DNA from: a virus
Taxonomy: Duplodnaviria; Caudoviricetes
Virus record (IMG/VR): IMGVR_UViG_3300024331_000182
Span: 1 to 59,717 of that record
Direction: 5' to 3' (one strand)
DNA: 59,717 nt
Shown here: one piece after another, positions 1 through 59,717 of the stretch
Numbering within the stretch: position 1 is the first letter of the stretch
Layout of the letters: each line of letters starts with the position of its first letter
Position numbers and translations under genes: made by a program
Notes under the pieces: generated by a model
The model's input: the letters and a program-made list of their open reading frames with translations, nothing else
Databases searched by the model: none
Told to the model about the DNA's origin: nothing

Positions 1-2311
1 TGCGGCCGAGCACGTCCAGGTCGTTGCCGAGCTGCCCGGCCTGAACCCCCATCGCCTTGTACGCGGCCGTGGTCGCCGCCACCTGGACCTTGATGATGTC
101 CCAGGCCGCCTTGCTCTTATCGAGGAGCTGGGACGTGGTGATGCCGGCCAGGTTCAGCACGCCGAGGGCCTGGGCCTGCCCGCCGTATTCCTTCGACAGC
201 CGGCCGACCCGGGTGGACACGAGCTGATACTGCTGGCCGAGCTGGGAGTGGGCGGTCTGGAGCGTGCGGACCACATCTTGCTGCGCCCGGTAGGCCGCCG
301 TGACCGAGCGGGTGACTTCGCCGCTCTTGAAGTTGACGCTGTTGGTGTACTGCTGGGTGTGCGCCAGCTTGGCCTGGGCTTCCGTCAGGTTGGCGGCTAC
401 CTGCGACTGGGCCGACCCGATGGAGTCGAGCAGGTTGGGGAGCCGGGCGTTCTGGATGGACTTCTGGAGGCCGTCCACGAAGTCCTGGGCGGAATTGTGC
501 GCGTTCCGGAACACGAATATCAGCCCTGTGATGGCCGCTGCGGCCAGGGTGATCCAGACCATGATCGGCACCCGGGACAGGATGAGCATGGCGTCGCTCA
601 GCAGCCCTGTGGCCGCCGCCGCCACGCCCTCGGAGGCGGCCATGCCCAGCATCACGCCCGTGTAGGTGATGAGGTTGGCGATCCCGCCGGCGATGGCGGT
701 GGCGAAGGTCTTGAGTGAGGTCAGGCCGACCAGGGTGACGGCCTTATTGAAGTTGAAGAAGGCGCCGGTCAGCTTGACCAGGCCGCCGACCATGGCCAGG
801 AACAGGGTGACTGCCGTGCCGCCGTAGATGAAGAACCCGTGCAGGAGGAGGCCGAAGGCGATGACCGGCTCGGCCGCCTGGGTGAACGCCTCGATGACCC
901 TGGTCATCCAGTCGCCCACCTTGAGCAGGATCTCCGCGTAGCCGGGGACGGCCCGGAAGACGGCGCCGAAGATGCCGCCGAAGTTGCCGATGGAGTCACC
1001 GAGCAGCCGCACGTCATCGACGGCGTTCTCCATGAACTTGTTAACCCCGGAGCCCGTGGTGACCGCGACGACGAACCGGGCGGCGAGCTGGTCCAGCACC
1101 TTGCCGGTCTGGGTGGCGACGGTGTTGAACGCCCCGCCCCGCTTGTTCATGAGGACCAGGGCGTCACCGAAAAGCTGGTACACCTCGGGCCGGACGGAAT
1201 CCCGGAGCTTGTCGAATCCGTGCGAGAGCTGGGGAAGGGTCCGGCCGGTAGCTGCTGCCTCAACCTGGACGGCCTTCATCCGGTTATAGATTTCCTTGGC
1301 CGCCTCGGACCCTGCGACGCCGAAGGCGGTTACCGCGATGATGGCCGGGGTCCACACGGCCACCGTCTCGATCACCGCGTCGGCCAGCAGGTGCCATACC
1401 GCCACCGAGGTAAACATCTTGGGCAGCACGCGGTTGAGCGCCCCGCCGAACAGGGTGAGGTGGCCGGTGAGCAGGCGCCAGCCGGCGGCCGAGGCCGTGG
1501 ATGCCCGGTTCGCGCTGGCGAAGAACACGTTCATCGCCGTCTCGGCGACCGGGAGTTCCTTCTTGCCCAGCTCGCCTACGGTGTGCTCGATCCCGAGCAG
1601 GGCGGCCTCGGCCGCGAGCAGCTTGCCCATGTCGATGTTGGCGCCGAGGCGGATGTCTTCCGCCTCCTGTTTCAGCCGCTTGACCTCGGCCTCGGACGCG
1701 GCGATCTGGGCGGTAAACGCCTTCCTGTCAGCATTGATCCGGACCGCGTTGGCGTTGGCCTTGAGGACTTTCAGCCTGGCTTCGATCGCGACGATGTTGG
1801 CCGCCGCCCGCTTGGAGTCGACTCCGGCGGGCATGTCCTTCAGGTCTTCGCGCAGGTGCGCTACGCGGGCGTTCAGGTCCGCGATCTGCGCGGCGGCCTT
1901 GGCGTCGTCGGCGTTGAGCGACAGCTTGCTCATCTTCTGCCGGAGGTCGGCGATCTGGGCCTGCTCCCTCGCGATGGCCGCGTCGATCTTCTTGGTATCG
2001 CCTCCCATCGTGAGGTTCGCCATCTGCCTGGCGAGAGTGGCCAGCCGGGCCTGGACCCGGGTGATGTTTGCCTCGGCCGGCTTGCTGTCCGCGTCGATCC
2101 GCAGCTCGGTCAGGCGGCCGGACATCGACTTGATCCGGGCCTGGAGGCTGGTCAGGGCGAGGTTGGCTTCCTTGGTATTGATCCCGAGCATGACGTTGGG
2201 CCGGAACCCGGCGAGCTGCTTGCGGAGCTGGACGTCAGCGAGCTGCCGGAAACCGGTGGAGTCCGGGTTGATGACGACGAAGACATCGCCGATGACCCTG
2301 CCGGTCGCCAT
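1..2311 (-). CDS. Tape measure protein, 5' part (runs off window edge)
   Basis: Not in the ORF track because it is open at the edge. ATG at 2311 behind GGGAGG; reads MATGRVIGDVFVVINPDSTGFRQ..., Ala-rich helical repeats then hydrophobic stretches; lies downstream of tail tube and chaperone. Confidence 0.85.
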   Translation of the reverse strand, partial: MATGRVIGDVFVVINPDSTGFRQLADVQLRKQLAGFRPNVMLGINTKEANLALTSLQARIKSMSGRLTELRIDADSKPAEANITRVQARLATLARQMANLTMGGDTKKIDAAIAREQAQIADLRQKMSKLSLNADDAKAAAQIADLNARVAHLREDLKDMPAGVDSKRAAANIVAIEARLKVLKANANAVRINADRKAFTAQIAASEAEVKRLKQEAEDIRLGANIDMGKLLAAEAALLGIEHTVGELGKKELPVAETAMNVFFASANRASTASAAGWRLLTGHLTLFGGALNRVLPKMFTSVAVWHLLADAVIETVAVWTPAIIAVTAFGVAGSEAAKEIYNRMKAVQVEAAATGRTLPQLSHGFDKLRDSVRPEVYQLFGDALVLMNKRGGAFNTVATQTGKVLDQLAARFVVAVTTGSGVNKFMENAVDDVRLLGDSIGNFGGIFGAVFRAVPGYAEILLKVGDWMTRVIEAFTQAAEPVIAFGLLLHGFFIYGGTAVTLFLAMVGGLVKLTGAFFNFNKAVTLVGLTSLKTFATAIAGGIANLITYTGVMLGMAASEGVAAAATGLLSDAMLILSRVPIMVWITLAAAAITGLIFVFRNAHNSAQDFVDGLQKSIQNARLPNLLDSIGSAQSQVAANLTEAQAKLAHTQQYTNSVNFKSGEVTRSVTAAYRAQQDVVRTLQTAHSQLGQQYQLVSTRVGRLSKEYGGQAQALGVLNLAGITTSQLLDKSKAAWDIIKVQVAATTAAYKAMGVQAGQLGNDLDVLGR

Positions 2312-2332
2312 CGGGTCAGCCTCCCGCCGCCA

Positions 2333-2713
2333 TCAGAAGATCCCCGCGATGGAGTCCAGGCCGGTGGTCAGGAACGGGTACCGGTCGTCCATCTGCCGGG
2401 CCGGGTACTCCAGGAAGATGCCGGGTGACCCGGGCGCGTTGGCGCCGCCGTACAGGCTCCCGGTGATCGTGCCCCGCCCCAGGTGCGGCCGGATGAGGGC
2501 CTTGGTGTAGCCGGGCGGGTGCGCGGTCGAACCCCGCCCGGCCCGGCGGCGGCGGTCCCGGGTCAGCGGGTCGCGGACGCGGACGACGGACCGGGCGACG
2601 TCGGCCACCTGGACGGACAGGTCCAGGAGCAGCTTCCCGACCGGTCCTTCCGGGGATTTCAGCAGCTCGTCCAGCGTCCTGTCGTCCCAGCGGATCTCGC
2701 CTGCGGTCGTCAT
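2333..2713 (-). CDS. HK97 gp10-like neck/tail-completion protein
   Basis: MTTAGEIRWDD...GPVG...IFLEYPARQMDDRYPFLTTGL fits the gp10-like pattern; ATGA overlap with the upstream frame. Confidence 0.6.
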   Translation of the reverse strand: MTTAGEIRWDDRTLDELLKSPEGPVGKLLLDLSVQVADVARSVVRVRDPLTRDRRRRAGRGSTAHPPGYTKALIRPHLGRGTITGSLYGGANAPGSPGIFLEYPARQMDDRYPFLTTGLDSIAGIF

Positions 2714-3050
2714 CGGATCTCCTCGTCCCGCTGCATCCACCCGGGGATGCCGGTGTCGTGCGCCTCTACCGGGGCATCCGGGTTGTCGAACGTCATCCCC
2801 GTGGCTTCCTGGTGCTCTCTCAGCGCCTCCAGCGCCTCCTCGGCCGGGTCATCGGCCATCCCGATGGCGATGTCCAGTTGCGCGATCTCGTCATCGCCGA
2901 GCCCCTCGGCCCGGATCGAGTAGGCGACGTTGCACAGTTGCCTCGGCGTTAGCGCCTCGATCCCCTGGCCCGACGACCGGAGGAGCGAACCGTCGAGCCG
3001 CCCGAGGTGCGTCGTTGCCCAGGTGAGGAGCCAGAGGACGGCTTTGTAGG
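2710..3050 (-). CDS. Tail assembly chaperone, -1 frameshift extension (GT-like part)
   Basis: Open -1 frame PYKAVLWLLTW...RDEEIR with no start of its own, overlapping the end of the chaperone ORF at CGC CCT ACA AAG; classic position between tail tube and tape measure. Confidence 0.65.
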
Positions 3051-3619
3051 GCGGCCGGCCATCAGCTCCATCGTGGCGGTGATGACGTCCATCAGGTCTT
3101 CGGCGCCGGCCCGCGTCTCCATGGCGTGGTTCTCGAACTGACCCCAGTCGCCCGGGTCGTAATCCGCGCATTCCGTCTCGTCCGGGGTGCTGACCTTGCA
3201 GGCCGGCCGGTCGTCTTCGGGCACGTCCTCCATCCCGGCGGCGATCTCGCAGGCCGTGCACTCACCGCAGCGCTCCGGGGCACAGGACTCACAGGTCCCG
3301 CATCCGGGGCTGCCGGGGTAGATGCAGTCCCGGAGCATGGCGTACATCGCGGCCAGGGCCTTGGGGTCCTGGATGGACAGGTCCGCGTACATGGAGAACT
3401 TGAGCAGCGGCATCGCGCCGATCTTGTCCGCGACCCGGAACTTCCTGCCCAGGAACTCCACGGTGCGCCGGTCATCGACCACCGTCCCGTGGACTACGGC
3501 CAGGCTTTCTCGGCCTCCTCGCGCGGGTCGGGGAGCGGTGCGACGCCGGCCACGGCGCCCTGCATCCTGGCCAGTTCCGCGTCCATGTCGATGTCCAGGC
3601 CGGCTTCTTCTTGCTGCAT
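2949..3619 (-). CDS. Tail assembly chaperone (G-like), with an additional frame break near 3505
   Basis: GAGGAGG then ATG 3619 (MQQEEAGLDIDMD...) stops at 3494; the chaperone-like body (VEFLGRKFRVADKIGAMPLLKF...MAGRPTKPSSGSS) continues in the -1 frame to 2949. Confidence 0.6.
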
Positions 3620-3662
3620 GGTGATCCTCCTCGTGGTGCCTGCGGGCGCGTGCGGGTGAAGT

Positions 3663-3698
3663 CGGCCAGGGCACCGCACCCGCCCGGTGCCCTGGCCG
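3663..3698 (-). terminator. GC-rich hairpin after the major tail gene
   Basis: 14-bp inverted repeat CGGCCAGGGCACCG / CGGTGCCCTGGCCG just after the stop; no U-tract. Confidence 0.55.
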
Positions 3699-3708
3699 GG
3701 TCCTGGGG

Positions 3709-4155
3709 TCAGGTACCGGGCAGGCCGTAGGTCGGATACCGGCTAATGCGCGAGGCGGCATTCCATGTGCTCTTCAAAGACACCGCTGCGGAGACACCGC
3801 CCGCGAGCGAGTAGTCCGGCAAGATCGTCCCGAAGAAGTACTGCGGGACCGGGGACATCTGGGCTGCCAGGTTGGACGGGTACAAATAGAAGTTGCGGGG
3901 AAGGCCGTCTGTGGCGGCTACGTACGTCTGGGCAGTAGCGGTGTCATAGAAGCCCGTGAAGTCTCCCGAGGCGTCAGGGAGACCCGCGACGTAGATGAGG
4001 TTCGTGTCAAGCATGGCCGTGACTTCGACCTTGTTGACCGAGAAGTTGATCGACCAGTCCGACAGGAAGGCCATGGGGGAGGCGGTCGGGTTCGGGCCGC
4101 CCGCGCCGTCAACGGAAACGTACGCGACTCCGTTACGGCCGTGGATGCGAGACAC
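3709..4155 (-). CDS. Major tail (tube) protein
   Basis: GTG 4155 behind GAAGGAG; beta-rich, WSINFSVNKVEVTAM..YVAGLPDASGDFTGFYD pattern; directly upstream of the chaperone. Confidence 0.75.
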   Translation of the reverse strand: MSRIHGRNGVAYVSVDGAGGPNPTASPMAFLSDWSINFSVNKVEVTAMLDTNLIYVAGLPDASGDFTGFYDTATAQTYVAATDGLPRNFYLYPSNLAAQMSPVPQYFFGTILPDYSLAGGVSAAVSLKSTWNAASRISRYPTYGLPGT

Positions 4156-4187
4156 AGAGAGTGCTCCTTCACAGATCGTGAACAGGA

Positions 4188-4233
4188 GCCGGCCCTGCAT
4201 CCATACGAGCGGCGGTAGCTATGCGCTCCGGCA
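4188..4233 (-). promoter_or_regulatory. Leader RNA hairpin with AGC/NGG internal loops
   Basis: GCCGG AGC GCAT AGC TAC-loop-GTA TGG ATGC AGG GCCGGC upstream of the tail tube RBS; same module recurs at other late genes. Confidence 0.55.
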
Positions 4234-4385
4234 GTAACTTACGCACCAGGCTAGCGGGACAGTTCATGAACTCGCGATACCCTGGCCGCAGAGGCCCGGC
4301 CCGTGCCGGGAGCCGCCTGTCCCGTTCTCGTGGTCCGGGGCAGTCAGCTCGTCTTTGGACGGTCGGCACGGTACGGGTCTCAACT

Positions 4386-4826
4386 GTGGACGAGGAGCGA
4401 TGGCTTCCGGTACCCGGTTACGCGGGCTTCTACGAGGTGTCTGACCTGGGCAACGTCTGCTCGCTGGCCCGCGCCGCCACGGCCGGAGGGCCGCTCGCCA
4501 TACAGCTCAACAGCAAGGGCTACCGGGTGGTCACCCTGTCTAAGTACGGCCGTTGCCGCACGGTTCCGGTCGGCAGGATGGTACTGGCCGCATTCCGTGG
4601 CCCGGCCAACGGGCGGCGAGCCCGGCACGGGGCGAAGGGCCGGGGTGACGACAGCCTGCCCAACCTAGAATGGCGGTTATGTCCCCGGCAGAGCTGTGCG
4701 TCGTCCTGGACGAGTGGGTCCGGCCCGGCTCCCCCGCATCGGCTTCCTCGCCGGTTACCTGGACTGAGTACTGCTACAAGGTCTACGCGGCCACCCCGCC
4801 CTGGGAGCGTAACCGGTGGGTCATGA
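4386..4826 (+). CDS. NUMOD4-domain protein with degenerate HNH (homing endonuclease remnant)
   Basis: ERWLPVPGYAGFYEVSDLGNV is the NUMOD4 signature; GYRVVTL...VLAAF.GP...RH...NLEW is an eroded HNH. Confidence 0.7.
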   Translation: MDEERWLPVPGYAGFYEVSDLGNVCSLARAATAGGPLAIQLNSKGYRVVTLSKYGRCRTVPVGRMVLAAFRGPANGRRARHGAKGRGDDSLPNLEWRLCPRQSCASSWTSGSGPAPPHRLPRRLPGLSTATRSTRPPRPGSVTGGS

Positions 4827-4951
4827 ACCTGCCCTCGTACCTGGGCCTCCGGGCCGAGATCCCCCTGGCTGGCCGGGTAACGGTCCTGGATGACCTGTTC
4901 GGCATCCCCCTTGAGATCCGCGACAGCGGCGGGCTGCCGCACCTAGAATGA
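4679..4951 (+). CDS. Small protein resembling an HK97 capsid-protein C-terminal fragment
   Basis: RWVMN..SY.GLR....AGR....LFGIPL; N-terminal VVLDEW motif. Confidence 0.45.
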   Translation: MSPAELCVVLDEWVRPGSPASASSPVTWTEYCYKVYAATPPWERNRWVMNLPSYLGLRAEIPLAGRVTVLDDLFGIPLEIRDSGGLPHLE

Positions 4952-4955
4952 CGCC

Positions 4956-5222
4956 ATGCGGCTGCGCGTCGTCATGGACGACTGGACCCGGCCGGCTCCC
5001 GGCACGATGGAGATCGACTCCGGGGCCGGCACTATCCGGATCTGGCTCCGCGAGGGCGAGTTCGTCATCCCCCGGGGCGCGATGACCGTCGAGGAGATGA
5101 TCACGGTTACCGAGCTGGCCCGGAACGGGATGCTGAACGCAGCCGCCCCTGGCGGGATCACCCTCCGGAATGGCAACATGTTCCAGATCGCACCCGGGGC
5201 AATCACGATCACCCTGGCATGA
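4956..5222 (+). CDS. Small hypothetical protein (VVMDDW motif; tail-protein-like fragments)
   Basis: Tightly packed ORF; C-terminus ITLRNGNMFQIAPGAITITL resembles the end of 18063..18503. Confidence 0.5.
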   Translation: MRLRVVMDDWTRPAPGTMEIDSGAGTIRIWLREGEFVIPRGAMTVEEMITVTELARNGMLNAAAPGGITLRNGNMFQIAPGAITITLA

Positions 5223-5428
5223 GCATCCCGATGGCCGTCGTCCTGGATGACTGGTGCTGTAAGCCCGGTACCCGGACCGCCTGGGCGAGAGTGGTGTCCG
5301 GCTGCATCCAGGTCACGGCCGACACCGCGCTGCTCAGTGACCAGCTCATCCAGCTCACCCGGTTTTTCGCGGATGCGGGAACCCCGGACCCGGAAATGCT
5401 GATAGCCCTGGAGCCGGACCGGGACTAG
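5219..5428 (+). CDS. Small hypothetical protein (VVLDDW motif)
   Basis: ATGA-coupled to the previous ORF; shares its N-terminal motif. Confidence 0.5.
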   Translation: MSIPMAVVLDDWCCKPGTRTAWARVVSGCIQVTADTALLSDQLIQLTRFFADAGTPDPEMLIALEPDRD

Positions 5429-5429
5429 G

Positions 5430-5470
5430 GCCAGGCCGGCCGGAGGGAGACTGATCCCGGCCGGCCTGGC
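5430..5470. terminator. Bidirectional hairpin between convergent genes
   Basis: 14-bp inverted repeat GCCAGGCCGGCCGG / CCGGCCGGCCTGGC between stops at 5428 and 5479. Confidence 0.65.
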
Positions 5471-5478
5471 GGCAGAGA

Positions 5479-5955
5479 TCAGGCGCCGGACGGCGGGGCG
5501 TCAGCGGCAGCGTCAGCCTCGGCCTCGGTGCGGAGCGCGTCCATGTCAGCCTGAGCCTTAGCCAGGGCGTCCATGGTGGCCTGGGAAAGATTCCCGGCCG
5601 CGACCTCGGCCTGGAGGGCTTCCACGAGGCCCTGGATGCTGCGCAGGGCGGTCAGCACGGCCACCTCGTCAGCTTCGATCCGGGCAGCGGCAGCGGCGAC
5701 AGAGGCATCCTGGGACATGAGGATATCGACTCTCCTAGAAAGGTCTGCCACGGCGGTCGTGAGAGCGGCCTGACCGGACAGGAGCTGGTTCAGGGTCGAC
5801 TGCCTCGCGATGTCCGTCGCAACCTGGATCAGCGGCGGCAGCGGCTCAGTCACGGAACCCAGTATGTCACGCGGCGATGCGGTAGCCTGGGCCGTGGTTA
5901 CCTTGAGTTGGTGCCCCTGCCCGGGATGTCGGCCCGTGAGCAGGGGCACCGTCAT
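5479..5955 (-). CDS. Coiled-coil hypothetical protein (possible internal start at 5718)
   Basis: Ala/Glu-rich heptads; AGGAG upstream of in-frame ATG 5718. Confidence 0.55.
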   Translation of the reverse strand: MTVPLLTGRHPGQGHQLKVTTAQATASPRDILGSVTEPLPPLIQVATDIARQSTLNQLLSGQAALTTAVADLSRRVDILMSQDASVAAAAARIEADEVAVLTALRSIQGLVEALQAEVAAGNLSQATMDALAKAQADMDALRTEAEADAAADAPPSGA

Positions 5956-7017
5956 CTACAGCTTCTCCGCTAGCTCCAGGAACCGCCGCGCGTTAGCGTC
6001 GAACGTGCGTCCCGCGATGGCCGCCCGCGCCTTGGCCGCCAGCTCCTCGCGTTCCCGGTCGTGCGCCAGCCACCACCGGAGCTGATCGCTGGCGTCCTCC
6101 GGCCCGGTGAAGGCGGGCAGCATAGGGAACGTCTCGTCGCTCTCCGGCCTCGGATCGCGCAGGAAAAACAGCTCGCAGGCCGCCATCTCCACCTCCCTCG
6201 GCCCCATCGAGACACCCTGGACGGACCCCTCTTCGGCCTCGCGCCGGTAGAAGTTGATGCCCGTCTTGCTGTTCCGGTAGAGCCCGGCCGCCTGCGGGTT
6301 GTCCACGCAGTCCGGAGCGCCCTGGATGGTCCCGACATACGGGATGAGGGGAGAGTCCGGTTCCAGGCTGCCCCAGTCGGCGCCGCCGATCAGGACGTCG
6401 ATCCCGTCCAGCCTCATCGCCTCGAAGAACTGCTTGCGCGAGTTGAACGCCGAGCCGATGAACACGAAGTCGGAGGCAAGCTCCGGGTCACGCGGCCCGG
6501 TCCGGGGGTAGTGGACGTCCGGCCTGTAGGCGTGCGGCATGTACTCGCACGGCCCGAACTTGCTGAACTGCGGCAGGCTCGCCGCGTCGTTGAGCAGGTT
6601 CAGGCTGGCGAACGCGCCGCGCACCGCCTGCTCGGAATCCTGGTACGGGCATTCCGTGTGCAGGATGACGACCTTCGGTGCCAGCCTGCTCTGGCGCAGC
6701 AGCCGGAGCGTGTCGGCGCTGGCGAAGAACGCGCTGATGAACAGCACGACGTCCGGTTCCATCCAGAGCACCTGGTGCGAGAGGCCCTGCATCGCGGCCC
6801 ACCAGGCTTCTTCCCGGGTCATGGCCGACTTGACGATCGGGTGGTCCTCTTCGTCCTTAGTTCCGGTATCGATCAGGGCCATGTTGTAAAAAATCAAACG
6901 ATCATTCAAATTATAGCCCGCTACCTGGCATCCTAGCTTAGCCAGCGCGTCCATCCAGCCCGCGTAGACGTCATGAACACTAAAATCCGGGCCAGGGTGA
7001 ACAACTAGAATACGCAC
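5956..7017 (-). CDS. CgeB-like GT-B glycosyltransferase
   Basis: GTG 7017 behind GGGAGG; YMPHAYRPDVHYP, DFVFIGS, YRNSKTGINF, MGPREVEMAAC, AAKARAAIAGRTF. Confidence 0.8.
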   Translation of the reverse strand: MRILVVHPGPDFSVHDVYAGWMDALAKLGCQVAGYNLNDRLIFYNMALIDTGTKDEEDHPIVKSAMTREEAWWAAMQGLSHQVLWMEPDVVLFISAFFASADTLRLLRQSRLAPKVVILHTECPYQDSEQAVRGAFASLNLLNDAASLPQFSKFGPCEYMPHAYRPDVHYPRTGPRDPELASDFVFIGSAFNSRKQFFEAMRLDGIDVLIGGADWGSLEPDSPLIPYVGTIQGAPDCVDNPQAAGLYRNSKTGINFYRREAEEGSVQGVSMGPREVEMAACELFFLRDPRPESDETFPMLPAFTGPEDASDQLRWWLAHDREREELAAKARAAIAGRTFDANARRFLELAEKL

Positions 7018-7232
7018 TCGAACACCACCTCCCTTCGCGGGTAGAAGGAAGACCGGCTCCCGGAGGCCGCGACCATGGCGTCTAGCCGGTACATCCGCCA
7101 CAAGGGCATCTCGCTGGTCTTCCGGTCCGGCTCTGGCGGGGGCGGGGTCGCCCAGTCGTCCACGACGACGGTCAGCAGGTGGCCGGAGCCGGCGCCAGGA
7201 TATTCCGGTCGGCCGGAACGTTCAGGTGTCAT
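7005..7232 (-). CDS. Small hypothetical protein (VVVDDW motif)
   Basis: ATGA-coupled to the upstream ORF; LLTVVVDDW motif. Confidence 0.4.
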   Translation of the reverse strand: MTPERSGRPEYPGAGSGHLLTVVVDDWATPPPPEPDRKTSEMPLWRMYRLDAMVAASGSRSSFYPRREVVFECVF

Positions 7233-7492
7233 ATCGTCTCGGCTTCCGCGACCGTCTCCGGGATCTTGTCCGCCCACCGGATGTCCGCCCCGCCACTCAG
7301 GACCGGCAGGATCTCCAGCACCCGCGTGTCGGCATACCGCTCGATGTAGATGGTCACGGCGCTGCGCACGTCGATGTCGATGATCACGCGGCGCACGTAG
7401 TCGCCGTCGCGGACGATCCCGGAGTCCCGCAGCGCTTCCCAGAGCCCTTCCGACCGGCCGTGTATCCGCTGCGGCTTTTCTCTCTCCTCCAT
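7229..7492 (-). CDS. Hypothetical protein
   Basis: Coupled to both neighbours; protein-like composition. Confidence 0.55.
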   Translation of the reverse strand: MEEREKPQRIHGRSEGLWEALRDSGIVRDGDYVRRVIIDIDVRSAVTIYIERYADTRVLEILPVLSGGADIRWADKIPETVAEAETI

Positions 7493-8370
7493 CAGCGGTA
7501 GCCCTTGGCCGTGCCCCAGGCCCGGAGATCCCGGGCGATGGCCCTGGCCGCCCCGGCGTGATGCTCGTCCGTCCAGGCCCGGGTCTGCCGGTAGAGCGTC
7601 AGGTCCGCGTCATCAGCCGGCGGCTGCGGGGGCTGCGGCTGCGGGGGCTGGGCGTCCAGCGGGAGCGAGACGGTACCGTCGCCCTGCTCGCCCAGCAGGC
7701 GGCCGAGGGTGTCCCAGGAGTAGGCGAAGGTGCCGTTCTTGCCCCAGCCGGTTCCCCAGGAGTTGTCGAAGAACACGAGCTGCTGGCCGGTGTCCTTGCC
7801 CCGGCACAGGTACTCGTGGCCGCCCCGGACCGAGGCGCCGGCGCTGATGGTGACGAGGCCGCTGCTGTCCGGCTGGTCCATCGAGTCGTACCAGTTAGAC
7901 CCGATGCAGACCGGGTGCTCCTCCAGCGCGTCCAGGACCGCCTCCAGGCTCAGGCAGTGCAGGTAACCGGAGATCAGGCCCAGGTTCTTCGCCGCCTTGG
8001 CCGCGCTCGGGCCGGAGGACCCGTTGTCGTTCGGCGGGTAGGGGCCGTCCCCGTCGATGGTCTCGGCGGCCGAGTAGATCCGCACGGCCAGGGCCTCGTC
8101 CAGGGCCGGATGGGAGACGGGGAGGGCGGCGTAACACGGGTCGCATTCCAGGGCGCCTGTCTCGGCATTCCCGGTGCAGCTCCCGATCTCGCCCTGGTCC
8201 AGGATGTCGCCGTGGCGGGTCCACATCTGGCTGGTCAGCGTGCGGTCTTCCCGGGGTGTCCACGGGTAGGCCAGGTTCCGGCTGTCGTGGTAGACGTTCC
8301 GGCCCAGGGCCATCCCGGGCAGGTGGTTCTGGTCGATCCGCTGCGCAGTCACAGTCCAGGTGTCAGTCAT
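7492..8370 (-). CDS. Papain-like cysteine peptidase (C1A family)
   Basis: DQGEIGSCTGNA (oxyanion Q, catalytic C), GGHEY (H), NSWGTGWGKNG (N). Confidence 0.85.
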   Translation of the reverse strand: MTDTWTVTAQRIDQNHLPGMALGRNVYHDSRNLAYPWTPREDRTLTSQMWTRHGDILDQGEIGSCTGNAETGALECDPCYAALPVSHPALDEALAVRIYSAAETIDGDGPYPPNDNGSSGPSAAKAAKNLGLISGYLHCLSLEAVLDALEEHPVCIGSNWYDSMDQPDSSGLVTISAGASVRGGHEYLCRGKDTGQQLVFFDNSWGTGWGKNGTFAYSWDTLGRLLGEQGDGTVSLPLDAQPPQPQPPQPPADDADLTLYRQTRAWTDEHHAGAARAIARDLRAWGTAKGYR

Positions 8371-8826
8371 TTACATGCCTCCTGCGATGACGTTGATGCG
8401 GGCACCGAAGTAGGTGACGCCGCCGTAATCCAGGCGGCCGTACTGGGTGACCGTCTGGGCCTGGATGAAGTCGATGAGGCCGCCGAGAGTGGGGTCCGCC
8501 TCGATCGCGTTGGGAACCGATGCCGCCGCGTCCGCATCCTCGCCGACGCCCAGGTAGGCATCGAGCGCCCGCTGGGTGGAGTCGACCGGGGCGCTGTCAC
8601 TGATGATCACCAGGACGCCCAGGGAGAGGTTGACCGCGTTGCCTATCACCGGGCCGCCCATTACCGGGCCGTCCATGGTCACGCCGTAGGTGATGTAGGG
8701 GTTGCCGGGCAGGACGACCGCGCACGGCGGCGTGATCGAATCGCGGGCCTGGCCGTCCGCGCGGAGCCCGGTAAACGCGGTGATGTTCGCGGCAATCGCG
8801 TTCCGGATGGCGACCAGGTTAGCCAC
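8371..8826 (-). CDS. Tail terminator-like virion protein
   Basis: AIRNAIAA...ITPPCAVV...AIEADPTLGG pattern; between connector and tail tube. Confidence 0.6.
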   Translation of the reverse strand: MANLVAIRNAIAANITAFTGLRADGQARDSITPPCAVVLPGNPYITYGVTMDGPVMGGPVIGNAVNLSLGVLVIISDSAPVDSTQRALDAYLGVGEDADAAASVPNAIEADPTLGGLIDFIQAQTVTQYGRLDYGGVTYFGARINVIAGGM

Positions 8827-9013
8827 GGGTGCTCGCCCCCGTCCGCGAATGTCCCGGATCGTCCGGCCCTAGCTCCCAGGTCATCCACCCGGTATGCCGG
8901 AACCCGGCTCGTTTCATCTGGCGTACCTGCCATGGCCAGGAGATCCAGGTCCAGATATCCCAGATCGCGGTATACCACCAGGGGTGCAGCGGCGGTAGCG
9001 GGTCCTTAACCAC
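8819..9013 (-). CDS. Small Trp-rich hypothetical protein
   Basis: GTG 9013; WWYTAIWDIWTWISWPW; overlaps next start. Confidence 0.4.
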   Translation of the reverse strand: MVKDPLPPLHPWWYTAIWDIWTWISWPWQVRQMKRAGFRHTGWMTWELGPDDPGHSRTGASTRG

Positions 9014-9057
9014 GGGTGTCCGCCTTTGTCCACGTGTCCGGGATTGTCCGGATCTTC

Positions 9058-9378
9058 CTAACCTCGTCCAGGGCGCTTGCCGACGTAGAGATGGTGCTTC
9101 TCCTGGAGATGGCGGACGGTGATCTGCTTGCGCTGCACGTCCGGATGGTGCTTCCAGCACAGGTGCCGGACCACGCCGTTGTCTTCGAACCGGTGGCGGC
9201 CGAACCGCAGGCAATGCTCCACCTGGCAGTTGTTCCGTTTCCACTGCACGTACGGCGCAACCAGGATGGCAGCCAGCAGCGTGATGTCACCGACGAACCC
9301 GGACCAGAATAGGTACCACTCACCGGAGGCGTTATCGAGACCCAGGATGTGGAGGAGCTGGAGCCAGAGGTGGTGCAC
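9058..9378 (-). CDS. Small membrane protein with Cys/His C-terminus
   Basis: WYLFWSGFVGDITLLAAIL, then CQVEHC...LCWKHHP; GGAG upstream. Confidence 0.55.
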   Translation of the reverse strand: MHHLWLQLLHILGLDNASGEWYLFWSGFVGDITLLAAILVAPYVQWKRNNCQVEHCLRFGRHRFEDNGVVRHLCWKHHPDVQRKQITVRHLQEKHHLYVGKRPGRG

Positions 9379-9714
9379 ACGGGCACTCCGCGATCCCTGG
9401 CCCTGAAACCGGTCTCTCCGGATCGCTGCCGGGTATCAGGATAGCGGAGGGGGAGCGCGCCTGGCCGGCTGATCGCGCTCCTGCCCGGGATGGACTGTCC
9501 GGCTCCGCTGTCCGGGCGGCGGTGACTAGTACGCCCCTCCGGCGGCCAGGATACGTTCCGGTCGACCGGAATGTTACCCGGATCTCTCGCGGTAGGGGAG
9601 GTCGTGCGGCTCGCCGTACCACATGCAGCATCCGCCGTCTTTCCGGAGCAGAGCTTCGCAGTAGCGGCAGTGCGTGTCCCAGTACCGGGTTCCGGGGTCG
9701 TCAGCCATGTCCGG

Positions 9715-10032
9715 TCACAGGTTCAGGCAGCGGACGCCGCCGGCCGAGGAGGCCACGAGAATGCGGACCAGCTCGAACGTCTCCTGCTCAGTGAACCCGT
9801 TCTCCAGCCAGGCGGCCTTCCACTGGGCGTGCACGGAAGCCATGGCCCGGATAGCCCCGTCCACGTCGGGGGTGATGCCCTGGCTCGCGCGCAGGATGGC
9901 CTCCAGACCCGGGACCTCGGCGGCCGGGATTCCCTGCCCGCCGCACTGATTGCAGAGCTGGCCGGACGGGAACTGGTTTCCGCAGTTCGAGCACAGGTCC
10001 AGATCCGGCGGGTCTGACGGCTGTTTACTCAC
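9715..10032 (-). CDS. Hypothetical protein with zinc-ribbon motif
   Basis: CSNC...CNQC; GTGA overlap with upstream stop. Confidence 0.5.
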   Translation of the reverse strand: MSKQPSDPPDLDLCSNCGNQFPSGQLCNQCGGQGIPAAEVPGLEAILRASQGITPDVDGAIRAMASVHAQWKAAWLENGFTEQETFELVRILVASSAGGVRCLNL

Positions 10033-10676
10033 CGTCGTTCTCCCCAATCGAGTAGCCAAGCCTCTTCCGGCGCACCTGGCCAGGGTAGCTCCTGCCCCCA
10101 GCTCAGCACCCCGTCCGCCGTGGCCAGGACTGCGTGGTATCCGGCGGGCACGGCCAGCCCGTACAGCAGCCCGGGAACGGCCCGGTCCGGGGACGCATAG
10201 TGGAACGAATCCAGTATGCGTCCCGCGAATCCTTCCACGGCGATGAGTTCCAGCAGTTCAGGGAGGGTGGTTTCCCCGGACGATTTCGCGTGCAGGTCCA
10301 GGATGTCGTCCAGGGTGGCGGTTACCCCGGTCCAGTACTGGAGGGAGGCGGCGACGGCCACGGCTGCGCAGACGGGCAGCGAGTGAAGCCAGGGGGCCTC
10401 CGGGACCCCGGATGGCGGGTACGGCCAGGCCGGGTTCCCGGAGAATATCAGGCTAGCAGCCTTCGGCCTCCTGGCCGTGACCGGCGACACGTACCGCACG
10501 CCGTGCTTGCGGGCAGCCTTGGCGGCGCGGGCATGCACGAGGTTGTGCCGGGACGCGGCCCGCTGCCGGGCTGACCTCGGCAGGCCCTTCGCCACGGACC
10601 GGGCCTTCTTGAGATTGGCGCGGTCGGCGGCGAGCTGCTTCGGGGTGATGTGCGAGGCTGTCGCCTGCGCGGCCAT
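10029..10676 (-). CDS. Basic N-terminus plus possible papain-fold domain
   Basis: Repeated RANLKKAR / RHNLVHAR, then VCAAVAVA...YHAVL...SWG. Confidence 0.45.
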   Translation of the reverse strand: MAAQATASHITPKQLAADRANLKKARSVAKGLPRSARQRAASRHNLVHARAAKAARKHGVRYVSPVTARRPKAASLIFSGNPAWPYPPSGVPEAPWLHSLPVCAAVAVAASLQYWTGVTATLDDILDLHAKSSGETTLPELLELIAVEGFAGRILDSFHYASPDRAVPGLLYGLAVPAGYHAVLATADGVLSWGQELPWPGAPEEAWLLDWGERR

Positions 10677-10767
10677 AACCGCCCCCGTCCCCCGCGCGAG
10701 CCCGAGCCGGCCTTCGGGATGGTCACCGGGACCAGCGCGGAGCAGTTGACCGTGGTCAGGACGTACA

Positions 10768-11721
10768 TCACACACCCACCTTCTGCTTGGGCCGGACGAA
10801 CGCGCGCAGGTTCTCCACCAGCCAGGGGTTGGACTGGATGCGGACCACGCCGATATCGCTGACGCCGGCCACGCCGAAGGGCGCGTCCTTCATCTTGAAT
10901 TCGTCGGCGGCCAGGATGCGGTTCGCCTCGGTGACCTGCCAGGGGACCGCCGTCCAGCCCCAGGTGGTGATGATCTGGACCCGGTTGAGCGGCGAGAACG
11001 GCCAGAGAAACGGGAGCGTCCTCCCGGACGTGATCACCCGCAGCTTCTCGTACGGCCGGATCACCCCGGTAGTGGAGGTGTTGAACCGGTGCTTCCCCCG
11101 GTAGAGCTGGTAATCGACGTCCTTGACCCAGGCCTGCTCGTAGATCCCGTCGCCGTCATAGTCGACGTTGACCGCGATCGTGGTGCCCGGCACGATGTCA
11201 TCCACGGTCAGGTCATAAATGCCCTCTTCCGGGACGAACGTGCGCGTCTCGGTGACCCGGTTAAAATGCCTGCCGCAGTATTCATTCAGCCACCCTGCCG
11301 AGGCGGCGATCGAGGTCTGGAGTTCGTAGTCCTGGCTGGTGTCTGTCAGGGAGATCCCGAGCCGGCCCTTCATCTCCTCCAGGCCCACGTACCAGACCTG
11401 GGAGATATTGGCCGGGAGGACACGCCAGGTGACCGGCTGGACATCGGAGACGGCCCCGGTTCCGATCCACTCCCCGCCCCACAGGCCCAGCGCCGCTGCC
11501 TGGGCCGCCGAGCACGGCACGGCCAGGGTGTACTTCCCGGTGCTGACCTTGGCGATGTCGCTGGGCGAGGCGCCGGCGAACGTGTGGGTGACCGAGGTAT
11601 TGGACGGGTCGGTGACGATGCACGAGACGGTGGTCGGGTCCGCCGGATTCCCGCCGGAGGTAAACGTGTTGGTGAGGAGAGCGACCTCGTTGGCGCTGTC
11701 GTAGAAGACGGTGGCGGTCAC
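10768..11721 (-). CDS. Head-tail connector (gp6/gp15-like) with N-terminal beta-sandwich extension
   Basis: YVGLEEMKGRLG...IAASAGWLNEYCGRHF...TWGW.AVPWQV...KDAPFGVAG; GTG 11721. Confidence 0.75.
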   Translation of the reverse strand: MTATVFYDSANEVALLTNTFTSGGNPADPTTVSCIVTDPSNTSVTHTFAGASPSDIAKVSTGKYTLAVPCSAAQAAALGLWGGEWIGTGAVSDVQPVTWRVLPANISQVWYVGLEEMKGRLGISLTDTSQDYELQTSIAASAGWLNEYCGRHFNRVTETRTFVPEEGIYDLTVDDIVPGTTIAVNVDYDGDGIYEQAWVKDVDYQLYRGKHRFNTSTTGVIRPYEKLRVITSGRTLPFLWPFSPLNRVQIITTWGWTAVPWQVTEANRILAADEFKMKDAPFGVAGVSDIGVVRIQSNPWLVENLRAFVRPKQKVGV

Positions 11722-11951
11722 GGCGCAGGCTCCGGGACCGGGAGAACCGTGCCGTCGTCCAGCACCAGGTCGAACCCCGGCTGGCCCGCTTCCTGCGCGG
11801 AGATCTGCACGTCCGCCCCGTCCAGGATGGTGACCCAGGAACCGGTTTCGCGCCGCACGTACAGATTGCCGTACAGGGCCATCTGGATGATCGCCTCGGA
11901 CAGGTAAGCGTCGTAATGAGCCGGGTTGGACGTATCGAAGGTTTTGGCCAT
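11718..11951 (-). CDS. Small protein resembling a portal-protein fragment
   Basis: GAGGAG then ATG 11951; QMALYGNLYV...ILDGADVQI. Confidence 0.5.
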   Translation of the reverse strand: MAKTFDTSNPAHYDAYLSEAIIQMALYGNLYVRRETGSWVTILDGADVQISAQEAGQPGFDLVLDDGTVLPVPEPAP

Positions 11952-12021
11952 CGGGCTCCTCGGGGCAGTGACCGGGGCGGCCCCGCACAGAGGTGGCTGG
12001 CCTGATCTCAGGATACGGCTG

Positions 12022-12282
12022 ATGGTCCAGAATGAGAGGGTGGAGAGTACCTGGTCTGGCCGGAAGCCTAACCCGAGGTTCCCGGCCTGCGCGCAGGTAG
12101 CCCGCAGGCTGCTCGCTGAGGTGTGCGGCTGCCGGCCCGGGGACCAGATCCCGCCCGAAGAGGAGCTGCTGGCCAGGGCGGAGCAGGCAGCCGCCTGGGG
12201 GCAGGACTGGCCGGCTGACGGGGCTGATGCGATGAAGGCGCGGGTCGCGCTGAACATGGTCCGGGAGATCGGCGGGCTCTGA
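12022..12282 (+). CDS. GntR-like winged-helix protein (divergent)
   Basis: AQVARRLLAEV...RPGDQIPPEEEL...ARVALNMVREIG; AGGA upstream of ATG. Confidence 0.4.
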   Translation: MVQNERVESTWSGRKPNPRFPACAQVARRLLAEVCGCRPGDQIPPEEELLARAEQAAAWGQDWPADGADAMKARVALNMVREIGGL

Positions 12283-12293
12283 CACCGGGCTGG

Positions 12294-12728
12294 TCAGGCG
12301 TAGACCGCCGCGTAGACCGCCGGGTAGACTCCGCCTCTGGTCAGGGTGACGTCATCCTCGGCCGCCCAGGTCACGGTGAGCGCCACGGCCGACCCGACGC
12401 CGCTGCCGAGCTGGTAGTCCGGCAGGACCGGGCCGGAGAAGAACGTCCCGGGGAAATCCCTGCTCGGGTAGAGGTACATGTTTCTCGGGAGTCCGTCCAC
12501 GGCTGCGGCATACGACTGGGATGAGGCGGTGTCATAGAACCCGGAGAAGCTGCCGCTCACGTTCGTTATCCCTGTGCCGTGCACGATCTGGGTGTCCGTG
12601 ATGACGGTGGCGTCGAAGATCTCCCGGGTGACGACGACCTCCCAGCCGGACAGGAAGGCTACCGGGCTGGCCGCGTCGCCGAAGTTGATGCCCAGGTAGG
12701 CGACCCCGCTGCGGCCGTGGATGCGCAT
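12294..12728 (-). CDS. Second tail-tube-like protein (paralogue of 3709..4155)
   Basis: RIHGR.GVAY, FLS.W, F.GFYDTA, DGLPRN.YLYPS and LPDY.L shared with the major tail protein; AGGAGG RBS. Confidence 0.8.
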   Translation of the reverse strand: MRIHGRSGVAYLGINFGDAASPVAFLSGWEVVVTREIFDATVITDTQIVHGTGITNVSGSFSGFYDTASSQSYAAAVDGLPRNMYLYPSRDFPGTFFSGPVLPDYQLGSGVGSAVALTVTWAAEDDVTLTRGGVYPAVYAAVYA

Positions 12729-12763
12729 GCGGTCCTCCTGCCTGGCTCAGCGGGGCCGCGCGG

Positions 12764-14995
12764 TTACGGTGTCACCGCGCCGAAGTACATGTTGGGCGTA
12801 CTGGATACGCTTCCGGCGGTCACTGTTGACGGCAGCGTCGACTGCCCGGTGACGATCCCGGTGATCCGGGGGGCGGTCGCGGCCAGCACCGTAGAGCCGT
12901 TGTAGCCGACCAGGTTCGGCATCGCCGCAGCCGAGACCACCAGGAACCCGAATGCGTACCGCTGCCCGTCGATCTTGGTGAAGGGGGTGGTGACCGCCCG
13001 GGTGTAGGCGGTGAACGTGGACGCGAATAGCGTCGTGTCGCTGGCGCACTGCCCGAGCAGGGTCAGGTTCCCGTTCGCGGCAACGGAGTAAACGCCCATC
13101 GCGCAGTAGGTGGGCGTGGCGCCGGCTGCGGTGCTGGCCGTGTTCCCGATAATGTTATTGACCGTCTCGGTCTTGACAGCGGTCCAGTACGAAAGGGCCA
13201 TCGTCTGGGAAACCAGCGCGGCGCCCGTTCCGACATTGAGCCGGGGTATGACGGTCTCGCCCGATGCCAGGTTCTGGGAATAGAGATAATCAGGCCCGTT
13301 ATCCTGCTGGAGCGCATTGCCGTACCAGGTAGCCCCGTCGTAAGTCTCCAGCACGTAGACGTCCACCGCACCCGGTGTGGGGCTCATCACCGGGGTAATG
13401 CCGCCCGGCCACACGACGGTGCAGTTCGAGATGCTCGGGCTGCCCGTATTCGGCCATGTGACGGTGAACGGGCCGCCGGAGGCTGCCTGCTTGAGGACGA
13501 TTGTCTTGCGCTGGGCGCCTGCCTGGGTCGATGCGGCGCTCGGGTTCAGGTTGACCGTGATGCTCTGCGTGAGGGTGAGGCTGAAAAAGTCCCCGTAGTT
13601 CACCTGGGTGTTGCCATTGGTGTTATTAAGCAGGCTCTTGCCGTAGATGACCGGGCCGACCACCGTGGGAGAGTAGAAGTTACCGCCGCCGCCCAGGTTC
13701 GCATCGCCCCGGATGACACCGGTAAACGTGAAAGCGCCGACGCCCCCGGCCGGAGTCCAGTTGCTGGTCGCGAATCCTATCGAACCCTGGGCGAAATCGA
13801 GGATGCCGTAGCAGCCGAGCAGCAAGTTGCCGCTCAGGTTTCCCCACACGATGGTCTGGGGGGCGTTGCTGCCGCCGCCGGTCGGGTTCAGTTCCGCCTG
13901 GACGTCCAGGTGGCAGCTAGTGATCTTGGCAGGTCCGCCTCCGTTCAGGTGCCCGACTGGTGTCGTCCCGGTGATCCGGACGACTGCGTTCGACTGCGGT
14001 GATGCGCTGCCCTGGAAGTTAGCCCGCATAGCCAGTTTGGAGTTATACAGGAACGCGCCATTCTGGATGACCAGGCCGTCCTGGCCGACACGCGACAGCA
14101 TCTCTACCTGGAAGTCGCTGTACCCGAAGCTGTTCGTGGAGGTCGCCTGGGTAACCGTCCCGTTTCCGGTGCTGGTGGAGTTGATCGCCGCGCCGCCAGA
14201 GGTCGCGGAAAGCTGGAACGTGTTACCGGAAGCGTTGACGACAAAGTAACCGGTCCCGTTAGTGAACCCAGTCGGCGGGGTCCCCCCGGAGAGCACGACC
14301 TGGATGCCGTTGGCGAACGTCGGCGAGGCACAGGTGAATACTGCGGGCGAGGCATTTGTCGCGGTGTAGGAACCCCCTGCGGGTTCGGACACGCTGAATA
14401 CCAGGTTCCTGGTCCCGTTGATGAGCCACAGGTACCCGTGGCACTCCTCCATCCAGCAGTACTGGTTGTCAAAAAGAACATTCACGGACCCCGTACCGGA
14501 GAAGTTCTGCACCGCGATACGCAGTTCGGTGGCACGCATGTCACCCATATGCAGCCCGCAGGCCCCCGCGCCCGCGCCTGACCCGTCGATCGTGAAGTCG
14601 TACAGCCCGCCACCGGTAATGAGCCCGGTCGTGTCAGTGTTGAAGACCCGGAAGGCGTCCCCGGACCCGGTGTAATTCCAGGCGGTCGCCCACCGGCCCG
14701 ATCCCCGGATGGTCACGTACTTGCCGGTGATCGTGACCGTGCTGGTGGCTTTGTAAGCACCCGGCGGAATCCAGATGGTTCCGCCGGAGGCCGGGAGGGC
14801 GTTGACGGCGGCCTGGAGCGCGGCAGCGGAATCATTTACCCCGGCCGGGTCGGCGCCGCCCGCGAACGCGGCGTTGAGGACGTTGAGCCCGGCGCCCATC
14901 GCGGTCACCGCGTCGGTCACGGCGTTCATGTCGGCGGGCGGGTTGCCGGAGCCGATCGAGCGGGTGTCCGGCGGGAGCGTGTACTGGGGAGGCAT
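12764..14995 (-). CDS. Tail fibre/spike-like protein with pectate-lyase-like beta-helix start
   Basis: GADPAGVNDSAAALQAAVNA...GGTIWIPPGAY; G/S/T/N-rich beta composition; GGAGG RBS. Confidence 0.7.
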   Translation of the reverse strand: MPPQYTLPPDTRSIGSGNPPADMNAVTDAVTAMGAGLNVLNAAFAGGADPAGVNDSAAALQAAVNALPASGGTIWIPPGAYKATSTVTITGKYVTIRGSGRWATAWNYTGSGDAFRVFNTDTTGLITGGGLYDFTIDGSGAGAGACGLHMGDMRATELRIAVQNFSGTGSVNVLFDNQYCWMEECHGYLWLINGTRNLVFSVSEPAGGSYTATNASPAVFTCASPTFANGIQVVLSGGTPPTGFTNGTGYFVVNASGNTFQLSATSGGAAINSTSTGNGTVTQATSTNSFGYSDFQVEMLSRVGQDGLVIQNGAFLYNSKLAMRANFQGSASPQSNAVVRITGTTPVGHLNGGGPAKITSCHLDVQAELNPTGGGSNAPQTIVWGNLSGNLLLGCYGILDFAQGSIGFATSNWTPAGGVGAFTFTGVIRGDANLGGGGNFYSPTVVGPVIYGKSLLNNTNGNTQVNYGDFFSLTLTQSITVNLNPSAASTQAGAQRKTIVLKQAASGGPFTVTWPNTGSPSISNCTVVWPGGITPVMSPTPGAVDVYVLETYDGATWYGNALQQDNGPDYLYSQNLASGETVIPRLNVGTGAALVSQTMALSYWTAVKTETVNNIIGNTASTAAGATPTYCAMGVYSVAANGNLTLLGQCASDTTLFASTFTAYTRAVTTPFTKIDGQRYAFGFLVVSAAAMPNLVGYNGSTVLAATAPRITGIVTGQSTLPSTVTAGSVSSTPNMYFGAVTP

Positions 14996-15023
14996 GCCGG
15001 CCAGGTCCTCCGGGACTGGTCCC

Positions 15024-15058
15024 GGCAGCTCCCCTGCCTGCCGTGGCCGGGCCGTGCC
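15024..15058 (-). promoter_or_regulatory. AGC/NGG leader hairpin
   Basis: GGCA CGG CCC...GGG AGC TGCC upstream of the fibre gene RBS. Confidence 0.5.
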
Positions 15059-15085
15059 TCACCAGCCAGGTTACTCTGGCGAGAG

Positions 15086-17437
15086 CTAGCTGACACCCGC
15101 CTGCGAGCCGGCTCCTGCTGTTACCGTCGCGGTACTCCCGTTCGCGGGGGAGATTACCGGCTCGGATGCCCCGGCTGCGCTGCCCGGGTAGGTGCTGCCG
15201 TATGCCGTGGTGTACGCGGTGACCTTGCCGCCTTCGGGGGATACCGTGCCGGATGTTCCCGCCAGCTCGCTGACGGCTGCCGCAGACTGCATCGGCTCGG
15301 TGACCGACCACCCGGTGCTGCCGCCCTTGACCTGGGGCGCGCGGCTCGTCCCGGACCCGGCCAGCGACCCGGTTCCGGCCAGGACGGCCATTGCTCGCTG
15401 AACAGCGGCGGCGGCCAGTGATCCGGTTCCGGCCAGGGCGGTGGCCGCCTGCTGGATCACGGTGGCGGCCAGCGATCCGGCTGCGGCCAGGGCGGCGGGC
15501 GGCTGGATCGCTGATCCGGGCGCGTTCAGTGATCCGGCGCCGCCCAGGTTGCCGGACTGCGATGGCGGGGTCGTGGTCAGCGATCCGGTTCCGGCCAGGG
15601 TGGTGGCCGCCTGCTGGATCACGGTGGCGGTCAGCGATCCGGCTGCGGCCAGGGTGGTGCCGGCCTGCTGGGTGACGGCGGCGGCCAGCGATCCGGCTGC
15701 GGCCAGGGTGGCGGGGGCGGCCAGGGTGCCGGGGGCGGCCAGCGACCCGGCACCGCCCAGGGAGCCGCCCTGGACGACACCGCCCGTGACCGACCCGGTG
15801 CCGGCCAGGGTGGCGGGCGCGGCGAGTGAGGACGAGGCTGAGAGCGACGCCTGCCCGCTCAGCGACGTAGGGGCTCCCTGAGCCGCGACCGCCGTCAGGG
15901 AGCCCGCAGCGAATAGCGTGGCGGGCGCCAGGATGGCTGCCGGGGCGGTCAGGGAACCGGCTCCGGCCAGGGTGGCGGGTGCCCGGATCGTGGCGGCCGT
16001 GGTCAGCGAGCCCTGGGCGCCGAGCGAGGTGGGCGCTCCCTGGACGGCTGGTGCCGAGACGGAGCCCTGCGCGCCCAGGGTGGTCCCGGTGGTGCCCTGG
16101 GCAGCGGCCGTGGTCAGCGATCCGCCGCCGCCGAGCGTGGTCCCGGTCGTGCCCTGGACGGCCCCGGTGGTGACCGAGCCCTGACCGCCCAGGGAGCTGC
16201 CGGCGGTCGCCGCCGTATTGACCGACCCGGCGCCGCCGAGAGTGGCCGCCCCGGCGATATTCCCCTGGGCAGACAGGGAACCGGTGCCGGACAGCGTGGC
16301 CACGGCGCCCTGCGTCGCTGCGGCGGCCAGGGACCCCATACCGCCAAGGGTGGCGCCTGCCCCCTGGATCGCGGCCGTGGCCAGGGCGCCGGCCCCGGGC
16401 AGGGTGGCGGGCGCCCCGGTGGTGTCCAGGTTTCCCAGCGATCCGGTTCCGCCGAGCGTGACGGCCGATCGCTGGGTGGCCAGCGCGGCGTCGATATTCG
16501 CGTCGCCCGTCAGGGTGGCCCCGGCCTGCTGGGCAGAGAAAGCGGCGTCGATGTTCGCGTCGCCTGCCAGGGTGGCCCCGGCCTGCTGGGTGACGAGGGC
16601 GGTGTCGACCGAGCCCGTGCCCGCCAGGGTGGCCGCACCCTGGATCGTGACCGCAGACGGCACCGCTGCCGGCAGGGCCTGCCTGTGACGGAATCTGCGC
16701 AGCCAGGTCTTCCCGGGACGGATCAGGGTAACCGGGCTGCTGGCAGCGGCGCCCAGCTTGAATGCCACGATGATCGTGGCCCAGGGCGTCGCCGTACTGA
16801 CGCCGGTTATCGCGAAGCTGGCCGTTTCCGCGCCGTTAGACGAGCTGCCGTACGCGGGCACGCAGTTGAAGACGACCGAGGCGTTGACGGCCTTGGGGTC
16901 CCGCGTATAGGTCGTGCTGCCGGTCGGGACGCCCCAGGTGAGCGTGGACGCCTCGTTGTCACCGCCGACCGCGACCAGGTACTCGCCTGCCGCCGTGGTC
17001 GAATAGGCGCCGCAGGCGACGCTGCCGTTCGAGGCAATGGACCCGGTACTGGTGACGGCGGTGCCGTCGATCATCGCGGCCAGGGTGTTCCCGGCAGCCA
17101 GCCCGGGGACTTCCTGGATGACCATGCCGAACGACTGGTTGCCGCCCGTCTGCGTTGCCGTGAGAGTCGGCTTCGTCCCGACATCCCCGCTTGGCGTGTC
17201 CATCGCCCAGACAGACAGCTCGCCGTTCGCGGCCACGTTGTTGAGAAACGCCGACCCGACCTTGGTCATGGCGTTGAGAGCGCCGTCTTTGATGGCGGTG
17301 ACCTGGGGGTTACTGCCTCCGCTCGTGCAGATGAAGGCGATCAGCTTGGTGCCGGCCTGGACGTTGGCGGTGGTGAACGAGACCGCAGCGGCACCCGGGT
17401 CCAGGGTGGCGCTGTTGGACTGGAGCGGCGTTACCAC
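15086..17437 (-). CDS. Large A/G/T/S-rich repetitive virion/fibre protein
   Basis: N-terminal beta domain followed by many approx. 19-aa ATL(A/G)G.GSL repeats. Confidence 0.7.
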   Translation of the reverse strand: MVTPLQSNSATLDPGAAAVSFTTANVQAGTKLIAFICTSGGSNPQVTAIKDGALNAMTKVGSAFLNNVAANGELSVWAMDTPSGDVGTKPTLTATQTGGNQSFGMVIQEVPGLAAGNTLAAMIDGTAVTSTGSIASNGSVACGAYSTTAAGEYLVAVGGDNEASTLTWGVPTGSTTYTRDPKAVNASVVFNCVPAYGSSSNGAETASFAITGVSTATPWATIIVAFKLGAAASSPVTLIRPGKTWLRRFRHRQALPAAVPSAVTIQGAATLAGTGSVDTALVTQQAGATLAGDANIDAAFSAQQAGATLTGDANIDAALATQRSAVTLGGTGSLGNLDTTGAPATLPGAGALATAAIQGAGATLGGMGSLAAAATQGAVATLSGTGSLSAQGNIAGAATLGGAGSVNTAATAGSSLGGQGSVTTGAVQGTTGTTLGGGGSLTTAAAQGTTGTTLGAQGSVSAPAVQGAPTSLGAQGSLTTAATIRAPATLAGAGSLTAPAAILAPATLFAAGSLTAVAAQGAPTSLSGQASLSASSSLAAPATLAGTGSVTGGVVQGGSLGGAGSLAAPGTLAAPATLAAAGSLAAAVTQQAGTTLAAAGSLTATVIQQAATTLAGTGSLTTTPPSQSGNLGGAGSLNAPGSAIQPPAALAAAGSLAATVIQQAATALAGTGSLAAAAVQRAMAVLAGTGSLAGSGTSRAPQVKGGSTGWSVTEPMQSAAAVSELAGTSGTVSPEGGKVTAYTTAYGSTYPGSAAGASEPVISPANGSTATVTAGAGSQAGVS
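15340..16640 (-). repeat. Intragenic tandem repeats encoding ATLAGxGSL units
   Basis: Recurring DNA such as gcggccagcgatccggctgcggccagggtggc; near-identical blocks around 15411-15500 and 15582-15710. Confidence 0.75.
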
Positions 17438-17465
17438 GATCGCTCACCGCCCTCCGGTCAGGCGG

Positions 17466-18047
17466 CTAGTTCAGGCCCCAGAGCATCATCTGGTCGACGG
17501 TCGTCGTGTTGGACGCCGAGCTGGCCGACCACGTGCCGAACAGCTCGATGAACAGGTCCGCCGTCGTGCTCAGGCCGGTCAGCGTGCCCCGGAACTGGGA
17601 GCTGAGGGCGCCCGCCGTGCCCGCGCCGCCGGATGCCGCGCCCGCCTGCGCCCAGGACCCGTTGACTTGCAGGCTCATCGTCGTGGTCGCGAACGCCGTG
17701 CACGTGTACCACGCCTCGAAGTGCAGGGGCGCCGTTACTGCGGCGACGGGCGCGGTCGCGGCCATGACGCCAACTGCGTTGATCTTCGTGCCCGCCGTCG
17801 TATCGAGCCCGAGGTTGACCGCGAACGTCGCCGCCGCCGTGTTGGCGATGACGCCCCAGCCCTGGAGGTACAGGGCGCGGCCGACCGGGTTGGGGTTGTC
17901 GTTCTGGAAGTAGCCCGCCGGGATCTTGCAGATGACGTTCGTGCCCGCGACGCCCGTGAACGCGGCCTCGGTGGTGTAGGTGTTCTTGGTGATGGGCGCC
18001 GGCATCACGTACAGGAGTTCGGCCTGCGTCCCGGTGAGGAAGCTCAT
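17466..18047 (-). CDS. Putative virion structural protein
   Basis: Beta-rich T/A/G composition within the fibre operon. Confidence 0.6.
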   Translation of the reverse strand: MSFLTGTQAELLYVMPAPITKNTYTTEAAFTGVAGTNVICKIPAGYFQNDNPNPVGRALYLQGWGVIANTAAATFAVNLGLDTTAGTKINAVGVMAATAPVAAVTAPLHFEAWYTCTAFATTTMSLQVNGSWAQAGAASGGAGTAGALSSQFRGTLTGLSTTADLFIELFGTWSASSASNTTTVDQMMLWGLN

Positions 18048-18062
18048 GCCCGGCCCGCCGCC

Positions 18063-18503
18063 CTAGAACCCGCCCGCGCTGATCGCGCCCGCTGCCACGG
18101 CGAACGTGTTGCCGTTCGCGACGGAGATCGGCTGGCCGTTCCAGTTCCCGTACCAGACCCGGATCGGCGCGGCGTCGGTGATCTCCAGCGAGACGATCGA
18201 CCAGGAGCCGCCCGAGCCGTTCGTCCAGGAGATCGTGCCGGCCGCGCCGGGCATGGTGACGTTCGACCCGGCCGAGCTGGACGTCGACTGGGTGGAGAAC
18301 GCGGTCCCCCCGGAGGTGTACCCGGTGCCGGTGATCTCGGTTCCCGAGGCCGACCCGGTGCTGGCCGTGGAGGTCAGCTTGAGCTTCATCGCGCCCGCGT
18401 TCAGCGCGGCGAGCTGGGAGCCGGGGACCCCGGCGGCACCGACCGGCAGGTTGGCGTTGAGCATGCCCGAGCTGCGGGTGGCGTCGATCGCGGTCTGCGC
18501 CAT
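18063..18503 (-). CDS. Small minor tail/fibre-associated protein
   Basis: TEITGTGYTSGG...ISW...ISVANGNTFAVAAGAIS pattern of actinophage minor tail proteins. Confidence 0.65.
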   Translation of the reverse strand: MAQTAIDATRSSGMLNANLPVGAAGVPGSQLAALNAGAMKLKLTSTASTGSASGTEITGTGYTSGGTAFSTQSTSSSAGSNVTMPGAAGTISWTNGSGGSWSIVSLEITDAAPIRVWYGNWNGQPISVANGNTFAVAAGAISAGGF

Positions 18504-18504
18504 G

Positions 18505-18963
18505 TCAGGACACCTGTCCCGCCAGCGTGACCTCGGCCGAGCCGGGCAGCATGGTGATGATCAGCGGGCGGCAGACGGTGCAGGACGGGATGGACGCATG
18601 ACAGTGGCCGCCTGGGCACGGCGGGATATCGTCGTCCGCCGCGTGATCCGGCCCCAGCAGCGGGTGCGCCCCCCGGTAAAGCGGGTGCCGCGCGTCGGCC
18701 GTGGAGTCACGCCAGACCCTGCACCTGCCCGGCTCCTCGGGGCACGCCTCGTTCTCGTGACCGCCGGGGCAGGCGTTGGCCATGGCCGCGTGGTCGTGAT
18801 CTTCTGAGCAGCAGCCCGCGTCCGGCGCGCAGGCGAGGTTGGCGTCTATGTCGGAATGGGGGCACTCGTCGTGGTGCTCCCCCAGGGTAAGGAGGTGTTC
18901 CGGCGGGCAGGTGCACTCCAGGAAGACCTGGGTCATGCAGCCGGCGCACTGAACCTGGATCAA
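18505..18963 (-). CDS. Cys/His-rich hypothetical protein
   Basis: 15 Cys and 12 His in 152 aa; TTG start behind GGAAGG; stop abuts next ATG. Confidence 0.6.
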   Translation of the reverse strand: MIQVQCAGCMTQVFLECTCPPEHLLTLGEHHDECPHSDIDANLACAPDAGCCSEDHDHAAMANACPGGHENEACPEEPGRCRVWRDSTADARHPLYRGAHPLLGPDHAADDDIPPCPGGHCHASIPSCTVCRPLIITMLPGSAEVTLAGQVS

Positions 18964-19080
18964 GGCGGTCGCGGCCTTCCGGGAGAATTAACCTCCCGGC
19001 TCACTCGCTCGCAGAGCGCCGAAGTGCCACAGGCTTAGCGCCAGGTTACCAGCCGCCCTCGTGACTGGTTACCCCCGTCA

Positions 19081-19174
19081 GGGCACGGACGCAGGCCATC
19101 GCGCCAGAATTGTTCCCGGGCAGTGGACGGGAACAGCTCCGGCCCGTCCGTGCCCTTCCGGCAGCTACGGCCGC
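19081..19174 (-). promoter_or_regulatory. Structured leader with AGC/NGG module and competing inverted repeat
   Basis: CCGT AGC TGCC GGAAG GGCA CGG ACGG; 11-bp inverted repeat 19081-19091/19145-19155; 8-bp inverted repeat 19111-19118/19128-19135. Confidence 0.5.
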
Positions 19175-19189
19175 ATACTTCCCGTTAAC

Positions 19190-19762
19190 CTACCAGCCGG
19201 CTGCCGGCATACCGGGGTTTGCCCAGATACCGCGCCGGGCGTCGGCCCAGTCGTCCAGGACCGGCAGCCAGGACCGGGGAGGCGGTCCTTCCAGGTTGGC
19301 GCCGATAACCACAGCGCCGGACGCCGCGCCGCGCCAGACCGCCGCCTCGATCCGGGCCTGGATCTCCGGGTCCCGGGCCACCCGGTTAAACCAGGTGACC
19401 GAGGCGTTCCCGTATGAGGGCCAGTCCTCCGCATCCGCGATATAGGCGTCCAGCGCGACCGAGCGGGCGGCGATGACGTACTCGGGCACCCGGTCGAAGC
19501 CAGTGACGTCCAGGCCGAACAAGTCCCGGGCGATGAGCATCTTGCTGCCCGGCCCGCAGCCGATATCCAGGAACCGGAGGTCTCCCCTGATCTCCGGCGC
19601 CTCGGGCAGGGCCTCGGCCAGCAGCGCGATGAAGGCCGGGATGCTGAACGGCATCCAGGGCGTGTACCGGCGGTCGGTCTCAGGGACCTTGCGCATCCAC
19701 TGCTGATCGAGCTGGGCAGCCCGGCGCAGGGTCGCGGCCACAGTCCCCGCGCGGGTGCTCAC
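19190..19762 (-). CDS. Class I SAM-dependent methyltransferase
   Basis: FLDIGCGPG motif I, VTGFD motif II. Confidence 0.8.
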   Translation of the reverse strand: MSTRAGTVAATLRRAAQLDQQWMRKVPETDRRYTPWMPFSIPAFIALLAEALPEAPEIRGDLRFLDIGCGPGSKMLIARDLFGLDVTGFDRVPEYVIAARSVALDAYIADAEDWPSYGNASVTWFNRVARDPEIQARIEAAVWRGAASGAVVIGANLEGPPPRSWLPVLDDWADARRGIWANPGMPAAGW

Positions 19763-19950
19763 TCCCGGCCCGGCTGGCTAGCTGGCTCCGGTTTCTGGTC
19801 CTCCCGTTCCGGAAGTGCCTGCCCCGGCTTCGCTTTCGCCCAGTCAGGCTTCTCACCGCCCCGGGTCTCTGTCGCAGGCTGCGCCGGCTCTCCTGACGCA
19901 TTGCCGTCAGTCATTACTCGCTCCTCCTCGCGTCCCCCACGGATCGCGGG

Positions 19951-20295
19951 TCAGTCCAGCCACTTCAGGACATAGTACGGACGATTCAGGTTCTCCGGGC
20001 CGTAACGGCGCGATCCGATTGCGTATGCGCAGGATTCACCCAGGCCCGGGTACGCGCTGAACCGGATGACCGCGCCGCACCACCAGTTGCCCGTCCCGTC
20101 ACTGTAGTCCCGGCCGCCGGTCACGGTGACGGCCGGGCTGGCGTCGCCACGGCCGTACATGTCCAGGGCCGATTCGTCCACCCAGATTTCCGGATCGCCC
20201 AGCTTGCCCGGCGACTCGTCCGGTATCCACCACGGCCCGTGCGCGCCCTGGCGGTCCCAGTGGTGAACGGGAACTTCGGCCACGGCAGCGGTCAC
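19951..20295 (-). CDS. Hypothetical protein
   Basis: Co-oriented ORF with protein-like composition. Confidence 0.5.
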   Translation of the reverse strand: MTAAVAEVPVHHWDRQGAHGPWWIPDESPGKLGDPEIWVDESALDMYGRGDASPAVTVTGGRDYSDGTGNWWCGAVIRFSAYPGLGESCAYAIGSRRYGPENLNRPYYVLKWLD

Positions 20296-20311
20296 CCGGA
20301 CAGGCTACCCG

Positions 20312-21385
20312 TCAGCCCAGCAGCCACTCAGGATTCCGCATAGTCCAGCGGACGGTCCGCTCCAGGCTGGCCCGGAATCCCACAGGCGGCTTCCAGCCCA
20401 GCGCGTGGATCTTGCCCGGGTCCAGGCCGTAATGGGGATCGTGACCGGGCCTCGTCCGGTGGAAGTCCTCCAGCCGGTACCGGAGCGGCATCCCGGCGGC
20501 CTCCGCGATCATCTGCGCCAGCTCCAGGTTGTCGAGCCGGTCGGCCGAGGCGATGTTGTACCGGTCTGGCACGCTGGCCTTGGCCGCGCCCGGGATGGCG
20601 TGTCCCGGGAAGGCCGCCGGGCGGCCCTGCTTCAGCAGGTAGATCACCGCGTCGGCCATGTTCCGTGCGTGGAGGTAGTGCCTGGACCCGATGCTGCCGG
20701 GCGACCCGTGGATGACCGCCTCCTCGCCGCACAGGACCGCGCGCAGTACCTTCGGGACGTACTTTTCCGGGTGCTGCCGCTCCCCGATCAGGTTCATCGT
20801 GTTGGTGATGACCACCGGCACGCCGTAGGTCCGCCAGTACGAGATCGACACGGCCTCCTGGGCGGCCTTGGACGCGGCGTAGGGATTGCTGGGCAGGACC
20901 GGCGCCCACTCCCGGTGGGGGCGGCCGGGACCAGCCGGGCCGTACACCTCATCGGTACTGATCATGACGACGGCTTCCGGCCTGAGCTTGCGGGCCAGCT
21001 CCAGGGTGTTGAGCGCGACCGCGAAGTTGTTCTCGCAGAAGGCCACCGGGTCCGTGATCGAGGTGTCGACGTGGGACTGGCTGGCCATCGCGATGATGTA
21101 CTTGAGGTCGCCGTGGCCGCCGATCGCGTGCATGGCCTGCTCGCTGAACGGGGCGGTGAGGTCGTGCGTGATCACCTGCACCCGGTGCGACCACGGGGTA
21201 GCCAGGGCAGCGACCGTGCCCGTCCCGGACGGGTCCCCGGCGAGCACCTGGGCGATCCGGTCGGTGGTGCCCCGGTGCCGGAATGAGTCGGTGGCCACGA
21301 CATCCCAGTCCGTCGTGCTCAGCACGTGCTCAAGAAAATGATGGCCCGCGAAGCCTCCCGCACCCGACAAAAGTATCCGGGTCAT
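20312..21385 (-). CDS. rmlB: dTDP-glucose 4,6-dehydratase-like (RmlB family)
   Basis: GAGGFAG, ASQSHVDTSI, STDEVYG, PSNPYAASK, QHPEKYVP, RPGHD..Y.LD. Confidence 0.85.
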   Translation of the reverse strand: MTRILLSGAGGFAGHHFLEHVLSTTDWDVVATDSFRHRGTTDRIAQVLAGDPSGTGTVAALATPWSHRVQVITHDLTAPFSEQAMHAIGGHGDLKYIIAMASQSHVDTSITDPVAFCENNFAVALNTLELARKLRPEAVVMISTDEVYGPAGPGRPHREWAPVLPSNPYAASKAAQEAVSISYWRTYGVPVVITNTMNLIGERQHPEKYVPKVLRAVLCGEEAVIHGSPGSIGSRHYLHARNMADAVIYLLKQGRPAAFPGHAIPGAAKASVPDRYNIASADRLDNLELAQMIAEAAGMPLRYRLEDFHRTRPGHDPHYGLDPGKIHALGWKPPVGFRASLERTVRWTMRNPEWLLG

Positions 21386-21421
21386 GATGCACGGCCTCCG
21401 CGAGAGCACTGGGTCTGGTAC

Positions 21422-21461
21422 CGCAGCTCCCCGCGCCCACGAGATGAGCGGAGGCCGTGCG
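21422..21461 (-). promoter_or_regulatory. AGC/NGG leader hairpin
   Basis: CGCA CGG CCTC CGCTCA-loop-TGGGCG C GGGG AGC TGCG upstream of the dehydratase gene. Confidence 0.5.
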
Positions 21462-21618
21462 CGAAGACCAAGGATACCGTGAGGCCCCGGCGCCTGCTCC
21501 CGGCCCCGGGGCCTCCTCACCCAGCATCACCAGAGATGACCGGGACGCCAGCATGGAATCCCGGCAGGCCCACCGTACCGCCTTCCGCTCCCGGCAGCCA
21601 TGCCGTTATGGTGACCGG

Positions 21619-22260
21619 ATGAGACAGACGAGACTAAGACGCAGGACCGGGATGGCGCTGGCGGCCGGGCTCCTGGCAGTGACCGGGATGATCGCCGGAG
21701 CTGGCGCGGCCAGGGCGAACACGCCCCAGATCACGTGCAATGCCAGCAATCCGAGCCTCTGCATGAACCGGTCCGGCGGCGGCACCGGGAACGGGACGCA
21801 CGTCATCACGTGGTTCCATGACTTCGACAACAACGAGGACATCATCCTCGTCCCGATCTCGAACTTCGTGTGCGGGAGATACGGCACCGTCCAGAACAAC
21901 CAGAACGGTGACGGCTGTGTCGGCCCGTTCACCAACGGCTCCGGCCTGAACTCCCGCTACCAGGGCGTGCAGCTCTACAAGCTCCAGCGAAACGGGACGG
22001 GATCGTGCGTGATCCCCGACAGCTCGCAGTTCGGTGCCGTGCTCGGCGGCTGCACGGCCAGCGGGTACGTATATGCCTGGAGCGACGCGGCCTACCTCGT
22101 CAACGTGTTCGTCTCCAACCAGGCGTACGCCCAGGGCTTCGGCACGAACGACCCCGCCTTCCTGCAAGGGCAGAACACGACCGGGCTCCAGCTCACGTAC
22201 TCAGCTCCGCACCAGGCTGGCCGGGCTGGCATCGACCAGTGGTTCGAGGTATTCAGCTAG
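21619..22260 (+). CDS. Secreted ricin-B-like beta-trefoil protein
   Basis: Arg-rich N-region and hydrophobic signal ending AARA; SLCMN...GT.VI.W, SCV...LGGC, terminal DQW. Confidence 0.55.
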   Translation: MRQTRLRRRTGMALAAGLLAVTGMIAGAGAARANTPQITCNASNPSLCMNRSGGGTGNGTHVITWFHDFDNNEDIILVPISNFVCGRYGTVQNNQNGDGCVGPFTNGSGLNSRYQGVQLYKLQRNGTGSCVIPDSSQFGAVLGGCTASGYVYAWSDAAYLVNVFVSNQAYAQGFGTNDPAFLQGQNTTGLQLTYSAPHQAGRAGIDQWFEVFS

Positions 22261-22321
22261 GCCGTCCCGGGACAGGGGCCTGATCTTCCGTCCCCGGCAT
22301 CCCCGCCGTTAGTGTAATCGC

Positions 22322-22717
22322 ATGAACGGAACCGATATAACACGCAGCGTGATGGAAAATCTTGATCAGGGCGTATCCCAGCACCGGTCCGTAATCAAGT
22401 TCTCCCTGCCCGGCTACCTGGACCACACCGAGATCGCGAGGTACCTGGCCGCCCTCGTCCGTCACCTGAAAATGGAGCTGGCGGTGCCCGGCATCGTCAC
22501 CGGGTGGTGCGAGCACGGCCTCGGCGGGTGGGCGCACATCACCACCTCGTGCATCGACTTCATGGAGTACCGCCTGGACGGCCTGGCGCTCTGCCACGTC
22601 GACATCTACTCGTGCCGCGCCTACGACCTGGCCGCCGCCGCCGGGTTCACCGCCGGGCACTTCGGGGTCCGCCCGGGGGAGCTGAAGGCGTTCCGGGTCG
22701 TCCTGGAACCCGCGTGA
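22322..22717 (+). CDS. S-adenosylmethionine decarboxylase proenzyme-like
   Basis: GLGGWAHITTSCI...HVDIYSCRAYD fits the SpeD fold; cleavage motif TTS instead of ES. Confidence 0.6.
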   Translation: MNGTDITRSVMENLDQGVSQHRSVIKFSLPGYLDHTEIARYLAALVRHLKMELAVPGIVTGWCEHGLGGWAHITTSCIDFMEYRLDGLALCHVDIYSCRAYDLAAAAGFTAGHFGVRPGELKAFRVVLEPA

Positions 22718-23322
22718 CCCTGGCGCTGGCCGCGATCCCGGTCCTGCTGGTCGTCGCGGCGTCCTGGAGCTACCTGCGCGACGTCGCGCGGCCGGCCGGC
22801 GACCCCCGCCGTGCCGACCCCCGGCTGGCTTCCTGGACCGTCTGGGCCTTCTCCATGGGCGTCGCGGCGGCCGGTGCCGGGGTGTCCGGGCAGTGGCCCG
22901 GGATGCTGCTGGCGGCGGCCGGCTCGGCGACGGCGGTTACCATCCTGGCGGCCGGCTGGCGGCACGGTGACCGCGAGGCCGGCAGGCTGGACGCGGCCGG
23001 GCTCGCGGCCGGGCTCGCCGGCGTCGCGCTGCTGGCCGCCGGGCTGCCGGGCTGGGCGGCGGTGGCCGTGTCGGTGCTGGCCGACCTGGCCGCGTTCCTT
23101 CCCACCTTCGTGAACGGGTGGCGCGACGGCGAGGAGCCGGCCGTGCCCTGGGCGGTGATAACGGCGGCGGCTGCCGTCACCCTGGTCCTGGCCGGGCCGG
23201 CCGTCGCGGCTGCCGGGCTGATCTTCCCGGCGTACGAGCTGGCGGCCTGCGCTCTGATGACCGTCCTCGCGGTCGCCGGGAGGGCGCGGCGCGGCAGCAC
23301 GGCCCCCGCCGCCGGGCAGTGA
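22714..23322 (+). CDS. Multi-pass membrane protein (PQ-loop-like duplication)
   Basis: SYLRDV...P.LASW.VW and FLPT......EP..PW halves; six to seven hydrophobic segments; GTGA coupling. Confidence 0.55.
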   Translation: MTLALAAIPVLLVVAASWSYLRDVARPAGDPRRADPRLASWTVWAFSMGVAAAGAGVSGQWPGMLLAAAGSATAVTILAAGWRHGDREAGRLDAAGLAAGLAGVALLAAGLPGWAAVAVSVLADLAAFLPTFVNGWRDGEEPAVPWAVITAAAAVTLVLAGPAVAAAGLIFPAYELAACALMTVLAVAGRARRGSTAPAAGQ

Positions 23323-23397
23323 TCGGAGCGGGAGCCGCCCCGCCGCCGGTTAGTGACAGCCAGGCGGCCGGATCATGACGCGAGTTACCCTGGCCCC

Positions 23398-24558
23398 ATG
23401 ACACTGCCAGCATCAGCGTTCCCGCTCCGCGTCTCCGGGGCGAAGATCACGCGGGCCGACAACGGCCAGGCCATCCGGCTCGCCGGGGTGAACTGGGGCG
23501 GCGCCTACCAGGACAACCACGTCCCGTCCGGTCTGCGCGAGCGGCCCCGGAACGAGATCTACGACTGGATCGTAACCCGGGGATTCAACCACGTCCGGTT
23601 CCCGTTCGCCCTCGGCTCGTTCGTCACGAACGCCGGGAACCTGGTAACCGCCCCGGCCGACCCCGCCCGCCTGGCCGCCAACCCGGATCTGCGGGGGCTG
23701 AGCCCATGGGGCATTTACAAGGTCATGGTGGCCGAGATGACGGCCGCCGGGCTCTACGTCGTGCTGAACAAGCACCTCAGTTACCCGGGGTGGTGCTGTA
23801 GCAACGCCGACAACAACGGGCTCTGGTACAACGACAACTGGCCGTCGAGCACCTTCACCAACACCTGGGTCATGATCGCGCGGCAGTTCGCGGACAACCC
23901 CCTGGTCGGGTTCGACCTGCACAACGAGCCGCGCCCGGCCACGGTCGGCGGCGCGGTCCGGAACCCCTCCTGGGGCACCGGGGGCAGCGGCAGCTTCCCC
24001 ACCGACTTCCGCCTGATGTACCAGAACACGGCCGGCCGCATCCGCGCTGCCGTGCAGGACGAGGGGTCGGATATCACCCACCTGGTTTTCTGCGAGGGCC
24101 TGTCCTACGCGGGGGACCTGACCGGGTGGGGCGCGAACCCCGTGACAGGGGCGAACATCGTGGCCAGCGCGCACGACTACCCGTGGTTTCACCGCTACGC
24201 CGATAACAGTCCCCAGACCTGGGCGGATTACAGCGCCCAGAACCAGCGTAAGTTCGGGTACCTGGAGACCCGGGGCCTCGCGCCGGTCTGGATCAGTGAG
24301 TGCGGGTCCAACACCGACGCCAGCCGCGCCGACTTCAATCACGGGTGGTTCCCGAACTTCCGGCGCTGGGCCGCCGGGAACAGCTCGCACTGGTGCTGGT
24401 GGACGCTGGACGCGACCGAGCAGAAGGGCACCGAGCCGTCCACGAACAAGGTCAAGATAGGGGATGGCCAGGGTGAGGGATTCGGCCTGCTGCACGGCCA
24501 GGACTGGGGCGGCGAGCAGTCCGACGTGCTGGCTCTGCTGGCCCTGATCATGCCGTGA
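23398..24558 (+). CDS. Glycoside hydrolase family 5
   Basis: LAGVNWGG, GFNHVRFPF, DLHNEP (acid/base), AHDY, PVWISECG (nucleophile), WCWW. Confidence 0.9.
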   Translation: MTLPASAFPLRVSGAKITRADNGQAIRLAGVNWGGAYQDNHVPSGLRERPRNEIYDWIVTRGFNHVRFPFALGSFVTNAGNLVTAPADPARLAANPDLRGLSPWGIYKVMVAEMTAAGLYVVLNKHLSYPGWCCSNADNNGLWYNDNWPSSTFTNTWVMIARQFADNPLVGFDLHNEPRPATVGGAVRNPSWGTGGSGSFPTDFRLMYQNTAGRIRAAVQDEGSDITHLVFCEGLSYAGDLTGWGANPVTGANIVASAHDYPWFHRYADNSPQTWADYSAQNQRKFGYLETRGLAPVWISECGSNTDASRADFNHGWFPNFRRWAAGNSSHWCWWTLDATEQKGTEPSTNKVKIGDGQGEGFGLLHGQDWGGEQSDVLALLALIMP

Positions 24559-24752
24559 GCGGCGGTGCCGCCGCCCGGCCGGGACACGGTGGTCACTTCC
24601 CGGTCGTTTTGCTGGTCCTGAGTTTACCCCCGGATACGACAGCGCCCCGGCGTGCCAGGTTATCCGTTAGGAGCCTTGCCGGGGCTACTGCCGAAAGGAT
24701 GGTGCATCATGCCCGCCCGCAGGCGTACAGCCCCAGGATACCCAGTCCGTAA

Positions 24753-25773
24753 TCAGAACAACCCACGGTAAGCACCGGCCCACCGGGTCCAGTGCTCCTC
24801 GATCGTGTGCCGGGCGGCCATGGCCCGCGCCGCCTCGCCCATCTTCGCGCGCAGCCCGTCGTCGCGGGCCAGCTCGCTCATGTAGCTGAGCCACTCGTGG
24901 TCGTATTTCACCAGGAAGCCGTTGACGCCGTGGTCGATCACGTCCCGGTACGCCTCGCAGTCGGACGCGATGGCCGGGATGCCCCGGGCACCGTACTCGA
25001 TGGCCTTGATCGCGGACTTGGACCGGCTGAACGGGGTGGGCCACAGCGGGCACAGGCCGATGTCGAAGTCGATCGAGCTGAAGAACTTGTCCGGGTTGTC
25101 GTTGACCTGCACCCAGGGCCGGAAGAACATCCGCTCCCAGGGGGCCTTGATGGTCTCCCGGTAGTCGGTGGCGTTGAGCTGGAAGTCCCAGTCCGGGAAC
25201 CGTTTCAGGAACCGGCGCACCGGGTCGGCCACCTGGCCGATGTCGATGCCGTGGCTGGACGCGCCCATCCAGCCGACCCGCCGCCTGGCCCGCATCTGGT
25301 GCCGGGGCAGGTCCAGCATCCGGGCCGGGATGCAGTTGGGGAGGACCGCGACGTTCGGGTTGAACTCGCGCATCACCTCGGCAAGCGGCTCGGTGCTGAC
25401 GGTCACCAGGTCGGCCACCTCGGCCGCGTGGCTCACCGCGTCGCGGACCGCCGGGTCGCCGTAGAGCTGGTAGGCCGCCCAGTTCTCCGGGGTGATCGAG
25501 AACACGTCGTCGTCGGTCTCGTAGATCAGCCTGCTGAACGGGCCGCGCGCCCGGCGCCACACCTCCAGCCCGTCATGCTTGTTCCAGCGCTGGGCCACGA
25601 TCGCGTCGTACCCCTGGAGCATGGACAGCGTGATGGCGGGCGGGTGGTTGCGGTCACCCGCGTCCAGGTAGGTGACGTCGAACCCGTCGTGCCGCCCCAG
25701 CTCGCCCATCGGGAGCTGCATCCGGTAAAAACGCGCACCCGGACCCGCCGTCGTGCCCGGCGAAGATCTTCAT
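24753..25773 (-). CDS. GT-B (GT4-like) glycosyltransferase with a one-base frameshift in a T5 run near the 5' end
   Basis: GGAGG then ATG 25773 MKIFAGHDGGSGCAF is out of frame by one base with YRMQLP...ETDDD...VGWMG...DIGLCPL...KS.IK.IEY. Confidence 0.8.
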
Positions 25774-25792
25774 TTGTGCAGCTCACCTCCTC

Positions 25793-26041
25793 TCATGCCG
25801 GTTCCCGGCAGGCGCACCCGGGACCGTGGACCCGGGCGCCGAGGGCCGACTGGTAGCAGGTCGCGGCGCTCTCCGGCGGGACGGCGGCGTACCAGACGTG
25901 CACCAGCGGCGTCTCGCTATCCCGGATCATGACCTCGCTGCGGGTGACGGTGAACGGGAACGGCGGCGGGGCCGGGCTGGCCGTGGCGAGCGGGCTGTTC
26001 TCGTCCCGCCAGGTGAACATGGCGTCCCGGTAGAGCGTCAT
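25793..26041 (-). CDS. Hypothetical protein
   Basis: ATGA-coupled ORF. Confidence 0.45.
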   Translation of the reverse strand: MTLYRDAMFTWRDENSPLATASPAPPPFPFTVTRSEVMIRDSETPLVHVWYAAVPPESAATCYQSALGARVHGPGCACREPA

Positions 26042-26376
26042 GACTTGCCGTTACCCGCCCGCCTGGCCTGGTCGGCTATCTGCTGGGCCTGCCCGCGCAC
26101 CGGGATAATCAGGGAGGACCCGGACAGCGAGTCGCGCAGCGCGGCGAAAGTGTCAGCCCAGTCTCCCGCCTCGGCCTTGTCCAGCAGCAGCGTGAGGGTG
26201 GTGGAAGTTGTGCGGATGGTGGCTGCGCCCATCTCGCCATCCGGAGTGGGGACCTTCCCGATCACCAGGTTGGACACGACCTTGGAGAGCAGGATGTTGC
26301 CCTGGTCGAACAGCGGCGGCAGGCCGTCCTGGTCCAGGGCAGGGGCCGGCGTGGCGCGTAGCTGGGGCTGGGTCAT
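26038..26376 (-). CDS. Hypothetical protein
   Basis: AGGAG RBS; coupled to next gene. Confidence 0.55.
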   Translation of the reverse strand: MTQPQLRATPAPALDQDGLPPLFDQGNILLSKVVSNLVIGKVPTPDGEMGAATIRTTSTTLTLLLDKAEAGDWADTFAALRDSLSGSSLIIPVRGQAQQIADQARRAGNGKS

Positions 26377-26385
26377 GGTTGTCTC

Positions 26386-27003
26386 CTATCGGTACAGGCT
26401 GGGCCATACATCGCTGGTTTCGGCGTCGACCCGGACGTGCTCCACCCCGGCCTGCATCCAGGCCCACACCAGGTCCCAGTCCTCGAACTGGCCGGAGTGG
26501 TCCCAGCCCGCGATGTCCAGCAGCTCAGGCCGGTGCATGATCATTGGGGTGCCGACGTTGCCGCAGGCGACCGGGCCGAGGCCGATGACGGACTCGCCGT
26601 GCGGGCCGTGGCTGACCATCCGGGACACGGCGAATCCGGCACCCGGGTTAGCATCGAGCGCGGCAGCCAGCAAGTGGCAGTGCTCCGGCCGCAGCGCGTC
26701 GTCGTCATCGCAGTAGGTGATGTAGTCGCCGATGGCGATCTCGCAGGCGTACGCGCGGGCGTGGTGGCCGTAATGCGGTTCCGGGTCGTGCTCGGGCAGC
26801 TCGCGGTAGTGGAGGTCGCGCCAGCCTTCCAGCCACGGGCTCGCCAGCCGGGCCAGCAGCGTCATGTCCGGCCCGTCGCTGATCACCAGGTGCTCCGTAT
26901 TCGGGTGGCCCTGCTTCTGGACGGACGGGATGCACCGCTCCAGCAGCAGGTCGCGGCGCTGCCAGGTAGGCGTGACGACGGTGACCTTCGGGACGGTGCT
27001 CAT
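26386..27003 (-). CDS. Glycosyltransferase family 2
   Basis: VTVVTPTW, VISDGPD, GDYITYCDDDD, EDWDL. Confidence 0.9.
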   Translation of the reverse strand: MSTVPKVTVVTPTWQRRDLLLERCIPSVQKQGHPNTEHLVISDGPDMTLLARLASPWLEGWRDLHYRELPEHDPEPHYGHHARAYACEIAIGDYITYCDDDDALRPEHCHLLAAALDANPGAGFAVSRMVSHGPHGESVIGLGPVACGNVGTPMIMHRPELLDIAGWDHSGQFEDWDLVWAWMQAGVEHVRVDAETSDVWPSLYR

Positions 27004-27260
27004 CGGCCCAGCTCCTCCAGGGCCTCGTCCGGGAGGTACTGCCGGAGCCTCGGCAGGTCGCAGGTGAACAGGCGGCCAAGGGCTACCGGGTCCGCGTCCG
27101 GGTCACCCGCGCACTGCTCCAGCCGGGCGACGACCGTCAGCAGGTCCAGGACCGGGAGGGCCACCGTGTCACGGCCGTGCGCCTGGAGCCAGGACGCGGC
27201 TGCGCTTGCCCGGGTGCGACCTGTTACCCACTGGTCGGGCATGATTTCCAGCCCGCTCAC
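27000..27260 (-). CDS. Hypothetical protein
   Basis: Coupled on both sides. Confidence 0.5.
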   Translation of the reverse strand: MSGLEIMPDQWVTGRTRASAAASWLQAHGRDTVALPVLDLLTVVARLEQCAGDPDADPVALGRLFTCDLPRLRQYLPDEALEELGR

Positions 27261-27493
27261 GGGATCACCGTCCGGCTATCCAGCACCGGCTTGCCGTCCT
27301 CATCCCGGAATACGAGGTCTATGTCCTTCCCGTCCAGCTCCGGCGGTGCATCATCGTCCTCGAACAGCCACCACCGCATCGCAGGGTTACCTGGGTGCCG
27401 GTCATAAGCCTGGACAGGCCGGAGTCCCGGCGGCCATGGCGGTTTCTTCTCCATCAGCTCGTCCGAGACCAGGACCCAGTACATCGCGCTCAT
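27257..27493 (-). CDS. Small hypothetical protein, paralogue A
   Basis: MSAMYWVL...WPPGLR...W.FEDDDAP..LDGK. Confidence 0.65.
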   Translation of the reverse strand: MSAMYWVLVSDELMEKKPPWPPGLRPVQAYDRHPGNPAMRWWLFEDDDAPPELDGKDIDLVFRDEDGKPVLDSRTVIP

Positions 27494-27759
27494 CCGGTCA
27501 CCTCGGTCCGCGTCCCGATCCCGGGTACGTCGTTGACCATGTGCAGGACCAGCTCCACTCGCTTGCCGTCCAGCCCGGACGGCGCGTCGTCGTCTTCGAC
27601 CAGCCGCCAGGCCGAGGCCGGGGTATGCGGGGCGGACGGCCGGACGGGATACCGGGCCAGCGTTTCCGGGCCGGCCAGCCGCAGCCCCGGCGGCCACGAG
27701 CCGGCACTGCCGTCGTGGAAGATGCTGTCGGTCCCCAGGACCCAGTAGCACGCGCTCAC
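27490..27759 (-). CDS. Small hypothetical protein, paralogue B
   Basis: MSACYWVL...WPPGLR...VEDDDAP..LDGK. Confidence 0.65.
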   Translation of the reverse strand: MSACYWVLGTDSIFHDGSAGSWPPGLRLAGPETLARYPVRPSAPHTPASAWRLVEDDDAPSGLDGKRVELVLHMVNDVPGIGTRTEVTG

Positions 27760-27892
27760 CAGGGCGTCCACATCGCCAGCACGATCGCGCCCGCCATCGC
27801 GAGGCAGGAAACGGCGGCGCAGCCGAGAACGGCCAGGAACCGGGTCATCCTGGCCCTGCTGGTGCGGGCGTACCGCCAGGTCTGGATCATGA

Positions 27893-28627
27893 TCACTCCG
27901 GGATGAACAGGTTCCGGTTGAACTCGCGCAGGGTCCCCGGGGTATACGGCGTCCCGCCCAGCTTCTCTACGTCAGTGTTGAGGCCGCCCTCGCCCTGGCG
28001 CCGCGAGTAGGCGTGCCAGGCAGCCAGGTTGGCGGCAGTCTGCGCGTAGGACCGGGCGTAGGTCTCGTCGTGCGGGGCGCCCGTGGTGTAGTGGCGGTGC
28101 GGGATCAGCACGTCGTCAAGATACTCATGCCCGCAGGCCAGGCACCAGGCCATCCAGGCGACATCCACGAACATGTGGCTGATCTCGGGCGGCCCGGCGT
28201 ATCCCAGCGTCTTCACGACCTCGGCGCGCATGAAGATATGGCAGCTCAGCGACCCCCGTGCGCGGGGGTACAGGTCGTTGGCGAAGGCGAACGGCTGCCT
28301 CGTCAGCGAATCCGTGATCCGGGAATCCCAGCCCGGTGTCTCGGTGGTGTTGTCGTCCCCGATCGTGCCGATGCAGTCGAACTGGCCGTACGTCATCAGG
28401 GCCAGGTAGTTGAACCAGGCAGTGACGTAGCGCAGGCCATCCTGAACGACATAGCCAGGACCGCCCGGGTAGGCGTCCCGCTGCGGGTCGTCGGCGTCCA
28501 GGCCGACCAGGAGCACGGTGGCCCCGGTGCAGGTGGCCTGCATCCGCTCCCACAGGCGGCCGATGTTCCCCGGGCGGCCACGGCTGGGCACGAGCAGGCC
28601 CAGCGCCGGCGGGTGCAGCTCGTTCAC
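27893..28627 (-). CDS. GT-A (GT2-like) glycosyltransferase
   Basis: LLVPSRGRP, LDADDP, IGDD, TPGWD, HMFVD, HRHY. Confidence 0.75.
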   Translation of the reverse strand: MNELHPPALGLLVPSRGRPGNIGRLWERMQATCTGATVLLVGLDADDPQRDAYPGGPGYVVQDGLRYVTAWFNYLALMTYGQFDCIGTIGDDNTTETPGWDSRITDSLTRQPFAFANDLYPRARGSLSCHIFMRAEVVKTLGYAGPPEISHMFVDVAWMAWCLACGHEYLDDVLIPHRHYTTGAPHDETYARSYAQTAANLAAWHAYSRRQGEGGLNTDVEKLGGTPYTPGTLREFNRNLFIPE

Positions 28628-28678
28628 GTAAGGCCCCGTTGTCGCAGTGACGGCATTCCGGGAGGTTCCGGTATCGCA

Positions 28679-29383
28679 TCAGCAGCTCCCTTCCGCTGCC
28701 AGTACGGTCAGCCACGGGTAGGAGGGCAGCGGCGGGATGTCCGCCGGGGCCATCGGCGTCCGGGCTGTCTTGAAGGTATCGCCCACCCGCTCACGGTACA
28801 GGTAAACGGGCGGTCCGCCGATGAATGCCTCGGTCTTGCACCGGCCCGCCGCGACTACCCCGTCCCCCCACCGGATCTCCGCCTCGTAGCCGCCCTCCCA
28901 GGTCCCGTCGAGCGCCAGGTCGCGGCGGATCGGGTTGAACTGCATGACCGACCGCTGGAGCCGTTCCGGGCTGTTATGCCAGCGGGGGCAGTCCAGCGAA
29001 TGGCGGACCGGAACCTGCGGCACGCCGTCCCGGGTCCAGGCCACGTCGAACCCCACGTAGTCAGGCTTGCCGCGCAGCGCGGCGGTGATGCGGGCCACGC
29101 CGTCCGGGGCGAGCAGGTCGTCGTCGTCTATGCAGGAGACGTACTCGGCCTGGCTGGCCTCCACGAGGGCCTGGGTCTTGTCGCCGTACGGGACGGTGAG
29201 GTTGTCCCGGTAGAGCAGGGCGCCGACGCCGTGCATCCGGTAGGACGGGGGCGCGACCTCGATCTGCCGGTCCAGGTCGCTCAATAGCTCCAGCAGGGTG
29301 GCGTGCCGGTGCGGGATGGTGCAGATGAGCAGGTCCCAGGCCGGCAGGTGCCCGAACCGGCCTAGGCCGCGCTGCGCGCTCAT
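28679..29383 (-). CDS. GT-A (GT2-like) glycosyltransferase
   Basis: LLICTIP.R, G.K...L, EYVSCIDDDD. Confidence 0.8.
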   Translation of the reverse strand: MSAQRGLGRFGHLPAWDLLICTIPHRHATLLELLSDLDRQIEVAPPSYRMHGVGALLYRDNLTVPYGDKTQALVEASQAEYVSCIDDDDLLAPDGVARITAALRGKPDYVGFDVAWTRDGVPQVPVRHSLDCPRWHNSPERLQRSVMQFNPIRRDLALDGTWEGGYEAEIRWGDGVVAAGRCKTEAFIGGPPVYLYRERVGDTFKTARTPMAPADIPPLPSYPWLTVLAAEGSC

Positions 29384-29562
29384 CGCGGCGTGATCCCCAG
29401 GCTGTCCAGCGCCCGGAAGGCAGGCGCGTCGCGCGGCATGTCCGGCGGCCGGAAGCTCTCCCCGTGCAGGTAGCCGAGCGCATACCCGGCCCGGACGGCC
29501 CGCGCGGCCTCTTCGCTCACCAGCAGGGTCAGCTTCTCCAGGTCGGTCATCACGGCGCTCAC
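29380..29562 (-). CDS. Small hypothetical protein
   Basis: Coupled on both sides. Confidence 0.45.
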   Translation of the reverse strand: MSAVMTDLEKLTLLVSEEAARAVRAGYALGYLHGESFRPPDMPRDAPAFRALDSLGITPR

Positions 29563-29921
29563 GTCAGCAGCCTCGCGTTCTCCGGCAGCCGGGTCGTGTC
29601 CTCCTCGTACGCCTGGCCGGAGCGCGGCCCCCGGGTGAGGACCAGGACCACGGTCTCGGTCTCGGACCGCCAGGCGTGCGGCACCCCGGCCGGCTCCTCG
29701 ATCAGCTCTCCCGGGCCGGCCGTGCGGATGTGCACGCCGTCATCCTCAGTCCGGGCGAAGGTCATCGTGCCATCCAGGATGTAGGTCCACTGGGTGGTGC
29801 GCTGGTGAACGTGGTTGCCCCGGATGGCGCCGGGCACGGAGTAGATCCGGGTCACGGCGTCCAGGCGGCCCTCGAAAATATCCTGGATGACGCCGCGCTC
29901 GTCCTCGAACCGGTCAGCCAC
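29559..29921 (-). CDS. Cupin, FdtA/QdtA-like NDP-sugar isomerase/epimerase
   Basis: FEDERG, RGNHVH, YILDG, PAGVPHA. Confidence 0.75.
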   Translation of the reverse strand: MADRFEDERGVIQDIFEGRLDAVTRIYSVPGAIRGNHVHQRTTQWTYILDGTMTFARTEDDGVHIRTAGPGELIEEPAGVPHAWRSETETVVLVLTRGPRSGQAYEEDTTRLPENARLLT

Positions 29922-31101
29922 GGTAGTACCCCGCCTTCGGGAGCGGGATGATGAACCTGCCCTCGTACCCGGCGGCGCGCAGCTTCGGCACCACCGAGCC
30001 CGCGACATGCCAGCAGAGCAGCAGCGCGGTCGGCGGGGCATCCTCGATCAGGGCTTTCTCGTCCACGACGGGAATCAGGGTGCCGGGGATCGTGGTGCCG
30101 ATCTTCGGGTGGCCCGGAACCTCCACGACCATGGTCAGCCATTTCTGCAACCCGGCGTAGTGGATCAGCGGGGTGGCCCGGGTGGCGGCGCCGACGCCGT
30201 ATACGGGTCCCTGCTCGCTGGCGGTCTCCAGCAGGCGGCAGAGCTGGTCGCGGGCGGCGTCCGCGCGGGCCTGGAGGTTCCCGGGGCGGCGGGTGGCGTA
30301 GGTGCGGAACGAGCCGCCGTGGGTGGCGATGTTCTCGGTCCGGGTGACCTGGAACCCGTGCTGTTCCAGCAGGCGGCCGAGGGTGGCGGGGGTGTAGTAC
30401 ATCAGGTGCTCGTGGTACACGGTGTCGATCTGGAGGCCGGCTCCGACCGAGGCGAAGTCGTGGTTCTCGCAGATGAGCGTGCCGTTGTCGTTGAGGACCA
30501 GGGCCACGCCATCCAGGAACCCGTGGATGTCGCTGACGTGGGCCATGACGTTGGACGCGGTGACCACCTGCGCCCGGCCCAGGGACTTCACGATGTCGCC
30601 GGCCAGCTCGTACGACCAGAACGCCTCTTCCACCGGGATGTTCTTCGCGCGGGCCAGGTTCCCGGCCCCGGTCGGCTCCACGGCGAGCAGCCGGGTACGG
30701 GGTTCCAGCCTGCGGACGGCGGCCAGGAACGTGCCGTCATTGGCGCCGATGTCGATGATCAGTTCCCCGTCGCCCAGCAGCCGCCCGGCTTCCGCCGCCA
30801 GGTTCCCGAAGTGGAGCCGGAGCGCGGCGGTGCTCCCGGTGACGTACGGGTGGTCGCCGGGGAAGACCTCGGCCCGGGGTACCTCCCAGGTCGCCTGGAC
30901 CAGGCCGCACCGGTCGCACTGCTGGAGGCCGAGCGGGTACCGGTGGCCGTCGTCGCGCTCGGCCAGCGGCTGGGAGCCGAGGTCCAGGACCGGAGTCAGG
31001 CACCCGCCATGGCCGCAGCCGTAGCAGTAGACGACCGGGAAGCCCGGCAGCCCGCCCGTCATGAGCTGCGCGTCCTCGTTGCGCCCGTGAGTGCGGGTCA
31101 T
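29914..31101 (-). CDS. NDP-hexose C-methyltransferase (zinc-binding N-terminus)
   Basis: CYGCG, LDLGSQPLA, YPL.L.QC..CGLVQ, IDIGANDGTFL, NVMAHV, DTVYHEH, THGGSFR, YGVGA, K.G..IPGT.IPV, FIIPLP. Confidence 0.9.
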   Translation of the reverse strand: MTRTHGRNEDAQLMTGGLPGFPVVYCYGCGHGGCLTPVLDLGSQPLAERDDGHRYPLGLQQCDRCGLVQATWEVPRAEVFPGDHPYVTGSTAALRLHFGNLAAEAGRLLGDGELIIDIGANDGTFLAAVRRLEPRTRLLAVEPTGAGNLARAKNIPVEEAFWSYELAGDIVKSLGRAQVVTASNVMAHVSDIHGFLDGVALVLNDNGTLICENHDFASVGAGLQIDTVYHEHLMYYTPATLGRLLEQHGFQVTRTENIATHGGSFRTYATRRPGNLQARADAARDQLCRLLETASEQGPVYGVGAATRATPLIHYAGLQKWLTMVVEVPGHPKIGTTIPGTLIPVVDEKALIEDAPPTALLLCWHVAGSVVPKLRAAGYEGRFIIPLPKAGYYRG

Positions 31102-32066
31102 CCGTTCTCCCGGTACCAGGCCACGGTCTCGCGGAGCCCGTCAGCGAACGGCCGGGCGGTCATCCGGCCCCCGCCCAGCCGGGTGATCTTAGCGAGGTCG
31201 GGGAGGCGCCTTGGCGGGGAACCCTGGGGCAGCGTGCCGGGCTCTACCTTGACCTGGCGGTCGTAGGACTCCGCGACCAGGCGGGCGACCTGGCTGATGG
31301 TGATCTCGTTCATCGTGCCGGCGTGGTAGATCCCGGCCGGGGTGCCCGGGTCCAGCAGCAGGGCGAGCTGGTCGGTGCAGTCCCCGATCCAGCAGAACGA
31401 GCGGGTCTCCTGGCCGGTGCCCTGGATGCGGAACGGGACCGGGCCGGACTCCGGCGGCAGCTCGGTGATGAGCTTGTTCATCCTGATGCAGAACTCGGGG
31501 ATGACGTGCTCGCGGCCCATGTCCGGGCCGTAGATGTTGTGCGGCCGGGCGATCACCACGCGGTCCAGCACCCCGGCCCGCTGCCAGGCCAGGGCGGCCA
31601 GCTCGGAGGCGATCTTGCCGCCGCCGTAGGAGTAGCGCGGGTTGAGCGGGTCCGGCACGGTCAGCGCGGTGTCCTCCGGGGTGGGCACCTTCGCGGCAAC
31701 CTGGTACGCCTCACTGGAAGAAATGAGGAGGAGGTCGCCGCAGCCGGTTACCGCGCAGGCATCCAGGACCGACAGGATGCCGCGCAGCGCGACGTCGAGC
31801 ACCTGGCGGGGTTCCGCGTAGAAGGTCTGAGTGCCCTGGACGTAGGCGGCGTGGATCACGGCGTCGCAGCCGTGCATGGCCCGGGTGACCGCCTGCACGT
31901 CGCGGACGTCGCCCTGGTGAACGGCAAGGTCGGCCCAGGCGGGCAGCCGCCTCCGCTTCCCCCGGCTGAAATCATCCAGGACGCTGACTCCGTGGCCGTC
32001 ATCCAGCAGCCTCCTCACGAGCGCCGAGCCGATGAATCCAGCTCCTCCGGTGACCAGGTACCGCAT
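31098..32066 (-). CDS. NAD-dependent NDP-sugar epimerase/dehydratase (extended SDR)
   Basis: TGGAGFIG, SSSEAY, YSYGGGK, RPHNIYGP, G.G.ETRSFC. Confidence 0.9.
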   Translation of the reverse strand: MRYLVTGGAGFIGSALVRRLLDDGHGVSVLDDFSRGKRRRLPAWADLAVHQGDVRDVQAVTRAMHGCDAVIHAAYVQGTQTFYAEPRQVLDVALRGILSVLDACAVTGCGDLLLISSSEAYQVAAKVPTPEDTALTVPDPLNPRYSYGGGKIASELAALAWQRAGVLDRVVIARPHNIYGPDMGREHVIPEFCIRMNKLITELPPESGPVPFRIQGTGQETRSFCWIGDCTDQLALLLDPGTPAGIYHAGTMNEITISQVARLVAESYDRQVKVEPGTLPQGSPPRRLPDLAKITRLGGGRMTARPFADGLRETVAWYRENG

Positions 32067-32094
32067 AGCGCACAGCTCCGTCCGGGAGTGCCTG

Positions 32095-32126
32095 GCAGCT
32101 CCCCCGGCGGGTGACAGGGGCCGTGC
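32095..32126 (-). promoter_or_regulatory. AGC/NGG leader hairpin
   Basis: GCA CGG CCCC-loop-GGGG AGC TGC upstream of the epimerase. Confidence 0.5.
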
Positions 32127-32155
32127 TCGGTATCAGGGTACCGAACCGGGGGCCG

Positions 32156-32812
32156 CTAATCCCATGTGAACCGGGGGACACCGTGCCCGGCATCTGCGTG
32201 CGCGTAGTAATGCCGCAGCTCGGAAGACAAATCTCCCTCCTCATACCAGGCCAGGTGATCGGCAACGTACGGATGCCCTAGCCGCATCGACGGGCCGAGG
32301 GAGAACAGCGGGTACTCGGTGTACGGCGCATAAAGAGCCAGGGTCGTATCGACGTTAGCCCGGTAGACATCTGGTTCCGGGTCATCCACCCAGAACCCCT
32401 GCTCCGCGCTGATGACCTCCTGCCGTCGTGACGGGGGCAGCCGGTCCAGCCGGAGACCGAGGCCGGCCTTGACCGCGCGGTACCTGCTGCGCACGTCAGC
32501 CAGCCGTTCCACCCAGTCTCCCGGGCAGCCCTCGGAGGGAACTACGTCCGGGTCCGTGACTACGTACGGCTCGGTATCGCCCCACAGGATCTCGCGGAAC
32601 TTGTCCCAGTCCCAGAGCTGCCACGGGTAGGCGTTCTCCCCGCGCCGCAGCACCGGGCAGCCGGACTCCTCCAGCTCCGCGAGCCAGACCAGCGCCGCAG
32701 GCCACGTGCTGCCGTGGTCTACTACGTGCACATCCAGCCCGGCCGACCGCAGCCCGTCAAGGCACCTCCTGGCATAGGTCACGCGGTCGCGGAAGATAAT
32801 GAACGCTTTCAC
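32156..32812 (-). CDS. GT2-like glycosyltransferase
   Basis: IIFRDR, VVDHGSTWP, YVVTDPD (DxD), VDTTLALY. Confidence 0.7.
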   Translation of the reverse strand: MKAFIIFRDRVTYARRCLDGLRSAGLDVHVVDHGSTWPAALVWLAELEESGCPVLRRGENAYPWQLWDWDKFREILWGDTEPYVVTDPDVVPSEGCPGDWVERLADVRSRYRAVKAGLGLRLDRLPPSRRQEVISAEQGFWVDDPEPDVYRANVDTTLALYAPYTEYPLFSLGPSMRLGHPYVADHLAWYEEGDLSSELRHYYAHADAGHGVPRFTWD

Positions 32813-33010
32813 TGGTTACGACGCGACATGCGCCACGGCCATCCACAGCGTGATATCCCCGAATGACGAATTACCGCATCCGCCATTCTGGCTGCCCGCG
32901 TTTGCCTCAAACTCCCACTTACCCGGGTCACCCGGATCAGGTCCCGATCCGATTACGGCTAGCCGCCGCCATGGTGTGATCATGCCCGGAATGGTAGCGG
33001 AGCGGAGCCG

Positions 33011-33922
33011 TTACTCCCAGCGCCACCGGCTGCCGGATAGCACGCACCGGATGGCCGTCCCGCTGCCCGACACGCCGCTCAGGCCGTGGTCGGACTTCCG
33101 GCAGAACTCCCCGGCCCGGTAGCAGTTCCCGCCGTTCGTCTTCGGGTAGCAGCCCCTGGCCGCCGCGTGCGAGGAGGGCGGGGGCACGCGCACGGCGCTG
33201 GTGTCCGGTGACGGCGGGGGCACGGCACGTTCCGGTCGACCGGAATTTCCGGTGGCCGTGCTGATACCCAGTACCTTCTCGGCCGTGATCCAGTTCCGGG
33301 CGATGGCGCGCTGGGCGGCGGCCAGGCTGACCCGGCCCGCGCAGACGGCGGTGTGCAGCGCGTTCTCCACCGCGTCCTTGGGGTTCGGGACGGGCGGCGA
33401 CTCCGGCCACAGGTTGCTCGCGTCGTTGCTGCCGCCCAGCTCCAGCGAGACGAGGTGGTCCAGCTCGGTCGGGGTCCCGCTGGCCACGCCGTAAGCCGGG
33501 TAGGCGGATTCGTACTTGAAGCGGCTGGTCTGGTACACCGGGGGCCGGTAGCTCCGCGTCGAGTAGCTGCCCGAGCACAGCACGGCAGCGGTGATAGCGG
33601 GGTCGTAGGCGCCCGGGGTGCAGCGCGGGTCGGGGAGCTGGCCGCCGTCGCGGTACCGGCACGGCCCGGTCAGCGTCCCGGTGACCTGGCCCGGGTCGTG
33701 CACCCGGTGCAGGCCCCGGCTGGACGTGACCGGATGTGATACGGCAGGGTGCCCGGTGGCAGGCGGCGAGGCGGACGGCGGTGCCGTGGCAGGCTGCGCG
33801 CTGGACACCGTGGTGGCGGGCGCAGGAGAAGTCACGGGAGAATACGCGGATGAGCTGCACCCTGCGGCCAGGAGCACCGCGAGAGCAAGCCCGGCCACGG
33901 TGCGTGCCTGGCGGCGGTTCAC
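33011..33922 (-). CDS. Lipoprotein with HNH-like nuclease domain and Cys-rich C-terminal module
   Basis: Lipobox LAAGC; ELDHLVSLELGGSNDASNLWPE; CYP...NCY.AGEFC. Confidence 0.7.
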   Translation of the reverse strand: MNRRQARTVAGLALAVLLAAGCSSSAYSPVTSPAPATTVSSAQPATAPPSASPPATGHPAVSHPVTSSRGLHRVHDPGQVTGTLTGPCRYRDGGQLPDPRCTPGAYDPAITAAVLCSGSYSTRSYRPPVYQTSRFKYESAYPAYGVASGTPTELDHLVSLELGGSNDASNLWPESPPVPNPKDAVENALHTAVCAGRVSLAAAQRAIARNWITAEKVLGISTATGNSGRPERAVPPPSPDTSAVRVPPPSSHAAARGCYPKTNGGNCYRAGEFCRKSDHGLSGVSGSGTAIRCVLSGSRWRWE

Positions 33923-33926
33923 GGTA

Positions 33927-34109
33927 TCAGGATACGTTCCGCCGCCAGCCCGGTAACCAGTAGTGGCGGCGCGGCCCGATCGCGTGCCCGGCCATGCCCG
34001 CCAGCACCAGGACCAGCCCGATCACGATGACGATGATGCCGAGCGTCCACAAGATGGCGATCCCGGTGATGAACCCGAAGATGAGCAGGATGATACCGAG
34101 GATGATCAT
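33927..34109 (-). CDS. Small two-helix membrane protein (DUF6131-like)
   Basis: MIILGIILLIFG...ILWTLGII...GHAIG.RRHYW. Confidence 0.6.
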   Translation of the reverse strand: MIILGIILLIFGFITGIAILWTLGIIVIVIGLVLVLAGMAGHAIGPRRHYWLPGWRRNVS

Positions 34110-34162
34110 GCCCGTCCTGCTACCCGCCAGGCCGGCAAGCATGCAGACCGCCAGCCCGGAGG

Positions 34163-34357
34163 TCAGTTGCCGACGAGCAGGGCAGCCATGTAGACGGCAA
34201 ACGCCGCCGCCATCAGCAAGGCCCACACGTTGACCGGCCTGGTGATGAAGGCGACGACGCCCGCGACGGCGGCCAGGAGCAGGGCGGCCAGGATGAGGAT
34301 GCCGTTCCCGGCTGCGTTGGCCGAGATCAGTACTGCGGCCAGGACATGCCCGTGCAT
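34163..34357 (-). CDS. Small membrane protein
   Basis: Almost entirely hydrophobic, two to three helices. Confidence 0.5.
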   Translation of the reverse strand: MHGHVLAAVLISANAAGNGILILAALLLAAVAGVVAFITRPVNVWALLMAAAFAVYMAALLVGN

Positions 34358-34528
34358 CTACTTGGTCCTGTCGTCCTTGTAGTCGTGGCCGAGATCCCGG
34401 TTCCCGTTGTGGGCCAGTTCCTTCCCGTTCTGGGCGGGGATGCCGGACCCGGCCGCGTTGGCAGCCGTGGTGCCGGAGTACAGGCCGGGCTGGAGGGCGG
34501 GCGGGTACTGCCTCGCGAGGTCGCTCAT
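34358..34528 (-). CDS. Small hypothetical protein
   Basis: GGGAG then ATG 34528; ATGA coupling. Confidence 0.45.
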   Translation of the reverse strand: MSDLARQYPPALQPGLYSGTTAANAAGSGIPAQNGKELAHNGNRDLGHDYKDDRTK

Positions 34529-34710
34529 GTCTGCTCCCACGGCCCGGGGCCGGACTCGAAGTCGCCCGTGGCGGCGCCGGTCGTGATGCTGGCCGGGCCG
34601 GAGTTCTTGTCGACCGACTGCCACTTCCCGGCCGGGGATGACGACGTGGCGTCCCACGGCTGGCCCGGGACGGCGGGCGGCGAGGTGATGGGGTCTGGTG
34701 CCTGTGCCAT
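34525..34710 (-). CDS. Small P/S/T-rich protein
   Basis: GAGGAG RBS. Confidence 0.55.
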   Translation of the reverse strand: MAQAPDPITSPPAVPGQPWDATSSSPAGKWQSVDKNSGPASITTGAATGDFESGPGPWEQT

Positions 34711-34722
34711 GGTCTCTCTCCT

Positions 34723-34995
34723 CTAACTCGCGGTTTTCCATGACGGGGGTCCGGCGGTCATGCTGCCGGCCCGCGCCCTCGGCTTGCCGTCGTCGCCTGG
34801 CCGGATCTGCCTGCTGTTGCTGGCGCTGATGGCCGGGTCGTCCTGCTGCTTGGCCGGGGGCAGCGGGTCCACCGGGGGCGAGCCCGGCGCGGTCATGGCC
34901 AGCTTGTTGTCACTGGACATGTTGCCGCCCGCCTGGCTGGTGGGAGCCAGGGCCGTGAGCGGGCCGCCGGGGAGTAGCGAACTGAGGTCTTCCAT
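34723..34995 (-). CDS. Small P/S/T-rich protein
   Basis: AGGAGGAG RBS. Confidence 0.55.
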   Translation of the reverse strand: MEDLSSLLPGGPLTALAPTSQAGGNMSSDNKLAMTAPGSPPVDPLPPAKQQDDPAISASNSRQIRPGDDGKPRARAGSMTAGPPSWKTAS

Positions 34996-35010
34996 CGTGC
35001 TCCTCCTGAT

Positions 35011-35307
35011 CTATCCCAGCGAGATGACGGCGACCTTGCTGACGCCCTGCTCGGTGACGGCGTACAGCACGGTGGCCGCCGTGTCACTGGGCGGAGCGGG
35101 GACGACAGGTGTTTCCTTCCGCTCCGGAGCCGAGAAGTCCTCGGCTGTTCCCGGCTCGATCGGGTACCCGTCGCCGGGGGTCACATCCGGGCCGCCGACG
35201 AAGATGCGGGAACCGCCGAGGTTGCGCACCCGCACCCCGCCGGAGGGCACCGTGCACAGCTCGGACGGCTTCTCGCCTACCTCGCGCGACCCGGACATGA
35301 GGCTCAT
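35011..35307 (-). CDS. Small beta-rich protein, possible capsid decoration
   Basis: VRNLGG..IFVGG..VT...GY.I.PG...LYAV pattern. Confidence 0.55.
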   Translation of the reverse strand: MSLMSGSREVGEKPSELCTVPSGGVRVRNLGGSRIFVGGPDVTPGDGYPIEPGTAEDFSAPERKETPVVPAPPSDTAATVLYAVTEQGVSKVAVISLG

Positions 35308-35313
35308 CTGCGG

Positions 35314-35868
35314 TCAGCCCTGGCCGTTCATCCGGCCGCCGCGCATGACCCGGCCGCCGCCCGGCTGGAACCGGTCGCCCCCGGCCTGCGGCTCGTTCCC
35401 CTTGAGGCCGGGGAGCTGGCCCGGGAACGACGTGCCGTAGCCGTCGTCGTTGGCCTGGGTCCAGTCCCTCGCGCCGGAGATCTCGTCGGTCACGGTCTCG
35501 CTGGCGTACGTGGTGACGCCTGCGGTAGGCCGGGTAAAGGTCACGGAGTCCGTGCCCGCGTTGCCGGGCTGGCTTCCGGTACTGCCCGGTGCCCCGGTGT
35601 GCGCGATATCGGAGTCGGACAGGCCGGTCAGGCCATCGGTGAGCTGGCCGGCCTCCACGGTCGGGTCGCCGCCCGTGCCGCCCCCGCCTGCCGTGCCGGG
35701 AGCGCCGGTTCCCTGCGGGAGGGGGCCGCCGAAGATCGCGGTGCCCCAGCCGCCGACCGGGTACTGGCCGGGCTCGTTGGTCGGGTCTGCCGGGGTGGCA
35801 GTGCCGGACTGCTCGGGGCGGGTGTTCCGCGCGGCGTCCGGGCCGCCGTAGCTCGGGTAATCAGCCAT
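35314..35868 (-). CDS. G/T/P-rich low-complexity protein
   Basis: GAGGAG RBS; repeated TGAPG units. Confidence 0.6.
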   Translation of the reverse strand: MADYPSYGGPDAARNTRPEQSGTATPADPTNEPGQYPVGGWGTAIFGGPLPQGTGAPGTAGGGGTGGDPTVEAGQLTDGLTGLSDSDIAHTGAPGSTGSQPGNAGTDSVTFTRPTAGVTTYASETVTDEISGARDWTQANDDGYGTSFPGQLPGLKGNEPQAGGDRFQPGGGRVMRGGRMNGQG

Positions 35869-35889
35869 CAGGACTCCTCTGGATTAGCT

Positions 35890-35911
35890 CCCGGCTCCTG
35901 ACGGCCTCGGG
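35890..35911 (-). promoter_or_regulatory. Minimal AGC/NGG leader hairpin
   Basis: CCCG AGG CC GTCA GG AGC CGGG just upstream of the RBS. Confidence 0.5.
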
Positions 35912-35947
35912 CTGTTCAGTTACTCCGATCATAACCGGCGGCGGCCG

Positions 35948-36421
35948 TTACAGCCTGCCTCCGTACCGGCTCATCAGGTCCGCCTTGGTCATGCCGGTGG
36001 CCGCGTGGACATCCGCGCCGTGCACCTGGACGGCGAAGTCGATCCAGTCCTGCTTGGGCGCGGACGGGGCGGGCGCGGACGGCCTTCCCTCCGGCTTGCC
36101 GTCGTCCGGGTCCTCGTCACCGCTGCCACTGCTGTCACCGGCCCCCGTCCCGTCCTCGCTGTCAGCCTGGGCGGCCCCGGCCTCAGCTTCGGCCGCCAGG
36201 GCCTCGCCCTCGATCTGGGACGGGGGCCGGGACTCGGTGACGCCCGGCTCCGGGTCCGGCGCGCTGCCGGCCGGGACCGCGATGGCGTTGCCGCCCCGGA
36301 TGAGGTCATCAGCCTCCCAGCCCGGGACATCGATCGTCTCGCCCGCCGGCGGCCACTTCCGGTCGTCGTGCCGGTATCCGGACACGCCGACGAGCATCCT
36401 TACCTTGCGTGTTCCTGACAC
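35948..36421 (-). CDS. Post-capsid protein with small C-terminal helical domain
   Basis: AGGAGG RBS; acidic linker; P..SAPKQDWIDFA...MTKADL typical of genes following actinophage capsid genes. Confidence 0.65.
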   Translation of the reverse strand: MSGTRKVRMLVGVSGYRHDDRKWPPAGETIDVPGWEADDLIRGGNAIAVPAGSAPDPEPGVTESRPPSQIEGEALAAEAEAGAAQADSEDGTGAGDSSGSGDEDPDDGKPEGRPSAPAPSAPKQDWIDFAVQVHGADVHAATGMTKADLMSRYGGRL

Positions 36422-36447
36422 GGCTGCCTCCTGTTCCTTCCGGTGCC

Positions 36448-36483
36448 CCCGGTCCGGTCACTCGCCGCAGCGACCGGACCGGG
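36448..36483 (-). terminator. Hairpin after the major capsid gene
   Basis: 12-bp inverted repeat CCCGGTCCGGTC / GACCGGACCGGG. Confidence 0.55.
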
Positions 36484-36500
36484 AACGTGCCCGCGACCGG

Positions 36501-37760
36501 CTACGAGCTGGCGCCGACGTAGACCTTGATGGCACCGGTCCGGTCGACCAGGGTGCCGTCGCCGCGCAGGATCGCACGGAACGTAACCAAGTCGCTACCG
36601 AACGCGAAGTCATCCGACCTCTCGAACCGGACGCCGCCCACCAGGCGGACGAAGTACTGCGAAAAATCACCAAAGGCGATCGACTTCGCAGAGGTGGCCT
36701 GGGCGGGCATGAACGGGTCCGCGACCAGCGGCTTCCCGAGCAGGAGGTCCGGGCTCCCGAGCACGGCCGAGGGCTCCCATATGGGTCTGCCCACGGTGTC
36801 CGTGATCTTGCGGAAACCTCCGATGGTCTTGTCCGCTGCCAGCCAGTAGCAGCTTCGTGACTGTCGATAGGGAGCGATGACGCTGTATTCGAGGTCTACG
36901 AGGTTGGCGTAGCTTGGTGCGCCGGAAACACCCGTAACCGCACCAGTGACACCCGTGGTGGCGGTGGTAACGATACCAGACGGCTGGTTGGTGCCGGTGC
37001 CGTTCACCAGGTCGTTGCCGAAGGCGTTGCCGAGCGCGCGGCCGGCCTGCATGGCGAGGTAGCCGAGCAGGTCGACAGCCGTGTCATCGATCAGCTCGCG
37101 GGCGACCTGGAGCATGACGCCGTACTTCCACGCGGAAAGCGGCTGCATGTTGAAGGCCGGGTCCGAGGTCGGGAGCGAGCCCGCCTGCGCTGCCGAGGCC
37201 GCCGTCGAGTGCGCGGTCGTCTTCGGCACCTGGAGCGTCTCGCCGCCGCCCGTGTTCAGGACGGTGGGACCGCACTGCATGACACCGCTCACTTCGATCA
37301 GGTGTGCGATGAGCATGTCGTAAAAGTCCGTGGGTACGATACTACTTGCGTTTGTACCCTGCGCACCTGTGGTAAGTACCCGGTAGTTGACCGGGCCGAG
37401 AGCCGGGTCGCGGCGGACTTCCAGCGAACGGCCGGCGCCCTCCTCGCCCCTGGCCCACTTGCGGACCTCTTCCAGCATCTTGGCCCCGCCGGCGGTGCGC
37501 TGGGCCTGCCCCTGCTCGGGCTTGCGGCCGGAGAGGTTGTCGAACGCCTCGTCCGCTTCCTTCTGCCGCTTCTCCGTGTCCAGGACCGCGCGGATGCGCG
37601 TGTCCAGCTTGCCCATCTCCTCCTGGAGGGCGTCCCAGCGGCCCTGCTCCTCGTCGGTCAGGGCGCGGTTCTCCTCGGCCGCCGTCTCGGCGATGCCCTT
37701 GGCGTCGTTCCAGACGTTCATCCGCCGGTCGCGGAGCCGCTTTGCCACTTCTGATGCCAT
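36501..37760 (-). CDS. Major capsid protein, HK97 family
   Basis: N-terminal coiled-coil delta domain; ELIDD, NGTGTNQPSGI, GRPIW, LLGKP, IAFGDFSQY, FRAILRGDG. Confidence 0.95.
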   Translation of the reverse strand: MASEVAKRLRDRRMNVWNDAKGIAETAAEENRALTDEEQGRWDALQEEMGKLDTRIRAVLDTEKRQKEADEAFDNLSGRKPEQGQAQRTAGGAKMLEEVRKWARGEEGAGRSLEVRRDPALGPVNYRVLTTGAQGTNASSIVPTDFYDMLIAHLIEVSGVMQCGPTVLNTGGGETLQVPKTTAHSTAASAAQAGSLPTSDPAFNMQPLSAWKYGVMLQVARELIDDTAVDLLGYLAMQAGRALGNAFGNDLVNGTGTNQPSGIVTTATTGVTGAVTGVSGAPSYANLVDLEYSVIAPYRQSRSCYWLAADKTIGGFRKITDTVGRPIWEPSAVLGSPDLLLGKPLVADPFMPAQATSAKSIAFGDFSQYFVRLVGGVRFERSDDFAFGSDLVTFRAILRGDGTLVDRTGAIKVYVGASS

Positions 37761-37788
37761 GATCTTCTCCGTTTCTGTGATGGCATCG

Positions 37789-37833
37789 GCACCGGCTCCG
37801 TCCGTTCACCCGGGGGTGGCTACGGCCACGGCA
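37789..37833 (-). promoter_or_regulatory. Capsid leader hairpin with two AGC/NGG loops
   Basis: TGCCG TGG CCGT AGC CACC-CCCG-GGTG AA CGG ACGG AGC CGGTG. Confidence 0.55.
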
Positions 37834-37863
37834 AGATTTTCTATTTTCTGAGCGGACCTGCTG

Positions 37864-38874
37864 CTACTCCTCGTCCGCGTAAGGGTCAGCCATGTTGTTC
37901 TGGAGGGCCAGGAGGGCCTGCGCGCCGGTCATGGCGAGACGCGGCCTAGGCCGGCTGGCGGGTTGCGGGGCCTTCCGCTGGCCGGTGTTGTCAGTGCGCT
38001 TGAAGAACTCCACCCCGCGCCCGTTCTGGAGCATCGAGCGGACCTCCTCGGGGTCGCCCTGCACCCAGTTGGCCAGCGATTCGACCGCGCCGTTGAGCGC
38101 CCGCGCGCCGGACGTCGCATCCGGGTACGCGGGGTCCAGGACCGGCGCCACGTCCACGAGTTGGACGTCGAGCAAGGTGCGCATGGGGTAGTTGAACTCG
38201 GACAGGCCCCACTCGTCGCCGCCGGGGTAGACCCTGAAAGCGAACGAGCTGTGCCGGACGTCGCCGCGCTCCACGTACTCCAGCACGTCGGCCCGCGCCT
38301 GCGGGGGCTGGACCTCGTAGACCAGGCCGGTCTCGTCGGTGGCCAGGCGCAGCGTCCGGGCGTGCGTGGTACCCAGGAGCCAGTCGTCCTTGTGGTTGTA
38401 CCGGCACACGACGTCGGGCCAGCCGTCCGTCTTGGACGTGGTGAAGGCCGACCGCGCCACCTGCTCCACGAACCCGCCCAGCTTGCGGCTCAGCCGGTCG
38501 TAGCACGCGGCATACCCGTAGATCATCGTCGGGCCGTGGTCCTGGGTCCGCAGCTCCGGCGGGAACCGGGTGAACCGGCGCTCCGGGAACCCGGACGTGT
38601 CGACATCCAGCCCGAGCGCGGCCCGCTGGTCGCCGGAGACGTTGACCCCGAACTTGCGCGCGGCGGCCAGGATCTTCGGCATCGCGTTCTTGCCGAACGG
38701 GCTCTGCGGTGCCCTGGCCAGGGCGTTCTGGGTGTGCTCCCGGTCGTGGACGGGAAAGTGCCGCTTGCCCCTGGGGGTCGTCTTCCCCGTCTGGTCCTTG
38801 GTGCCGCCAGGCTCGATATAGGCAAAAGCCGAATCGGGCAGGTCATTGATGGCGGCAGTGGTTAGTTCAGCCAT
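37864..38874 (-). CDS. HK97-type prohead protease with N-terminal DUF6582-like domain
   Basis: GYAACY, GGFVEQV, YNH, D.TGL.YEV, SSFAF, LVDVAPV..PAY; N-terminal NDLPDSAFA...FPVHD..H..NALAR. Confidence 0.9.
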   Translation of the reverse strand: MAELTTAAINDLPDSAFAYIEPGGTKDQTGKTTPRGKRHFPVHDREHTQNALARAPQSPFGKNAMPKILAAARKFGVNVSGDQRAALGLDVDTSGFPERRFTRFPPELRTQDHGPTMIYGYAACYDRLSRKLGGFVEQVARSAFTTSKTDGWPDVVCRYNHKDDWLLGTTHARTLRLATDETGLVYEVQPPQARADVLEYVERGDVRHSSFAFRVYPGGDEWGLSEFNYPMRTLLDVQLVDVAPVLDPAYPDATSGARALNGAVESLANWVQGDPEEVRSMLQNGRGVEFFKRTDNTGQRKAPQPASRPRPRLAMTGAQALLALQNNMADPYADEE

Positions 38875-38904
38875 CCCTATTTGCCTTCCTTTGCTGCTGA
38901 CCCA

Positions 38905-40557
38905 TCAGTGATCAGCCCCTGTCCTGCCATTGACACCGTTCAGCAGCAGCGTCCTGGGCGCCGGTATCCACGCGCCCACGAATTCGGGCTCGCCGTCCAG
39001 GCCGTTACCGACGCGGCCCCACGAGCCGTGACGCTGGTTCTTGCCTGGCGCGAACCGTCCGTACTCCCTGGCGAGATCCTGGACGAGGTGCTCGGGAAGC
39101 ATGATGCCGAGCCGCCCGAAAGCCTCAGCTATATCACGGACATCACGCAGGTCAGCAGCCCCGCGCCAGCCGTTACCGCCTCGTTGCTGTCCGATGACCT
39201 GGCTGAGTTCCTTGGCCGGGGTGGTCGCCACCGGGGGAACGCCCGGCATGTCCGGCATCGCCAGGCCCTCATGCTGCATCTTCTCCAGCCGGTCGGCAGC
39301 CAGGTCCATCTCCAGGGTGATGGAGTCCAGCATCGAGTTCGGGATGCCACGGATGCTCCGGGACATCGCGACCATGACCTCCAGCGGGATGTTCTCCCCG
39401 CCGGCCTTGCCCGGCAGCGGCGGCAGGTCTTCCAGGTCGCGCAGCTCATCGGTGGTGCGAAGGCCGATGGCGCGCTGCTGGGCGTAGATCTCGGTCCGGG
39501 TCTTGAGATCGGTCTTGAGCATCGCGTCGCTGTCGAACCGGACGTACCGGTTGGCGGGCAGGATGTTGAAGAAGGCGTGCTCCAGCCGGACCAGCCACGG
39601 CCGCATCGCCTCGATGATCTGGAGGGTGGACTGCTCCACGTTCGAGTACGTCAGGCTGTCGCCCCTGGTGCCCCCGATCCGCTCAGCCGGGAGACCGAGG
39701 ATGGCCGCCACCTGGCTCGCGTTCATCCTGATCGCATCAATAAATTGCGCCTCAGAAGGCGGAACTGTTACCGGTTTGTAATCCCAGTCACGCCCGTACA
39801 CCAGAGGCTCGCGCCGGCGGATGGTCGCGGTGAGCATCGAGCGGATCTCCTCGGCCTGGTCCGAGTCGATCTCTATCTCGCTGTTCTGGAACGTCCCGGG
39901 CGGGAACCCGCCGCTCTTGTACCAGTCGGTGCCGTACCGGGCGGCTTCGAGCCCGCTCAGGATGGTGAGGGCGAACGCGCGCAGCAGCGAGATCCCCTCG
40001 GTGCGCCCGGCGAGGCTGAACGCCTTGACGTGGAACAGCTCGCGGCGCCAGTCCTCCATCAGGCGGCCGTAGACGTACACCCGGGTCCGCATCGGGTTCC
40101 ACGGCTGCATCTCGTCATCGACGCAGTTGACGTCCTCCGGCGGAATCCACTCGATCCCGGTGGGGTAGCCGTAGCCGTCGCGGCCGGTGATGAAGCCCCA
40201 GGCGTTGCCCTGGAGGACCAGGCTGGTCATCATCGTGAACAGCCAGTCGAACAAGGTGCCGTCCACGGACGGCATGTCGAAAATGGACGGGCCATGCCAC
40301 CGGACGGGGGCGGCGTCCGCGTTCGGCCGCGTGTAGATCTTGAGCGGCAGCGCGGCTACGGAGTCGGCCAGCAGCCGGGCGCCGGAGTACAGCGCGGGCA
40401 GGCCCAGCGCCTCGTCCTGGCCGTAGAACGCGCGGGTGGGGTGGATAGGCCCGCCCGTGGAGAACTTCCAGAAAGGATTTTCCCAGGGACGCCAGGGGAC
40501 GCCGCCGATGACGCGCTGCTCGGAACGGCTGGCCTGGATGCGCTCAACTAGCCCCAC
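38905..40557 (-). CDS. Portal protein, HK97 family
   Basis: GTG 40557; LADSVAALPL, LVLQGNAW, G.S.L, EAQFI, YSNVEQ, T.DE.R.LEDLPP; long C-terminal tail. Confidence 0.92.
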   Translation of the reverse strand: MGLVERIQASRSEQRVIGGVPWRPWENPFWKFSTGGPIHPTRAFYGQDEALGLPALYSGARLLADSVAALPLKIYTRPNADAAPVRWHGPSIFDMPSVDGTLFDWLFTMMTSLVLQGNAWGFITGRDGYGYPTGIEWIPPEDVNCVDDEMQPWNPMRTRVYVYGRLMEDWRRELFHVKAFSLAGRTEGISLLRAFALTILSGLEAARYGTDWYKSGGFPPGTFQNSEIEIDSDQAEEIRSMLTATIRRREPLVYGRDWDYKPVTVPPSEAQFIDAIRMNASQVAAILGLPAERIGGTRGDSLTYSNVEQSTLQIIEAMRPWLVRLEHAFFNILPANRYVRFDSDAMLKTDLKTRTEIYAQQRAIGLRTTDELRDLEDLPPLPGKAGGENIPLEVMVAMSRSIRGIPNSMLDSITLEMDLAADRLEKMQHEGLAMPDMPGVPPVATTPAKELSQVIGQQRGGNGWRGAADLRDVRDIAEAFGRLGIMLPEHLVQDLAREYGRFAPGKNQRHGSWGRVGNGLDGEPEFVGAWIPAPRTLLLNGVNGRTGADH

Positions 40558-40594
40558 AGGGCCGGGACTCCCTCGCGGATCGGGTCGGGGGAAA

Positions 40595-40626
40595 ACCCGG
40601 CTCCGCGCGGGGCGGCCTAAACGGGC
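40595..40626 (-). promoter_or_regulatory. Portal leader AGC/NGG hairpin
   Basis: GCCCG TTT AGG CCGC CCCGC GCGG AGC CGGGT. Confidence 0.5.
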
Positions 40627-40700
40627 AGTGGCTAGCAACAGATTACGCCACGTCAGGGTGATAAAGCGATCACCAGTCGTGCGGTGCTGTCCCGGGAGCC

Positions 40701-41444
40701 TCAGACGGCGGCCTGGGCCGGGTCGCTCCGGGCATAGTAGTCCAGGGTGATCTCCGGCACGTAGGTCCAGGAGGCCCCGGCTTCCAGCCACCGGTCTACC
40801 AGGTGCCAGTCGGCGGGGCGGCCGGACGGCTCCCAGTTCGCGGTCTCCAGCAGCCCGGCCCGGTGCACGATCAGCGACGTGTCGATCTGCCCGAACACGG
40901 GCCGGGGGCAGCCGATCTCCCAGGTCTTGCCGATCGTGCCGTTCCGGCACAGTGCCCGGCTGTAGGCGAAGGACACGCCCTCGCGCGTGATCGCGTCCGC
41001 GAGCAGCCGCAGGTGCCCGGGGCGCCAGGCGTTGTCGTCGTCCAGGTAGGCGATCAGGTCCCCGGTGGCCAGCCGGGTCCCGGCCATCCTGGCCCAGATG
41101 CCCCGGTTCGGCGCGATCCGGTGCTCTGGCAGGAAGGTGACGCCGGGCAGGTGATCCAGGGCCGGGTCGGGGCCGTCGCTGACGATGACGTGCTCCACCT
41201 CGCCGTCGTAGTCCTGCGCGGCCACGGACGGGATGCACCGGGACAGCAGCAGCCGGGCGCGCTGCCAGGTGGGTGTGATGACGCTGATCTTCGGCTTGCG
41301 GCCCAGCACGGCGGCGGTGAACGCGCGGGCAGCTCGTACAGCGGCACGGACCATATGGAAGTGCATCAGCACGGCAGCGCGGGCGATGTGCGGGTGCACG
41401 GCCACGGCCGCAATTGCGAGGTGGGCGTGCACCGCTGCCGACAC
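40701..41444 (-). CDS. Glycosyltransferase family 2 (paralogue of 26386..27003; start uncertain)
   Basis: ISVITPTWQR, RCIPSV, VSDGPD, IAYLDDDN, DW.LV. Confidence 0.85.
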   Translation of the reverse strand: MSAAVHAHLAIAAVAVHPHIARAAVLMHFHMVRAAVRAARAFTAAVLGRKPKISVITPTWQRARLLLSRCIPSVAAQDYDGEVEHVIVSDGPDPALDHLPGVTFLPEHRIAPNRGIWARMAGTRLATGDLIAYLDDDNAWRPGHLRLLADAITREGVSFAYSRALCRNGTIGKTWEIGCPRPVFGQIDTSLIVHRAGLLETANWEPSGRPADWHLVDRWLEAGASWTYVPEITLDYYARSDPAQAAV

Positions 41445-41562
41445 GAGTCCTCCAGGCCAGAAGCACCAGGTTTAACCATGTCTCACCGCGACCGGAGGGA
41501 TTAAGGGGAACCTGCCCGCAGGCAATCCCCGCCTGGCGACCTCACGCTAAGCGTACAGGATC

Positions 41563-42003
41563 TCAGCCGTCCAGCCAGGAGTGGCGGACCACCTGGAGCG
41601 GCTCGGCCGCCGCCTCGGTCCGCACAAGATCGTGATACTCCTCCGGATGCCTGCGGGCCAGCTCGGCCATGGCCCGGAGCTGCGGCGGCCACCGCCGTCC
41701 CTCACATCCCGGGGAGGGCTCGGCCCAGGACTTGAGGGCGGTCCACAGGGCCTTCTCCTCGGTCTGGCCCCGGATCAGGTTCGTCCCCGGGCCACCCATC
41801 CTGGCCCGGACCGTGACCTCCGGCGGGCCGGCCACGGTGACCGCGTACGGGGAGCTGAACGTATGGACGTTCTGGACGCCGCGTTCCATGGTCACGTCCA
41901 CGTCCATTACGTCGCCGGAGACAGCCAGGCCGTCATCCTGGCCGCCGCCCAGGGTGCCTACGTAAAGCAGCCAGCCGTACCGGAAGCTGATCCTGGACAT
42001 CAA
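41563..42003 (-). CDS. Hypothetical protein
   Basis: Coupled to the upstream ORF. Confidence 0.45.
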   Translation of the reverse strand: MMSRISFRYGWLLYVGTLGGGQDDGLAVSGDVMDVDVTMERGVQNVHTFSSPYAVTVAGPPEVTVRARMGGPGTNLIRGQTEEKALWTALKSWAEPSPGCEGRRWPPQLRAMAELARRHPEEYHDLVRTEAAAEPLQVVRHSWLDG

Positions 42004-42272
42004 CGGGCCGGTGGCTTCTGTTCCTCCGGGGTGCCCTTCGGCGGGAGCCCGGCGCCGCTGCGGAACCCGAAGATGACCGCCTCGGCCAGGTAGGCGCCTG
42101 TCAGCCAGAGCCGTCCGCCAGTCCAGCCGAGGACGACCAGGCTGCGGCCGGCCAGCCAGCCCAGGGCGGCGAACAGGGCTCCGGTGGCGGCGGCGAGCGC
42201 GTAGCCGGGGCGGAAGGAACGGCTGGCGGCCCGCTCGCGCAGCTCATCAACGGGAAGCTCGGCAGTGGTCAT
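42000..42272 (-). CDS. Small membrane protein
   Basis: Hydrophobic central helices. Confidence 0.55.
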   Translation of the reverse strand: MTTAELPVDELRERAASRSFRPGYALAAATGALFAALGWLAGRSLVVLGWTGGRLWLTGAYLAEAVIFGFRSGAGLPPKGTPEEQKPPAR

Positions 42273-43138
42273 GAATCTGAGGATAGACCGTGGGGTAACC
42301 CGGGCGCAGCGACCTATGAGCAGATAGAACCGGTCCGCCCTCCCGGCGAGACCCGCCCGAAGGGCCGCCCACCATCACAGAGCTGCGACCGGATGCTGCT
42401 GGCGCCGGGAGGACGTCATCGCCTTCGCGAAAGGCCGGTCGACCGAGGCTCCAGCGTATCGTGGGTGCCGTGCGCGCGGACCAGTGGACCCCGGTGATCA
42501 TCACCCTGGAATGCGGGCACCAGGTCGACTGGCGCGGCCCGATGCAGACACCCAGCGCGGCCTTCGCCCAGGTCTGCTATGACTGCCCCCTGGACAAGCG
42601 CGGCGTGCACCCGTGGCGGATGGTAACGCGCATGGACGGCTACCCGTCCCGGCCGGGAACGCGCACGGACCGCCCGGTTCAGGGCGGTCCGTCAGAGCCC
42701 GGCCGGTGAGCGCGGGCGCGGTCCCGGGCTTATCACGAGGTACCCCGGGACGTCCTCGCTCCTGAGAGTAACCCGTTTCCACCCGCTCTCCACACAATCT
42801 GCACAAGGGGATGTGAGTATCGCTTGCTCCGGCCAGTGCGGCCCAGGGGGAGCCCGGATTCCTGGCAGTGGGCTATCCCGGCCAGGGGAGGGGCCGCACT
42901 GGCCCGGTGCCGGGGGCAACCCCCGGGATACGAACCCGGACGCCGCTCTGCTGGCGGGCAGCTTGCCGGGCTCGGCCGCTCTCCGGCGGCACCTGGCGCC
43001 ATCCGGTCCCGGTTCGCATCCGCTTCGCTAGTCATTACCTCGCGGTCTGCGCGCTTACATGCCCAGGCCTCCCTGGGTTTCGGCGCCTCACGTGCGTGCC
43101 CAGCACGGAAGTCGCCCAGCCAGGCCAGGTTACCCCGT

Positions 43139-44995
43139 TCAGGCTCCTGACATCCAGTTCGCGCCCTGCCTGCGGGACGGGCCGGCAACCGACTTCACCG
43201 GGTCGTAGTTCCGGCGCCGCGCGTCCATGGCCCACAGGGCGTTGGTCGCGCTGGTGATCGGGGTAATGTCGGATTCGCTGTCGCGGCGGGACCAGGCTTT
43301 CCCGCCGTCGCCGACGTCGCGGGTCTCGGCCGAGGCGACCGACGACCACAGCCCCGGGGCCTGCTGGCGGCCGAGGTGGATCAGGCCGCCGTTCCGGCCC
43401 CTGCGCACGGTGGTGACCATGAGGCTGAACGCGGCGGCCTCCTCGGCGCTGGACATCCAGGTGATATCCAGGCCCACGGCCGCCGCCTCGCCCGCCAGGC
43501 CGGACGCCGGGCCGTTCTTGGGCGCGACGATGACCAGCGGGCGCCAGGCGCGGCGCAGTTCCGCCAGGCGGGGGATGACCCAGCTCGTGCCCTCCCGCGA
43601 GCAGCCGCGCGGGATCTCCACTACCGGCCTCGGCAGCTCCAGCAGGACTTCGCGGCCGAGGCCGGCCTTGGCCAGCTTGCGGGCGTCGTCGTCCCACACG
43701 GCCGGCCTGATCCAGCAGGACGCGATCGTCGCGGAGATCATGTCCGGGTCGACGTCGAACGCGAAGCACACGGGCCGGGTGGCGCCGCCGGGCTCGGGCA
43801 TGGCGCACGCCTGCCAGTGCTCCTCGGACACCACAGCCCAGGCCTCGTCCTCGGACGGCCACTCCCCGACGCCCAGCACCTCGCGGTCGAAAGCCGTCAT
43901 GGACATCGCGGCCATCTCCTGGGCCACATGCTGGACGCTGATCCGCCTGCCGAGCGCGGGGTTGGCCTTGGCCCAGGAACGCGGATCGTCCCGGTCGTCG
44001 TGCCGGGTGCAGGTGACGTACCGGTTGGTCTTGCGGCCCTTCACCTCGTCCCGGGGGCACATGTCGTTGTGCGGGCTGATCGACCACTCGGCGCCCATGA
44101 CGAGCGGGTCCTTGCGCAGGACGCGGCGGCGGACGGCGCCGAGCTGCACCGAGTCCTGGAGTCCCGCGCTGGCGGTGTAGATCACCTGCGGGTTGGCCAC
44201 GGCCGACAGGGTGGGCAGCGACGCGCCGACCACCTCGTCGGACAGGATCATGGCCTCGTCGTACACCACCAGGTCGGCGGTGAATGACCGGCCCGACCCC
44301 CGGGACCTGGCCAGGAACCGGAGCCGGGCGGCGACGCTGCGGCTGATCCTGCGGCCTTCCGAGCCGAAGATCAGGGTCGGGGTCGGCTTGAGTTCGATAG
44401 CCTCGTCACCGTGAGACGTGGTGACCGATTTAACCCGGCGCCGGAGATCGTCGTAATTGACAACGACATCCCTTACCCGGCGGAAATGTTCGGCCGCCGC
44501 TTTAAATTCATGGGCGGTATGAATTATCATGCGGTCACCGAGAATGAAAAGGCCGCCGAGTTCCCGGACTTCCAGGATCTGGTTTTTTCCATTCTGGCGG
44601 CTTACCATGAGGTAATTCTCGAATGCGGACCAGCGCCCGTCCGGCTTTATCCCGCACGATTCTCTCAGCCACCAGGACTGCCATTCGTCCAGCAGGTAGC
44701 CGTACTCCTCCGCGAACTCCAGCAGCTCCGAGGAGGCATAATCCCCGCAGCCGAGACCGGGATACCCGTCCGGGTGGGTGCACACCGGGCACTGCGGGTC
44801 CTTGACCCGGTGCCTCGGCGGGGAGGTCCAGAACCGGGGGGCCTGCTGGCCGTACAGCTTCCCGCCGCCCGGCGACCCGCCGCGCACCACCGTGCCATCC
44901 GGCAGCCAGACGTCGGGAATGACGGTGAGCGGCGGCTGGGGCATGCCGGAACCGGGGCCTTTCGAGCGGGGGAAGAAGGCTCCCGGCTCCGGCAT
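43139..44995 (-). CDS. terL: Terminase large subunit
   Basis: WQ adenine motif, SRQNGK Walker A, HTAHEF, LVVYDEA Walker B, YTASAG, W.KANPALG, FAFDVD. Confidence 0.93.
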   Translation of the reverse strand: MPEPGAFFPRSKGPGSGMPQPPLTVIPDVWLPDGTVVRGGSPGGGKLYGQQAPRFWTSPPRHRVKDPQCPVCTHPDGYPGLGCGDYASSELLEFAEEYGYLLDEWQSWWLRESCGIKPDGRWSAFENYLMVSRQNGKNQILEVRELGGLFILGDRMIIHTAHEFKAAAEHFRRVRDVVVNYDDLRRRVKSVTTSHGDEAIELKPTPTLIFGSEGRRISRSVAARLRFLARSRGSGRSFTADLVVYDEAMILSDEVVGASLPTLSAVANPQVIYTASAGLQDSVQLGAVRRRVLRKDPLVMGAEWSISPHNDMCPRDEVKGRKTNRYVTCTRHDDRDDPRSWAKANPALGRRISVQHVAQEMAAMSMTAFDREVLGVGEWPSEDEAWAVVSEEHWQACAMPEPGGATRPVCFAFDVDPDMISATIASCWIRPAVWDDDARKLAKAGLGREVLLELPRPVVEIPRGCSREGTSWVIPRLAELRRAWRPLVIVAPKNGPASGLAGEAAAVGLDITWMSSAEEAAAFSLMVTTVRRGRNGGLIHLGRQQAPGLWSSVASAETRDVGDGGKAWSRRDSESDITPITSATNALWAMDARRRNYDPVKSVAGPSRRQGANWMSGA

Positions 44996-45009
44996 GCCGG
45001 CCTCGGGTG

Positions 45010-45273
45010 TCAGGCCATCGTATTACCTGACCAGCCGAACGTGCAGGCCCGGCACAGGTGCTTCCCGCCGTGGCCGGGCGCGGCCGAGCAGGTGTGCTCG
45101 CCATTCTTCTCCGGGCAGGTCTTCGCCATCGCCCGGCGCTTCTCCAGCACGAAAACCAGGTCACGCAGGTCATGCTCGCTCAGGGAGCTGATCACCCACG
45201 GGTTATGCCAGGGCCGGGTGAGCACCAGATCGTGCTCGCCGTCCACAGCGCTGTCGCGGACATCGACGTCCAT
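45010..45273 (-). CDS. Hypothetical protein with Cys/His motif
   Basis: HTC....GH.G.HLC..C; TGATG coupling. Confidence 0.5.
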   Translation of the reverse strand: MDVDVRDSAVDGEHDLVLTRPWHNPWVISSLSEHDLRDLVFVLEKRRAMAKTCPEKNGEHTCSAAPGHGGKHLCRACTFGWSGNTMA

Positions 45274-45491
45274 CAGCCGTTCCCGCTGACTACCGGGACC
45301 GGTGCTGCCTGAGCCGGCTCGTACGGGGGCATCGTCGGCGGGGGAACGGTGCGGGTCACGACGGTCACCGGATGCGTGCCCCCGGAAGCGGTGGTGCTGC
45401 CCATGATGAACCCGATGCCGAGCCCGAAGGCGAGGGCGGCCAGGGCGGCGAGCAGGGGGCTCCAGTGACGGCGGCGGGGGCTGTCCTGCAC
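45273..45491 (-). CDS. Small single-pass membrane protein
   Basis: One hydrophobic helix followed by a P/T-rich tail. Confidence 0.5.
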   Translation of the reverse strand: MQDSPRRRHWSPLLAALAALAFGLGIGFIMGSTTASGGTHPVTVVTRTVPPPTMPPYEPAQAAPVPVVSGNG

Positions 45492-45494
45492 GGC

Positions 45495-45884
45495 CTACTC
45501 CCCCGCGTCGGCGGCGGCCAGGCGGCGCTGCCTCTTGGCGGCCAGCTCGTCGGTCTTGTCGCCCTTCCGCTCACCCGGGGCCAGCTCGCGCAGCACCGTG
45601 AGGCCCTGACGGATCTCGCGGGCGTGGGAGGCGGCGTCGCGGCCGGCGACGAATCCCCGGTCGAGATCCTGGGCCAGGCCGATGAGATTCGCGGCGATAC
45701 CGCCCTCGCGCAAGTCATCCGGGAGCAGCCGGAGATCCCGGCGGACGCCCTTCTCCCGTGGCCCGATGGGCGGCCTGCGGGTCCGTGGCGGCGGGGGAGG
45801 TGCCGGTTCACGTCGCGGGGCCGGGGCCGGGTCCAGCAGGTCCAGCGCGCTCGGGGCCGTCTCCGGTGCTGTCTTGCGGGGCAT
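45495..45884 (-). CDS. terS: Terminase small subunit (putative)
   Basis: LA..LD...A...RE.R..L..L...DKTDELAAKRQRR upstream of terL; GAGGAG RBS. Confidence 0.65.
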   Translation of the reverse strand: MPRKTAPETAPSALDLLDPAPAPRREPAPPPPPRTRRPPIGPREKGVRRDLRLLPDDLREGGIAANLIGLAQDLDRGFVAGRDAASHAREIRQGLTVLRELAPGERKGDKTDELAAKRQRRLAAADAGE

Positions 45885-46062
45885 CTGAGATCTCCTCGAT
45901 CTGATAGATGCGCCGCACCGGTACCTCGCCCGTATCGTCCCATTCGTCCCCGCCCGGATAGACGCGGAAGCGGGTGCCGGGCTCCGGCGGCTCGCAGTAC
46001 CACTCTTGCACGATTCCAGCTTTCTCGTCCCAGAACACCTCGTGCGGGGCGGGTTCAGCCAT
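45808..46062 (-). CDS. Small protein containing a prohead-protease-like segment
   Basis: FRVYPGGDEW is identical to a stretch in 37864..38874. Confidence 0.5.
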   Translation of the reverse strand: MAEPAPHEVFWDEKAGIVQEWYCEPPEPGTRFRVYPGGDEWDDTGEVPVRRIYQIEEISDAPQDSTGDGPERAGPAGPGPGPAT

Positions 46063-46340
46063 CAGCTTGCGTCCCGGAAATGCTCCGTCTCGCCGGGCCA
46101 GGCAGGCAGGCTGTCCGGATACTCCGTCTCGAACGGCTCCCCGATCGGGCCGGCCGCCACGCCCATGAGCACGGGCTGGCCGAGCAGGACCCGGAGCCGG
46201 TCGGTGAAGCGAAGCGGGGGGACGACATCGGGCACGATGAGGTCGGCGCCGGACAGCTCCGTACTGACCGGGATGCCGTCACACGCGCCGCTGGCATGAT
46301 TGTAGCCCTTGCAGCCTGGACAGTGCCGTACGGTCGACAT
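46062..46340 (-). CDS. Hypothetical protein
   Basis: GGAAGG RBS; CPGC...H...C. Confidence 0.45.
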   Translation of the reverse strand: MSTVRHCPGCKGYNHASGACDGIPVSTELSGADLIVPDVVPPLRFTDRLRVLLGQPVLMGVAAGPIGEPFETEYPDSLPAWPGETEHFRDAS

Positions 46341-46492
46341 GATCAGCCTTCCTGCTCGGTCTGGTTACGCGGGCTCCGGCCGGAAGCCCCAGGATGAGTC
46401 CGTGGCGGCCGTTGCCGGGCTCGTGATCCGGCTGCACGGGCCGGGCCAGAGATCCAGGGACAGGTACAGGATCGTGACGTCCCGGAGCACCC

Positions 46493-47092
46493 TCACCGGG
46501 CGCGCTGGGTCAGGACGAGGCGCTCCAGCTCGGTCAGGTCCCATTCGGCCAGGACGGCCCACAGGTTCCCCCGGATGTGCCGGAGCAGAGCCGGGTCGAC
46601 CGGCGGGACCTGAGTCCATGATTCGACCTCCCACAGGATGTGGCAGCGGCGCAGGCGGCTCAGCTTCGGCCGGAAGCGCGGCGGGACGATGGGGACCATG
46701 GTGGACCCGGCCCGCCACCGCGACCGGACGCCCCAGTCAGGCAGCTCGTCGCCGGCGAGCGGGACCCGGACGGAGTGCGCGCCGACCAGGGCGCCCCGGT
46801 TGACGTAGTGGTCGTCGCGGTCCGCGAAGATCACGTCGCTGCCGGACCAGCGGGCGAAGCACGTGGTGGCGTCGGCCCGGACGACGGCGATCCGGGGCAG
46901 GCTGTTGTCGTGGAAGCCGCCCGAGGCGACGGACCGGGGCAGGTCGATGACCGGCAGGCCGCGCGCAGCCGCCCGGTACCCGGCTTCGATGGCCTCGTCC
47001 TCGGCCGTCCGCTCCGCGTAAACCATGCTGGCGTACTCGTCCAGCTTGGCGACCGCCTCGTCCTTGCTGATGCTGATCGTGGTGAGATCCAT
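46493..47092 (-). CDS. Conserved-looking phage hypothetical protein
   Basis: VP.VPP..RP...ILWEV..W...DP.LL.......V.A.WDLTELER. Confidence 0.65.
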   Translation of the reverse strand: MDLTTISISKDEAVAKLDEYASMVYAERTAEDEAIEAGYRAAARGLPVIDLPRSVASGGFHDNSLPRIAVVRADATTCFARWSGSDVIFADRDDHYVNRGALVGAHSVRVPLAGDELPDWGVRSRWRAGSTMVPIVPPRFRPKLSRLRRCHILWEVESWTQVPPVDPALLRHIRGNLWAVLAEWDLTELERLVLTQRAR

Positions 47093-47243
47093 TACCGCAC
47101 ATCCCTTCCTGGCGGCCTGACCGGATCGCGTCCGATCATCACCCTGGCCTCACTGATTCGCTCGTACCACTCGTCGCGGTTGATGCGGCCGGCTACGTAG
47201 GCCCTGCTCGCGCTGATCCCGATCCTGATGGCCCTGAGCATCT

Positions 47244-47579
47244 TCATCGCACGCCCTTCCCGAGGTCGATGTGCCCGGCGGCGAACTGCTCCAGCAGGGT
47301 GGCTGCGTGGCCGGTGCCCGGCCGGTACGGGGCCTCGGCCAGCCCGCAGTCCCGGCAGATCCAGCCGCCACGGCCGTTCGCCCGGATCAGGTCGCCCGGC
47401 ACGATCCCGTCTCCGCAGCCAGGGCAGAATCCCTCGTGCGCCGCCTCAAGCCACGGCCCGAACATGGACGGGTCCTGCGGGATAGGGCCGGGAGCAGCCG
47501 GGGTCCGGGGGCGGCAATCCGCGCAGTCCCGGATCTCCATGAGGTGATCGCACTGGGGCACGGAATCAAGTATAGGCAC
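47244..47579 (-). CDS. Zinc-binding hypothetical protein
   Basis: Three CxxC pairs. Confidence 0.5.
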   Translation of the reverse strand: MPILDSVPQCDHLMEIRDCADCRPRTPAAPGPIPQDPSMFGPWLEAAHEGFCPGCGDGIVPGDLIRANGRGGWICRDCGLAEAPYRPGTGHAATLLEQFAAGHIDLGKGVR

Positions 47580-47623
47580 GAGTTGTAATACTCTGTGAGC
47601 ACTCCACTGCCAGGGAGCCCCTG

Positions 47624-48532
47624 TTGAGCGATACGTACTGCTGGGCCTGCGGGTCTCCCGTTCCCGGCCTGGACCCGGCCACGGCCATGTGCACGGGATG
47701 CAAGGCCGGCTGGTACGCCCGCCGGGCGGCGGTCCCGCCCCTCCCAGACCTCATCCCCCGCCGCCGGGCCGTTGCCAGAACCTCGGAATACGCCGAGACG
47801 ACATTGGACGGCTGCTGCGGCGCCGGGGGCGCGGCGCGGGGCCTGTCGGAGGCCGGGCACTACGTCATCGGGGTCGACACGAACCCCCGGGTGCGGGACG
47901 CCTACCTGCGCTCCGGCGCGCATGAGTTCCACTGCGCGTCGGTCCTGGACGTCCTGGCCGACCGGTCGTTCATGAAGCGGGTCACGTTCACCTGGAACAG
48001 CCCGCCCTGCCAGCATTTCAGCCGGATGTGCCGGTGCCGCCCGGAGCTGCGGGCTAAATATCCGGACCTGATCACGCCATCGCGCCCGCTACTGAACGCC
48101 TGGGGCGGCCCGTGGGCGATGGAGAACGTCTACGGCGCGAAAAACTGGATGCGGGCACCGGTCGTGCTGTGCATGCACGGCCACTTCGGCCGCGAGTTCT
48201 ACCGCCACCGGCTGGTGGAGGCGGGCGGCGGGCTGGTGCTGACGTCGCCGCGCCGTGCCGCCTCCGGGCAGCACCGTCACGAAGTGCCTGCCAGGGTCAA
48301 CAGGGAATGCGGCTGCGTTCATCCTGTCCCGGCGGCCAAGGCCGGGCACTGGAAGCCGGGCATGTTCGTGTCGGTGGCCGGGCACGAGCGCAAGGAACCG
48401 GTCCGCCGGGTCATGGAGATCGATGAGCGGTGGATGCCGAAACGCGAGGACGTGTCCGAGGCCATCCCGCCGTTCATGTCTCACGAAATCGCGGTACAGC
48501 TCGCGGCCTGGCGGGCGAGGGCGGCAGCCTGA
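47624..48532 (+). CDS. C5 cytosine DNA methyltransferase-like protein
   Basis: LDGCCGAGG (motif I variant), GVD, SPPCQ (IV), ENV (VI), R.R (VIII), EAIPP (X). Confidence 0.8.
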   Translation: MSDTYCWACGSPVPGLDPATAMCTGCKAGWYARRAAVPPLPDLIPRRRAVARTSEYAETTLDGCCGAGGAARGLSEAGHYVIGVDTNPRVRDAYLRSGAHEFHCASVLDVLADRSFMKRVTFTWNSPPCQHFSRMCRCRPELRAKYPDLITPSRPLLNAWGGPWAMENVYGAKNWMRAPVVLCMHGHFGREFYRHRLVEAGGGLVLTSPRRAASGQHRHEVPARVNRECGCVHPVPAAKAGHWKPGMFVSVAGHERKEPVRRVMEIDERWMPKREDVSEAIPPFMSHEIAVQLAAWRARAAA

Positions 48533-48603
48533 CTGACCGGAGTCAGCTAACACCGTAAACATTGCACGGCTGACGTATGTTTCGGTACGCCAGGAGACTG
48601 GTG

Positions 48604-48804
48604 TTACCCGTGGTAGAAGCTCAGGGTGACTCTCTTCGCCCCGTGGTAGAAGCTGCCCGGGATCTGCTTTGCCCCGTGGTAGAAGCTCGCCGGGGAGTGC
48701 GATGAGGCACGGAACACCGAGTGCCCGGTCGCGGCCAGGCCGGCTGCGGTAGCCAGGAAGCTGGCCAGGAGCGCGGTAATGATTACGAGGTTCTTACCCT
48801 TCAC
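48604..48804 (-). CDS. Secreted precursor peptide with three SFYHG repeats
   Basis: GGAGAGGG RBS, GTG start, basic plus hydrophobic signal, AGCTTCTACCACGGG three times at 33-nt spacing, stop right after the third. Confidence 0.75.
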   Translation of the reverse strand: MKGKNLVIITALLASFLATAAGLAATGHSVFRASSHSPASFYHGAKQIPGSFYHGAKRVTLSFYHG

Positions 48805-48884
48805 GGTTCCATCCCTCTCCGTGACGTGTCGGAACCCGAACGTAACATACGATCCTGTTCCGTGTCACCATCCGGGAACGGAGA

Positions 48885-48920
48885 GGAGCCCGACCCCCAT
48901 CCCTGCGGGGGCCGGGCTCC
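48885..48920 (-). terminator. Hairpin after the lectin-like gene
   Basis: GGAGCCCG...CGGGCTCC enclosing a CCCC/GGGG stem. Confidence 0.5.
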
Positions 48921-48944
48921 GGCACGTTCCGATTGACCGGAATG

Positions 48945-49646
48945 TCAGCTAGCGCCGCCGTTCCAGGCCCAGAGCTGGTTCGCGGTGAACGTAGAGACTC
49001 CGGCATCCACGAGCTGGCGCGTGTCCGGCACGGCGGCCGGGCCGAACGAGCTGGCATGGGACGTGTCCTGGACGTACAGGCCGAAGGCGACATTCCGCAG
49101 CGCGAACGGGTTGGGGCCGTTGCCGTTGTCGCGGATGCGGTCACCGTTGAAGCTGGCCACGCCGACTACCTCGGGCGTTCCGCCGACCACGGTCTGCTCT
49201 GCGATATACCGCTGGTACTGACCGCCGTTGCAGGTCCGCAGGGTGAGCTGATGCGTGCCGGTGTCGGCCACGCACAGATTGCTCCACACGCCGTTCGGAG
49301 CGTAGACGATCGAGTAGGACTTGGTACTGCTGTTCGAGGCCGACAGAGTGGGGACGACGCCGATGTGGAGCACCTTCACGAAGTCGGTGGCCTTGTCGGA
49401 CGGGCTGTTCGTTCCGTAGCCGATGACCGGGACGTTGGCCTTGGCGGTCGTGCCCTTGACGTCCCAGAACACGTCGTGCGGGGTGGGAGACTGGACGTTA
49501 TGGCCCGCGAAGGTTCCGCACTGGTCTCCGAATCCGCTCGCGCACGCCACGGTCGTGGCGCTGGCAGCCGGAGCGCCTGCGAGCGCGAAGCCCCCGGCTA
49601 CGGCTGCCGCGCCGGCGAGCGCGAAGTAACGCTTGTTCAGCTTCAT
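48945..49646 (-). CDS. Secreted ricin-B-like lectin protein
   Basis: Signal peptide ending ASA; NLCVAD...LTLRTCNGGQYQRY; NQLW. Confidence 0.65.
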   Translation of the reverse strand: MKLNKRYFALAGAAAVAGGFALAGAPAASATTVACASGFGDQCGTFAGHNVQSPTPHDVFWDVKGTTAKANVPVIGYGTNSPSDKATDFVKVLHIGVVPTLSASNSSTKSYSIVYAPNGVWSNLCVADTGTHQLTLRTCNGGQYQRYIAEQTVVGGTPEVVGVASFNGDRIRDNGNGPNPFALRNVAFGLYVQDTSHASSFGPAAVPDTRQLVDAGVSTFTANQLWAWNGGAS

Positions 49647-49756
49647 TTCTTGCCTTCCGTTGTCCTGTTGGATCGCCCGCCCCTTGCGGCAGGTCGTTTA
49701 TGAGGGTCATCCTCCGGAAGCGGGAAGGCCGGAGGGCAGTGGACCCTGGTACTTTA

Positions 49757-49993
49757 CTACGCAGCCGGGCGTAACCGCCGGATTCGCTCATATTCGCTCA
49801 GCCGCCAGCACAGCCAGGCGAAGCTCCCGGTGGACAGGACAGTCGCGATCAGGGCAGGCACCCAGGCTCCTGTCAGGCCTGCGTAGTACATCGCATTGGC
49901 CACGCGGCCGATGAGGGCGATGATTCCCAGGACCACCAGGAACGCGGCGATATCCAGAACAGCCCTGTCGGCCGGGCTCCGGTACTTCCTCAT
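49757..49993 (-). CDS. Small two-helix membrane protein
   Basis: Hydrophobic; ATGA coupling. Confidence 0.5.
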   Translation of the reverse strand: MRKYRSPADRAVLDIAAFLVVLGIIALIGRVANAMYYAGLTGAWVPALIATVLSTGSFAWLCWRLSEYERIRRLRPAA

Positions 49994-50685
49994 CCGAGCG
50001 CCCAGGCCGCGCGCAGCAGCCGGAAGATACTCCAGCGGCGCCGTAGGACCACGCGGGTGATGTCGGCAGCCTCCCGGAGCCGGGCCGGGGTCCGGGACCC
50101 GGCGTGGTACCAGATGTAGCCGTTGCGCTCGCGGTAGTAGCAGGACTTGATCTCGTTGTGCTCATCGCACAGCAGGCCGAGGTTGAGCAGGGTGGTCAGG
50201 AACCCCGCGATCCAGGGCTTGCCGTGGTCGACGTGCAGGCATCTCTTCCGCCAGATCCCGTCCCTGCCCTGCCGCTGGGGCAGCATGGCCAGCTCGGCGG
50301 CGGTAATGCCGCAGTACAGGCACCGGTTCCGGTCCATGGCGAAGGTAACGCGGCGCAGGCTGGCGGTGATGACAGCGGACTTGCAGTGCTCCCGGCCGTG
50401 GCGGCGGCGATGGCTGATCCGCCACTGCCGGAACGGGCCGCCGATGATGACGGCGGGCAGGCAGAACAGGATGAACACCACGGCGGCGGGGATGACGACC
50501 AGCCCGGCGGCGGTCATGACGGCGAGCCCGGCCCAGTGCAGCGGCTCGCCCAGGTACAGCCATCCGCCCAGCGGGGCCGCGACGCCGGGGCCGAAGGTGA
50601 ACGAGCGGGATAGCGTGTAGTTCCGGTACTTCCGCCTCTTCCGGGCCGGGCGGCGGTAGGCGAGACGCCTGGCCAGGGTGCTCAT
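49990..50685 (-). CDS. Membrane-anchored HNH endonuclease-like protein
   Basis: Hydrophobic N-half; LRR.....D.NRCLYCG, LHVDH.KP, NL..LC..HN..K. Confidence 0.75.
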   Translation of the reverse strand: MSTLARRLAYRRPARKRRKYRNYTLSRSFTFGPGVAAPLGGWLYLGEPLHWAGLAVMTAAGLVVIPAAVVFILFCLPAVIIGGPFRQWRISHRRRHGREHCKSAVITASLRRVTFAMDRNRCLYCGITAAELAMLPQRQGRDGIWRKRCLHVDHGKPWIAGFLTTLLNLGLLCDEHNEIKSCYYRERNGYIWYHAGSRTPARLREAADITRVVLRRRWSIFRLLRAAWALG

Positions 50686-50870
50686 GAGACCACCCACTCC
50701 TCCAGCAGGTCCGCGAACCACTGCGCGTACGTTGTCCCGTCGCCGCTGTCATCGAAGGCGTGGTCCTTCTCCTCGTTGTCGAACCGGCGGACCAGCTCTA
50801 TCGTCCGGCCTCTCAGGGACAGGCCCGGATCGACCGGCGGCGGGACCCCGGCCCGGACTTTCCCGCTCAC
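50682..50870 (-). CDS. Small hypothetical protein
   Basis: Coupled on both sides. Confidence 0.4.
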   Translation of the reverse strand: MSGKVRAGVPPPVDPGLSLRGRTIELVRRFDNEEKDHAFDDSGDGTTYAQWFADLLEEWVVS

Positions 50871-51322
50871 GAGCCGGACCTCGCCGGGAGCGTGACGATC
50901 ACGAGATCGACGGGGGCGTCCTGATACGGGTGCAGGCACGTGATCAGGTCATCCGGGGTGAGGCCGCCGATCCCGCAGCCGATCAGCGGCATGGCGACCC
51001 GGGTGATCTTGAAATCGTGGTAAGCCTCGGTGATCATCCGGCCCACGGCGGCGGTGATCATCCACGGCTTCGCATCCGGGCCGGGCCGGTCCTGGGTGGC
51101 CAGGTTAAACACCACCAGGCCGCCTGGCTCGCGCCAGGGCAGGATCTCGCCGGGCAGCATCTCGCCCCGCAGGCACCGCCGCCGGTACGACTCGAACATC
51201 CTCGGGTGACGCTGCCGGAACTGGACGGCGATCCCGGCGCCCATGACGCCCCGGCAGTTGACGCCGTGCGCTAGCGCCGAGGCGTCGCAGGCGAACAGGT
51301 CGCCCTCGGTGAACGAGATCAT
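50867..51322 (-). CDS. Macrodomain ADP-ribose hydrolase (TARG1/DarG/SCO6735-like)
   Basis: GDLF, AHGVNC.GVMGAGIA, FNLATQ, AMPLIGCGIGGL. Confidence 0.88.
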   Translation of the reverse strand: MISFTEGDLFACDASALAHGVNCRGVMGAGIAVQFRQRHPRMFESYRRRCLRGEMLPGEILPWREPGGLVVFNLATQDRPGPDAKPWMITAAVGRMITEAYHDFKITRVAMPLIGCGIGGLTPDDLITCLHPYQDAPVDLVIVTLPARSGS

Positions 51323-51512
51323 CCCCGCACCTCCGGTTCCGGCGCCGGCCACTGCTCGCCGGCGGGCTCGGCCGGGTGCACGGTCCTGCCGTCCCGCTCG
51401 CTGAACAGCATGCCGTTCAGGTGAACCGAATAGCCCACGTCCGCCGGGAGCCCGCCCCGCAGCGCGGTATCCGCGAACCGGGCCTCGGCCGGGCTGGTCG
51501 TGCTGACGATAA

Positions 51513-51851
51513 TCATGTTTTCCCCTTTGCCCGCGCTATCTCGGCCTGGATGTCCCGGTACTTCCCGGAGTCGATGAGCCGGAGCGCCAGGCGGGGGTGA
51601 GCTTTCCGCCCGCCGCAGCACCAGCAGTTCCCGAACGGCCTGCGGAACCACCCGCTGCCGCCGATCTTCGATTTCTCGTCGCCGCCGCCCGAGCAGACGC
51701 GGCACGCGACCCGGGGATGGCGCTTCACGTCACGGCGGTACCAGAACCCGGCCGTGATCACTCCCAGCACCCAGGACACCGGCCCCAGGCCGAGGCGGTA
51801 ACCGAGGATGACCGGGACGGCGAAGATGACGATGACGGGCATGCCGGTCAC
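51513..51851 (-). CDS. Membrane protein with DnaJ-like zinc motifs
   Basis: Hydrophobic N-terminus; CRVCSGGG and CWCCGG. Confidence 0.55.
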   Translation of the reverse strand: MTGMPVIVIFAVPVILGYRLGLGPVSWVLGVITAGFWYRRDVKRHPRVACRVCSGGGDEKSKIGGSGWFRRPFGNCWCCGGRKAHPRLALRLIDSGKYRDIQAEIARAKGKT

Positions 51852-52003
51852 CCGCCCCGGGCGTTGTGCCCGGCAGTCTGGAGGCCGCTGAAAATCTCAT
51901 GGAGGATGATGCCGGCCTGGCCGAATGCGCCCGCCACCCCGTACATCAAGATCAGCACCGCGAAAATCAGGACTACCCATCCCGTAAATGTTTTCGGCAG
52001 CAT
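51848..52003 (-). CDS. Small membrane peptide
   Basis: GGGAGG RBS; MLPKTFTGWVVLIFAVLILMYG. Confidence 0.5.
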   Translation of the reverse strand: MLPKTFTGWVVLIFAVLILMYGVAGAFGQAGIILHEIFSGLQTAGHNARGG

Positions 52004-52005
52004 GG

Positions 52006-52338
52006 TTACCTCCCTCTCCGGTCCAGGCGTGACCGGATCGTTCTCGCGACTGCCGTGCCCGCCAGGACGGCGATGACGGCGGCCGTGGCGGCGGCCGGGG
52101 CCAGGACCCAGGCGAGCCCGGTGCAGGCTCCCCCGGCTGGGAGGGCCGCGCCGAAAGCTATTCTCTGCCCGGCGCCCAGCCCGTGCCACCAGGTGTCGTA
52201 GCGGATGGGCGGAACGGCGGTCTGCGGGCGGAATACCCGCAGGATGCGCAAGTGCCGGCTGTGGCTGTGCACACCGTGCCAGGCCATGGCGGCCAGGATG
52301 ACGGCAGCGGCGAAGACGGCGAGCGGAGTGATCGTCAC
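52006..52338 (-). CDS. Small membrane protein
   Basis: GGAGG then GTG 52338; hydrophobic helices. Confidence 0.45.
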   Translation of the reverse strand: MTITPLAVFAAAVILAAMAWHGVHSHSRHLRILRVFRPQTAVPPIRYDTWWHGLGAGQRIAFGAALPAGGACTGLAWVLAPAAATAAVIAVLAGTAVARTIRSRLDRRGR

Positions 52339-52757
52339 CCGGGCACCTCCTCCCTGGTCTCCGGCACCCGGTCGCCTTCTGTGCCGGCGGGCAGCCGCTT
52401 CCCTGGGTAGACGGCCGGGGATAGATCCGGGTCGTTCCCGGACCCCGGGGCGGCCGTGGCCTGCGCGGCTGCGGGCTGCGATCCGGGCAGCGGGGTCAGG
52501 TCGATACCCTCGCGGCTGCGGCGGACAGGGGGCGGACGACCGGAGACGGCCCGCGCCGTCAGGGTCACGATGGCGTACCCGGCCAGGACCAGGAGCACGG
52601 CCGCCGTCTCGCGGGCAGCCTGGGCGAGGGCCGCCGCGTGCTTCTGCGCCCAGGGAGCGCCGGACACGGCGACGATGAACAGGATGACGGCCCCGGCGAG
52701 GAGCACGGGGCTGCACTGGAGCCGGGCGCAGGACCGGCGTATCCGCTCTGCGATCAC
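52335..52757 (-). CDS. Membrane protein
   Basis: Two hydrophobic helices; GTGA-coupled to the FtsK-like gene. Confidence 0.5.
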   Translation of the reverse strand: MIAERIRRSCARLQCSPVLLAGAVILFIVAVSGAPWAQKHAAALAQAARETAAVLLVLAGYAIVTLTARAVSGRPPPVRRSREGIDLTPLPGSQPAAAQATAAPGSGNDPDLSPAVYPGKRLPAGTEGDRVPETREEVPG

Positions 52758-54916
52758 AGGTCGTCCTCCTCGTATCCCCCGGGTCCGTCGTCTGCCAGCG
52801 GCTCCGCGTCACCCGCCTGCCTGACCCAGATCCACCGGTTGTACGGGTTGTTGCCGATCTCGCTGCTGCGGCGGACCCGGCCCAGTTCCTTGTCGTCCCG
52901 GAGCCAGTCGTGCAGGGTGCCCCGGTGCACGCGCAGGTCCGGGTTCCCGGTGGCACCGGCCTCGGCGGTCAGCGTCTTGTGCAGGGTGCCCACGGTCAGC
53001 CCGTGCAGCCCGGCCCGGAACAGCAGCTCGCGCATCCGGCGCCGGGCCGGGTGGATCTTCCCCGAAGGGTCATCGGGGTCGGTCAGCCTGGCCGTGATCT
53101 CGGCCCAGGCGGCATCCAGGTCGCTGTCCCGTCCGGCGCCGTCTCCGGCATCACCGCCAGGGCTCCCGCCGGGCGGGTCCGTGACCGCTGCCGGACGGGG
53201 CTTAGCGTCGCCGCCGGGAACAGGGCCGTCGTAGATCCCGATGTCCGGGTCGGCCTTCCACTCGGCGGCGGTATCCCGCCACATGTCCATCTGGGCCTCG
53301 ATCCGCTTCCAGCGGTCCGCGTACGCCTCGCCCATCGCGGCTTCCGTGAGCGGATCGGGGACGGGACGGCGGGGGCCGGTCTGCCGGGCGATGTGGTACG
53401 CCAGCCTCGGGGTCACCCGGTAGAAGTGAACCGGGGAGGACATCCTGCCCTTGAGCAGGACCAGGCCGGCCCCCTCGTCCTGGATCTTGGACAGCAGCTT
53501 GGCGTGGGCGTTGTCGTCGGGGAAGATCGACCGGGCGTCATCGGACTGGCTGACCCGCAGGCCGACCCGGGCGAGCACCTGGGCCTTGATGGCGGACAGG
53601 CCCATCGTCTCCACGTCGCCCCGGACGGACGCGAACACGACCGTGAGCGCCTCCGACCGGTACGTCTCGATGAGGCGGGCGATCAGGACGGCCATGTCCC
53701 GGCTGCTGATCCCCTCGTCCTTGCGGCCGTGGCCGGTGGCGACGACGGTCTCGTCCATGACCAGGGTGATGCCCGGCAGGGTCCGGCGCGGGGTGATCTT
53801 CTCACCGCCCGCACCCTGCTGGCCGCGTGCGTCGCCGGCCGCGATCAGCGTCTCCAGCATCAGCTTGGCCTCGGCCCGGGTGGTGGCCACCCAGTCGATG
53901 ACCGGCCGCCGGATGCCGCCCGGGTCCTCCACCCAGGGCATGATCCAGGGCCGGGACATCCGGCCGCCGCCACCCTTGAGGTCGATGCAGAAAACCAGCT
54001 CGTCCTCGCACCAGGCGAGGTTCCCGATGAACACGTTGAGCAGGTTGGACTTGCCGGACCCGATGACCCCGACGATCATCACGGCGATCTCGCGGAGCAG
54101 CAGCCGGAACGGGCGGCCGTTGTCGTGCAGCCCGAGATCCAGCGGCTCGTTGACGGTCGTCCACCGGGTCCGCTCGGGCAGGAAAGCGACCTGGCGCTTG
54201 CCCTTGCGGGTGCGCAGGCTCGCGATGAACTCAGCCGAGTTGTCCGGGTTGGGCTGCTCGAAGGTAACCGCGTCGGCTGCCAGCCGCAGGTCGGTTGCCA
54301 GCTCGGGGCCGAGGTCCCGGAGCCGGTCGAAGGTGACGACGCCGTGCTCGTCGGTGGCCTTGCCGAGCATCCCGTACACCTGGATGCCGTTGGAGTGCTT
54401 GCGAACCTCGGTGATGCGGATGCCCCGGACGCCGAGCTGGGCGAACTTGATTACCCAGCGCTCCATCTCGGCCTGGCGCCGGGCGCGCTCCTCGGCCTCA
54501 GCATCACGGCTGCCCAGCGCCCGGTAGTTGGCGATCACGGGCGGGCCGAACGGGGTGAGGATGACGAACCCGAGCACGAGGGCGGCGAGCATATCGGCCG
54601 TCCACGGCCCGATCATCCGGGCTCCGGTGAACCAGGCCGTCAGGAACGCGCCCCAGCAGAGCAGCCAGCCGGACAGGCCGCCGGACCCGGTGATGCGCAG
54701 GGTCACCCACCAGATGACGCCGGCGAGCACGCCCAGGATGCCGCTCACCTCCCACAGCGGGACCCTGGCCGGGAGGAGCCAGGCACCGAACAGCACGACG
54801 GCCGAGACGATGACGGCCGTCTCGATGACATGCCACCACAGGTCGCGGCCGACCGGGACGGGCTTGCGTTCAGGCCGGGGGGCCGGCGGGAGCCGCTTTA
54901 CCGGGTCGTGCATCAT
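52754..54916 (-). CDS. FtsK/SpoIIIE-family DNA translocase, TraB-like
   Basis: Four N-terminal TM helices; GVIGSGKS Walker A, IDLKGG, LVMDE Walker B; C-terminal winged-helix-like segment. Confidence 0.85.
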   Translation of the reverse strand: MMHDPVKRLPPAPRPERKPVPVGRDLWWHVIETAVIVSAVVLFGAWLLPARVPLWEVSGILGVLAGVIWWVTLRITGSGGLSGWLLCWGAFLTAWFTGARMIGPWTADMLAALVLGFVILTPFGPPVIANYRALGSRDAEAEERARRQAEMERWVIKFAQLGVRGIRITEVRKHSNGIQVYGMLGKATDEHGVVTFDRLRDLGPELATDLRLAADAVTFEQPNPDNSAEFIASLRTRKGKRQVAFLPERTRWTTVNEPLDLGLHDNGRPFRLLLREIAVMIVGVIGSGKSNLLNVFIGNLAWCEDELVFCIDLKGGGGRMSRPWIMPWVEDPGGIRRPVIDWVATTRAEAKLMLETLIAAGDARGQQGAGGEKITPRRTLPGITLVMDETVVATGHGRKDEGISSRDMAVLIARLIETYRSEALTVVFASVRGDVETMGLSAIKAQVLARVGLRVSQSDDARSIFPDDNAHAKLLSKIQDEGAGLVLLKGRMSSPVHFYRVTPRLAYHIARQTGPRRPVPDPLTEAAMGEAYADRWKRIEAQMDMWRDTAAEWKADPDIGIYDGPVPGGDAKPRPAAVTDPPGGSPGGDAGDGAGRDSDLDAAWAEITARLTDPDDPSGKIHPARRRMRELLFRAGLHGLTVGTLHKTLTAEAGATGNPDLRVHRGTLHDWLRDDKELGRVRRSSEIGNNPYNRWIWVRQAGDAEPLADDGPGGYEEDDL

Positions 54917-55208
54917 CAGTCCTCCTCTCCGGTTCGGTCGCCTGGCGCACCAGGTCGCGGAACAGCTCGGCTACCTGGGCGTCCTTGCCGGGCACATCGG
55001 CCTTCGCGGCCGGGCCGTAGTCCCCGGCCAGATCGCGGAGCAGGTAGCGGGGGTTGTTCCCGCAGCCCACGCACACGGACGGGGAGACGGTGAGGGCGAG
55101 ACGGCCATCGCGGGCGACGCACGGGCTCATGTCACTCTTGGCCCACGGGCAGCCCACATACTCCGGGTCGTCGTCATACCGGCCGAAGCCGGCAGGTCCC
55201 TTCGCCAT
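54870..55208 (-). CDS. Cys-containing hypothetical protein
   Basis: GGGAG then ATG 55208; CPW...C...CVGC; overlaps translocase start. Confidence 0.45.
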   Translation of the reverse strand: MAKGPAGFGRYDDDPEYVGCPWAKSDMSPCVARDGRLALTVSPSVCVGCGNNPRYLLRDLAGDYGPAAKADVPGKDAQVAELFRDLVRQATEPERRTDDARPGKAAPAGPPA

Positions 55209-55228
55209 CGCCGTCTCCCGTCCCTGGG

Positions 55229-57199
55229 TCAGCTTCGCTGCGCCCCGAAGGTGATTGTCTCCTGGAGCTTGTCGGCAATCCCGGCCATGTCGGACGCCGC
55301 CTCTGCTATGACATCCGGGATTTTCCGATCGATATGGGTGTTCTCGCGGAGCAGCTCCGCGTACCGCGCGAAAGCATCCTGGATAGACCTGGGAACCTCG
55401 TGCAGTTGCTCCAGGGTCTCGTCCCAGTCGTTCGCGTCGGCCCAGCCCAGGATCGTGTTCCTGATGTCCTCGGCCGCGTCTCCTACTTGTGCCACTTTCC
55501 TGCCTCCTGTGCGTGATCCGTTGCTGCCCGGCCCTCCTGGCCAGGACGGTGCGGGGTGCCGGGTCCGGCCCTGCCGGGCGGGCGGGACGGCGGGTGGTGC
55601 CAGTGGCGGGGGCCGGCGGCGGGGGAACACGCGCCGGAAGAACCGCGCGTGCCGCCACTGGTCGAACCGGTGCACCTGGCGGTTCATCCGGGTTCCCCGT
55701 GGCGCCCATGGCCTCGGGGGCCGCCTGCGCGACCGGCGCCAGCGCCGGATGGCCCGGAGCGGGTTCACCCGGCGGCGCATCCCGCGAAGCCGGACCCGGA
55801 GCGGGCGGCGGACCGGGCGCGACAGGCCCCGGTGCCTCCCGAGCCGGATGCCGATCCGGCGGCGGACCCTGGCGGCCAGCCCGAGCCGTTTCCCGCGAGC
55901 CCTCCAGACGGGGGTGAAATGCGGCCTCCACGGTGTCCACCAGTGCCTCCGCTTCGGGTAGACCCGGCGCACCTTCGCCCGCCAGCCGCGTAGCCTGGCC
56001 CGGTGCGCCCGCCGGGCAGCCTTCCGGGCAGGAACGACCCGGCGCCACCTTGCCCAGCGCGCCCGGGTCCGCGCAACCGGGCCACGACGGCCCCGCCACG
56101 GGGCGAACCAGCGGCGGGGCTTCGGAGACGGGCTGGCTGCGCGGGACCGCCACGGGGCGAACCAGCGGCGGGGCTTCGGAGACGGGCTGGCTGCGCGGGA
56201 CCGCCACGGGGCGAACCAGCGGCGAGGGCGGGGCGGGGGTGCTCCGGTCGGGCGCTTGCTGGTCCTCGGGCCGCGTCCCCAGCCGAGCGGGCGGCGGCGC
56301 GGGTGACCCGACCCGGCATGACGGCGCCGCCAGCGCAGCGGGCTCCACCGTCCGCGCGGGCGGGAACCAGAACTGCGTGGGCGGGAACCGGGGACGCCCG
56401 TGCCGCTGGCGCGACGGCGGCGGAAGGGCCGCCACCGGCTGCGCGGACGGGGACCGGGGCTGCGCGGACGCGAACCCGGCCCGCCGCCCGTGCCGCGACG
56501 GCGGAAGGGGCGCCACCGGCCGCCAGCCGTGCGCGGGCCGCCGCCGGGGCGGGTGCCCGTCCGGCTCCGGCGGCGGCCGGTCAGGGTCCCGGAACCACGC
56601 CGGCGGAGTCCCGCAGAGCGCCCGGAAGCTCCGCGAAAACGGCCGGAAGTCCCCGAACCCCGGCGAGAACCCCGGAAAACCCCGGAACCCCGCCGTGAGC
56701 CCGCGCGGGAGCCTAGCGCCCTGCGCGGGCGTGATGAGCCGGTCCCGCCCCGGCGGCCTGGTGACAAGAGGCCCGCGCGCTGTCCGGAACGGGACCGGCG
56801 GCCTGCACCGCCCCGGCCACTGCCGCCGGGGCGATGGATCAGGCCCCGGCTCCGGCCTGAGCCAGAACCAGGGCGGCGGAACTGCCCGCCCCGGCGGCCG
56901 GTAAACCCGGGAGACCGGAACGAGGAGGTGTGCGTGCGCTCGCGGTAGTTCCGCTGGCGCCTCCCGAACGGGTGGAAGTGGCGCATCAGGAAGGGATAGA
57001 AGACGAGCCCGGCGAGGACCAGGACGGAAGCCCCGATGATCATCCACACCCGGGTGGCGCTGCCGTGCATCGAGTGGGTGACGGCGGTGAGGCCCGCTGC
57101 GGCGAGCACGAGCAGCATGATCCGGCGGCGCCACCCGATCCTCCCGCCGGACGGCGCCGCAGTCCCGGGGGCCTCGGTCTCAGGCCCGGTCTCGGACAT
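55229..57199 (-). CDS. Membrane-anchored Arg-rich protein with acidic helical C-terminus
   Basis: Two TM helices, a long R/G/P/W-rich region, then a helical acidic domain with an internal GGAGG-GTG at 55495. Confidence 0.6.
   Translation of the reverse strand: MSETGPETEAPGTAAPSGGRIGWRRRIMLLVLAAAGLTAVTHSMHGSATRVWMIIGASVLVLAGLVFYPFLMRHFHPFGRRQRNYRERTHTSSFRSPGFTGRRGGQFRRPGSGSGRSRGLIHRPGGSGRGGAGRRSRSGQRAGLLSPGRRGGTGSSRPRRALGSRAGSRRGSGVFRGSRRGSGTSGRFRGASGRSAGLRRRGSGTLTGRRRSRTGTRPGGGPRTAGGRWRPFRRRGTGGGPGSRPRSPGPRPRSRWRPFRRRRASGTGVPGSRPRSSGSRPRGRWSPLRWRRRHAGSGHPRRRPLGWGRGPRTSKRPTGAPPPRPRRWFAPWRSRAASPSPKPRRWFAPWRSRAASPSPKPRRWFAPWRGRRGPVARTRARWARWRRVVPARKAARRAHRARLRGWRAKVRRVYPKRRHWWTPWRPHFTPVWRARGKRLGLAARVRRRIGIRLGRHRGLSRPVRRPLRVRLRGMRRRVNPLRAIRRWRRSRRRPPRPWAPRGTRMNRQVHRFDQWRHARFFRRVFPRRRPPPLAPPAVPPARQGRTRHPAPSWPGGPGSNGSRTGGRKVAQVGDAAEDIRNTILGWADANDWDETLEQLHEVPRSIQDAFARYAELLRENTHIDRKIPDVIAEAASDMAGIADKLQETITFGAQRS
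56093..56224. repeat. 54-bp tandem repeat, about 2.4 copies
   Basis: ccgccacggggcgaaccagcggcggggcttcggagacgggctggctgcgcggga; encodes RRWFAPWRSRAASPSPKP. Confidence 0.9.
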
Positions 57200-58169
57200 C
57201 CTGGCCGCCCAGTCCTGCCGCCGCCCGCTCCAGCACGCTCTTGGCGATCCGGCGGCGGGTCATGTCAGAGTTGTCCGCGCCCAGGATCTCGTGATCCGCC
57301 AGGCTCCGCGCGAGCTGGCGCTGGCGGGGGAGCGGGGCGCCCGCCTGGATCAGCTCGTCCACCAGCCCGGCCTCAGCCTCGATCCGGGCCGCCGTCAGCC
57401 CCCTTCCCCGGGCCTTGGCGCGACCATCGGCAGCGGCGGCTTCTGGTCGCGGCTCCCGGATCGGGGGAACTGACGGCGGCGTCTTGCGGGCAGTGGCCTT
57501 GTCCCGGGAGCGCCGGTCCTGCCCGGGGGTACCCGGGTAGACGAGCTGGATTGCCTCCTCGATCCGGTTCTCGCCCTTCCAGGTCGCGGCCCGCATGACG
57601 CGGATGCACCGGTAGGCGTGGTAGAACCAGCGGTTGGCGCCGAGCCGGACGGCGTGGTCCTCGATCAGCTTCTTCGCCTTGAGGGCGGGGCGGCTGACAC
57701 GGCGCGAGTAGGCGGTCCACAGCCACGGCGAGATCACGCTCATCATGCCGAACGTGACGGCCGCGACAGTGGGCCGCCAGCCCGGCTTCATGTAGTGGCT
57801 GTAATTCAGGACGCCGATGACCAGGGCGGTCCCGTAAGCGGCCAGCCGGAGCCGCAGCGCGGAGTCATCCGCGACGAGAGCGAGATTGGCAAGCCAGGCG
57901 AGGTAGATGGCGATGGATTCCAGCGCGACGGCTACCAGGAGCGCATCGGTCCGGTCCAGATGGGCCTGCCAGAACCGGAGCTGGGCTCGGAAGGCCACGT
58001 AGTTGACGATGACGACGGGAACGGCGGCCAGCCAGGCGCGATGCGCGCGGCCCTGGCTCGTTCCGGTCGGCCGGAACGTCTCGAAGGCGGCGCCGAGAGA
58101 CAGCAGCGCGGCCGTGATGATCTCGGTCCTGCGGTCTTTCCGCAGATCGGATGCCGTTCTATCCTTCAC
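57180..58169 (-). CDS. DUF2637/Spd-like membrane protein
   Basis: Four TM helices (VAVALESIAIYL, LRLAAY, LNYSH, SPWLW) then a helical C-terminus; typical company of TraB. Confidence 0.6.
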   Translation of the reverse strand: MKDRTASDLRKDRRTEIITAALLSLGAAFETFRPTGTSQGRAHRAWLAAVPVVIVNYVAFRAQLRFWQAHLDRTDALLVAVALESIAIYLAWLANLALVADDSALRLRLAAYGTALVIGVLNYSHYMKPGWRPTVAAVTFGMMSVISPWLWTAYSRRVSRPALKAKKLIEDHAVRLGANRWFYHAYRCIRVMRAATWKGENRIEEAIQLVYPGTPGQDRRSRDKATARKTPPSVPPIREPRPEAAAADGRAKARGRGLTAARIEAEAGLVDELIQAGAPLPRQRQLARSLADHEILGADNSDMTRRRIAKSVLERAAAGLGGQDVRDRA

Positions 58170-58608
58170 TGGTCCGGTCTCCGTTTCCGGGTATTCGGTA
58201 ACCGGGCTGGGGGCGCGGCCCGTTGGGCGGGCCGTGCCTCCGCAAGTCGACCCAGGGTACCACCTAAGTGCTGCTAGAGTCCGCTGACTCGTTTCCTGCA
58301 TCGAGGTCGGTTACCCCGCAGGTGAACTCAACGCTGCTCCTGTCACCGGGCCGGGGCGGTAGGTGAGGGCGTACCGCATCCCGGGCGGGGGCGTGAACGG
58401 GTTTTCCATCAGACTGTGCTGAGCCTGGTGTCCAGCGGGCTGGCGGTGAGCACGTGAGCGATCATGCCGCCCGTGTGGTTCATCCTGTCGCTGGCCATGT
58501 GAGTCGCAGCGCAAGCGCTCTCGCCGTTCGGGTTTTCTTCCATCTCTGGATCTCTCCTCTGGGTCGGGCCGGTTCACGGTGATCCGGGTCAGGACGGGGT
58601 AAACCGGA

Positions 58609-58986
58609 TCAGTCCTCCAGCGTCAGCGTGATCACGGCCACGATGAACATCCGGACCTTATCCCGCTGGAACTGGTTCATCTCGCTGTACTGGATCAGGT
58701 CCGGGTGCGTCCTCGCCGTCCGGTCCTTCGGTCCCCTGGTCCAGCCGATGGCCTCCATGGCCGCAACCCAGTCAGCCTGGTGCTGCCGGTGGGTGGTGCC
58801 TGCCTGGACCCGGCGCACGCCGTCGATGGTTATCTGCTTGTACTCCTCGGGCCAGCTCGCCCACGGCTCGGCCGGGGCGACGTCAGGGTGCCCGTTCCGC
58901 TCCTGGAGCCGCTGGAGCGCGATCGTCTGATCGTGGCAGTATTCCGCGATCTCCTCCACGGTGTACCGGCTTGTTCCCCTACGCAT
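58609..58986 (-). CDS. RyR-domain-like phage protein
   Basis: IA..CH...PW...W......GW..GP.KD...THPDL..Y......R.K..MF; AGGAG RBS. Confidence 0.7.
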   Translation of the reverse strand: MRRGTSRYTVEEIAEYCHDQTIALQRLQERNGHPDVAPAEPWASWPEEYKQITIDGVRRVQAGTTHRQHQADWVAAMEAIGWTRGPKDRTARTHPDLIQYSEMNQFQRDKVRMFIVAVITLTLED

Positions 58987-59717
58987 GTCTCCTGCTCCGT
59001 GGTCTCGTTCCCCGGCTCCCCGGAAAGAACGTCTGATGATACGCCGTGGGTCCCCGGTTTGTTCCCGGTTCCCGGCCAGATTCTCGTAACCCCAGGCCAC
59101 GGATGCGCAGATGGGGGCGGCGATGATCGTTAACCCGGCCGACTCGATAGAGTCCCGGCACTCACCGGGACACCAGGCTGCCAGGGAGGCGCCCGGGATT
59201 CGGGTTACCCGGCTCCCGGAATCCTATCGGAACTGTCGCCCGCAGGTGCCGCCTTACTGTCATCCGCCCTGGCCGGCGAGGCCGACAGTACTGTCGGGCG
59301 AGGTGGCGGGCTGCTGTCGCCGTGCTGTAATCCGGCCTGATCAGGACGACGACGACACCTCGGTCAGGGCGACAATGACACTTCCCGGCCTAATGCCCCG
59401 CCATTTGCGTATGTCAATACGCTAACGCTCGCGTGCAATTTAATTAGCCGCGCGAACGAGTTTCACATGCGGCTCGCGGCGTGCGATGCGCCGTCGTCTC
59501 CGGGCCGAACGAGATCTCTCGAACAGTACATCGAAAACGACGTGTTCTTGACCATTCCGTGACCTAACCGGTTACAGGCCGTAGTCGCTGGTCACGCCGT
59601 GGCACGGTACAACATTCCCGAGAGGCCCCATATTCCCCCAGGTCAGAGGCCTATTTAGGAGACTAATTCGATAAAATAGGCCTCGTGGGATTTCTTGTTC
59701 GGGGAGAAATCCGGGCA

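Follow-up and report, generated by a model that had tools for sequence, protein, structure and literature searches.

Timing of late functions in phages is usually ascribed to transcription, by way of late sigma factors, activators and antiterminators. Leader hairpins with regulatory roles include the RAT hairpins bound by LicT/SacY-type CAT dimers, the put sites of HK022 and the nut sites of lambda, all of which act on terminators. Other leader structures act on translation. In the Com–mom system of phage Mu, the start of a late function is masked by RNA structure and is unmasked by a factor on an adjacent upstream hairpin. In ON-type translational riboswitches, such as the add adenine riboswitch, a ligand core is combined with covarying helices, and an alternative helix that takes up one strand of the closing helix occludes the Shine–Dalgarno (SD) sequence or start codon. 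Controls by delayed folding are known from the MS2 maturation gene and hok mRNA.

Here we describe an RNA module in a 59.7-kb fragment (the window, meaning the whole stretch of DNA analysed) from an uncultivated soil phage. The parent is large, roughly 200 kb with 69% GC, and distant relatives of its capsid are found in Actinomycetota genomes. The module is a small hairpin of 25–50 nt, P1–NGG–P2...P2'–AGC–P1', located on the coding strand in the 5' leaders of late genes, with at least 10 copies per genome. At its core, 5'-NGG-3' faces 5'-AGC-3' in a 3x3 internal loop between two short GC-rich helices. In the capsid and tail leaders it takes a double, pseudo-symmetric form whose two loops flank a 4-bp helix, so that each strand reads NGG-NNNN-AGC. 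Rfam 15 gave 0 matches at gathering score over the whole window, and in E-value mode three module regions yielded only chance-level matches to unrelated families; this agrees with the initial annotation, which assigned the hairpins to no named family, and we rate the module as a new RNA family.

The stems change while their pairing is kept. P1 is a plain helix of 4–5 bp, G-U pairs included, whose sequence differs between copies of one genome, and P2 and P3 can be as short as 2 bp or exceed 9 bp. In alignment A7, double-sided changes were found in all 8 modelled pairs (40 cells); the observed covariation was reached by 0 of 500 shuffles, and slid controls lay far lower. Of 46 distinct double modules, 33 have a P3 with at least 3 closing pairs, as do 14% of shuffles. 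The loop letters GG and AGC occur in 55 of 55 aligned copies, these copies having been chosen by the model, while the N of NGG varies (43 C, 7 A and 5 T among the 55 distinct copies). In the relative L247 a copy has its boxes swapped with the architecture kept. The module is a conserved structured sensor with covariation, as is characteristic of RNA switches. The initial annotation had proposed an RNA-level site, and strand specificity, stems that covary with G-U pairs, variable stem lengths and complementarity to the ribosome-binding site (RBS) on the same transcript all uphold that proposal.

Recurrence was assessed with a double-loop covariance model (R1) and with a model built from the leaders of relatives alone, containing no window sequence (R3). 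All nine sites originally listed were read, and most are backed by models or orthologues. The best 8 matches of R3 in the window all lie on the coding strand, all in leaders, and score at least 19.9 bits, against a top R3 match of 18.4 bits in 92.6 kb of Actinomycetota control loci. Among relatives, 80 of 80 R2 matches are on the coding strand, as are 28 of 28 R1 matches in loci fetched around other genes. A descriptor scan of the window gave 17 minus-strand matches, 9 of them intergenic, and 6 plus-strand matches, none of them intergenic; the count per strand in Markov simulations was 9.3 +/- 3.0. The model matches favour coding-strand leaders, and the controls contain no comparable match. 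A weaker plus-strand copy proposed at 4290–4316 did not hold up: it falls within the NUMOD4 ORF (4221–4826) and scores 7.7 bits with R1 (E 7.7) and 10.2 bits with R2 (E 8.2).

All window copies described below are on the minus strand. The leader of the terminase large-subunit gene, for which there is a PHROG match to terminase, carries a single-loop copy at 44980–45009 that was absent from the original list; it reads CCCG-AGG-CCGG..CCGG-AGC-CGGG and ranks first with R3 (30.3 bits, E 1.4e-4). The true terminase start is probably the ATG at 44947, and orthologous terL leaders also carry a single-loop module. The portal leader (40594–40627; Pfam Phage_portal on the gene) has an enlarged 5' loop, TTTAGG, and ranks eighth (19.9 bits, E 0.043); a -10-like GTAATCT lies 13 nt upstream, and orthologous portal leaders have canonical copies in which P1 covaries. 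The double-loop pseudo-symmetric capsid copy (37786–37836; R1 62 bits) reads P1-TGG-CCGT-AGC-P3-(AA)CGG-ACGG-AGC-P1' and is kept in 41 distinct orthologous leaders, with P3 pairing retained across many differing sequences. Single-loop copies follow in the leader of the post-capsid gene 35314–35868 (35888–35913; R3 27.1 bits, rank 2), kept in at least 17 orthologous leaders including CCTG:CAGG variants, and in the epimerase leader (32092–32129; R3 22.9 bits, rank 6; Pfam Epimerase on the gene), where P1 is GCA:TGC in the window and GGCA:TGCC or CCCG:CGGG in orthologues.

The dehydratase leader has a single-loop copy at 21420–21463 (R3 24.6 bits, rank 3), which is kept in four orthologues (L081, L083, L084 and L085). 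At 19133–19179 lies a double-module variant, GGCCGTAGC-P3-CGGACGGG (R1 23.8 bits, E 3.6e-4), with no outer AGC and no P1; it is kept in L270–L272, is followed by a competing hairpin, GGACGGG:CCCGTCC, and has the next module some 100 nt downstream of it. This next module, at 18993–19035, is a further addition to the original list, a single-loop copy whose P2 is long, located in the leader of gene 18505–18963 (R3 23.1 bits, rank 5), kept in L270–L272 with P2 covarying. The tail-fibre leader has a probable single-loop copy with P1 GGCA:TGCC at 15022–15060 (a descriptor match; R3 17.6 bits, E 0.15, rank 10) and a -10-like TAACCT 9 nt upstream of it; an orthologue of this gene and leader was sought and none was found. 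A third unlisted site, at 7050–7075, is a single-loop candidate upstream of a GTG start near 7014 (R3 23.1 bits, E 0.0075, rank 4). In the major-tail leader, a variant double-loop copy at 4188–4233 was read by eye (P2 GCAT:ATGC) and gave no match with R1 or R3. It retains the inner AGC/TGG loop, has the strands of the outer loop swapped (AGC/AGGG) and also occurs in L199; the major-tail leader of most relatives has a canonical module, double or single.

The genes downstream of the modules are those for terL, portal, major capsid protein, major tail, fibre, epimerase and dehydratase, and a GH25 endolysin gene has a copy upstream of it in the complete relative G001. The module is confined to late genes, in keeping with the virion and glycosylation set originally proposed, with the endolysin of the complete relative in addition. 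An SD sequence and ORF start lie downstream in 49 of 60 copies, at a median distance of 27 nt. A TANNNT -10-like hexamer ends 3–25 nt upstream of the module in 77 of 83 copies, against a background of 4.3%. A sigma-70 consensus scan at the leaders gave no match, and TANNNT is a promoter by resemblance only; its place just upstream suggests that transcription probably begins with the module, which would put it at the very 5' terminus of the late mRNAs.

The SD or start-codon region is, in most leaders, complementary to half of the module or to the sequence that directly follows it, so that the module fold would compete with an RBS-occluding fold. In 15 of 47 copies the longest perfect complement between module and RBS extends to 8 nt or more, a length reached in 1.7% of shuffles. 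In the dehydratase leader the 5' half of the module, GCACGGCCTCCG (21449–21460), is the exact 12-nt complement of CGGAGGCCGTGC (21389–21400), which spans the SD; the two are paired in the minimum free energy (MFE) fold, and orthologue L083 has the compensatory change GTACGG/CCGTAC. In the capsid leader a start-codon helix at 37753–37787 pairs GATGCCAT (37780–37787) with ATGGCATC (37753–37760), with the SD in the loop. This helix is present in the MFE fold and corresponds to RNAalifold pairs 85–90:118–123 of alignment A1, where compensatory changes are seen in 7 sequences (U:A to A:U) and in 13 (C:G to G:C); in the window it does not overlap the module. RBS bases are paired with module bases in the MFE folds of 8 of 9 window leaders. 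Two measures gave less: the duplex-energy test of module against RBS was weak (mean z -0.98) and showed no difference from the RBSs of module-less genes (p 0.17), and the alternative terL helix, though conserved (89.5% paired), has only 1 double change and hence almost no covariation. No terminator-like site was found between modules and genes in the leaders within 31000–46000. Of the two modes of action initially offered, translational control is favoured by the pairing of module halves with the SD or start, while antitermination fits poorly with the lack of an intervening terminator.

We see about an even prospect that the module is the cis-acting part of a translational switch of the late regulon, locked open by a trans-acting factor. 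The module would fold first, during transcription. A putative factor, likeliest a late protein of the phage and possibly dimeric, would recognise the NGG/AGC loop and lock the module, leaving the RBS open; without it, the leader would relax to the RBS-occluded fold, which is the more stable of the two. That such a factor exists, what it is and in which direction the switch works are inferences. The occluded folds are predicted to lie 8–28 kcal/mol below the module state, so binding alone could not shift the equilibrium and control would be kinetic. On such a reading the module is a reusable RNA operator, wired to the RBS, on nearly every late operon in a clade of large actinobacterial phages, and it suggests that late genes are controlled at translation across the whole genome. 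For high-GC hosts it may provide a switch that is compact, portable and apparently gated by a factor. More tentatively, and with considerable doubt, the module might be the sensor of a new class of riboregulator that times the whole late programme post-transcriptionally, with one signal unmasking all. Virion, glycosylation and lysis mRNAs would then be made from simple -10-only promoters and remain translationally masked until the signal binds NGG/AGC; this signal might be a protein, made late by the phage or supplied by the host (Ffh, for example), or else a small molecule reporting the state of the infected cell.

Five other explanations are less probable. It is unlikely that the module serves only as a 5'-terminal hairpin that guards late mRNAs against 5'-end-dependent decay while timing translation kinetically, with the RBS open on nascent RNA only. 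The probable position of the module at the very 5' end would suit this, and occluded folds far more stable than the module state recall the known delayed-folding controls, but for stability alone any hairpin would suffice, and the invariant GG/AGC, the loop kept while stems change and the duplicated symmetric loops would be left unexplained. The module might instead act as a small aptamer whose ligand, be it a metabolite, a nucleotide signal or an ion, stabilises P1 and frees the RBS. A riboswitch of this kind is distinctly unlikely given its very small core, the many copies per genome on late genes unrelated in function, the tandem symmetry in two leaders (which suits a dimeric protein better) and the 151 Actinomycetes genomes in which a search with the double model R1 only found nothing above background. 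In its favour are the layout of an ON-type translational device, in which the loop core is conserved, the helices covary and switching strands are predicted to pair alternatively in a helix that occludes the RBS, and the outcome of a Pfam scan of 30 window proteins (10 also with PHROGs), in which no RNA-binding regulator was recognised.

A third possibility is that the nascent module binds RNA polymerase or an antiterminator after promoter escape, in the manner of put or nut, and makes late transcription processive. A position fixed directly downstream of the -10-like element and long late operons, polysaccharide-type genes included, would suit this; it is improbable in that no terminator-like site was found between modules and genes within 31000–46000, five large relatives yielded neither a NusG-like protein nor a sigma70_r2 domain, and the enriched RBS complementarity would have no role. 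Were the element instead a DNA-level operator or promoter element, bound as dsDNA or as a DNA hairpin, its place beside a promoter-like hexamer and the inverted repeat CCCG...CGGG, readable as a palindromic site, would be explained. This is very improbable, as P1 varies within one genome with pairing kept, including at G-T positions that pair only in RNA, and P2 and P3 vary in length; moreover, the complementarity of module halves to the downstream RBS, with compensatory change, requires that the module be transcribed. Equally remote is mimicry of SRP RNA helix 8, with the symmetric loop binding host Ffh (SRP54). The likeness is real: three Actinomycetota SRP RNAs read CCC-CAGG-GCC-GGAA-GGC-AGCA-AGGG, and thus share with the module (NGG-CC..GG-AGC) a symmetric NGG/AGC loop in the same orientation, a short GC stem and a small apical loop, which contains GGAA in many portal leaders. 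The module loop is, however, 3x3 where that of SRP is 4x4, and the module has no asymmetric loop. In the symmetric loop of SRP RNA a non-canonical A-C pair is reported to be invariant (PMC4605306), and it is not kept in the module, where N, the base opposite C, is variable. The sole match among Rfam SRP models was Fungi_SRP (8.2 bits, E 2.8), beside a module and not on it, with none for the portal-type module, and an R2 search of SRP helix 8 in L273–L275 gave no match.

Helix 8 and the SAS/ESAS repeats of Cluster K were both set aside as look-alikes only, on account of the A-C pair and asymmetric loop of the former and the different arms of the latter. The Cluster K repeats are likewise actinophage repeats at gene starts, in one orientation and before genes with long intergenic gaps. 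SAS is a 13-nt sequence, GGGATAGGAGCCC, that precedes the start by 3–7 nt and may have imperfect inverted repeats of 17 bp immediately upstream of it, and it bears a partial likeness to the ATAGGAGCCC RBS context in the leaders of a few relatives. The ESAS arms of phage Anaya are AT-richer 17-bp inverted repeats of the TGTTGACATGCATACAG type, unrelated to the module. The Cluster K repeats precede non-structural genes whereas the module precedes late genes, and their authors found RNA pairing unsupported whereas the module stems covary. For the start-associated repeats of actinophages, long without explanation, the module offers a testable handle.

The factor-locked translational switch that we favour has parallels among the systems outlined at the outset. 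With the add-type riboswitch the module shares a conserved core, covarying helices and a strand that may be used alternatively to occlude the RBS; it differs in its 3x3 core, in being repeated at least 10 times per genome on unrelated late genes and in a ligand that is probably a protein. RAT, put and nut are also leader hairpins with conserved internal loops in which alternative pairing is decisive, and the RAT loops are pseudo-symmetric for a dimer; for the module, in contrast, the partner in competition would be the RBS, and a terminator is absent. Phage Mu Com–mom is similar in that a late function has a structure-masked start and an upstream hairpin for a factor, which for the module is putative. 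The sequences are unrelated, and where Mu has one target gene, the module serves a whole late regulon.

The leader module, in which helix P1, an NGG triplet and helix P2 face P2', AGC and P1', has strong support as a real and new family of RNA motifs, which in a clade of large soil actinophages makes up a regulon of late genes. The nine sites named in the initial annotation, read on the coding strand, all have the form P1-NGG-P2...P2'-AGC-P1'. The annotation had further described a fixed loop within stems that change with pairing retained, and the same is seen for the flanking and enclosed helices across 41 distinct capsid leaders of relatives, in which GGCCGTAGC and CGGACGGAGCC are almost invariant. 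From these leaders RNAalifold recovers P1, P2 (CCGT:ACGG) and a separate start helix formed by GATGCCAT and the start codon region ATGGCATC; compensatory changes in the start helix (U:A to A:U in 7 sequences, C:G to G:C in 13) follow an Ala/Pro change at codon 2. The capsid element carries NGG-NNNN-AGC on both strands, and is therefore the same 3x3 loop twice, flanking a 4-bp helix. Of 46 distinct double modules, 33 close the enclosed helix P3 with at least 3 pairs, versus 14% of shuffles, and P3 sequences are highly diverse; as inner 3' triplet, 39 modules have CGG, 4 have AGG and 3 have TGG. In one relative (L247:1574-1622) the conserved boxes of the double module occur in swapped order (CGGACGGAGC ... 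TGGCCGTAGC) with the architecture retained; here the whole of P2 is flipped. An exact double-box pattern retrieved 87 stretches from IMG/VR, and the 65 new ones were classified as 46 capsid leaders, 5 tail leaders and 14 unassigned stretches. Eight of these 14 (loci L289, L291, L299, L303, L305, L334, L335 and L344) lie in other contexts and are apparently chance matches; the rest are mostly capsid leaders overlooked by the classifying script.

The window is the entire IMG/VR virus record (59,717 bases, 28% complete by CheckV), has a GC content of 66–75% and carries the majority of its genes on the minus strand; no tRNA and no Rfam family at gathering score were found in it. Megablast against INPHARED found no close relatives among deposited phages, and the window's proteins have only distant matches there (at most 32.7% identity). 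IMG/VR contains 265 relatives of the capsid, and the contigs that carry them reach 210 kb. An actinobacterial host is likely, because capsid relatives with 48–57% identity occur in Actinomycetota genomes (Streptomyces, Amycolatopsis, Pseudonocardia and others). Gene names were taken from Pfam and PHROGs. Besides the genes discussed below, the window encodes an S78 prohead protease (37864-38874), a GT2 glycosyltransferase (40701-41444), a Macro-domain protein (50867-51352, minus strand) and an FtsK/SpoIIIE-like ATPase (52754-54916, minus strand). The gap between the head-tail connector (35948-36421) and the capsid gene (36501-37760) contains a long GC-rich hairpin (36421-36500, minus strand) of the CCCCGGCCCGCGCC...GGCGCGGGCCGGGG type, kept in relatives. 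It has no U tail and probably acts in termination or processing.

In relatives, a single-loop module (consensus GCCCG-CGG-CC..GG-AGC-CGGGC) precedes the portal, epimerase, terminase and post-capsid (gene 35314) genes, with P1 variants CCCA:TGGG, CCCC:GGGG, CCTG:CAGG, GCA:TGC and GGCA:TGCC. Covariance models were built for the double module (R1, 41 capsid leaders) and for the single module (R2, 34 leaders; R3, 48 leaders, all from relatives, with the window sequence excluded). The proposed stem covariation is borne out by the R3 seed alignment, which has double-sided changes at all 8 pairs (40 cells), a value reached by none of 500 shuffles; the real structure pairs in 88.9% of cells, compared with 24–56% when partners are slid by 1–3 columns. 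When R3 was scanned over both strands of the window with filters off, the eight best matches were all on the minus strand: the leader of the terminase large subunit gene (44980-45009; gene 43139-44947), 35888-35913, the leader of the epimerase/dehydratase-family gene first termed dehydratase (21420-21463; gene 20312-21385), 7050-7075, 18993-19035, the leader of the gene of the same NAD-dependent family first termed epimerase (32092-32129; gene 31098-32066), and the capsid (37789-37834) and portal (40594-40627; gene 38905-40557) leaders. Ninth is a plus-strand match in a coding region that lacks the A of AGC, and tenth the minus-strand leader of the tail fibre gene (12764-14995; E 0.15), a copy without comparative support because no relatives of this gene were found.

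R1 matches the capsid leader at 62 bits and 19133-19179 at 23.8 bits (E 3.6e-4). About 100 nt downstream of the latter lies a second promoter-like hexamer with a module, and this is therefore a tandem leader. Within 19085-19179 (minus strand) the variant module is followed by a conserved GGACGGG:CCCGTCC hairpin that competes with P2. The copy reported before the major tail gene (4188-4233; gene 3709-4155) is present as a variant element common to the window and one relative (L199), and the covariance models fail to detect it in the window. R1 and R2 scans gave no support to the weaker plus-strand copy suggested at 4290-4316; the NUMOD4 gene there (4221-4826, plus strand) is homing-endonuclease-like and opposite in strand to the surrounding tail genes. 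The major-tail leaders of six more distant, AT-richer relatives (L231, L234, L237, L241, L251 and L256) lack the module. The longest terminase ORF begins at 44995, within the module (44947-44995, minus strand); judging by relatives, which read GGTCCCGG..ATG, translation probably begins with the ATG at 44947.

The preference for the coding strand holds beyond the window. In 644 kb covering 37 loci that surround the capsid genes of relatives, all 80 R2 matches (E<=0.5) are on the coding strand, as are 28 of 28 R1 matches in 54 loci around homologues of the tail, dehydratase and 18505-18963 genes (285 kb); most of the 28 are in major-tail leaders, a gene outside the R1 training set. No R1 or R2 match with E <0.05 was found in 28 Actinomycetota capsid loci (342 kb), and in 7 of these loci (92.6 kb, filters off) the top R3 score was 18.4 bits. 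A simple descriptor matched the window's minus strand 17 times (9 intergenic) and its plus strand 6 times (0 intergenic), against 9.3 ± 3.0 per strand expected from simulations. Across 151 Actinomycetes genomes, R1 gave 19 matches (25.6–32.4 bits) in 16 genomes; the six inspected resemble chance in GC-rich, mostly coding DNA. One intergenic match (L278:1328-1371, 29 bits, GGCCGTAGC...CGGACGTAGCC), with an ORF downstream of it, is probably also chance.

In 77 of 83 distinct copies a TANNNT hexamer (extended consensus GGnGTAnnCTGG) ends 3–25 nt upstream of the module, against a background rate of 4.3%, and no conserved -35 region is present upstream of the modules; in the window, an example is TATCCT at 21471-21476. 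Promoters with only a -10 element are common in Actinobacteria, and the hexamer looks like these. Its position suggests that the module may form the extreme 5' end of the transcript. A scan of the window's leaders within 31000-46000 found neither sigma-70 consensus nor terminator-like sites, and no RNA data set was listed among public runs. Of 60 distinct single modules, 49 have a Shine-Dalgarno (SD) sequence and an ORF start downstream; the median distance is 27 nt, and 45 of the 49 fall within 16–46 nt. In a complete 210-kb relative, G001, R3 gave at least 4 matches among the 150 of 703 candidates scored, and model matches are all on one strand and grouped in the virion block. The sole outlier, at 194 kb, is a canonical single-loop module (194041-194066, minus strand) upstream of an endolysin, a GH25 muramidase with a peptidoglycan-binding domain (L363:13077-14012, minus strand). 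The element thus marks late genes, and its occurrence far outside the virion block extends the regulon to lysis.

The modules also show complementarity to the ribosome-binding site (RBS). In the dehydratase leader CGGAGGCCGTGC, a stretch spanning the SD, is perfectly complementary to GCACGGCCTCCG, the 5' half of the module, and the leader of a relative (L083) has a compensatory pair, GTACGG/CCGTAC. In terminase-type leaders GTCCCGGCTCC, between SD and start, is complementary to the 3' half GGAGCCGGGAC; in gene-35314-type leaders the SD GGAGCCC pairs with GGGCTCC; and epimerase-type leaders have CCTCC immediately 3' of P1. A module:RBS duplex-energy test, which was weak and did not set these sites apart from RBS regions of genes lacking modules, counts against a link to translation; it was replaced by the longest perfect complement: among 47 copies this is at least 8 nt in 15 (1.7% of shuffles) and at least 7 nt in 27 (7.4% of shuffles). 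The alternative terminase helix also counts against the link: it is conserved, but with slight, non-significant covariation. In the predicted minimum free energy structures of 8 of 9 window leaders, 5–14 of 19 RBS-window bases pair with module bases, and this fold is 8–28 kcal/mol lower than the module state. The exception is the capsid leader, in which start helix and module coexist.

Translational gating is the most likely function of the module. On this reading the leader would be a switch between two competing structures, the module and a fold that occludes the RBS; the NGG/AGC loop, which is invariant, would be the recognition site, and its occupation would hold the module closed while leaving the RBS accessible. 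Such control would have to be kinetic, that is co-transcriptional, because the predicted energy gap between the folds is large. The duplicated, pseudo-symmetric loops suggest that the putative binder is a dimeric protein. The ligand might instead be a small molecule, as in a riboswitch, or the element might be a factor-free 5' stabiliser or timer. It could also be a site for RNA polymerase or an antiterminator, or a DNA site, or mimic the signal recognition particle (SRP) loop and bind Ffh; in five large relatives (three at least 90% complete) no phage-encoded sigma70_r2, NusG or SRP54 M domain was found.

No named family accounts for the module, in keeping with the initial annotation, which had recognised none: Rfam has no match in gathering-score or E-value mode. 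No published description of such a motif was found in the literature searched, the supplementary motif lists of PMC10690425 lying outside that search; the capsid-leader motif may be among the 8,495 candidate structured RNAs of this IMG/VR catalogue as an uninterpreted entry. The actinobacterial SRP helix 8 (CCC-CAGG-GCC-GGAA-GGC-AGCA-AGGG) resembles the module. Membership is nevertheless rejected: the A-C pair, invariant in SRP RNA according to the available part of PMC4605306, is not retained, the asymmetric loop is missing, and SRP and module models do not cross-match in either direction. The SAS/ESAS repeats of Cluster K mycobacteriophages have no supported RNA pairing according to their authors, in the available portions of PMC3203893 and PMC12699233. 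In gene-35314-homologue leaders of two relatives (L024 and L047), the RBS context ATAGGAGCCC is near the Cluster K start-associated sequence GGGATAGGAGCCC. The Cluster K repeats are, as far as these portions describe them, the nearest phenomenon to the module; its sequence differs from the ESAS of Anaya, which was rejected as its identity, and the gene class is also unlike theirs.

Follow-up and report, generated by a model that had tools for sequence, protein, structure and literature searches.

Small open reading frames in a high-GC virus contig: probably unrelated accessory genes, one of them encoding a probable non-catalytic, protease-derived mini-domain

Five small ORFs and their proposed virion parallels

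Are the small genes scattered through a phage genome pieces of the phage's own virion proteins? The question was raised by the window analysed here, that is, the whole stretch of DNA, a 59.7 kb virus contig from soil metagenomes with ~69% GC and an HK97-type head module. Its source would be a large, uncultivated, high-GC soil phage. A search of sequencing runs returned 11 DNA runs from soil or freshwater, and none of the runs listed was RNA. A pattern scan with alignment A6 gave 0 matches in genome_contigs and 4 loci in viral_contigs, all from the same phage group.

An initial annotation had read five small ORFs of the window as fragments of the prohead protease, portal, capsid, tail-region and tail tube proteins. 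All of the strings it quoted were found at the positions it gave. Two of the five parallels (45808–46062 with the protease and 4956–5222 with a tail-region protein) were above chance, and the other three (portal, capsid and tail tube) were at chance level. As these three were negative in the sequence and profile tests, the idea of virion-protein fragments scattered through the genome no longer holds together. Mimicry of a virion piece applies truly to 45808–46062 and not to the other ORFs, for which Pfam, PHROGs and NCBIfam gave no family match. We therefore consider the five ORFs to be, more probably than a set of virion fragments, unrelated accessory genes, with 45808–46062 as the exception that probably encodes a non-catalytic mini-domain derived from a protease.

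The mini-gene 45808–46062 and the prohead protease

The features compared are as follows.

45808..46062, minus strand: 84-aa mini-gene; residues 1–58 are the conserved core of an uncatalogued small-protein family
45880..45981, minus strand: S78-like segment of the mini-protein, residues 28–61, containing FRVYPGGDEW and PVRRIYQIE
46062..46340, minus strand: 92-aa protein with a CPGC..C motif at the N-terminus; the gene lies immediately upstream of the mini-gene
37864..38874, minus strand: prohead (capsid maturation) serine protease, Peptidase_S78 (PF04586, E 7e-28; phrog_80, E 5e-29)
38146..38250, minus strand: protease segment, residues 209–243, SSFAFRVYPGGDEW...MRTLLDVQLVDVA, aligned to the mini-protein family by hhalign from the serine motif onward

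The decapeptide FRVYPGGDEW, which had been reported as identical in the two genes, is indeed exact in both the mini-protein and the S78 protease (protease residues 213–222). It is the sole common stretch of at least 7 residues among the 96 called proteins of the window. A common 10-mer occurred in none of 1000 composition-preserving shuffles; the longest stretch was 9 residues, reached in 8 shuffles. The DNA under the decapeptide is identical at 24 of 30 nt and all six differences are synonymous. The segment in 45808–46062 is therefore no recent copy. In the family consensus, built from 123 aligned sequences, the 10-mer is represented by F, R, V, D, E and W, while YPGG involves a 2-residue insertion present in about 5 of the 123 members.

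The mini-gene is tightly packed between its neighbors. Its start overlaps the stop of 46062–46340 as TGATG, and the G/P/A-rich tail of its product overlaps the next gene, 45495–45884. Its GC3 is 0.75, with most genes in the window at 0.85–0.95. Here it precedes the large terminase gene by 0.8 kb; in relatives the homolog is found about 3–6 kb upstream of that gene in the same orientation. Syntenic homologs are present in four loci (L021, L008, L026, L011). Two observations weigh against the reading favored below: L002 and L030, the closest relatives, are without the gene, and for the homologs of L021 and L008 the dN/dS was 1.07 (59 codons).

A profile search collected 282 cluster representatives of the family at E≤0.001, mostly of about 55–80 aa, with lengths of 52–276 aa among the 150 listed of the 282. 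The names in the family's own clusters were all “hypothetical protein,” and Pfam, PHROGs and NCBIfam have no entry for the family. A word-based protein search with 45808–46062 returned 1 protein, and tblastn with two family members against 50,697 GenBank phage records gave 0 matches. One 185-aa protein (P0032) has an N-terminus like that of the 46062–46340 product (13/25 identical, E 1e-5) and carries the mini-domain at its C-terminus; fusion to a sub-threshold helix-turn-helix also occurs in the family. The mini-protein would be co-translated with a small CPGC-motif protein, to which it appears fused in some relatives.

Is the likeness to the S78 protease due to common descent? It could instead be convergent or accidental, the family being an independent OB- or SH3-like barrel, perhaps nucleic-acid-binding or regulatory. 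Both fusion partners, the CPGC-motif protein and the sub-threshold helix-turn-helix, would suit such a role as well as a capsid role. We compared profiles using hhalign with scores from sequence columns alone and no secondary-structure term. The 123-sequence family matched the proteases of this phage group at 72.7%, and 21 control families reached at most 1.7%. Against convergence, the match climbed to 88.8–90% (score 35.9–36.7, P about 2e-6, 33 columns) with a diverse S78 alignment of 12 proteases from cultured phages of different hosts, from which the window's own protease was excluded. This also far exceeds the nulls: all 200 column shuffles stayed at or below 16.8, no score higher than 15.5 was reached by 17 other families, and reversing the profile gave 8.8. 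The likeness thus extends beyond the ten residues, to a 33–34-column profile match, in a gene with synteny in four relatives. The common consensus of the two families is F.V...(D/E)EW....(V/I)R.I..(I/V).L.

The 45808–46062 protein did not reach the PF04586 gathering score and matched 0 Pfam families at E≤10. Coincidence at the level of a motif does occur in this family, in favor of convergence: when the family was scanned singly against Pfam, PF04586 was touched by 2 of the 123 members (best E 0.17, 12.5 bits vs a cutoff of 21) and the unrelated BTG family by 14. On the sequence evidence, the family appears to have profile-level homology to part of the S78 domain, with convergence on a beta-meander motif as a possible reading.

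The protease segment is near-invariant in 18 related proteases and begins with a serine motif, which we take to be that of the catalytic serine. Gly29 of the mini-protein stands opposite the second S of SSFAF, in a column that is G in 82 of the 123 family members. In the hhalign comparison, the protease part N-terminal of the serine motif, including the histidine region, had no counterpart in the mini-protein family. With glycine in the serine column and the histidine region absent, the 45808–46062 protein is therefore expected to be non-catalytic. It differs from S78 (PF04586) also in its size, with about 60 aa as compared to a domain of about 150 aa, in the absence of the C-terminal scaffold part, and in an extra N-terminal hairpin with W.C.PP. 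That this N-terminal half (EW.CEPP) is without an S78 counterpart again speaks for convergence.

The AF2 model of the mini-protein is a small six-strand beta barrel with a pLDDT of 90.4. Among its BFVD matches, three are named prohead protease (ranks 4, 11, and 35) and two long ones major capsid protein (ranks 34 and 47). These five align locally over 28–33 columns with an rmsd of 1.8–2.6 and 27–36% identity, and none is significant singly; the recurrence of prohead proteases at low local rmsd nevertheless speaks against convergence. The PDB fold searches leaned weakly to OB folds (best Z 3.6) and not to proteases, which points the other way. The OB domains of PriB, SSB and RPA gave Z 2.6–3.6 and an rmsd of 3.5–4 over 55–58 residues, scores well under the reliable level and without sequence likeness. 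A PDB sequence search with the family profile returned only BTG and Tob (E 0.3–1.4), and for the window protease the same kind of search found no solved relative at E≤0.01.

Weighing both sides, we consider convergence without protease descent doubtful and favor a non-catalytic, protease-derived mini-domain. It would belong to a widespread, unnamed family of about 60 residues whose members form a six-strand beta barrel autonomously, and its final four strands (residues 28–61) would be homologous to the S78 segment that starts at the catalytic-serine motif (SF.F.V...DEW....R.I..v.L). The mini-gene is described better as one of an old and widespread family of small, autonomous beta barrels than as a retained fragment of the resident protease gene, as had been proposed.

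Two lineage-restricted genes and a plus-strand island

Two of the remaining ORFs lie on the minus strand.

11718..11951, minus strand: 77-aa lineage-restricted gene with a 4-nt overlap with the start of 10768–11721
41563..42003, minus strand: 146-aa gene between the large terminase and portal genes, with a conserved C-terminal helical region, RRWPPE...ARRHPEEY

For 11718–11951, likened initially to a portal segment, there was no BLASTP alignment to the portal at E≤1 and hhalign gave 0.1% (30 portals). Neither Phage_portal (PF04860) nor any other Pfam family matched at E≤10. Homologs lie directly upstream of the 10768–11721 homolog in 6 loci, with a dN/dS (NG86) of 0.30–0.59, and a collection of 5.8 billion proteins held 4 such proteins, the query counted.

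Homologs of 41563–42003 were found in 5 of the first 38 loci, and further ones later. Its supposed echo of the tail tube, TVAGPPE, lies inside an insertion missing from 3 of 5 aligned homologs. The comparison to the tail tube gave hhalign values of 1.7 and 0.2, and no Pfam or PHROGs family matched. Low-grade leads to TP901-1-type tube clusters came from the Atlas, for a model whose pLDDT was 0.48. The AF2 model (pLDDT 70) did not bear them out, matching neither a tube nor another fold, although the protein may still have a tube fold. The motif ARRHPEEY was also seen in an unrelated-looking protein of locus L071, to which we give no weight, as this locus was retrieved by the same pattern. We conclude that 11718–11951 and 41563–42003 are genuine, syntenic, fast-evolving genes restricted to this phage group.

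The other ORFs form an island on the plus strand, considered here along with a tail-region protein.

4389..4673, plus strand: NUMOD4/HNH-like homing-endonuclease gene, immediately before the three ORFs, with a frame open to 4826
4670..4951, plus strand: 93-aa ORF, first tandem paralog; GC by codon position 0.66/0.51/0.85
4956..5222, plus strand: 88-aa ORF, second paralog; the last 18 residues of its product (5154–5207) resemble the C-terminus of 18063–18503
5219..5428, plus strand: 69-aa ORF, third paralog and the weakest gene candidate, found only in L041 (53% over 47 aa)
18063..18503, minus strand: 146-aa tail-region protein; its last 18 residues (18078–18131) match the end of 4956–5222

The first gene, 4389–4673, matched NUMOD4 (PF07463; E 4.8e-12, 46.4 bits vs a cutoff of 23.4) and is conserved through “...SLPNLEW” in 7 relatives. 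The HNH reading of its C-terminal part (“...RHGAKGRGDDSLPNLEW”) comes from visual inspection; no HNH model matched. The three paralogs have the N-terminal motif VV(L/M)D(D/E)W.(R/K)P in common. A near-palindrome, GTCGTCCTGGACGAC, at the start of each plus-strand ORF can be accounted for by the codons for VVLDD.

The resemblance of 4679–4951 to the C-terminal region of the HK97 capsid did not hold: no BLASTP alignment was obtained at E≤1, hhalign gave 0.6% (16 capsid proteins), and for 4670–4951 neither the HK97 Phage_capsid family (PF05065) nor another Pfam family matched at E≤10. The suggestion that 4956–5222 ends like 18063–18503 proved real, although short, with 9 of 17 residues and 34 of 51 nt identical. 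The hhalign comparison gave 84.5% (score 36.2, 17–18 columns) and none of 200 column shuffles exceeded 21.5; by in-window BLASTP alone the match was within noise (E 0.027). The tail-region protein itself is conserved in 7 loci (72–90%), and its only Pfam match, to the Gp80 family of fibre proteins, is sub-threshold (E 0.097). The motif LREGEFVIP is present in 4956–5222 as described, but its link to tape measures is not borne out, with 0 matches in Pfam (E≤10), PHROGs and NCBIfam. An Atlas search with this ORF gave no usable match, and a large protein collection held 2 proteins, the query counted, one 99% and the other 59% identical.

Are these three ORFs functional genes? They may instead be remnants, open frames that persisted after sequence around the homing-endonuclease gene was duplicated and decayed. 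In keeping with this, the gene junction is duplicated and the ORFs are present in just two related contigs; homologs of 4670–4951 were found only in L040 and L041 (57%), and the third ORF is mostly missing in L040 (140 positions gapped). Mismatches to L040 and L041 are near-flat by codon position (e.g., 0.28/0.26/0.28). They are flat in 4670–4951, and in 5219–5428 positions 1 and 2 have changed more than position 3. The dN/dS of two of the three ORFs was 0.65–1.17 (0.65–0.75 for 4670–4951 and 1.17 for 5219–5428). Against decay, equally high values are found for other accepted small genes in the window, such as 42000–42272 (0.71–0.93), and 4956–5222 is at 0.39–0.57. The frames of 4670–4951 and 4956–5222 are open in both relatives at about 25% nt divergence, and the GC3 of 0.85–0.89 with GC1 above GC2 matches real genes in the window. 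On the side of decay, we found no terminator-like site and only one promoter-like site. On balance, we think it unlikely that the island is non-functional. Recombination debris, which the initial annotation had offered as its alternative, is a possible description of these three ORFs only.

The paralogs would stem from local duplication next to the NUMOD4/HNH endonuclease gene, forming a variable island between tail genes under weak constraint, which may be decaying. These small ORFs resemble lineage-specific phage accessory genes in being short, fast-evolving, patchy and without family assignment. Accessory genes of variable islands beside homing endonucleases likewise have a NUMOD4/HNH neighbor and a content that differs among relatives; the three here differ from such genes in being tandem paralogs with a common N-terminal motif and a duplicated gene junction.

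Possible roles of the protease-like family

The notion that the mini-genes are retained virion fragments that act by titrating the sensors of defence systems or by poisoning assembly in competing phages is highly improbable: one ORF has a protease-like segment, another has a C-terminal motif in common with a tail-region protein, and prohead proteases are reported CBASS determinants and activators, but three of the five parallels are no better than chance, the protease-like ORF is no fragment of the resident gene (all six DNA differences being synonymous) but represents an old family that has a fold of its own, and defence-related families gave 0 matches in Pfam, PHROGs and NCBIfam. In the literature searched we found no decoys built from virion-protein fragments, which does not prove their absence from print.

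For the non-catalytic mini-domain, we infer that the product most likely works in the late phase of infection, as a binding module. In the text available to us, prohead proteases are described as determinants and direct activators of CBASS immunity (10.1101/2023.05.21.541620; PMC12991175), and some CBASS escape substitutions as adjoining the catalytic serine of the protease (Richmond-Buccola et al., 10.1101/2023.05.21.541620). The object sensed by the defence is thus of the same enzyme family (10.1101/2023.05.21.541620; Hobbs and Kranzusch, PMC12991175). As far as their available text extends, these papers concern protease point mutations and cleavage of the CD-NTase loop, unlike the mini-gene here, and do not describe a phage-encoded protease-like mini-protein (10.1101/2023.05.21.541620; PMC12991175). 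A “dead” mini-domain could keep the serine-adjacent strands without cutting, bind the targets of the prohead protease (cleavage sites in capsid or scaffold, or the protease-sensitive activation loop of the CBASS CD-NTase) and so delay or shield cleavage. We regard this as a long shot.

For small ORFs in general, our results are a caution that, at 69% GC, most short motif parallels to the virion proteins of a genome arise by chance. If the “dead” mini-domain proposal were true, it would represent a widespread, undescribed phage means of timing head maturation or of blunting protease-sensing immunity. More generally, should these proteins modulate the protease or how it is recognized, they would constitute a new class, either of maturation regulators or of counter-defence proteins.

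Gene layout of the phage record

The window is an entire, linear IMG/VR virus record of 59,717 bases with a completeness estimate of 28% and a GC content of 66–75%. Gene calling, for which a codon model was fitted to the window itself, gave about 95 genes, and these were compared with PHROGs and Pfam. The minus strand carries most genes, including the following.

Features assigned by the PHROGs/Pfam scans
43139–44995, minus strand, large terminase
40701–41405, minus strand, GT2 glycosyltransferase
38905–40557, minus strand, portal
37864–38874, minus strand, S78 prohead protease
36501–37748, minus strand, HK97-type capsid protein
20.3–32 kb, minus strand, sugar-modifying enzyme block
3.7–19 kb, minus strand, tail-region genes

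Across 50,697 GenBank phage records, even the closest capsid proteins share no more than 32% identity; the best matches listed include Pontimonas and Streptomyces phages as well as cyanophages. DNA of the window is contained in soil metagenome runs, and related IMG/VR contigs reach 131–210 kb (L003/L045/L065, L011, L021/L072, L029/L075 and L053/L074). Given these lengths and the completeness estimate, genomes in this phage group may be large.

The sugar-modification set (20312–32066, plus 5956–7101 and 40701–41405) comprises two NAD-dependent epimerase/dehydratases, a C-methyltransferase, a cupin, GT1 and GT2 glycosyltransferases and a GH5 cellulase-family protein; the GT2 between terminase and portal is a paralog of 26386–27003 (41% identity). 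Major-tail-protein-like paralogs are found at 3709–4155 and 12294–12728 (45% identity, E 5.5e-37), the former being 82–98% conserved among relatives. The 783-aa protein 15086–17437 has internal DNA repeats at 15358–16688 (66–75% identity across hundreds of bases), and the tail-region protein 18063–18503 adjoins 18505–18963, a very Cys/His-rich protein of 152 aa (CxxC- and HxH-like clusters) kept at 53–73% in 6 relatives. Further along are a DNA methyltransferase (47624–48532, plus strand, opposite to most genes), a Macro-domain protein (50867–51322) and an FtsK/SpoIIIE-like ATPase (52754–54916). In the protease ORF, residues 36–59 of the N-terminal extension match phrog_16160, a 69-aa PHROG of unknown function (E 3.9e-8); the S78 domain begins near residue 108, after this stretch.

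A mini-protein family resembling S78 prohead proteases

The initial annotation reported FRVYPGGDEW in both the 84-aa mini-protein 45808–46062 (minus strand) and the protease. The identity is exact (residues 32–41 and 213–222, respectively), and the 10-mer is the sole string of at least seven residues common to any two of the 96 called proteins; composition-preserving shuffles yielded a shared 10-mer in 0 of 1000 cases and a 9-mer in 8. The coding DNA agrees at 24 of 30 bases, with only synonymous changes at the other six, which rules out recent copying or gene conversion. In the protease the 10-mer comes straight after SSFAF, the entire stretch being near-invariant in 18 related proteases. Several distant S78 proteases have FRVAPDGDEW or FRVSHDGENW at this position. 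Thus, the 10-mer is a conserved S78 motif.

The mini-gene starts in overlap with the stop of 46062–46340, the gene upstream of it. Its distance to the large terminase downstream is 0.8 kb in the window and ∼3–6 kb, in the same orientation, in the four relatives with both genes. Homologs (35–53% identity) were found directly upstream of the 45495–45884 homolog in the more distant loci L021, L008, L026 and L011; in L002 and L030, the two closest relatives, the space is too small for the mini-gene.

A word-based protein search with the mini-protein found one protein. Searching 1.84 billion representatives by HMMER with a six-sequence profile gave 282 at E ≤ 0.001, and 28 of them reached E ≤ 1e-10. 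Those listed (150 of the 282) are 52–276 aa long, mostly 55–80 aa, with no protease-length member. The window protein and the 122 matches of at most 110 aa were aligned (123 rows), leaving out the 28 longer matches and two proteins from another search. The consensus, Y..EW.C.PP..G..(F/Y)RV.R(D/E)EW....PVR.IYEI, includes six of the ten residues in FRVYPGGDEW (F, R, V, D, E and W), and YPGG contains a two-residue insertion seen in ∼5 of the 123 members. The family is uncatalogued in Pfam, PHROGs and NCBIfam: the window mini-protein has no Pfam match at E ≤ 10, the Pfam family most matched by the 123 members reaches just 14 of them, one member matches an unnamed PHROGs family, and NCBIfam gave no match. 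Ten representatives checked were of metagenome origin, their sole name being "hypothetical protein".

Two members show other arrangements of the mini-domain, the conserved core of ∼60 residues. In P0032 (185 aa) it is C-terminal, the N-terminus resembling that of 46062–46340 (13/25 identical, E 1e-5), and in P0140 a cysteine cluster and a helix-turn-helix scoring below threshold come after it. AlphaFold2 modeled the mini-protein confidently from the 123-row alignment as six short strands (pLDDT 90.4, pTM 0.70). Foldseek against the PDB found nothing at E ≤ 0.001, and in a full scan of 48,161 PDB chains the top Z was 3.6, the weak rows being OB-fold domains.

Within the window, BLASTP aligned the mini-protein with the protease over 32 residues (E 3.9e-4). 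Against the proteases of this phage group, hhalign gave 68.9% for a three-sequence family (22 other targets ≤1.3%) and 72.7% over 34 columns for the 123-sequence family (21 control families ≤1.7%). Because the proteases in that alignment hardly differ in sequence, we built a diverse S78 alignment from 12 proteases of cultured phages, picked among 40 listed of 488 tblastn matches (hosts Ralstonia, Lactobacillus, Klebsiella, Streptomyces, Rhizobium, Serratia, Enterococcus, Halomonas, Mycobacterium, Ruminococcus, Geobacillus and Staphylococcus). The family matched it at 91.0% with the window protease included and at 88.8–90.0% with it excluded (P ∼2e-6, 33 columns). The real score was 36.7 vs at most 16.8 in 200 column shuffles; the reversed family profile scored 8.8 and 17 other window families at most 15.5.

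That this likeness is not homology would fit the shortness of the match (33–34 columns), the lack of an S78 counterpart to the N-terminal half of the mini-domain, and the Pfam S78 model being touched by only 2 of 123 members (best E 0.17) when an unrelated BTG model is touched by 14. A fold search of BFVD gave no significant match; rows named prohead protease ranked 4, 11 and 35, and long ones named major capsid protein ranked 34 and 47, as local alignments of 28–33 columns (rmsd 1.8–2.6, 27–36% identity). On balance, we lean towards homology of the 33-residue segment to S78. The S78 serine-motif column corresponds to a conserved glycine in the family, and the histidine-bearing part has nothing corresponding. 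Taking this serine and histidine to be the catalytic residues, the mini-protein is predicted to be incapable of acting as a protease.

The other small ORFs

Five small ORFs had been proposed to be virion-protein fragments. Two of these parallels rise above chance, that to the protease and that between the C-termini of 4956–5222 and the tail-region protein 18063–18503; those of 11718–11951 to the portal (hhalign probability 0.1), 4670–4951 to the capsid protein (0.6) and 41563–42003 to tube proteins (1.7 and 0.2) fell away in sequence and profile comparison, none giving a BLASTP alignment at E ≤ 1. These three ORFs have no Pfam family at threshold in listings to E ≤ 10, and TVAGPPE of 41563–42003 falls in an insertion absent from three of five aligned homologs. 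The last 17–18 residues of 4956–5222 and 18063–18503 do match (ITLRNGNMFQIAPGAIT vs ISVANGNTFAVAAGAIS; 34/51 nt identical), with hhalign at 84.5% (score 36.2; 0 of 200 shuffles above 21.5). Both families are narrow, and the likeness appears to be hardly more than conservation at sequence level.

ORF 11718–11951 shares 4 nt with the gene after it, its homolog lies upstream of the same neighbour in 6 loci, and its dN/dS is 0.30–0.59; in L040 the homolog is 49% identical vs 96% for the neighbour. ORF 41563–42003 has homologs in ∼10 related contigs, and its C-terminal motif is invariant; its AF2 model (pLDDT 70; long strands, then three helices) had no match in fold searches.

The plus-strand ORFs 4670–4951, 4956–5222 and 5219–5428 are surrounded by tail genes of the minus strand and immediately follow a NUMOD4/HNH-like gene (NUMOD4 E 4.8e-12); among related loci they occur in L040 and L041 only. 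They have an N-terminal motif in common (hhalign 9–62% over 10–13 columns), and the DNA joining the end of the endonuclease gene to the start of the first ORF recurs at the junction of the first and second ORFs. GC3 is gene-like (0.85–0.89), substitutions are nearly even across codon positions, and dN/dS is 0.39–1.17 (core genes 0.06–0.42, other small genes 0.43–0.93). These ORFs may be genes that evolve fast or that are decaying. A 15-bp near-palindrome, GTCGTCC.GGACGAC, stands at the start of each (4700–4714, 4968–4982 and 5237–5251, one mismatch each) and occurs 14 times in the window at up to two mismatches vs 0.41 expected; the VVLDD protein motif that it encodes may explain it.

Prohead proteases and CBASS

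In one preprint, every T1-like phage mutant isolated as escaping type I CBASS is reported to have prohead protease substitutions, some adjoining the catalytic serine (10.1101/2023.05.21.541620), and in another, CBASS is reported to be activated by prohead proteases cutting a CD-NTase loop (PMC12991175). Neither, in the text consulted, describes a protease-like mini-protein, and decoys built from virion-protein fragments were not found in the literature as far as its accessible text goes.

Taken together, the unifying interpretation of the five ORFs as virion-protein fragments is not supported. One of them, 45808–46062, is a member of an uncatalogued family of mini-proteins that are S78-like but non-catalytic. 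Decoy or inhibitor action would be a testable idea of low probability.

Follow-up and report, generated by a model that had tools for sequence, protein, structure and literature searches.

To our knowledge, peptide communication among phages, of which the arbitrium and Rap-Phr systems are examples, is known only in Bacillota. Sec-exported Phr propeptides with C-terminal pheromones, tandemly duplicated in one to four copies, are established in Bacillus phages (PMC11343458). A receptor gene next to the propeptide gene is the defining feature of RRNPPA systems, with propeptides of 50–120 residues (PMC11343458). Signal peptidase removes the Sec signal of such propeptides, and the mature peptides of 5–10 residues lie at their C-terminal end. 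Signalling in Actinomycetota is attributed to small molecules (PMC10075063).

The phage gene analysed here resembles the genes for Phr and AimP, including the tandem Phr of phi3T and phi105, in several respects. Its 66-residue product lies within the range of 50–120 residues given in the text cited above, and its relatives measure 48–65 residues (PMC11343458). The precursor has a predicted Sec-type N-terminus and a short unit at its extreme C-terminus; like Phr it occurs in phages, and the sequence of the unit differs from lineage to lineage. As in Phr, this unit is repeated, with one to three identical or near-identical copies here versus one to four in the Phr propeptides covered by that text (PMC11343458). 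In contrast to RRNPPA systems, no TPR receptor gene adjoins the gene in either of the two phages that carry it; its neighbours encode a methyltransferase and a secreted protein in one case and tRNAs in the other. Further differences from Phr and AimP are the carriers, actinophages of high GC and probably actinobacteria instead of Bacillota, the lack of sequence similarity, and the chemistry of the core (aromatic/His-aromatic/His-His-Gly), which differs from that of known Phr or arbitrium peptides. On this analogy, the relation appears to be one of likeness of working, not of membership. Read from the sequence, the architecture seems to be of a known kind, that of a multi-copy exported propeptide; what appears to be new is the phylum, the core chemistry and a stand-alone gene with no cognate receptor beside it.

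The peptide gene and the phage that carries it

The window, by which we mean the whole 59,717-bp stretch of DNA that was analysed, is an IMG/VR virus record with a GC content of about 69% and a completeness of 28% as estimated by CheckV. It carries genes for capsid, prohead protease, portal and large terminase. The best matches of the terminase come from phages of Rhodococcus, Arthrobacter, Mycobacterium and Gordonia (about 33% identity), and we therefore consider the window phage to be an actinophage. The record also contains a large sugar-modification cluster (5956–32066) with several glycosyltransferases, two NAD epimerase/dehydratases, a C-methyltransferase, a cupin and other methyltransferases; a GH5 cellulase-family protein (23353–24558) is encoded within it.

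The peptide reads MKGKNLVIITALLASFLATAAGLAATGHSVFRASSHSPA-SFYHG-AKQIPG-SFYHG-AKRVTL-SFYHG and is followed by TAA, with the residues SPA immediately preceding the first core (Table 1). The GC contents of the three codon positions (0.55/0.51/0.85) match the coding pattern of the window, and together with the GGAGAGGGA element and a hairpin that separates the open reading frame from the upstream gene they mark it as a gene. This hairpin lies between the stop of the upstream gene (48945) and the peptide gene and leaves a leader of 80 nt. The whole 151-nt leader folds with a z-score of −2.9; scans for promoter and terminator consensus sequences found no sites, and the hairpin was not called. All three cores are encoded by one 15-nt sequence, AGC TTC TAC CAC GGG, at a spacing of 33 nt. 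A 13-nt core motif occurs exactly three times in the window, each time inside the peptide gene. The two spacers have 2 of 6 residues in common.

In the N-terminus, an n-region of charge +2 is accompanied by 23 uncharged, hydrophobic residues in a row and by several small(-3,-1) sites, as judged by a rule-based check and not by SignalP. AlphaFold2, run on a family alignment of 26 rows, predicts a helix for residues 4–26 (pLDDT 71–77), with values of about 47–56 for the remainder. As modelled, residues 1–27 would be a signal peptide of the Sec type or, as a further possibility, an anchor that stays uncleaved. The original prediction had described the 66-residue frame, its ribosome-binding site and its series of cores and spacers, and these were confirmed in every particular. 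Its further statements that the N-terminus is of the signal type, that identical cores alternate with diverged spacers and that the gene has its own leader after a hairpin agree with our observations as well.

Contigs from four other soil runs contain a single variant within the gene, A39G, which falls in the linker just before core 1; the population in those runs is too uniform to say more on selection. An 11-nt inverted repeat, CGTAACATACG, flanks the gene at 48574–48584 and 48841–48851 with one mismatch in the other arm; with 2 matches against 0.31 expected, and 2 reached in 3 of 100 shuffles, it may be due to chance.

Table 1. Positions of the peptide gene, its parts and associated elements (window coordinates unless a contig is named).
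Feature	Position	Strand	Basis or remark
Peptide gene, multi-core, predicted to be exported	48604..48804	-	66 aa, GTG start, TAA stop; codon-position GC, homologues
Residues 1-27: n-region MKGK and hydrophobic stretch with small(-3,-1) sites	48724..48804	-	rule-based check; AlphaFold2 helix
Linker, residues 28-39, HSVFRASSHSPA	48688..48723	-	
Core 1, SFYHG	48673..48687	-	
Spacer 1, AKQIPG	48655..48672	-	
Core 2, SFYHG	48640..48654	-	
Spacer 2, AKRVTL	48622..48639	-	
Core 3, SFYHG	48607..48621	-	stop codon directly after
Shine-Dalgarno-like GGAGAGGGA	48812..48820	-	8-16 nt 5' of GTG
15-bp GC-rich hairpin after the upstream 233-aa gene	48885..48920	-	terminator-like, without a T run
CCATTCATGATC repeats	L176:1040-1140 and aligned parts of L107, L133, L156, L157		alignment A3, columns 440-520

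Relatives of the peptide and the constancy of the core

Searches with the window peptide itself returned nothing but the query, whether by tblastn against 50,697 phage records, by a word-index search and a back-translated scan of viral contigs, or by tblastn against plasmids and a search of the Atlas. The searches of phage records and viral contigs were empty because the relatives share no five-residue word with the window peptide. A DNA pattern for two FYHG units led to a second phage (L002/L003; G771), whose 63-residue open reading frame has a GGAGG site, is strongly hydrophobic at its N-terminus and ends FFYHG-SAATPL-FFYHG-stop. A profile search of 1.84 billion representatives found a protein of 60 residues (P0007) with a window-like N-terminus and the end ASFYHG-MKKILP-ASFYHG-stop. 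From a pattern scan of metagenomes we obtained 100 stretches, of which five have the L002 form and seven (L107, L133, L143, L156, L157, L176 and L202) a new form of 49–50 residues, MSKKIKRAILVTATVVGLAAGTMGAVAAG-TTFYHG-TKTVVADSG-TFYHG-stop. L156 and L176 carry in addition a paralogue that ends ...SAMHYHG-QPVAVRPM-MHYHG-stop. The others were noise, and most of the 100 stretches were 40-codon open frames without a start codon, on contigs of GC 0.39–0.44, and were set aside. A word-index profile search based on eight members gave 35 proteins, of which 34 had E ≤ 4.1e-4; P0037, P0035, P0022 and P0017 are encoded on contigs of 268, 21, 11 and 10.8 kb. The metagenome relatives form about 30 clusters of 48–65-residue peptides on high-GC contigs, and three Atlas clusters near the 49-residue form hold 103, 68 and 61 members, the third being labelled Actinomycetota. 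The original prediction had named a lack of homologues with a conserved core as grounds for its own refutation, and such homologues do exist.

None of the family peptides gave a meaningful match to a Pfam, NCBIfam or PHROG model, and in the full text of the literature the core motif matched only unrelated abbreviations. By its sequence relationships, we judge that the window peptide is a phage-borne member of an undescribed and unannotated family. P0002, P0016 and P0012 had no tblastn match among phages or plasmids, and P0007, P0016 and P0012 no relatives among the viral contigs of IMG/VR. The strict FYHG...FYHG pattern yielded 69 stretches in 185,579 species genomes, none with an in-frame, signal-bearing small open reading frame that ends at the core. 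Two samples of 401 genomes gave one weak and unconvincing match to the profile (phylum sample) and one match to the pattern that was not at a stop codon (class sample). No family member was found in Streptosporangium (G001), no open reading frame with such an end in Microbacterium phage Magritte, and no Rfam match at eight loci. Since the metagenome forms were not found in IMG/VR, in plasmids, in the species genomes by the strict pattern or in either sample, their carriers seem to be poorly represented among sequenced genomes.

Several candidates were rejected. Among eight hmmsearch hits, P0006 and P0008–P0011 are unrelated repeat proteins, P0009 being judged by its size. A degenerate scan of viral contigs returned 33 stretches. 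Only L002 and L003 among them are family members, the others being low-GC repeat proteins or low-complexity frames; the 22 stretches from the last viral scan contained no new member. The pattern also picks out a different family of low-GC phage proteins of about 350–380 residues (L004, L005, L007–L010, L013–L015, L018, L019, L022, L023, L027, L028, L030, L032 and L033), in which long GFYHGFYHGF(T/S)HYAG repeats rich in aromatic residues, His and Gly are followed by a conserved C-terminal domain (…YTINCEPYD.FFT…).

A member of the peptide family has between one and three cores that fit x-[F/Y/H]-[F/Y/H]-H-G, with a His at core position 3 that is invariant in 12 of 12 architectures. The last core forms the end of the protein in 34 of 38 family sequences, five of the 38 being near-identical copies of the window's protein, and the free C-terminus after the Gly looks like part of the core unit. 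Because independent homologues keep the core at this same C-terminal place, the repeat is not due to chance. The N-terminus is of the signal type in all 11 members examined by the rule-based check (n-region of +2 to +7, uncharged stretch of 22–34 residues, small(-3,-1) sites at its end), and every family gene examined has a GGAGG-type ribosome-binding site. The spacing between cores varies from 11 to 16 residues, and this speaks against a fixed period, whether structural or for DNA binding.

The first and last cores are identical as 5-mers in 8 of the 12 distinct architectures (SFYHG, FFYHG, TFYHG, MHYHG, MHFHG, MFHHG, MYHHG and VYHHG). Shuffled sets gave a mean of 0.83 and reached eight in none of 100000 trials, a test that counts related sequences and so overstates independence. 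In the gene of L002 and in both genes of L176 (L176a and L176b) the core copies differ at synonymous sites, so what keeps them identical is constraint on the protein, not gene conversion. Among the metagenome forms, variation in the core falls on its first three positions, with the His unchanged, and the residues that precede the second core (VA-D/G-S-D/G) are kept across core types. A homologous spacer that is common to different core types indicates that the two-core layout is older than the changes in the core, and this combination of a variable peptide with a conserved pro-region resembles pheromone precursors. The original prediction had taken the constancy of the cores as a sign of selection. 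From these comparisons, in which the copies co-vary between lineages as in pheromone precursors, the view that selection acts on the core is much better founded.

Neighbouring genes in phages and metagenome contigs

In the window, the peptide gene lies between a convergent gene for a C5 DNA methyltransferase downstream and an unrelated gene for a secreted-type protein of 233 residues upstream. The latter (48945–49646, minus strand) has an N-terminus clearly of the signal type and, close to its C-terminus, the motif QLWAW; it has no relative in Pfam, PHROG, PDB or viral contigs, and its single-sequence fold has a pLDDT of 30.8. Further upstream, three genes on the minus strand (49990–50721, 50867–51352 and 52754–54916) encode membrane-spanning HNH endonuclease-like, Macro-domain and FtsK/SpoIIIE-like proteins.

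The second phage, G771, comprises 77 kb at a completeness of 53% (CheckV estimate), and Microbacterium phage Magritte is the nearest cultured relative of its portal. Here the peptide gene is the only open reading frame inside an array of 36 tRNAs (L002 6418–11327), lies on the opposite strand and ends one base before tRNA-Arg. The 28% completeness of the 59.7-kb window and the 36-tRNA array suggest that these phages are large and may be lytic. Four further genes of G771 (L215:907-2676(-), L214:9811-10305(-), L214:8580-9398(-) and L213:8942-9562(+)) encode haem-peroxidase-like (An_peroxidase), Lsr2-like, LysM plus transglycosylase (Rpf-like) and DivIVA-like proteins.

The structural genes suggest different actinophage groups for the two phages, and the neighbours of the peptide gene are wholly different. 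A comparison of 109 window open reading frame calls with 136 from G771 found only one other shared protein, of 87 residues (window 45010–45273, G771 57447–57692, both minus strand; 50% identity, E 1e-20). We therefore regard the peptide gene as a mobile, self-contained unit. Neither the 77 window open reading frames scanned with Pfam nor 61 from G771 include a TPR/HTH or RRNPP-like receptor, an integrase, a maturase, a P450, a radical-SAM enzyme or a dedicated protease, where the two records cover an estimated 28% and 53% of the genomes (CheckV). For the window, the original prediction had already reported that no such receptor or maturase is visible, as the Pfam scan bears out. Its proposal that the peptide controls lysis, lysogeny or transfer finds no support among these genes, which include no integrase or lysogeny genes. 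Its comparison with Phr and AimP stands as far as the layout with a repeated C-terminal unit is concerned; it does not extend to an adjacent receptor gene.

On the metagenome contigs, the neighbours of the peptide genes look chromosomal. L176 carries an MHYHG-type gene (2147–2341, minus strand) and a TFYHG-type gene (1209–1358, plus strand), convergent paralogues about 800 bp apart, and L156 is syntenic. On both contigs, a gene for an AAA_16 regulator of the LAL/MalT type (E 2.1e-23) is divergent from the MHYHG gene; this regulator is a candidate sensor. On L143, an HTH_31 regulator is encoded near the peptide gene. Upstream of the TFYHG gene, a conserved region of 500 nt with no Rfam match contains GTGATCATT and, at intervals of about 22 nt, three direct repeats of CCATTCATGATC. 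These repeats have an operator-like look and suggest tight regulation.

Possible functions of the peptide

We tentatively prefer to read the gene as one for a Sec-exported propeptide that yields short ligands ending in His-Gly, with a build like that of Phr and AimP and encoded as a stand-alone gene. For the steps from export to reception we infer the following course. The precursor would be exported by the Sec system and lose its signal peptide, after which extracellular proteases would release short peptides ending ...His-Gly-COOH. The product of the window phage would be SFYHG or a slightly longer form, with up to three copies per precursor. Calculated [M+H]+ values are 610.262 for SFYHG, 1204.611 and 1278.695 for the 11-mers, and 4477.213 or 4548.250 for an intact 41-42-mer. 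Once released, such peptides would act as diffusible ligands, that is, as a signal. Their receptor would more likely be a host-encoded sensor, or one far off in the phage genome, than an adjacent cognate receptor. For copies that stand alone in their phages, a sensor encoded by the host requires fewer assumptions, and genes of this kind are also present in high-GC organisms that are most likely actinobacterial.

We favour a signal over the alternatives because the last core is placed strictly at the C-terminus, the number of copies varies, the cores are identical within a precursor and different between lineages, and a folded domain is lacking; the two paralogous genes beside the divergent AAA_16 regulator on L176 and L156 also speak for it. 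Against a signal count the lack of an adjacent receptor gene in both phages and the fact that peptide quorum sensing is not established in Actinomycetota (PMC10075063). Other features counted against it point in two further directions. The cores are rich in His and, except in VYHHG, have Met at position -1 when they contain two His, which also fits metal binding; and the hydrophobic stretch of 20–25 residues is long enough for a membrane anchor. The main alternative, possible if rather doubtful, is that the intact mature peptide is the product, an unstructured extracellular His/aromatic repeat of about 40 residues in the window and about 22 in the metagenome forms that binds metal (Cu, Ni or Zn) or a small ligand through His-Gly-COOH and aromatic side chains. 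The invariant core His in all 12 architectures, the many two-His cores (HYHG, HFHG, FHHG, YHHG), the Met before four of the five identical-pair two-His cores, additional His in the linkers (HSVFRASSH in the window, RTPHH in P0027, HHH in P0015) and the mature region that AlphaFold2 predicts to be unstructured are all consistent with such a role. Repeated His-Gly with aromatic residues, Met before two-His cores and a region predicted to be unstructured are also likenesses to copper-binding repeats such as the prion octarepeat, Mets motifs and the HWHG of multicopper oxidases. We take the H-aromatic-H-G of the cores to resemble the copper-ligand motif of the oxidases, and their His-Gly repeats presumably recall the octarepeat. 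However, FYHG cores, those of the window among them, contain a single His and a Phe that is no ligand; identical copies and a last copy strictly at the C-terminus are not needed for a generic metal site; and no metal transporter, metal regulator or other metal-handling gene adjoins any member whose neighbours were examined. In a further and unlikely explanation, the signal anchor stays uncleaved. The repeat tail of a small N-in/C-out membrane protein would then be exposed on the cell surface, where it might, for instance, exclude superinfecting phages, modify the envelope or set the time of lysis. The mean hydropathy of 2.95 over 22 residues in the L002 peptide is typical of membrane helices, the AlphaFold2 model has one continuous helix, and a stand-alone gene fits a phage moron. 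Against this explanation speak the small(-3,-1) sites, which all 11 members examined have kept where the hydrophobic stretch ends, and the first core of the metagenome forms, which begins 2–5 residues past these sites and would be buried at the membrane if the peptide were uncleaved. Unlike the small membrane proteins of holin and lysis cassettes, the window gene is not flanked by an endolysin; no lysin family occurs within 5 kb on either side.

Multi-core RiPP precursors typically have identical repeated cores with diverged spacers between them. The original prediction had offered such a precursor as an alternative to a signal, and in this case an enzyme from elsewhere, encoded by the host or by a distant phage gene, would cross-link the Tyr and His of the cores or modify them in another way. 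Like precursors of the cyanobactin, triceptide and biarylitide (Tyr/His cross-linked) types, the peptide has identical short cores, with aromatic residues and His that could be cross-linked. The haem-peroxidase-like protein of G771 is encoded about 11 kb from the peptide gene (An_peroxidase, E 2.1e-7) and is of uncertain relevance. Because RiPPs are modified in the cytoplasm, their leaders do not normally carry Sec signals, whereas a signal-type N-terminus is present in all members examined. Moreover, no P450, radical-SAM enzyme, YcaO, cyclase or dedicated protease is found near the gene in the window, G771 or contigs L107–L202, and no neighbour is conserved between contexts; we consider a RiPP precursor improbable. 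Finally, the three window cores are identical in DNA and 33 nt apart, as could also be expected of a chance open reading frame over a protein-binding DNA repeat or of a decaying fragment, and none of the 12 runs listed for the sequence is an RNA data set. That there is no functional peptide gene at all is nevertheless highly improbable. The homologues keep the peptide while they differ at synonymous sites and in the 11–16-residue spacing; the codon-position GC, the ribosome-binding site and a stop right after the Gly are kept across unrelated contexts; and apart from A39G the gene is identical in the contigs of the four other soil runs.

A bolder extension of the exported signal, which we put forward as speculative, is that x-[F/Y/H]-[F/Y/H]-H-G peptides serve high-GC Gram-positive bacteria as pheromones, which would make them the first genetically encoded family of this kind in that group. 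Each lineage would have its own "pherotype", the same in all copies of a precursor, and large soil actinophages would have acquired stand-alone signal genes with which to address or mislead the sensing of their hosts. If so, a captured signal might hold neighbouring mycelium in a phage-susceptible state or report the density of infection, with no need for a phage-borne receptor. Even if the peptide is not a signal, the family is unannotated and yet recurrent, as the sizes of the Atlas clusters illustrate. It is a compact and searchable family of multi-core peptides with predicted export, common to unrelated actinophages and high-GC metagenome organisms, in which the cores co-vary. Through synthetic pentapeptides and one gene of 200 bp, it may provide a cheap handle on peptide signalling, or on a new class of secreted metal-binding peptides, in Actinomycetota, and it could show whether such peptides are exploited by actinobacterial viruses.
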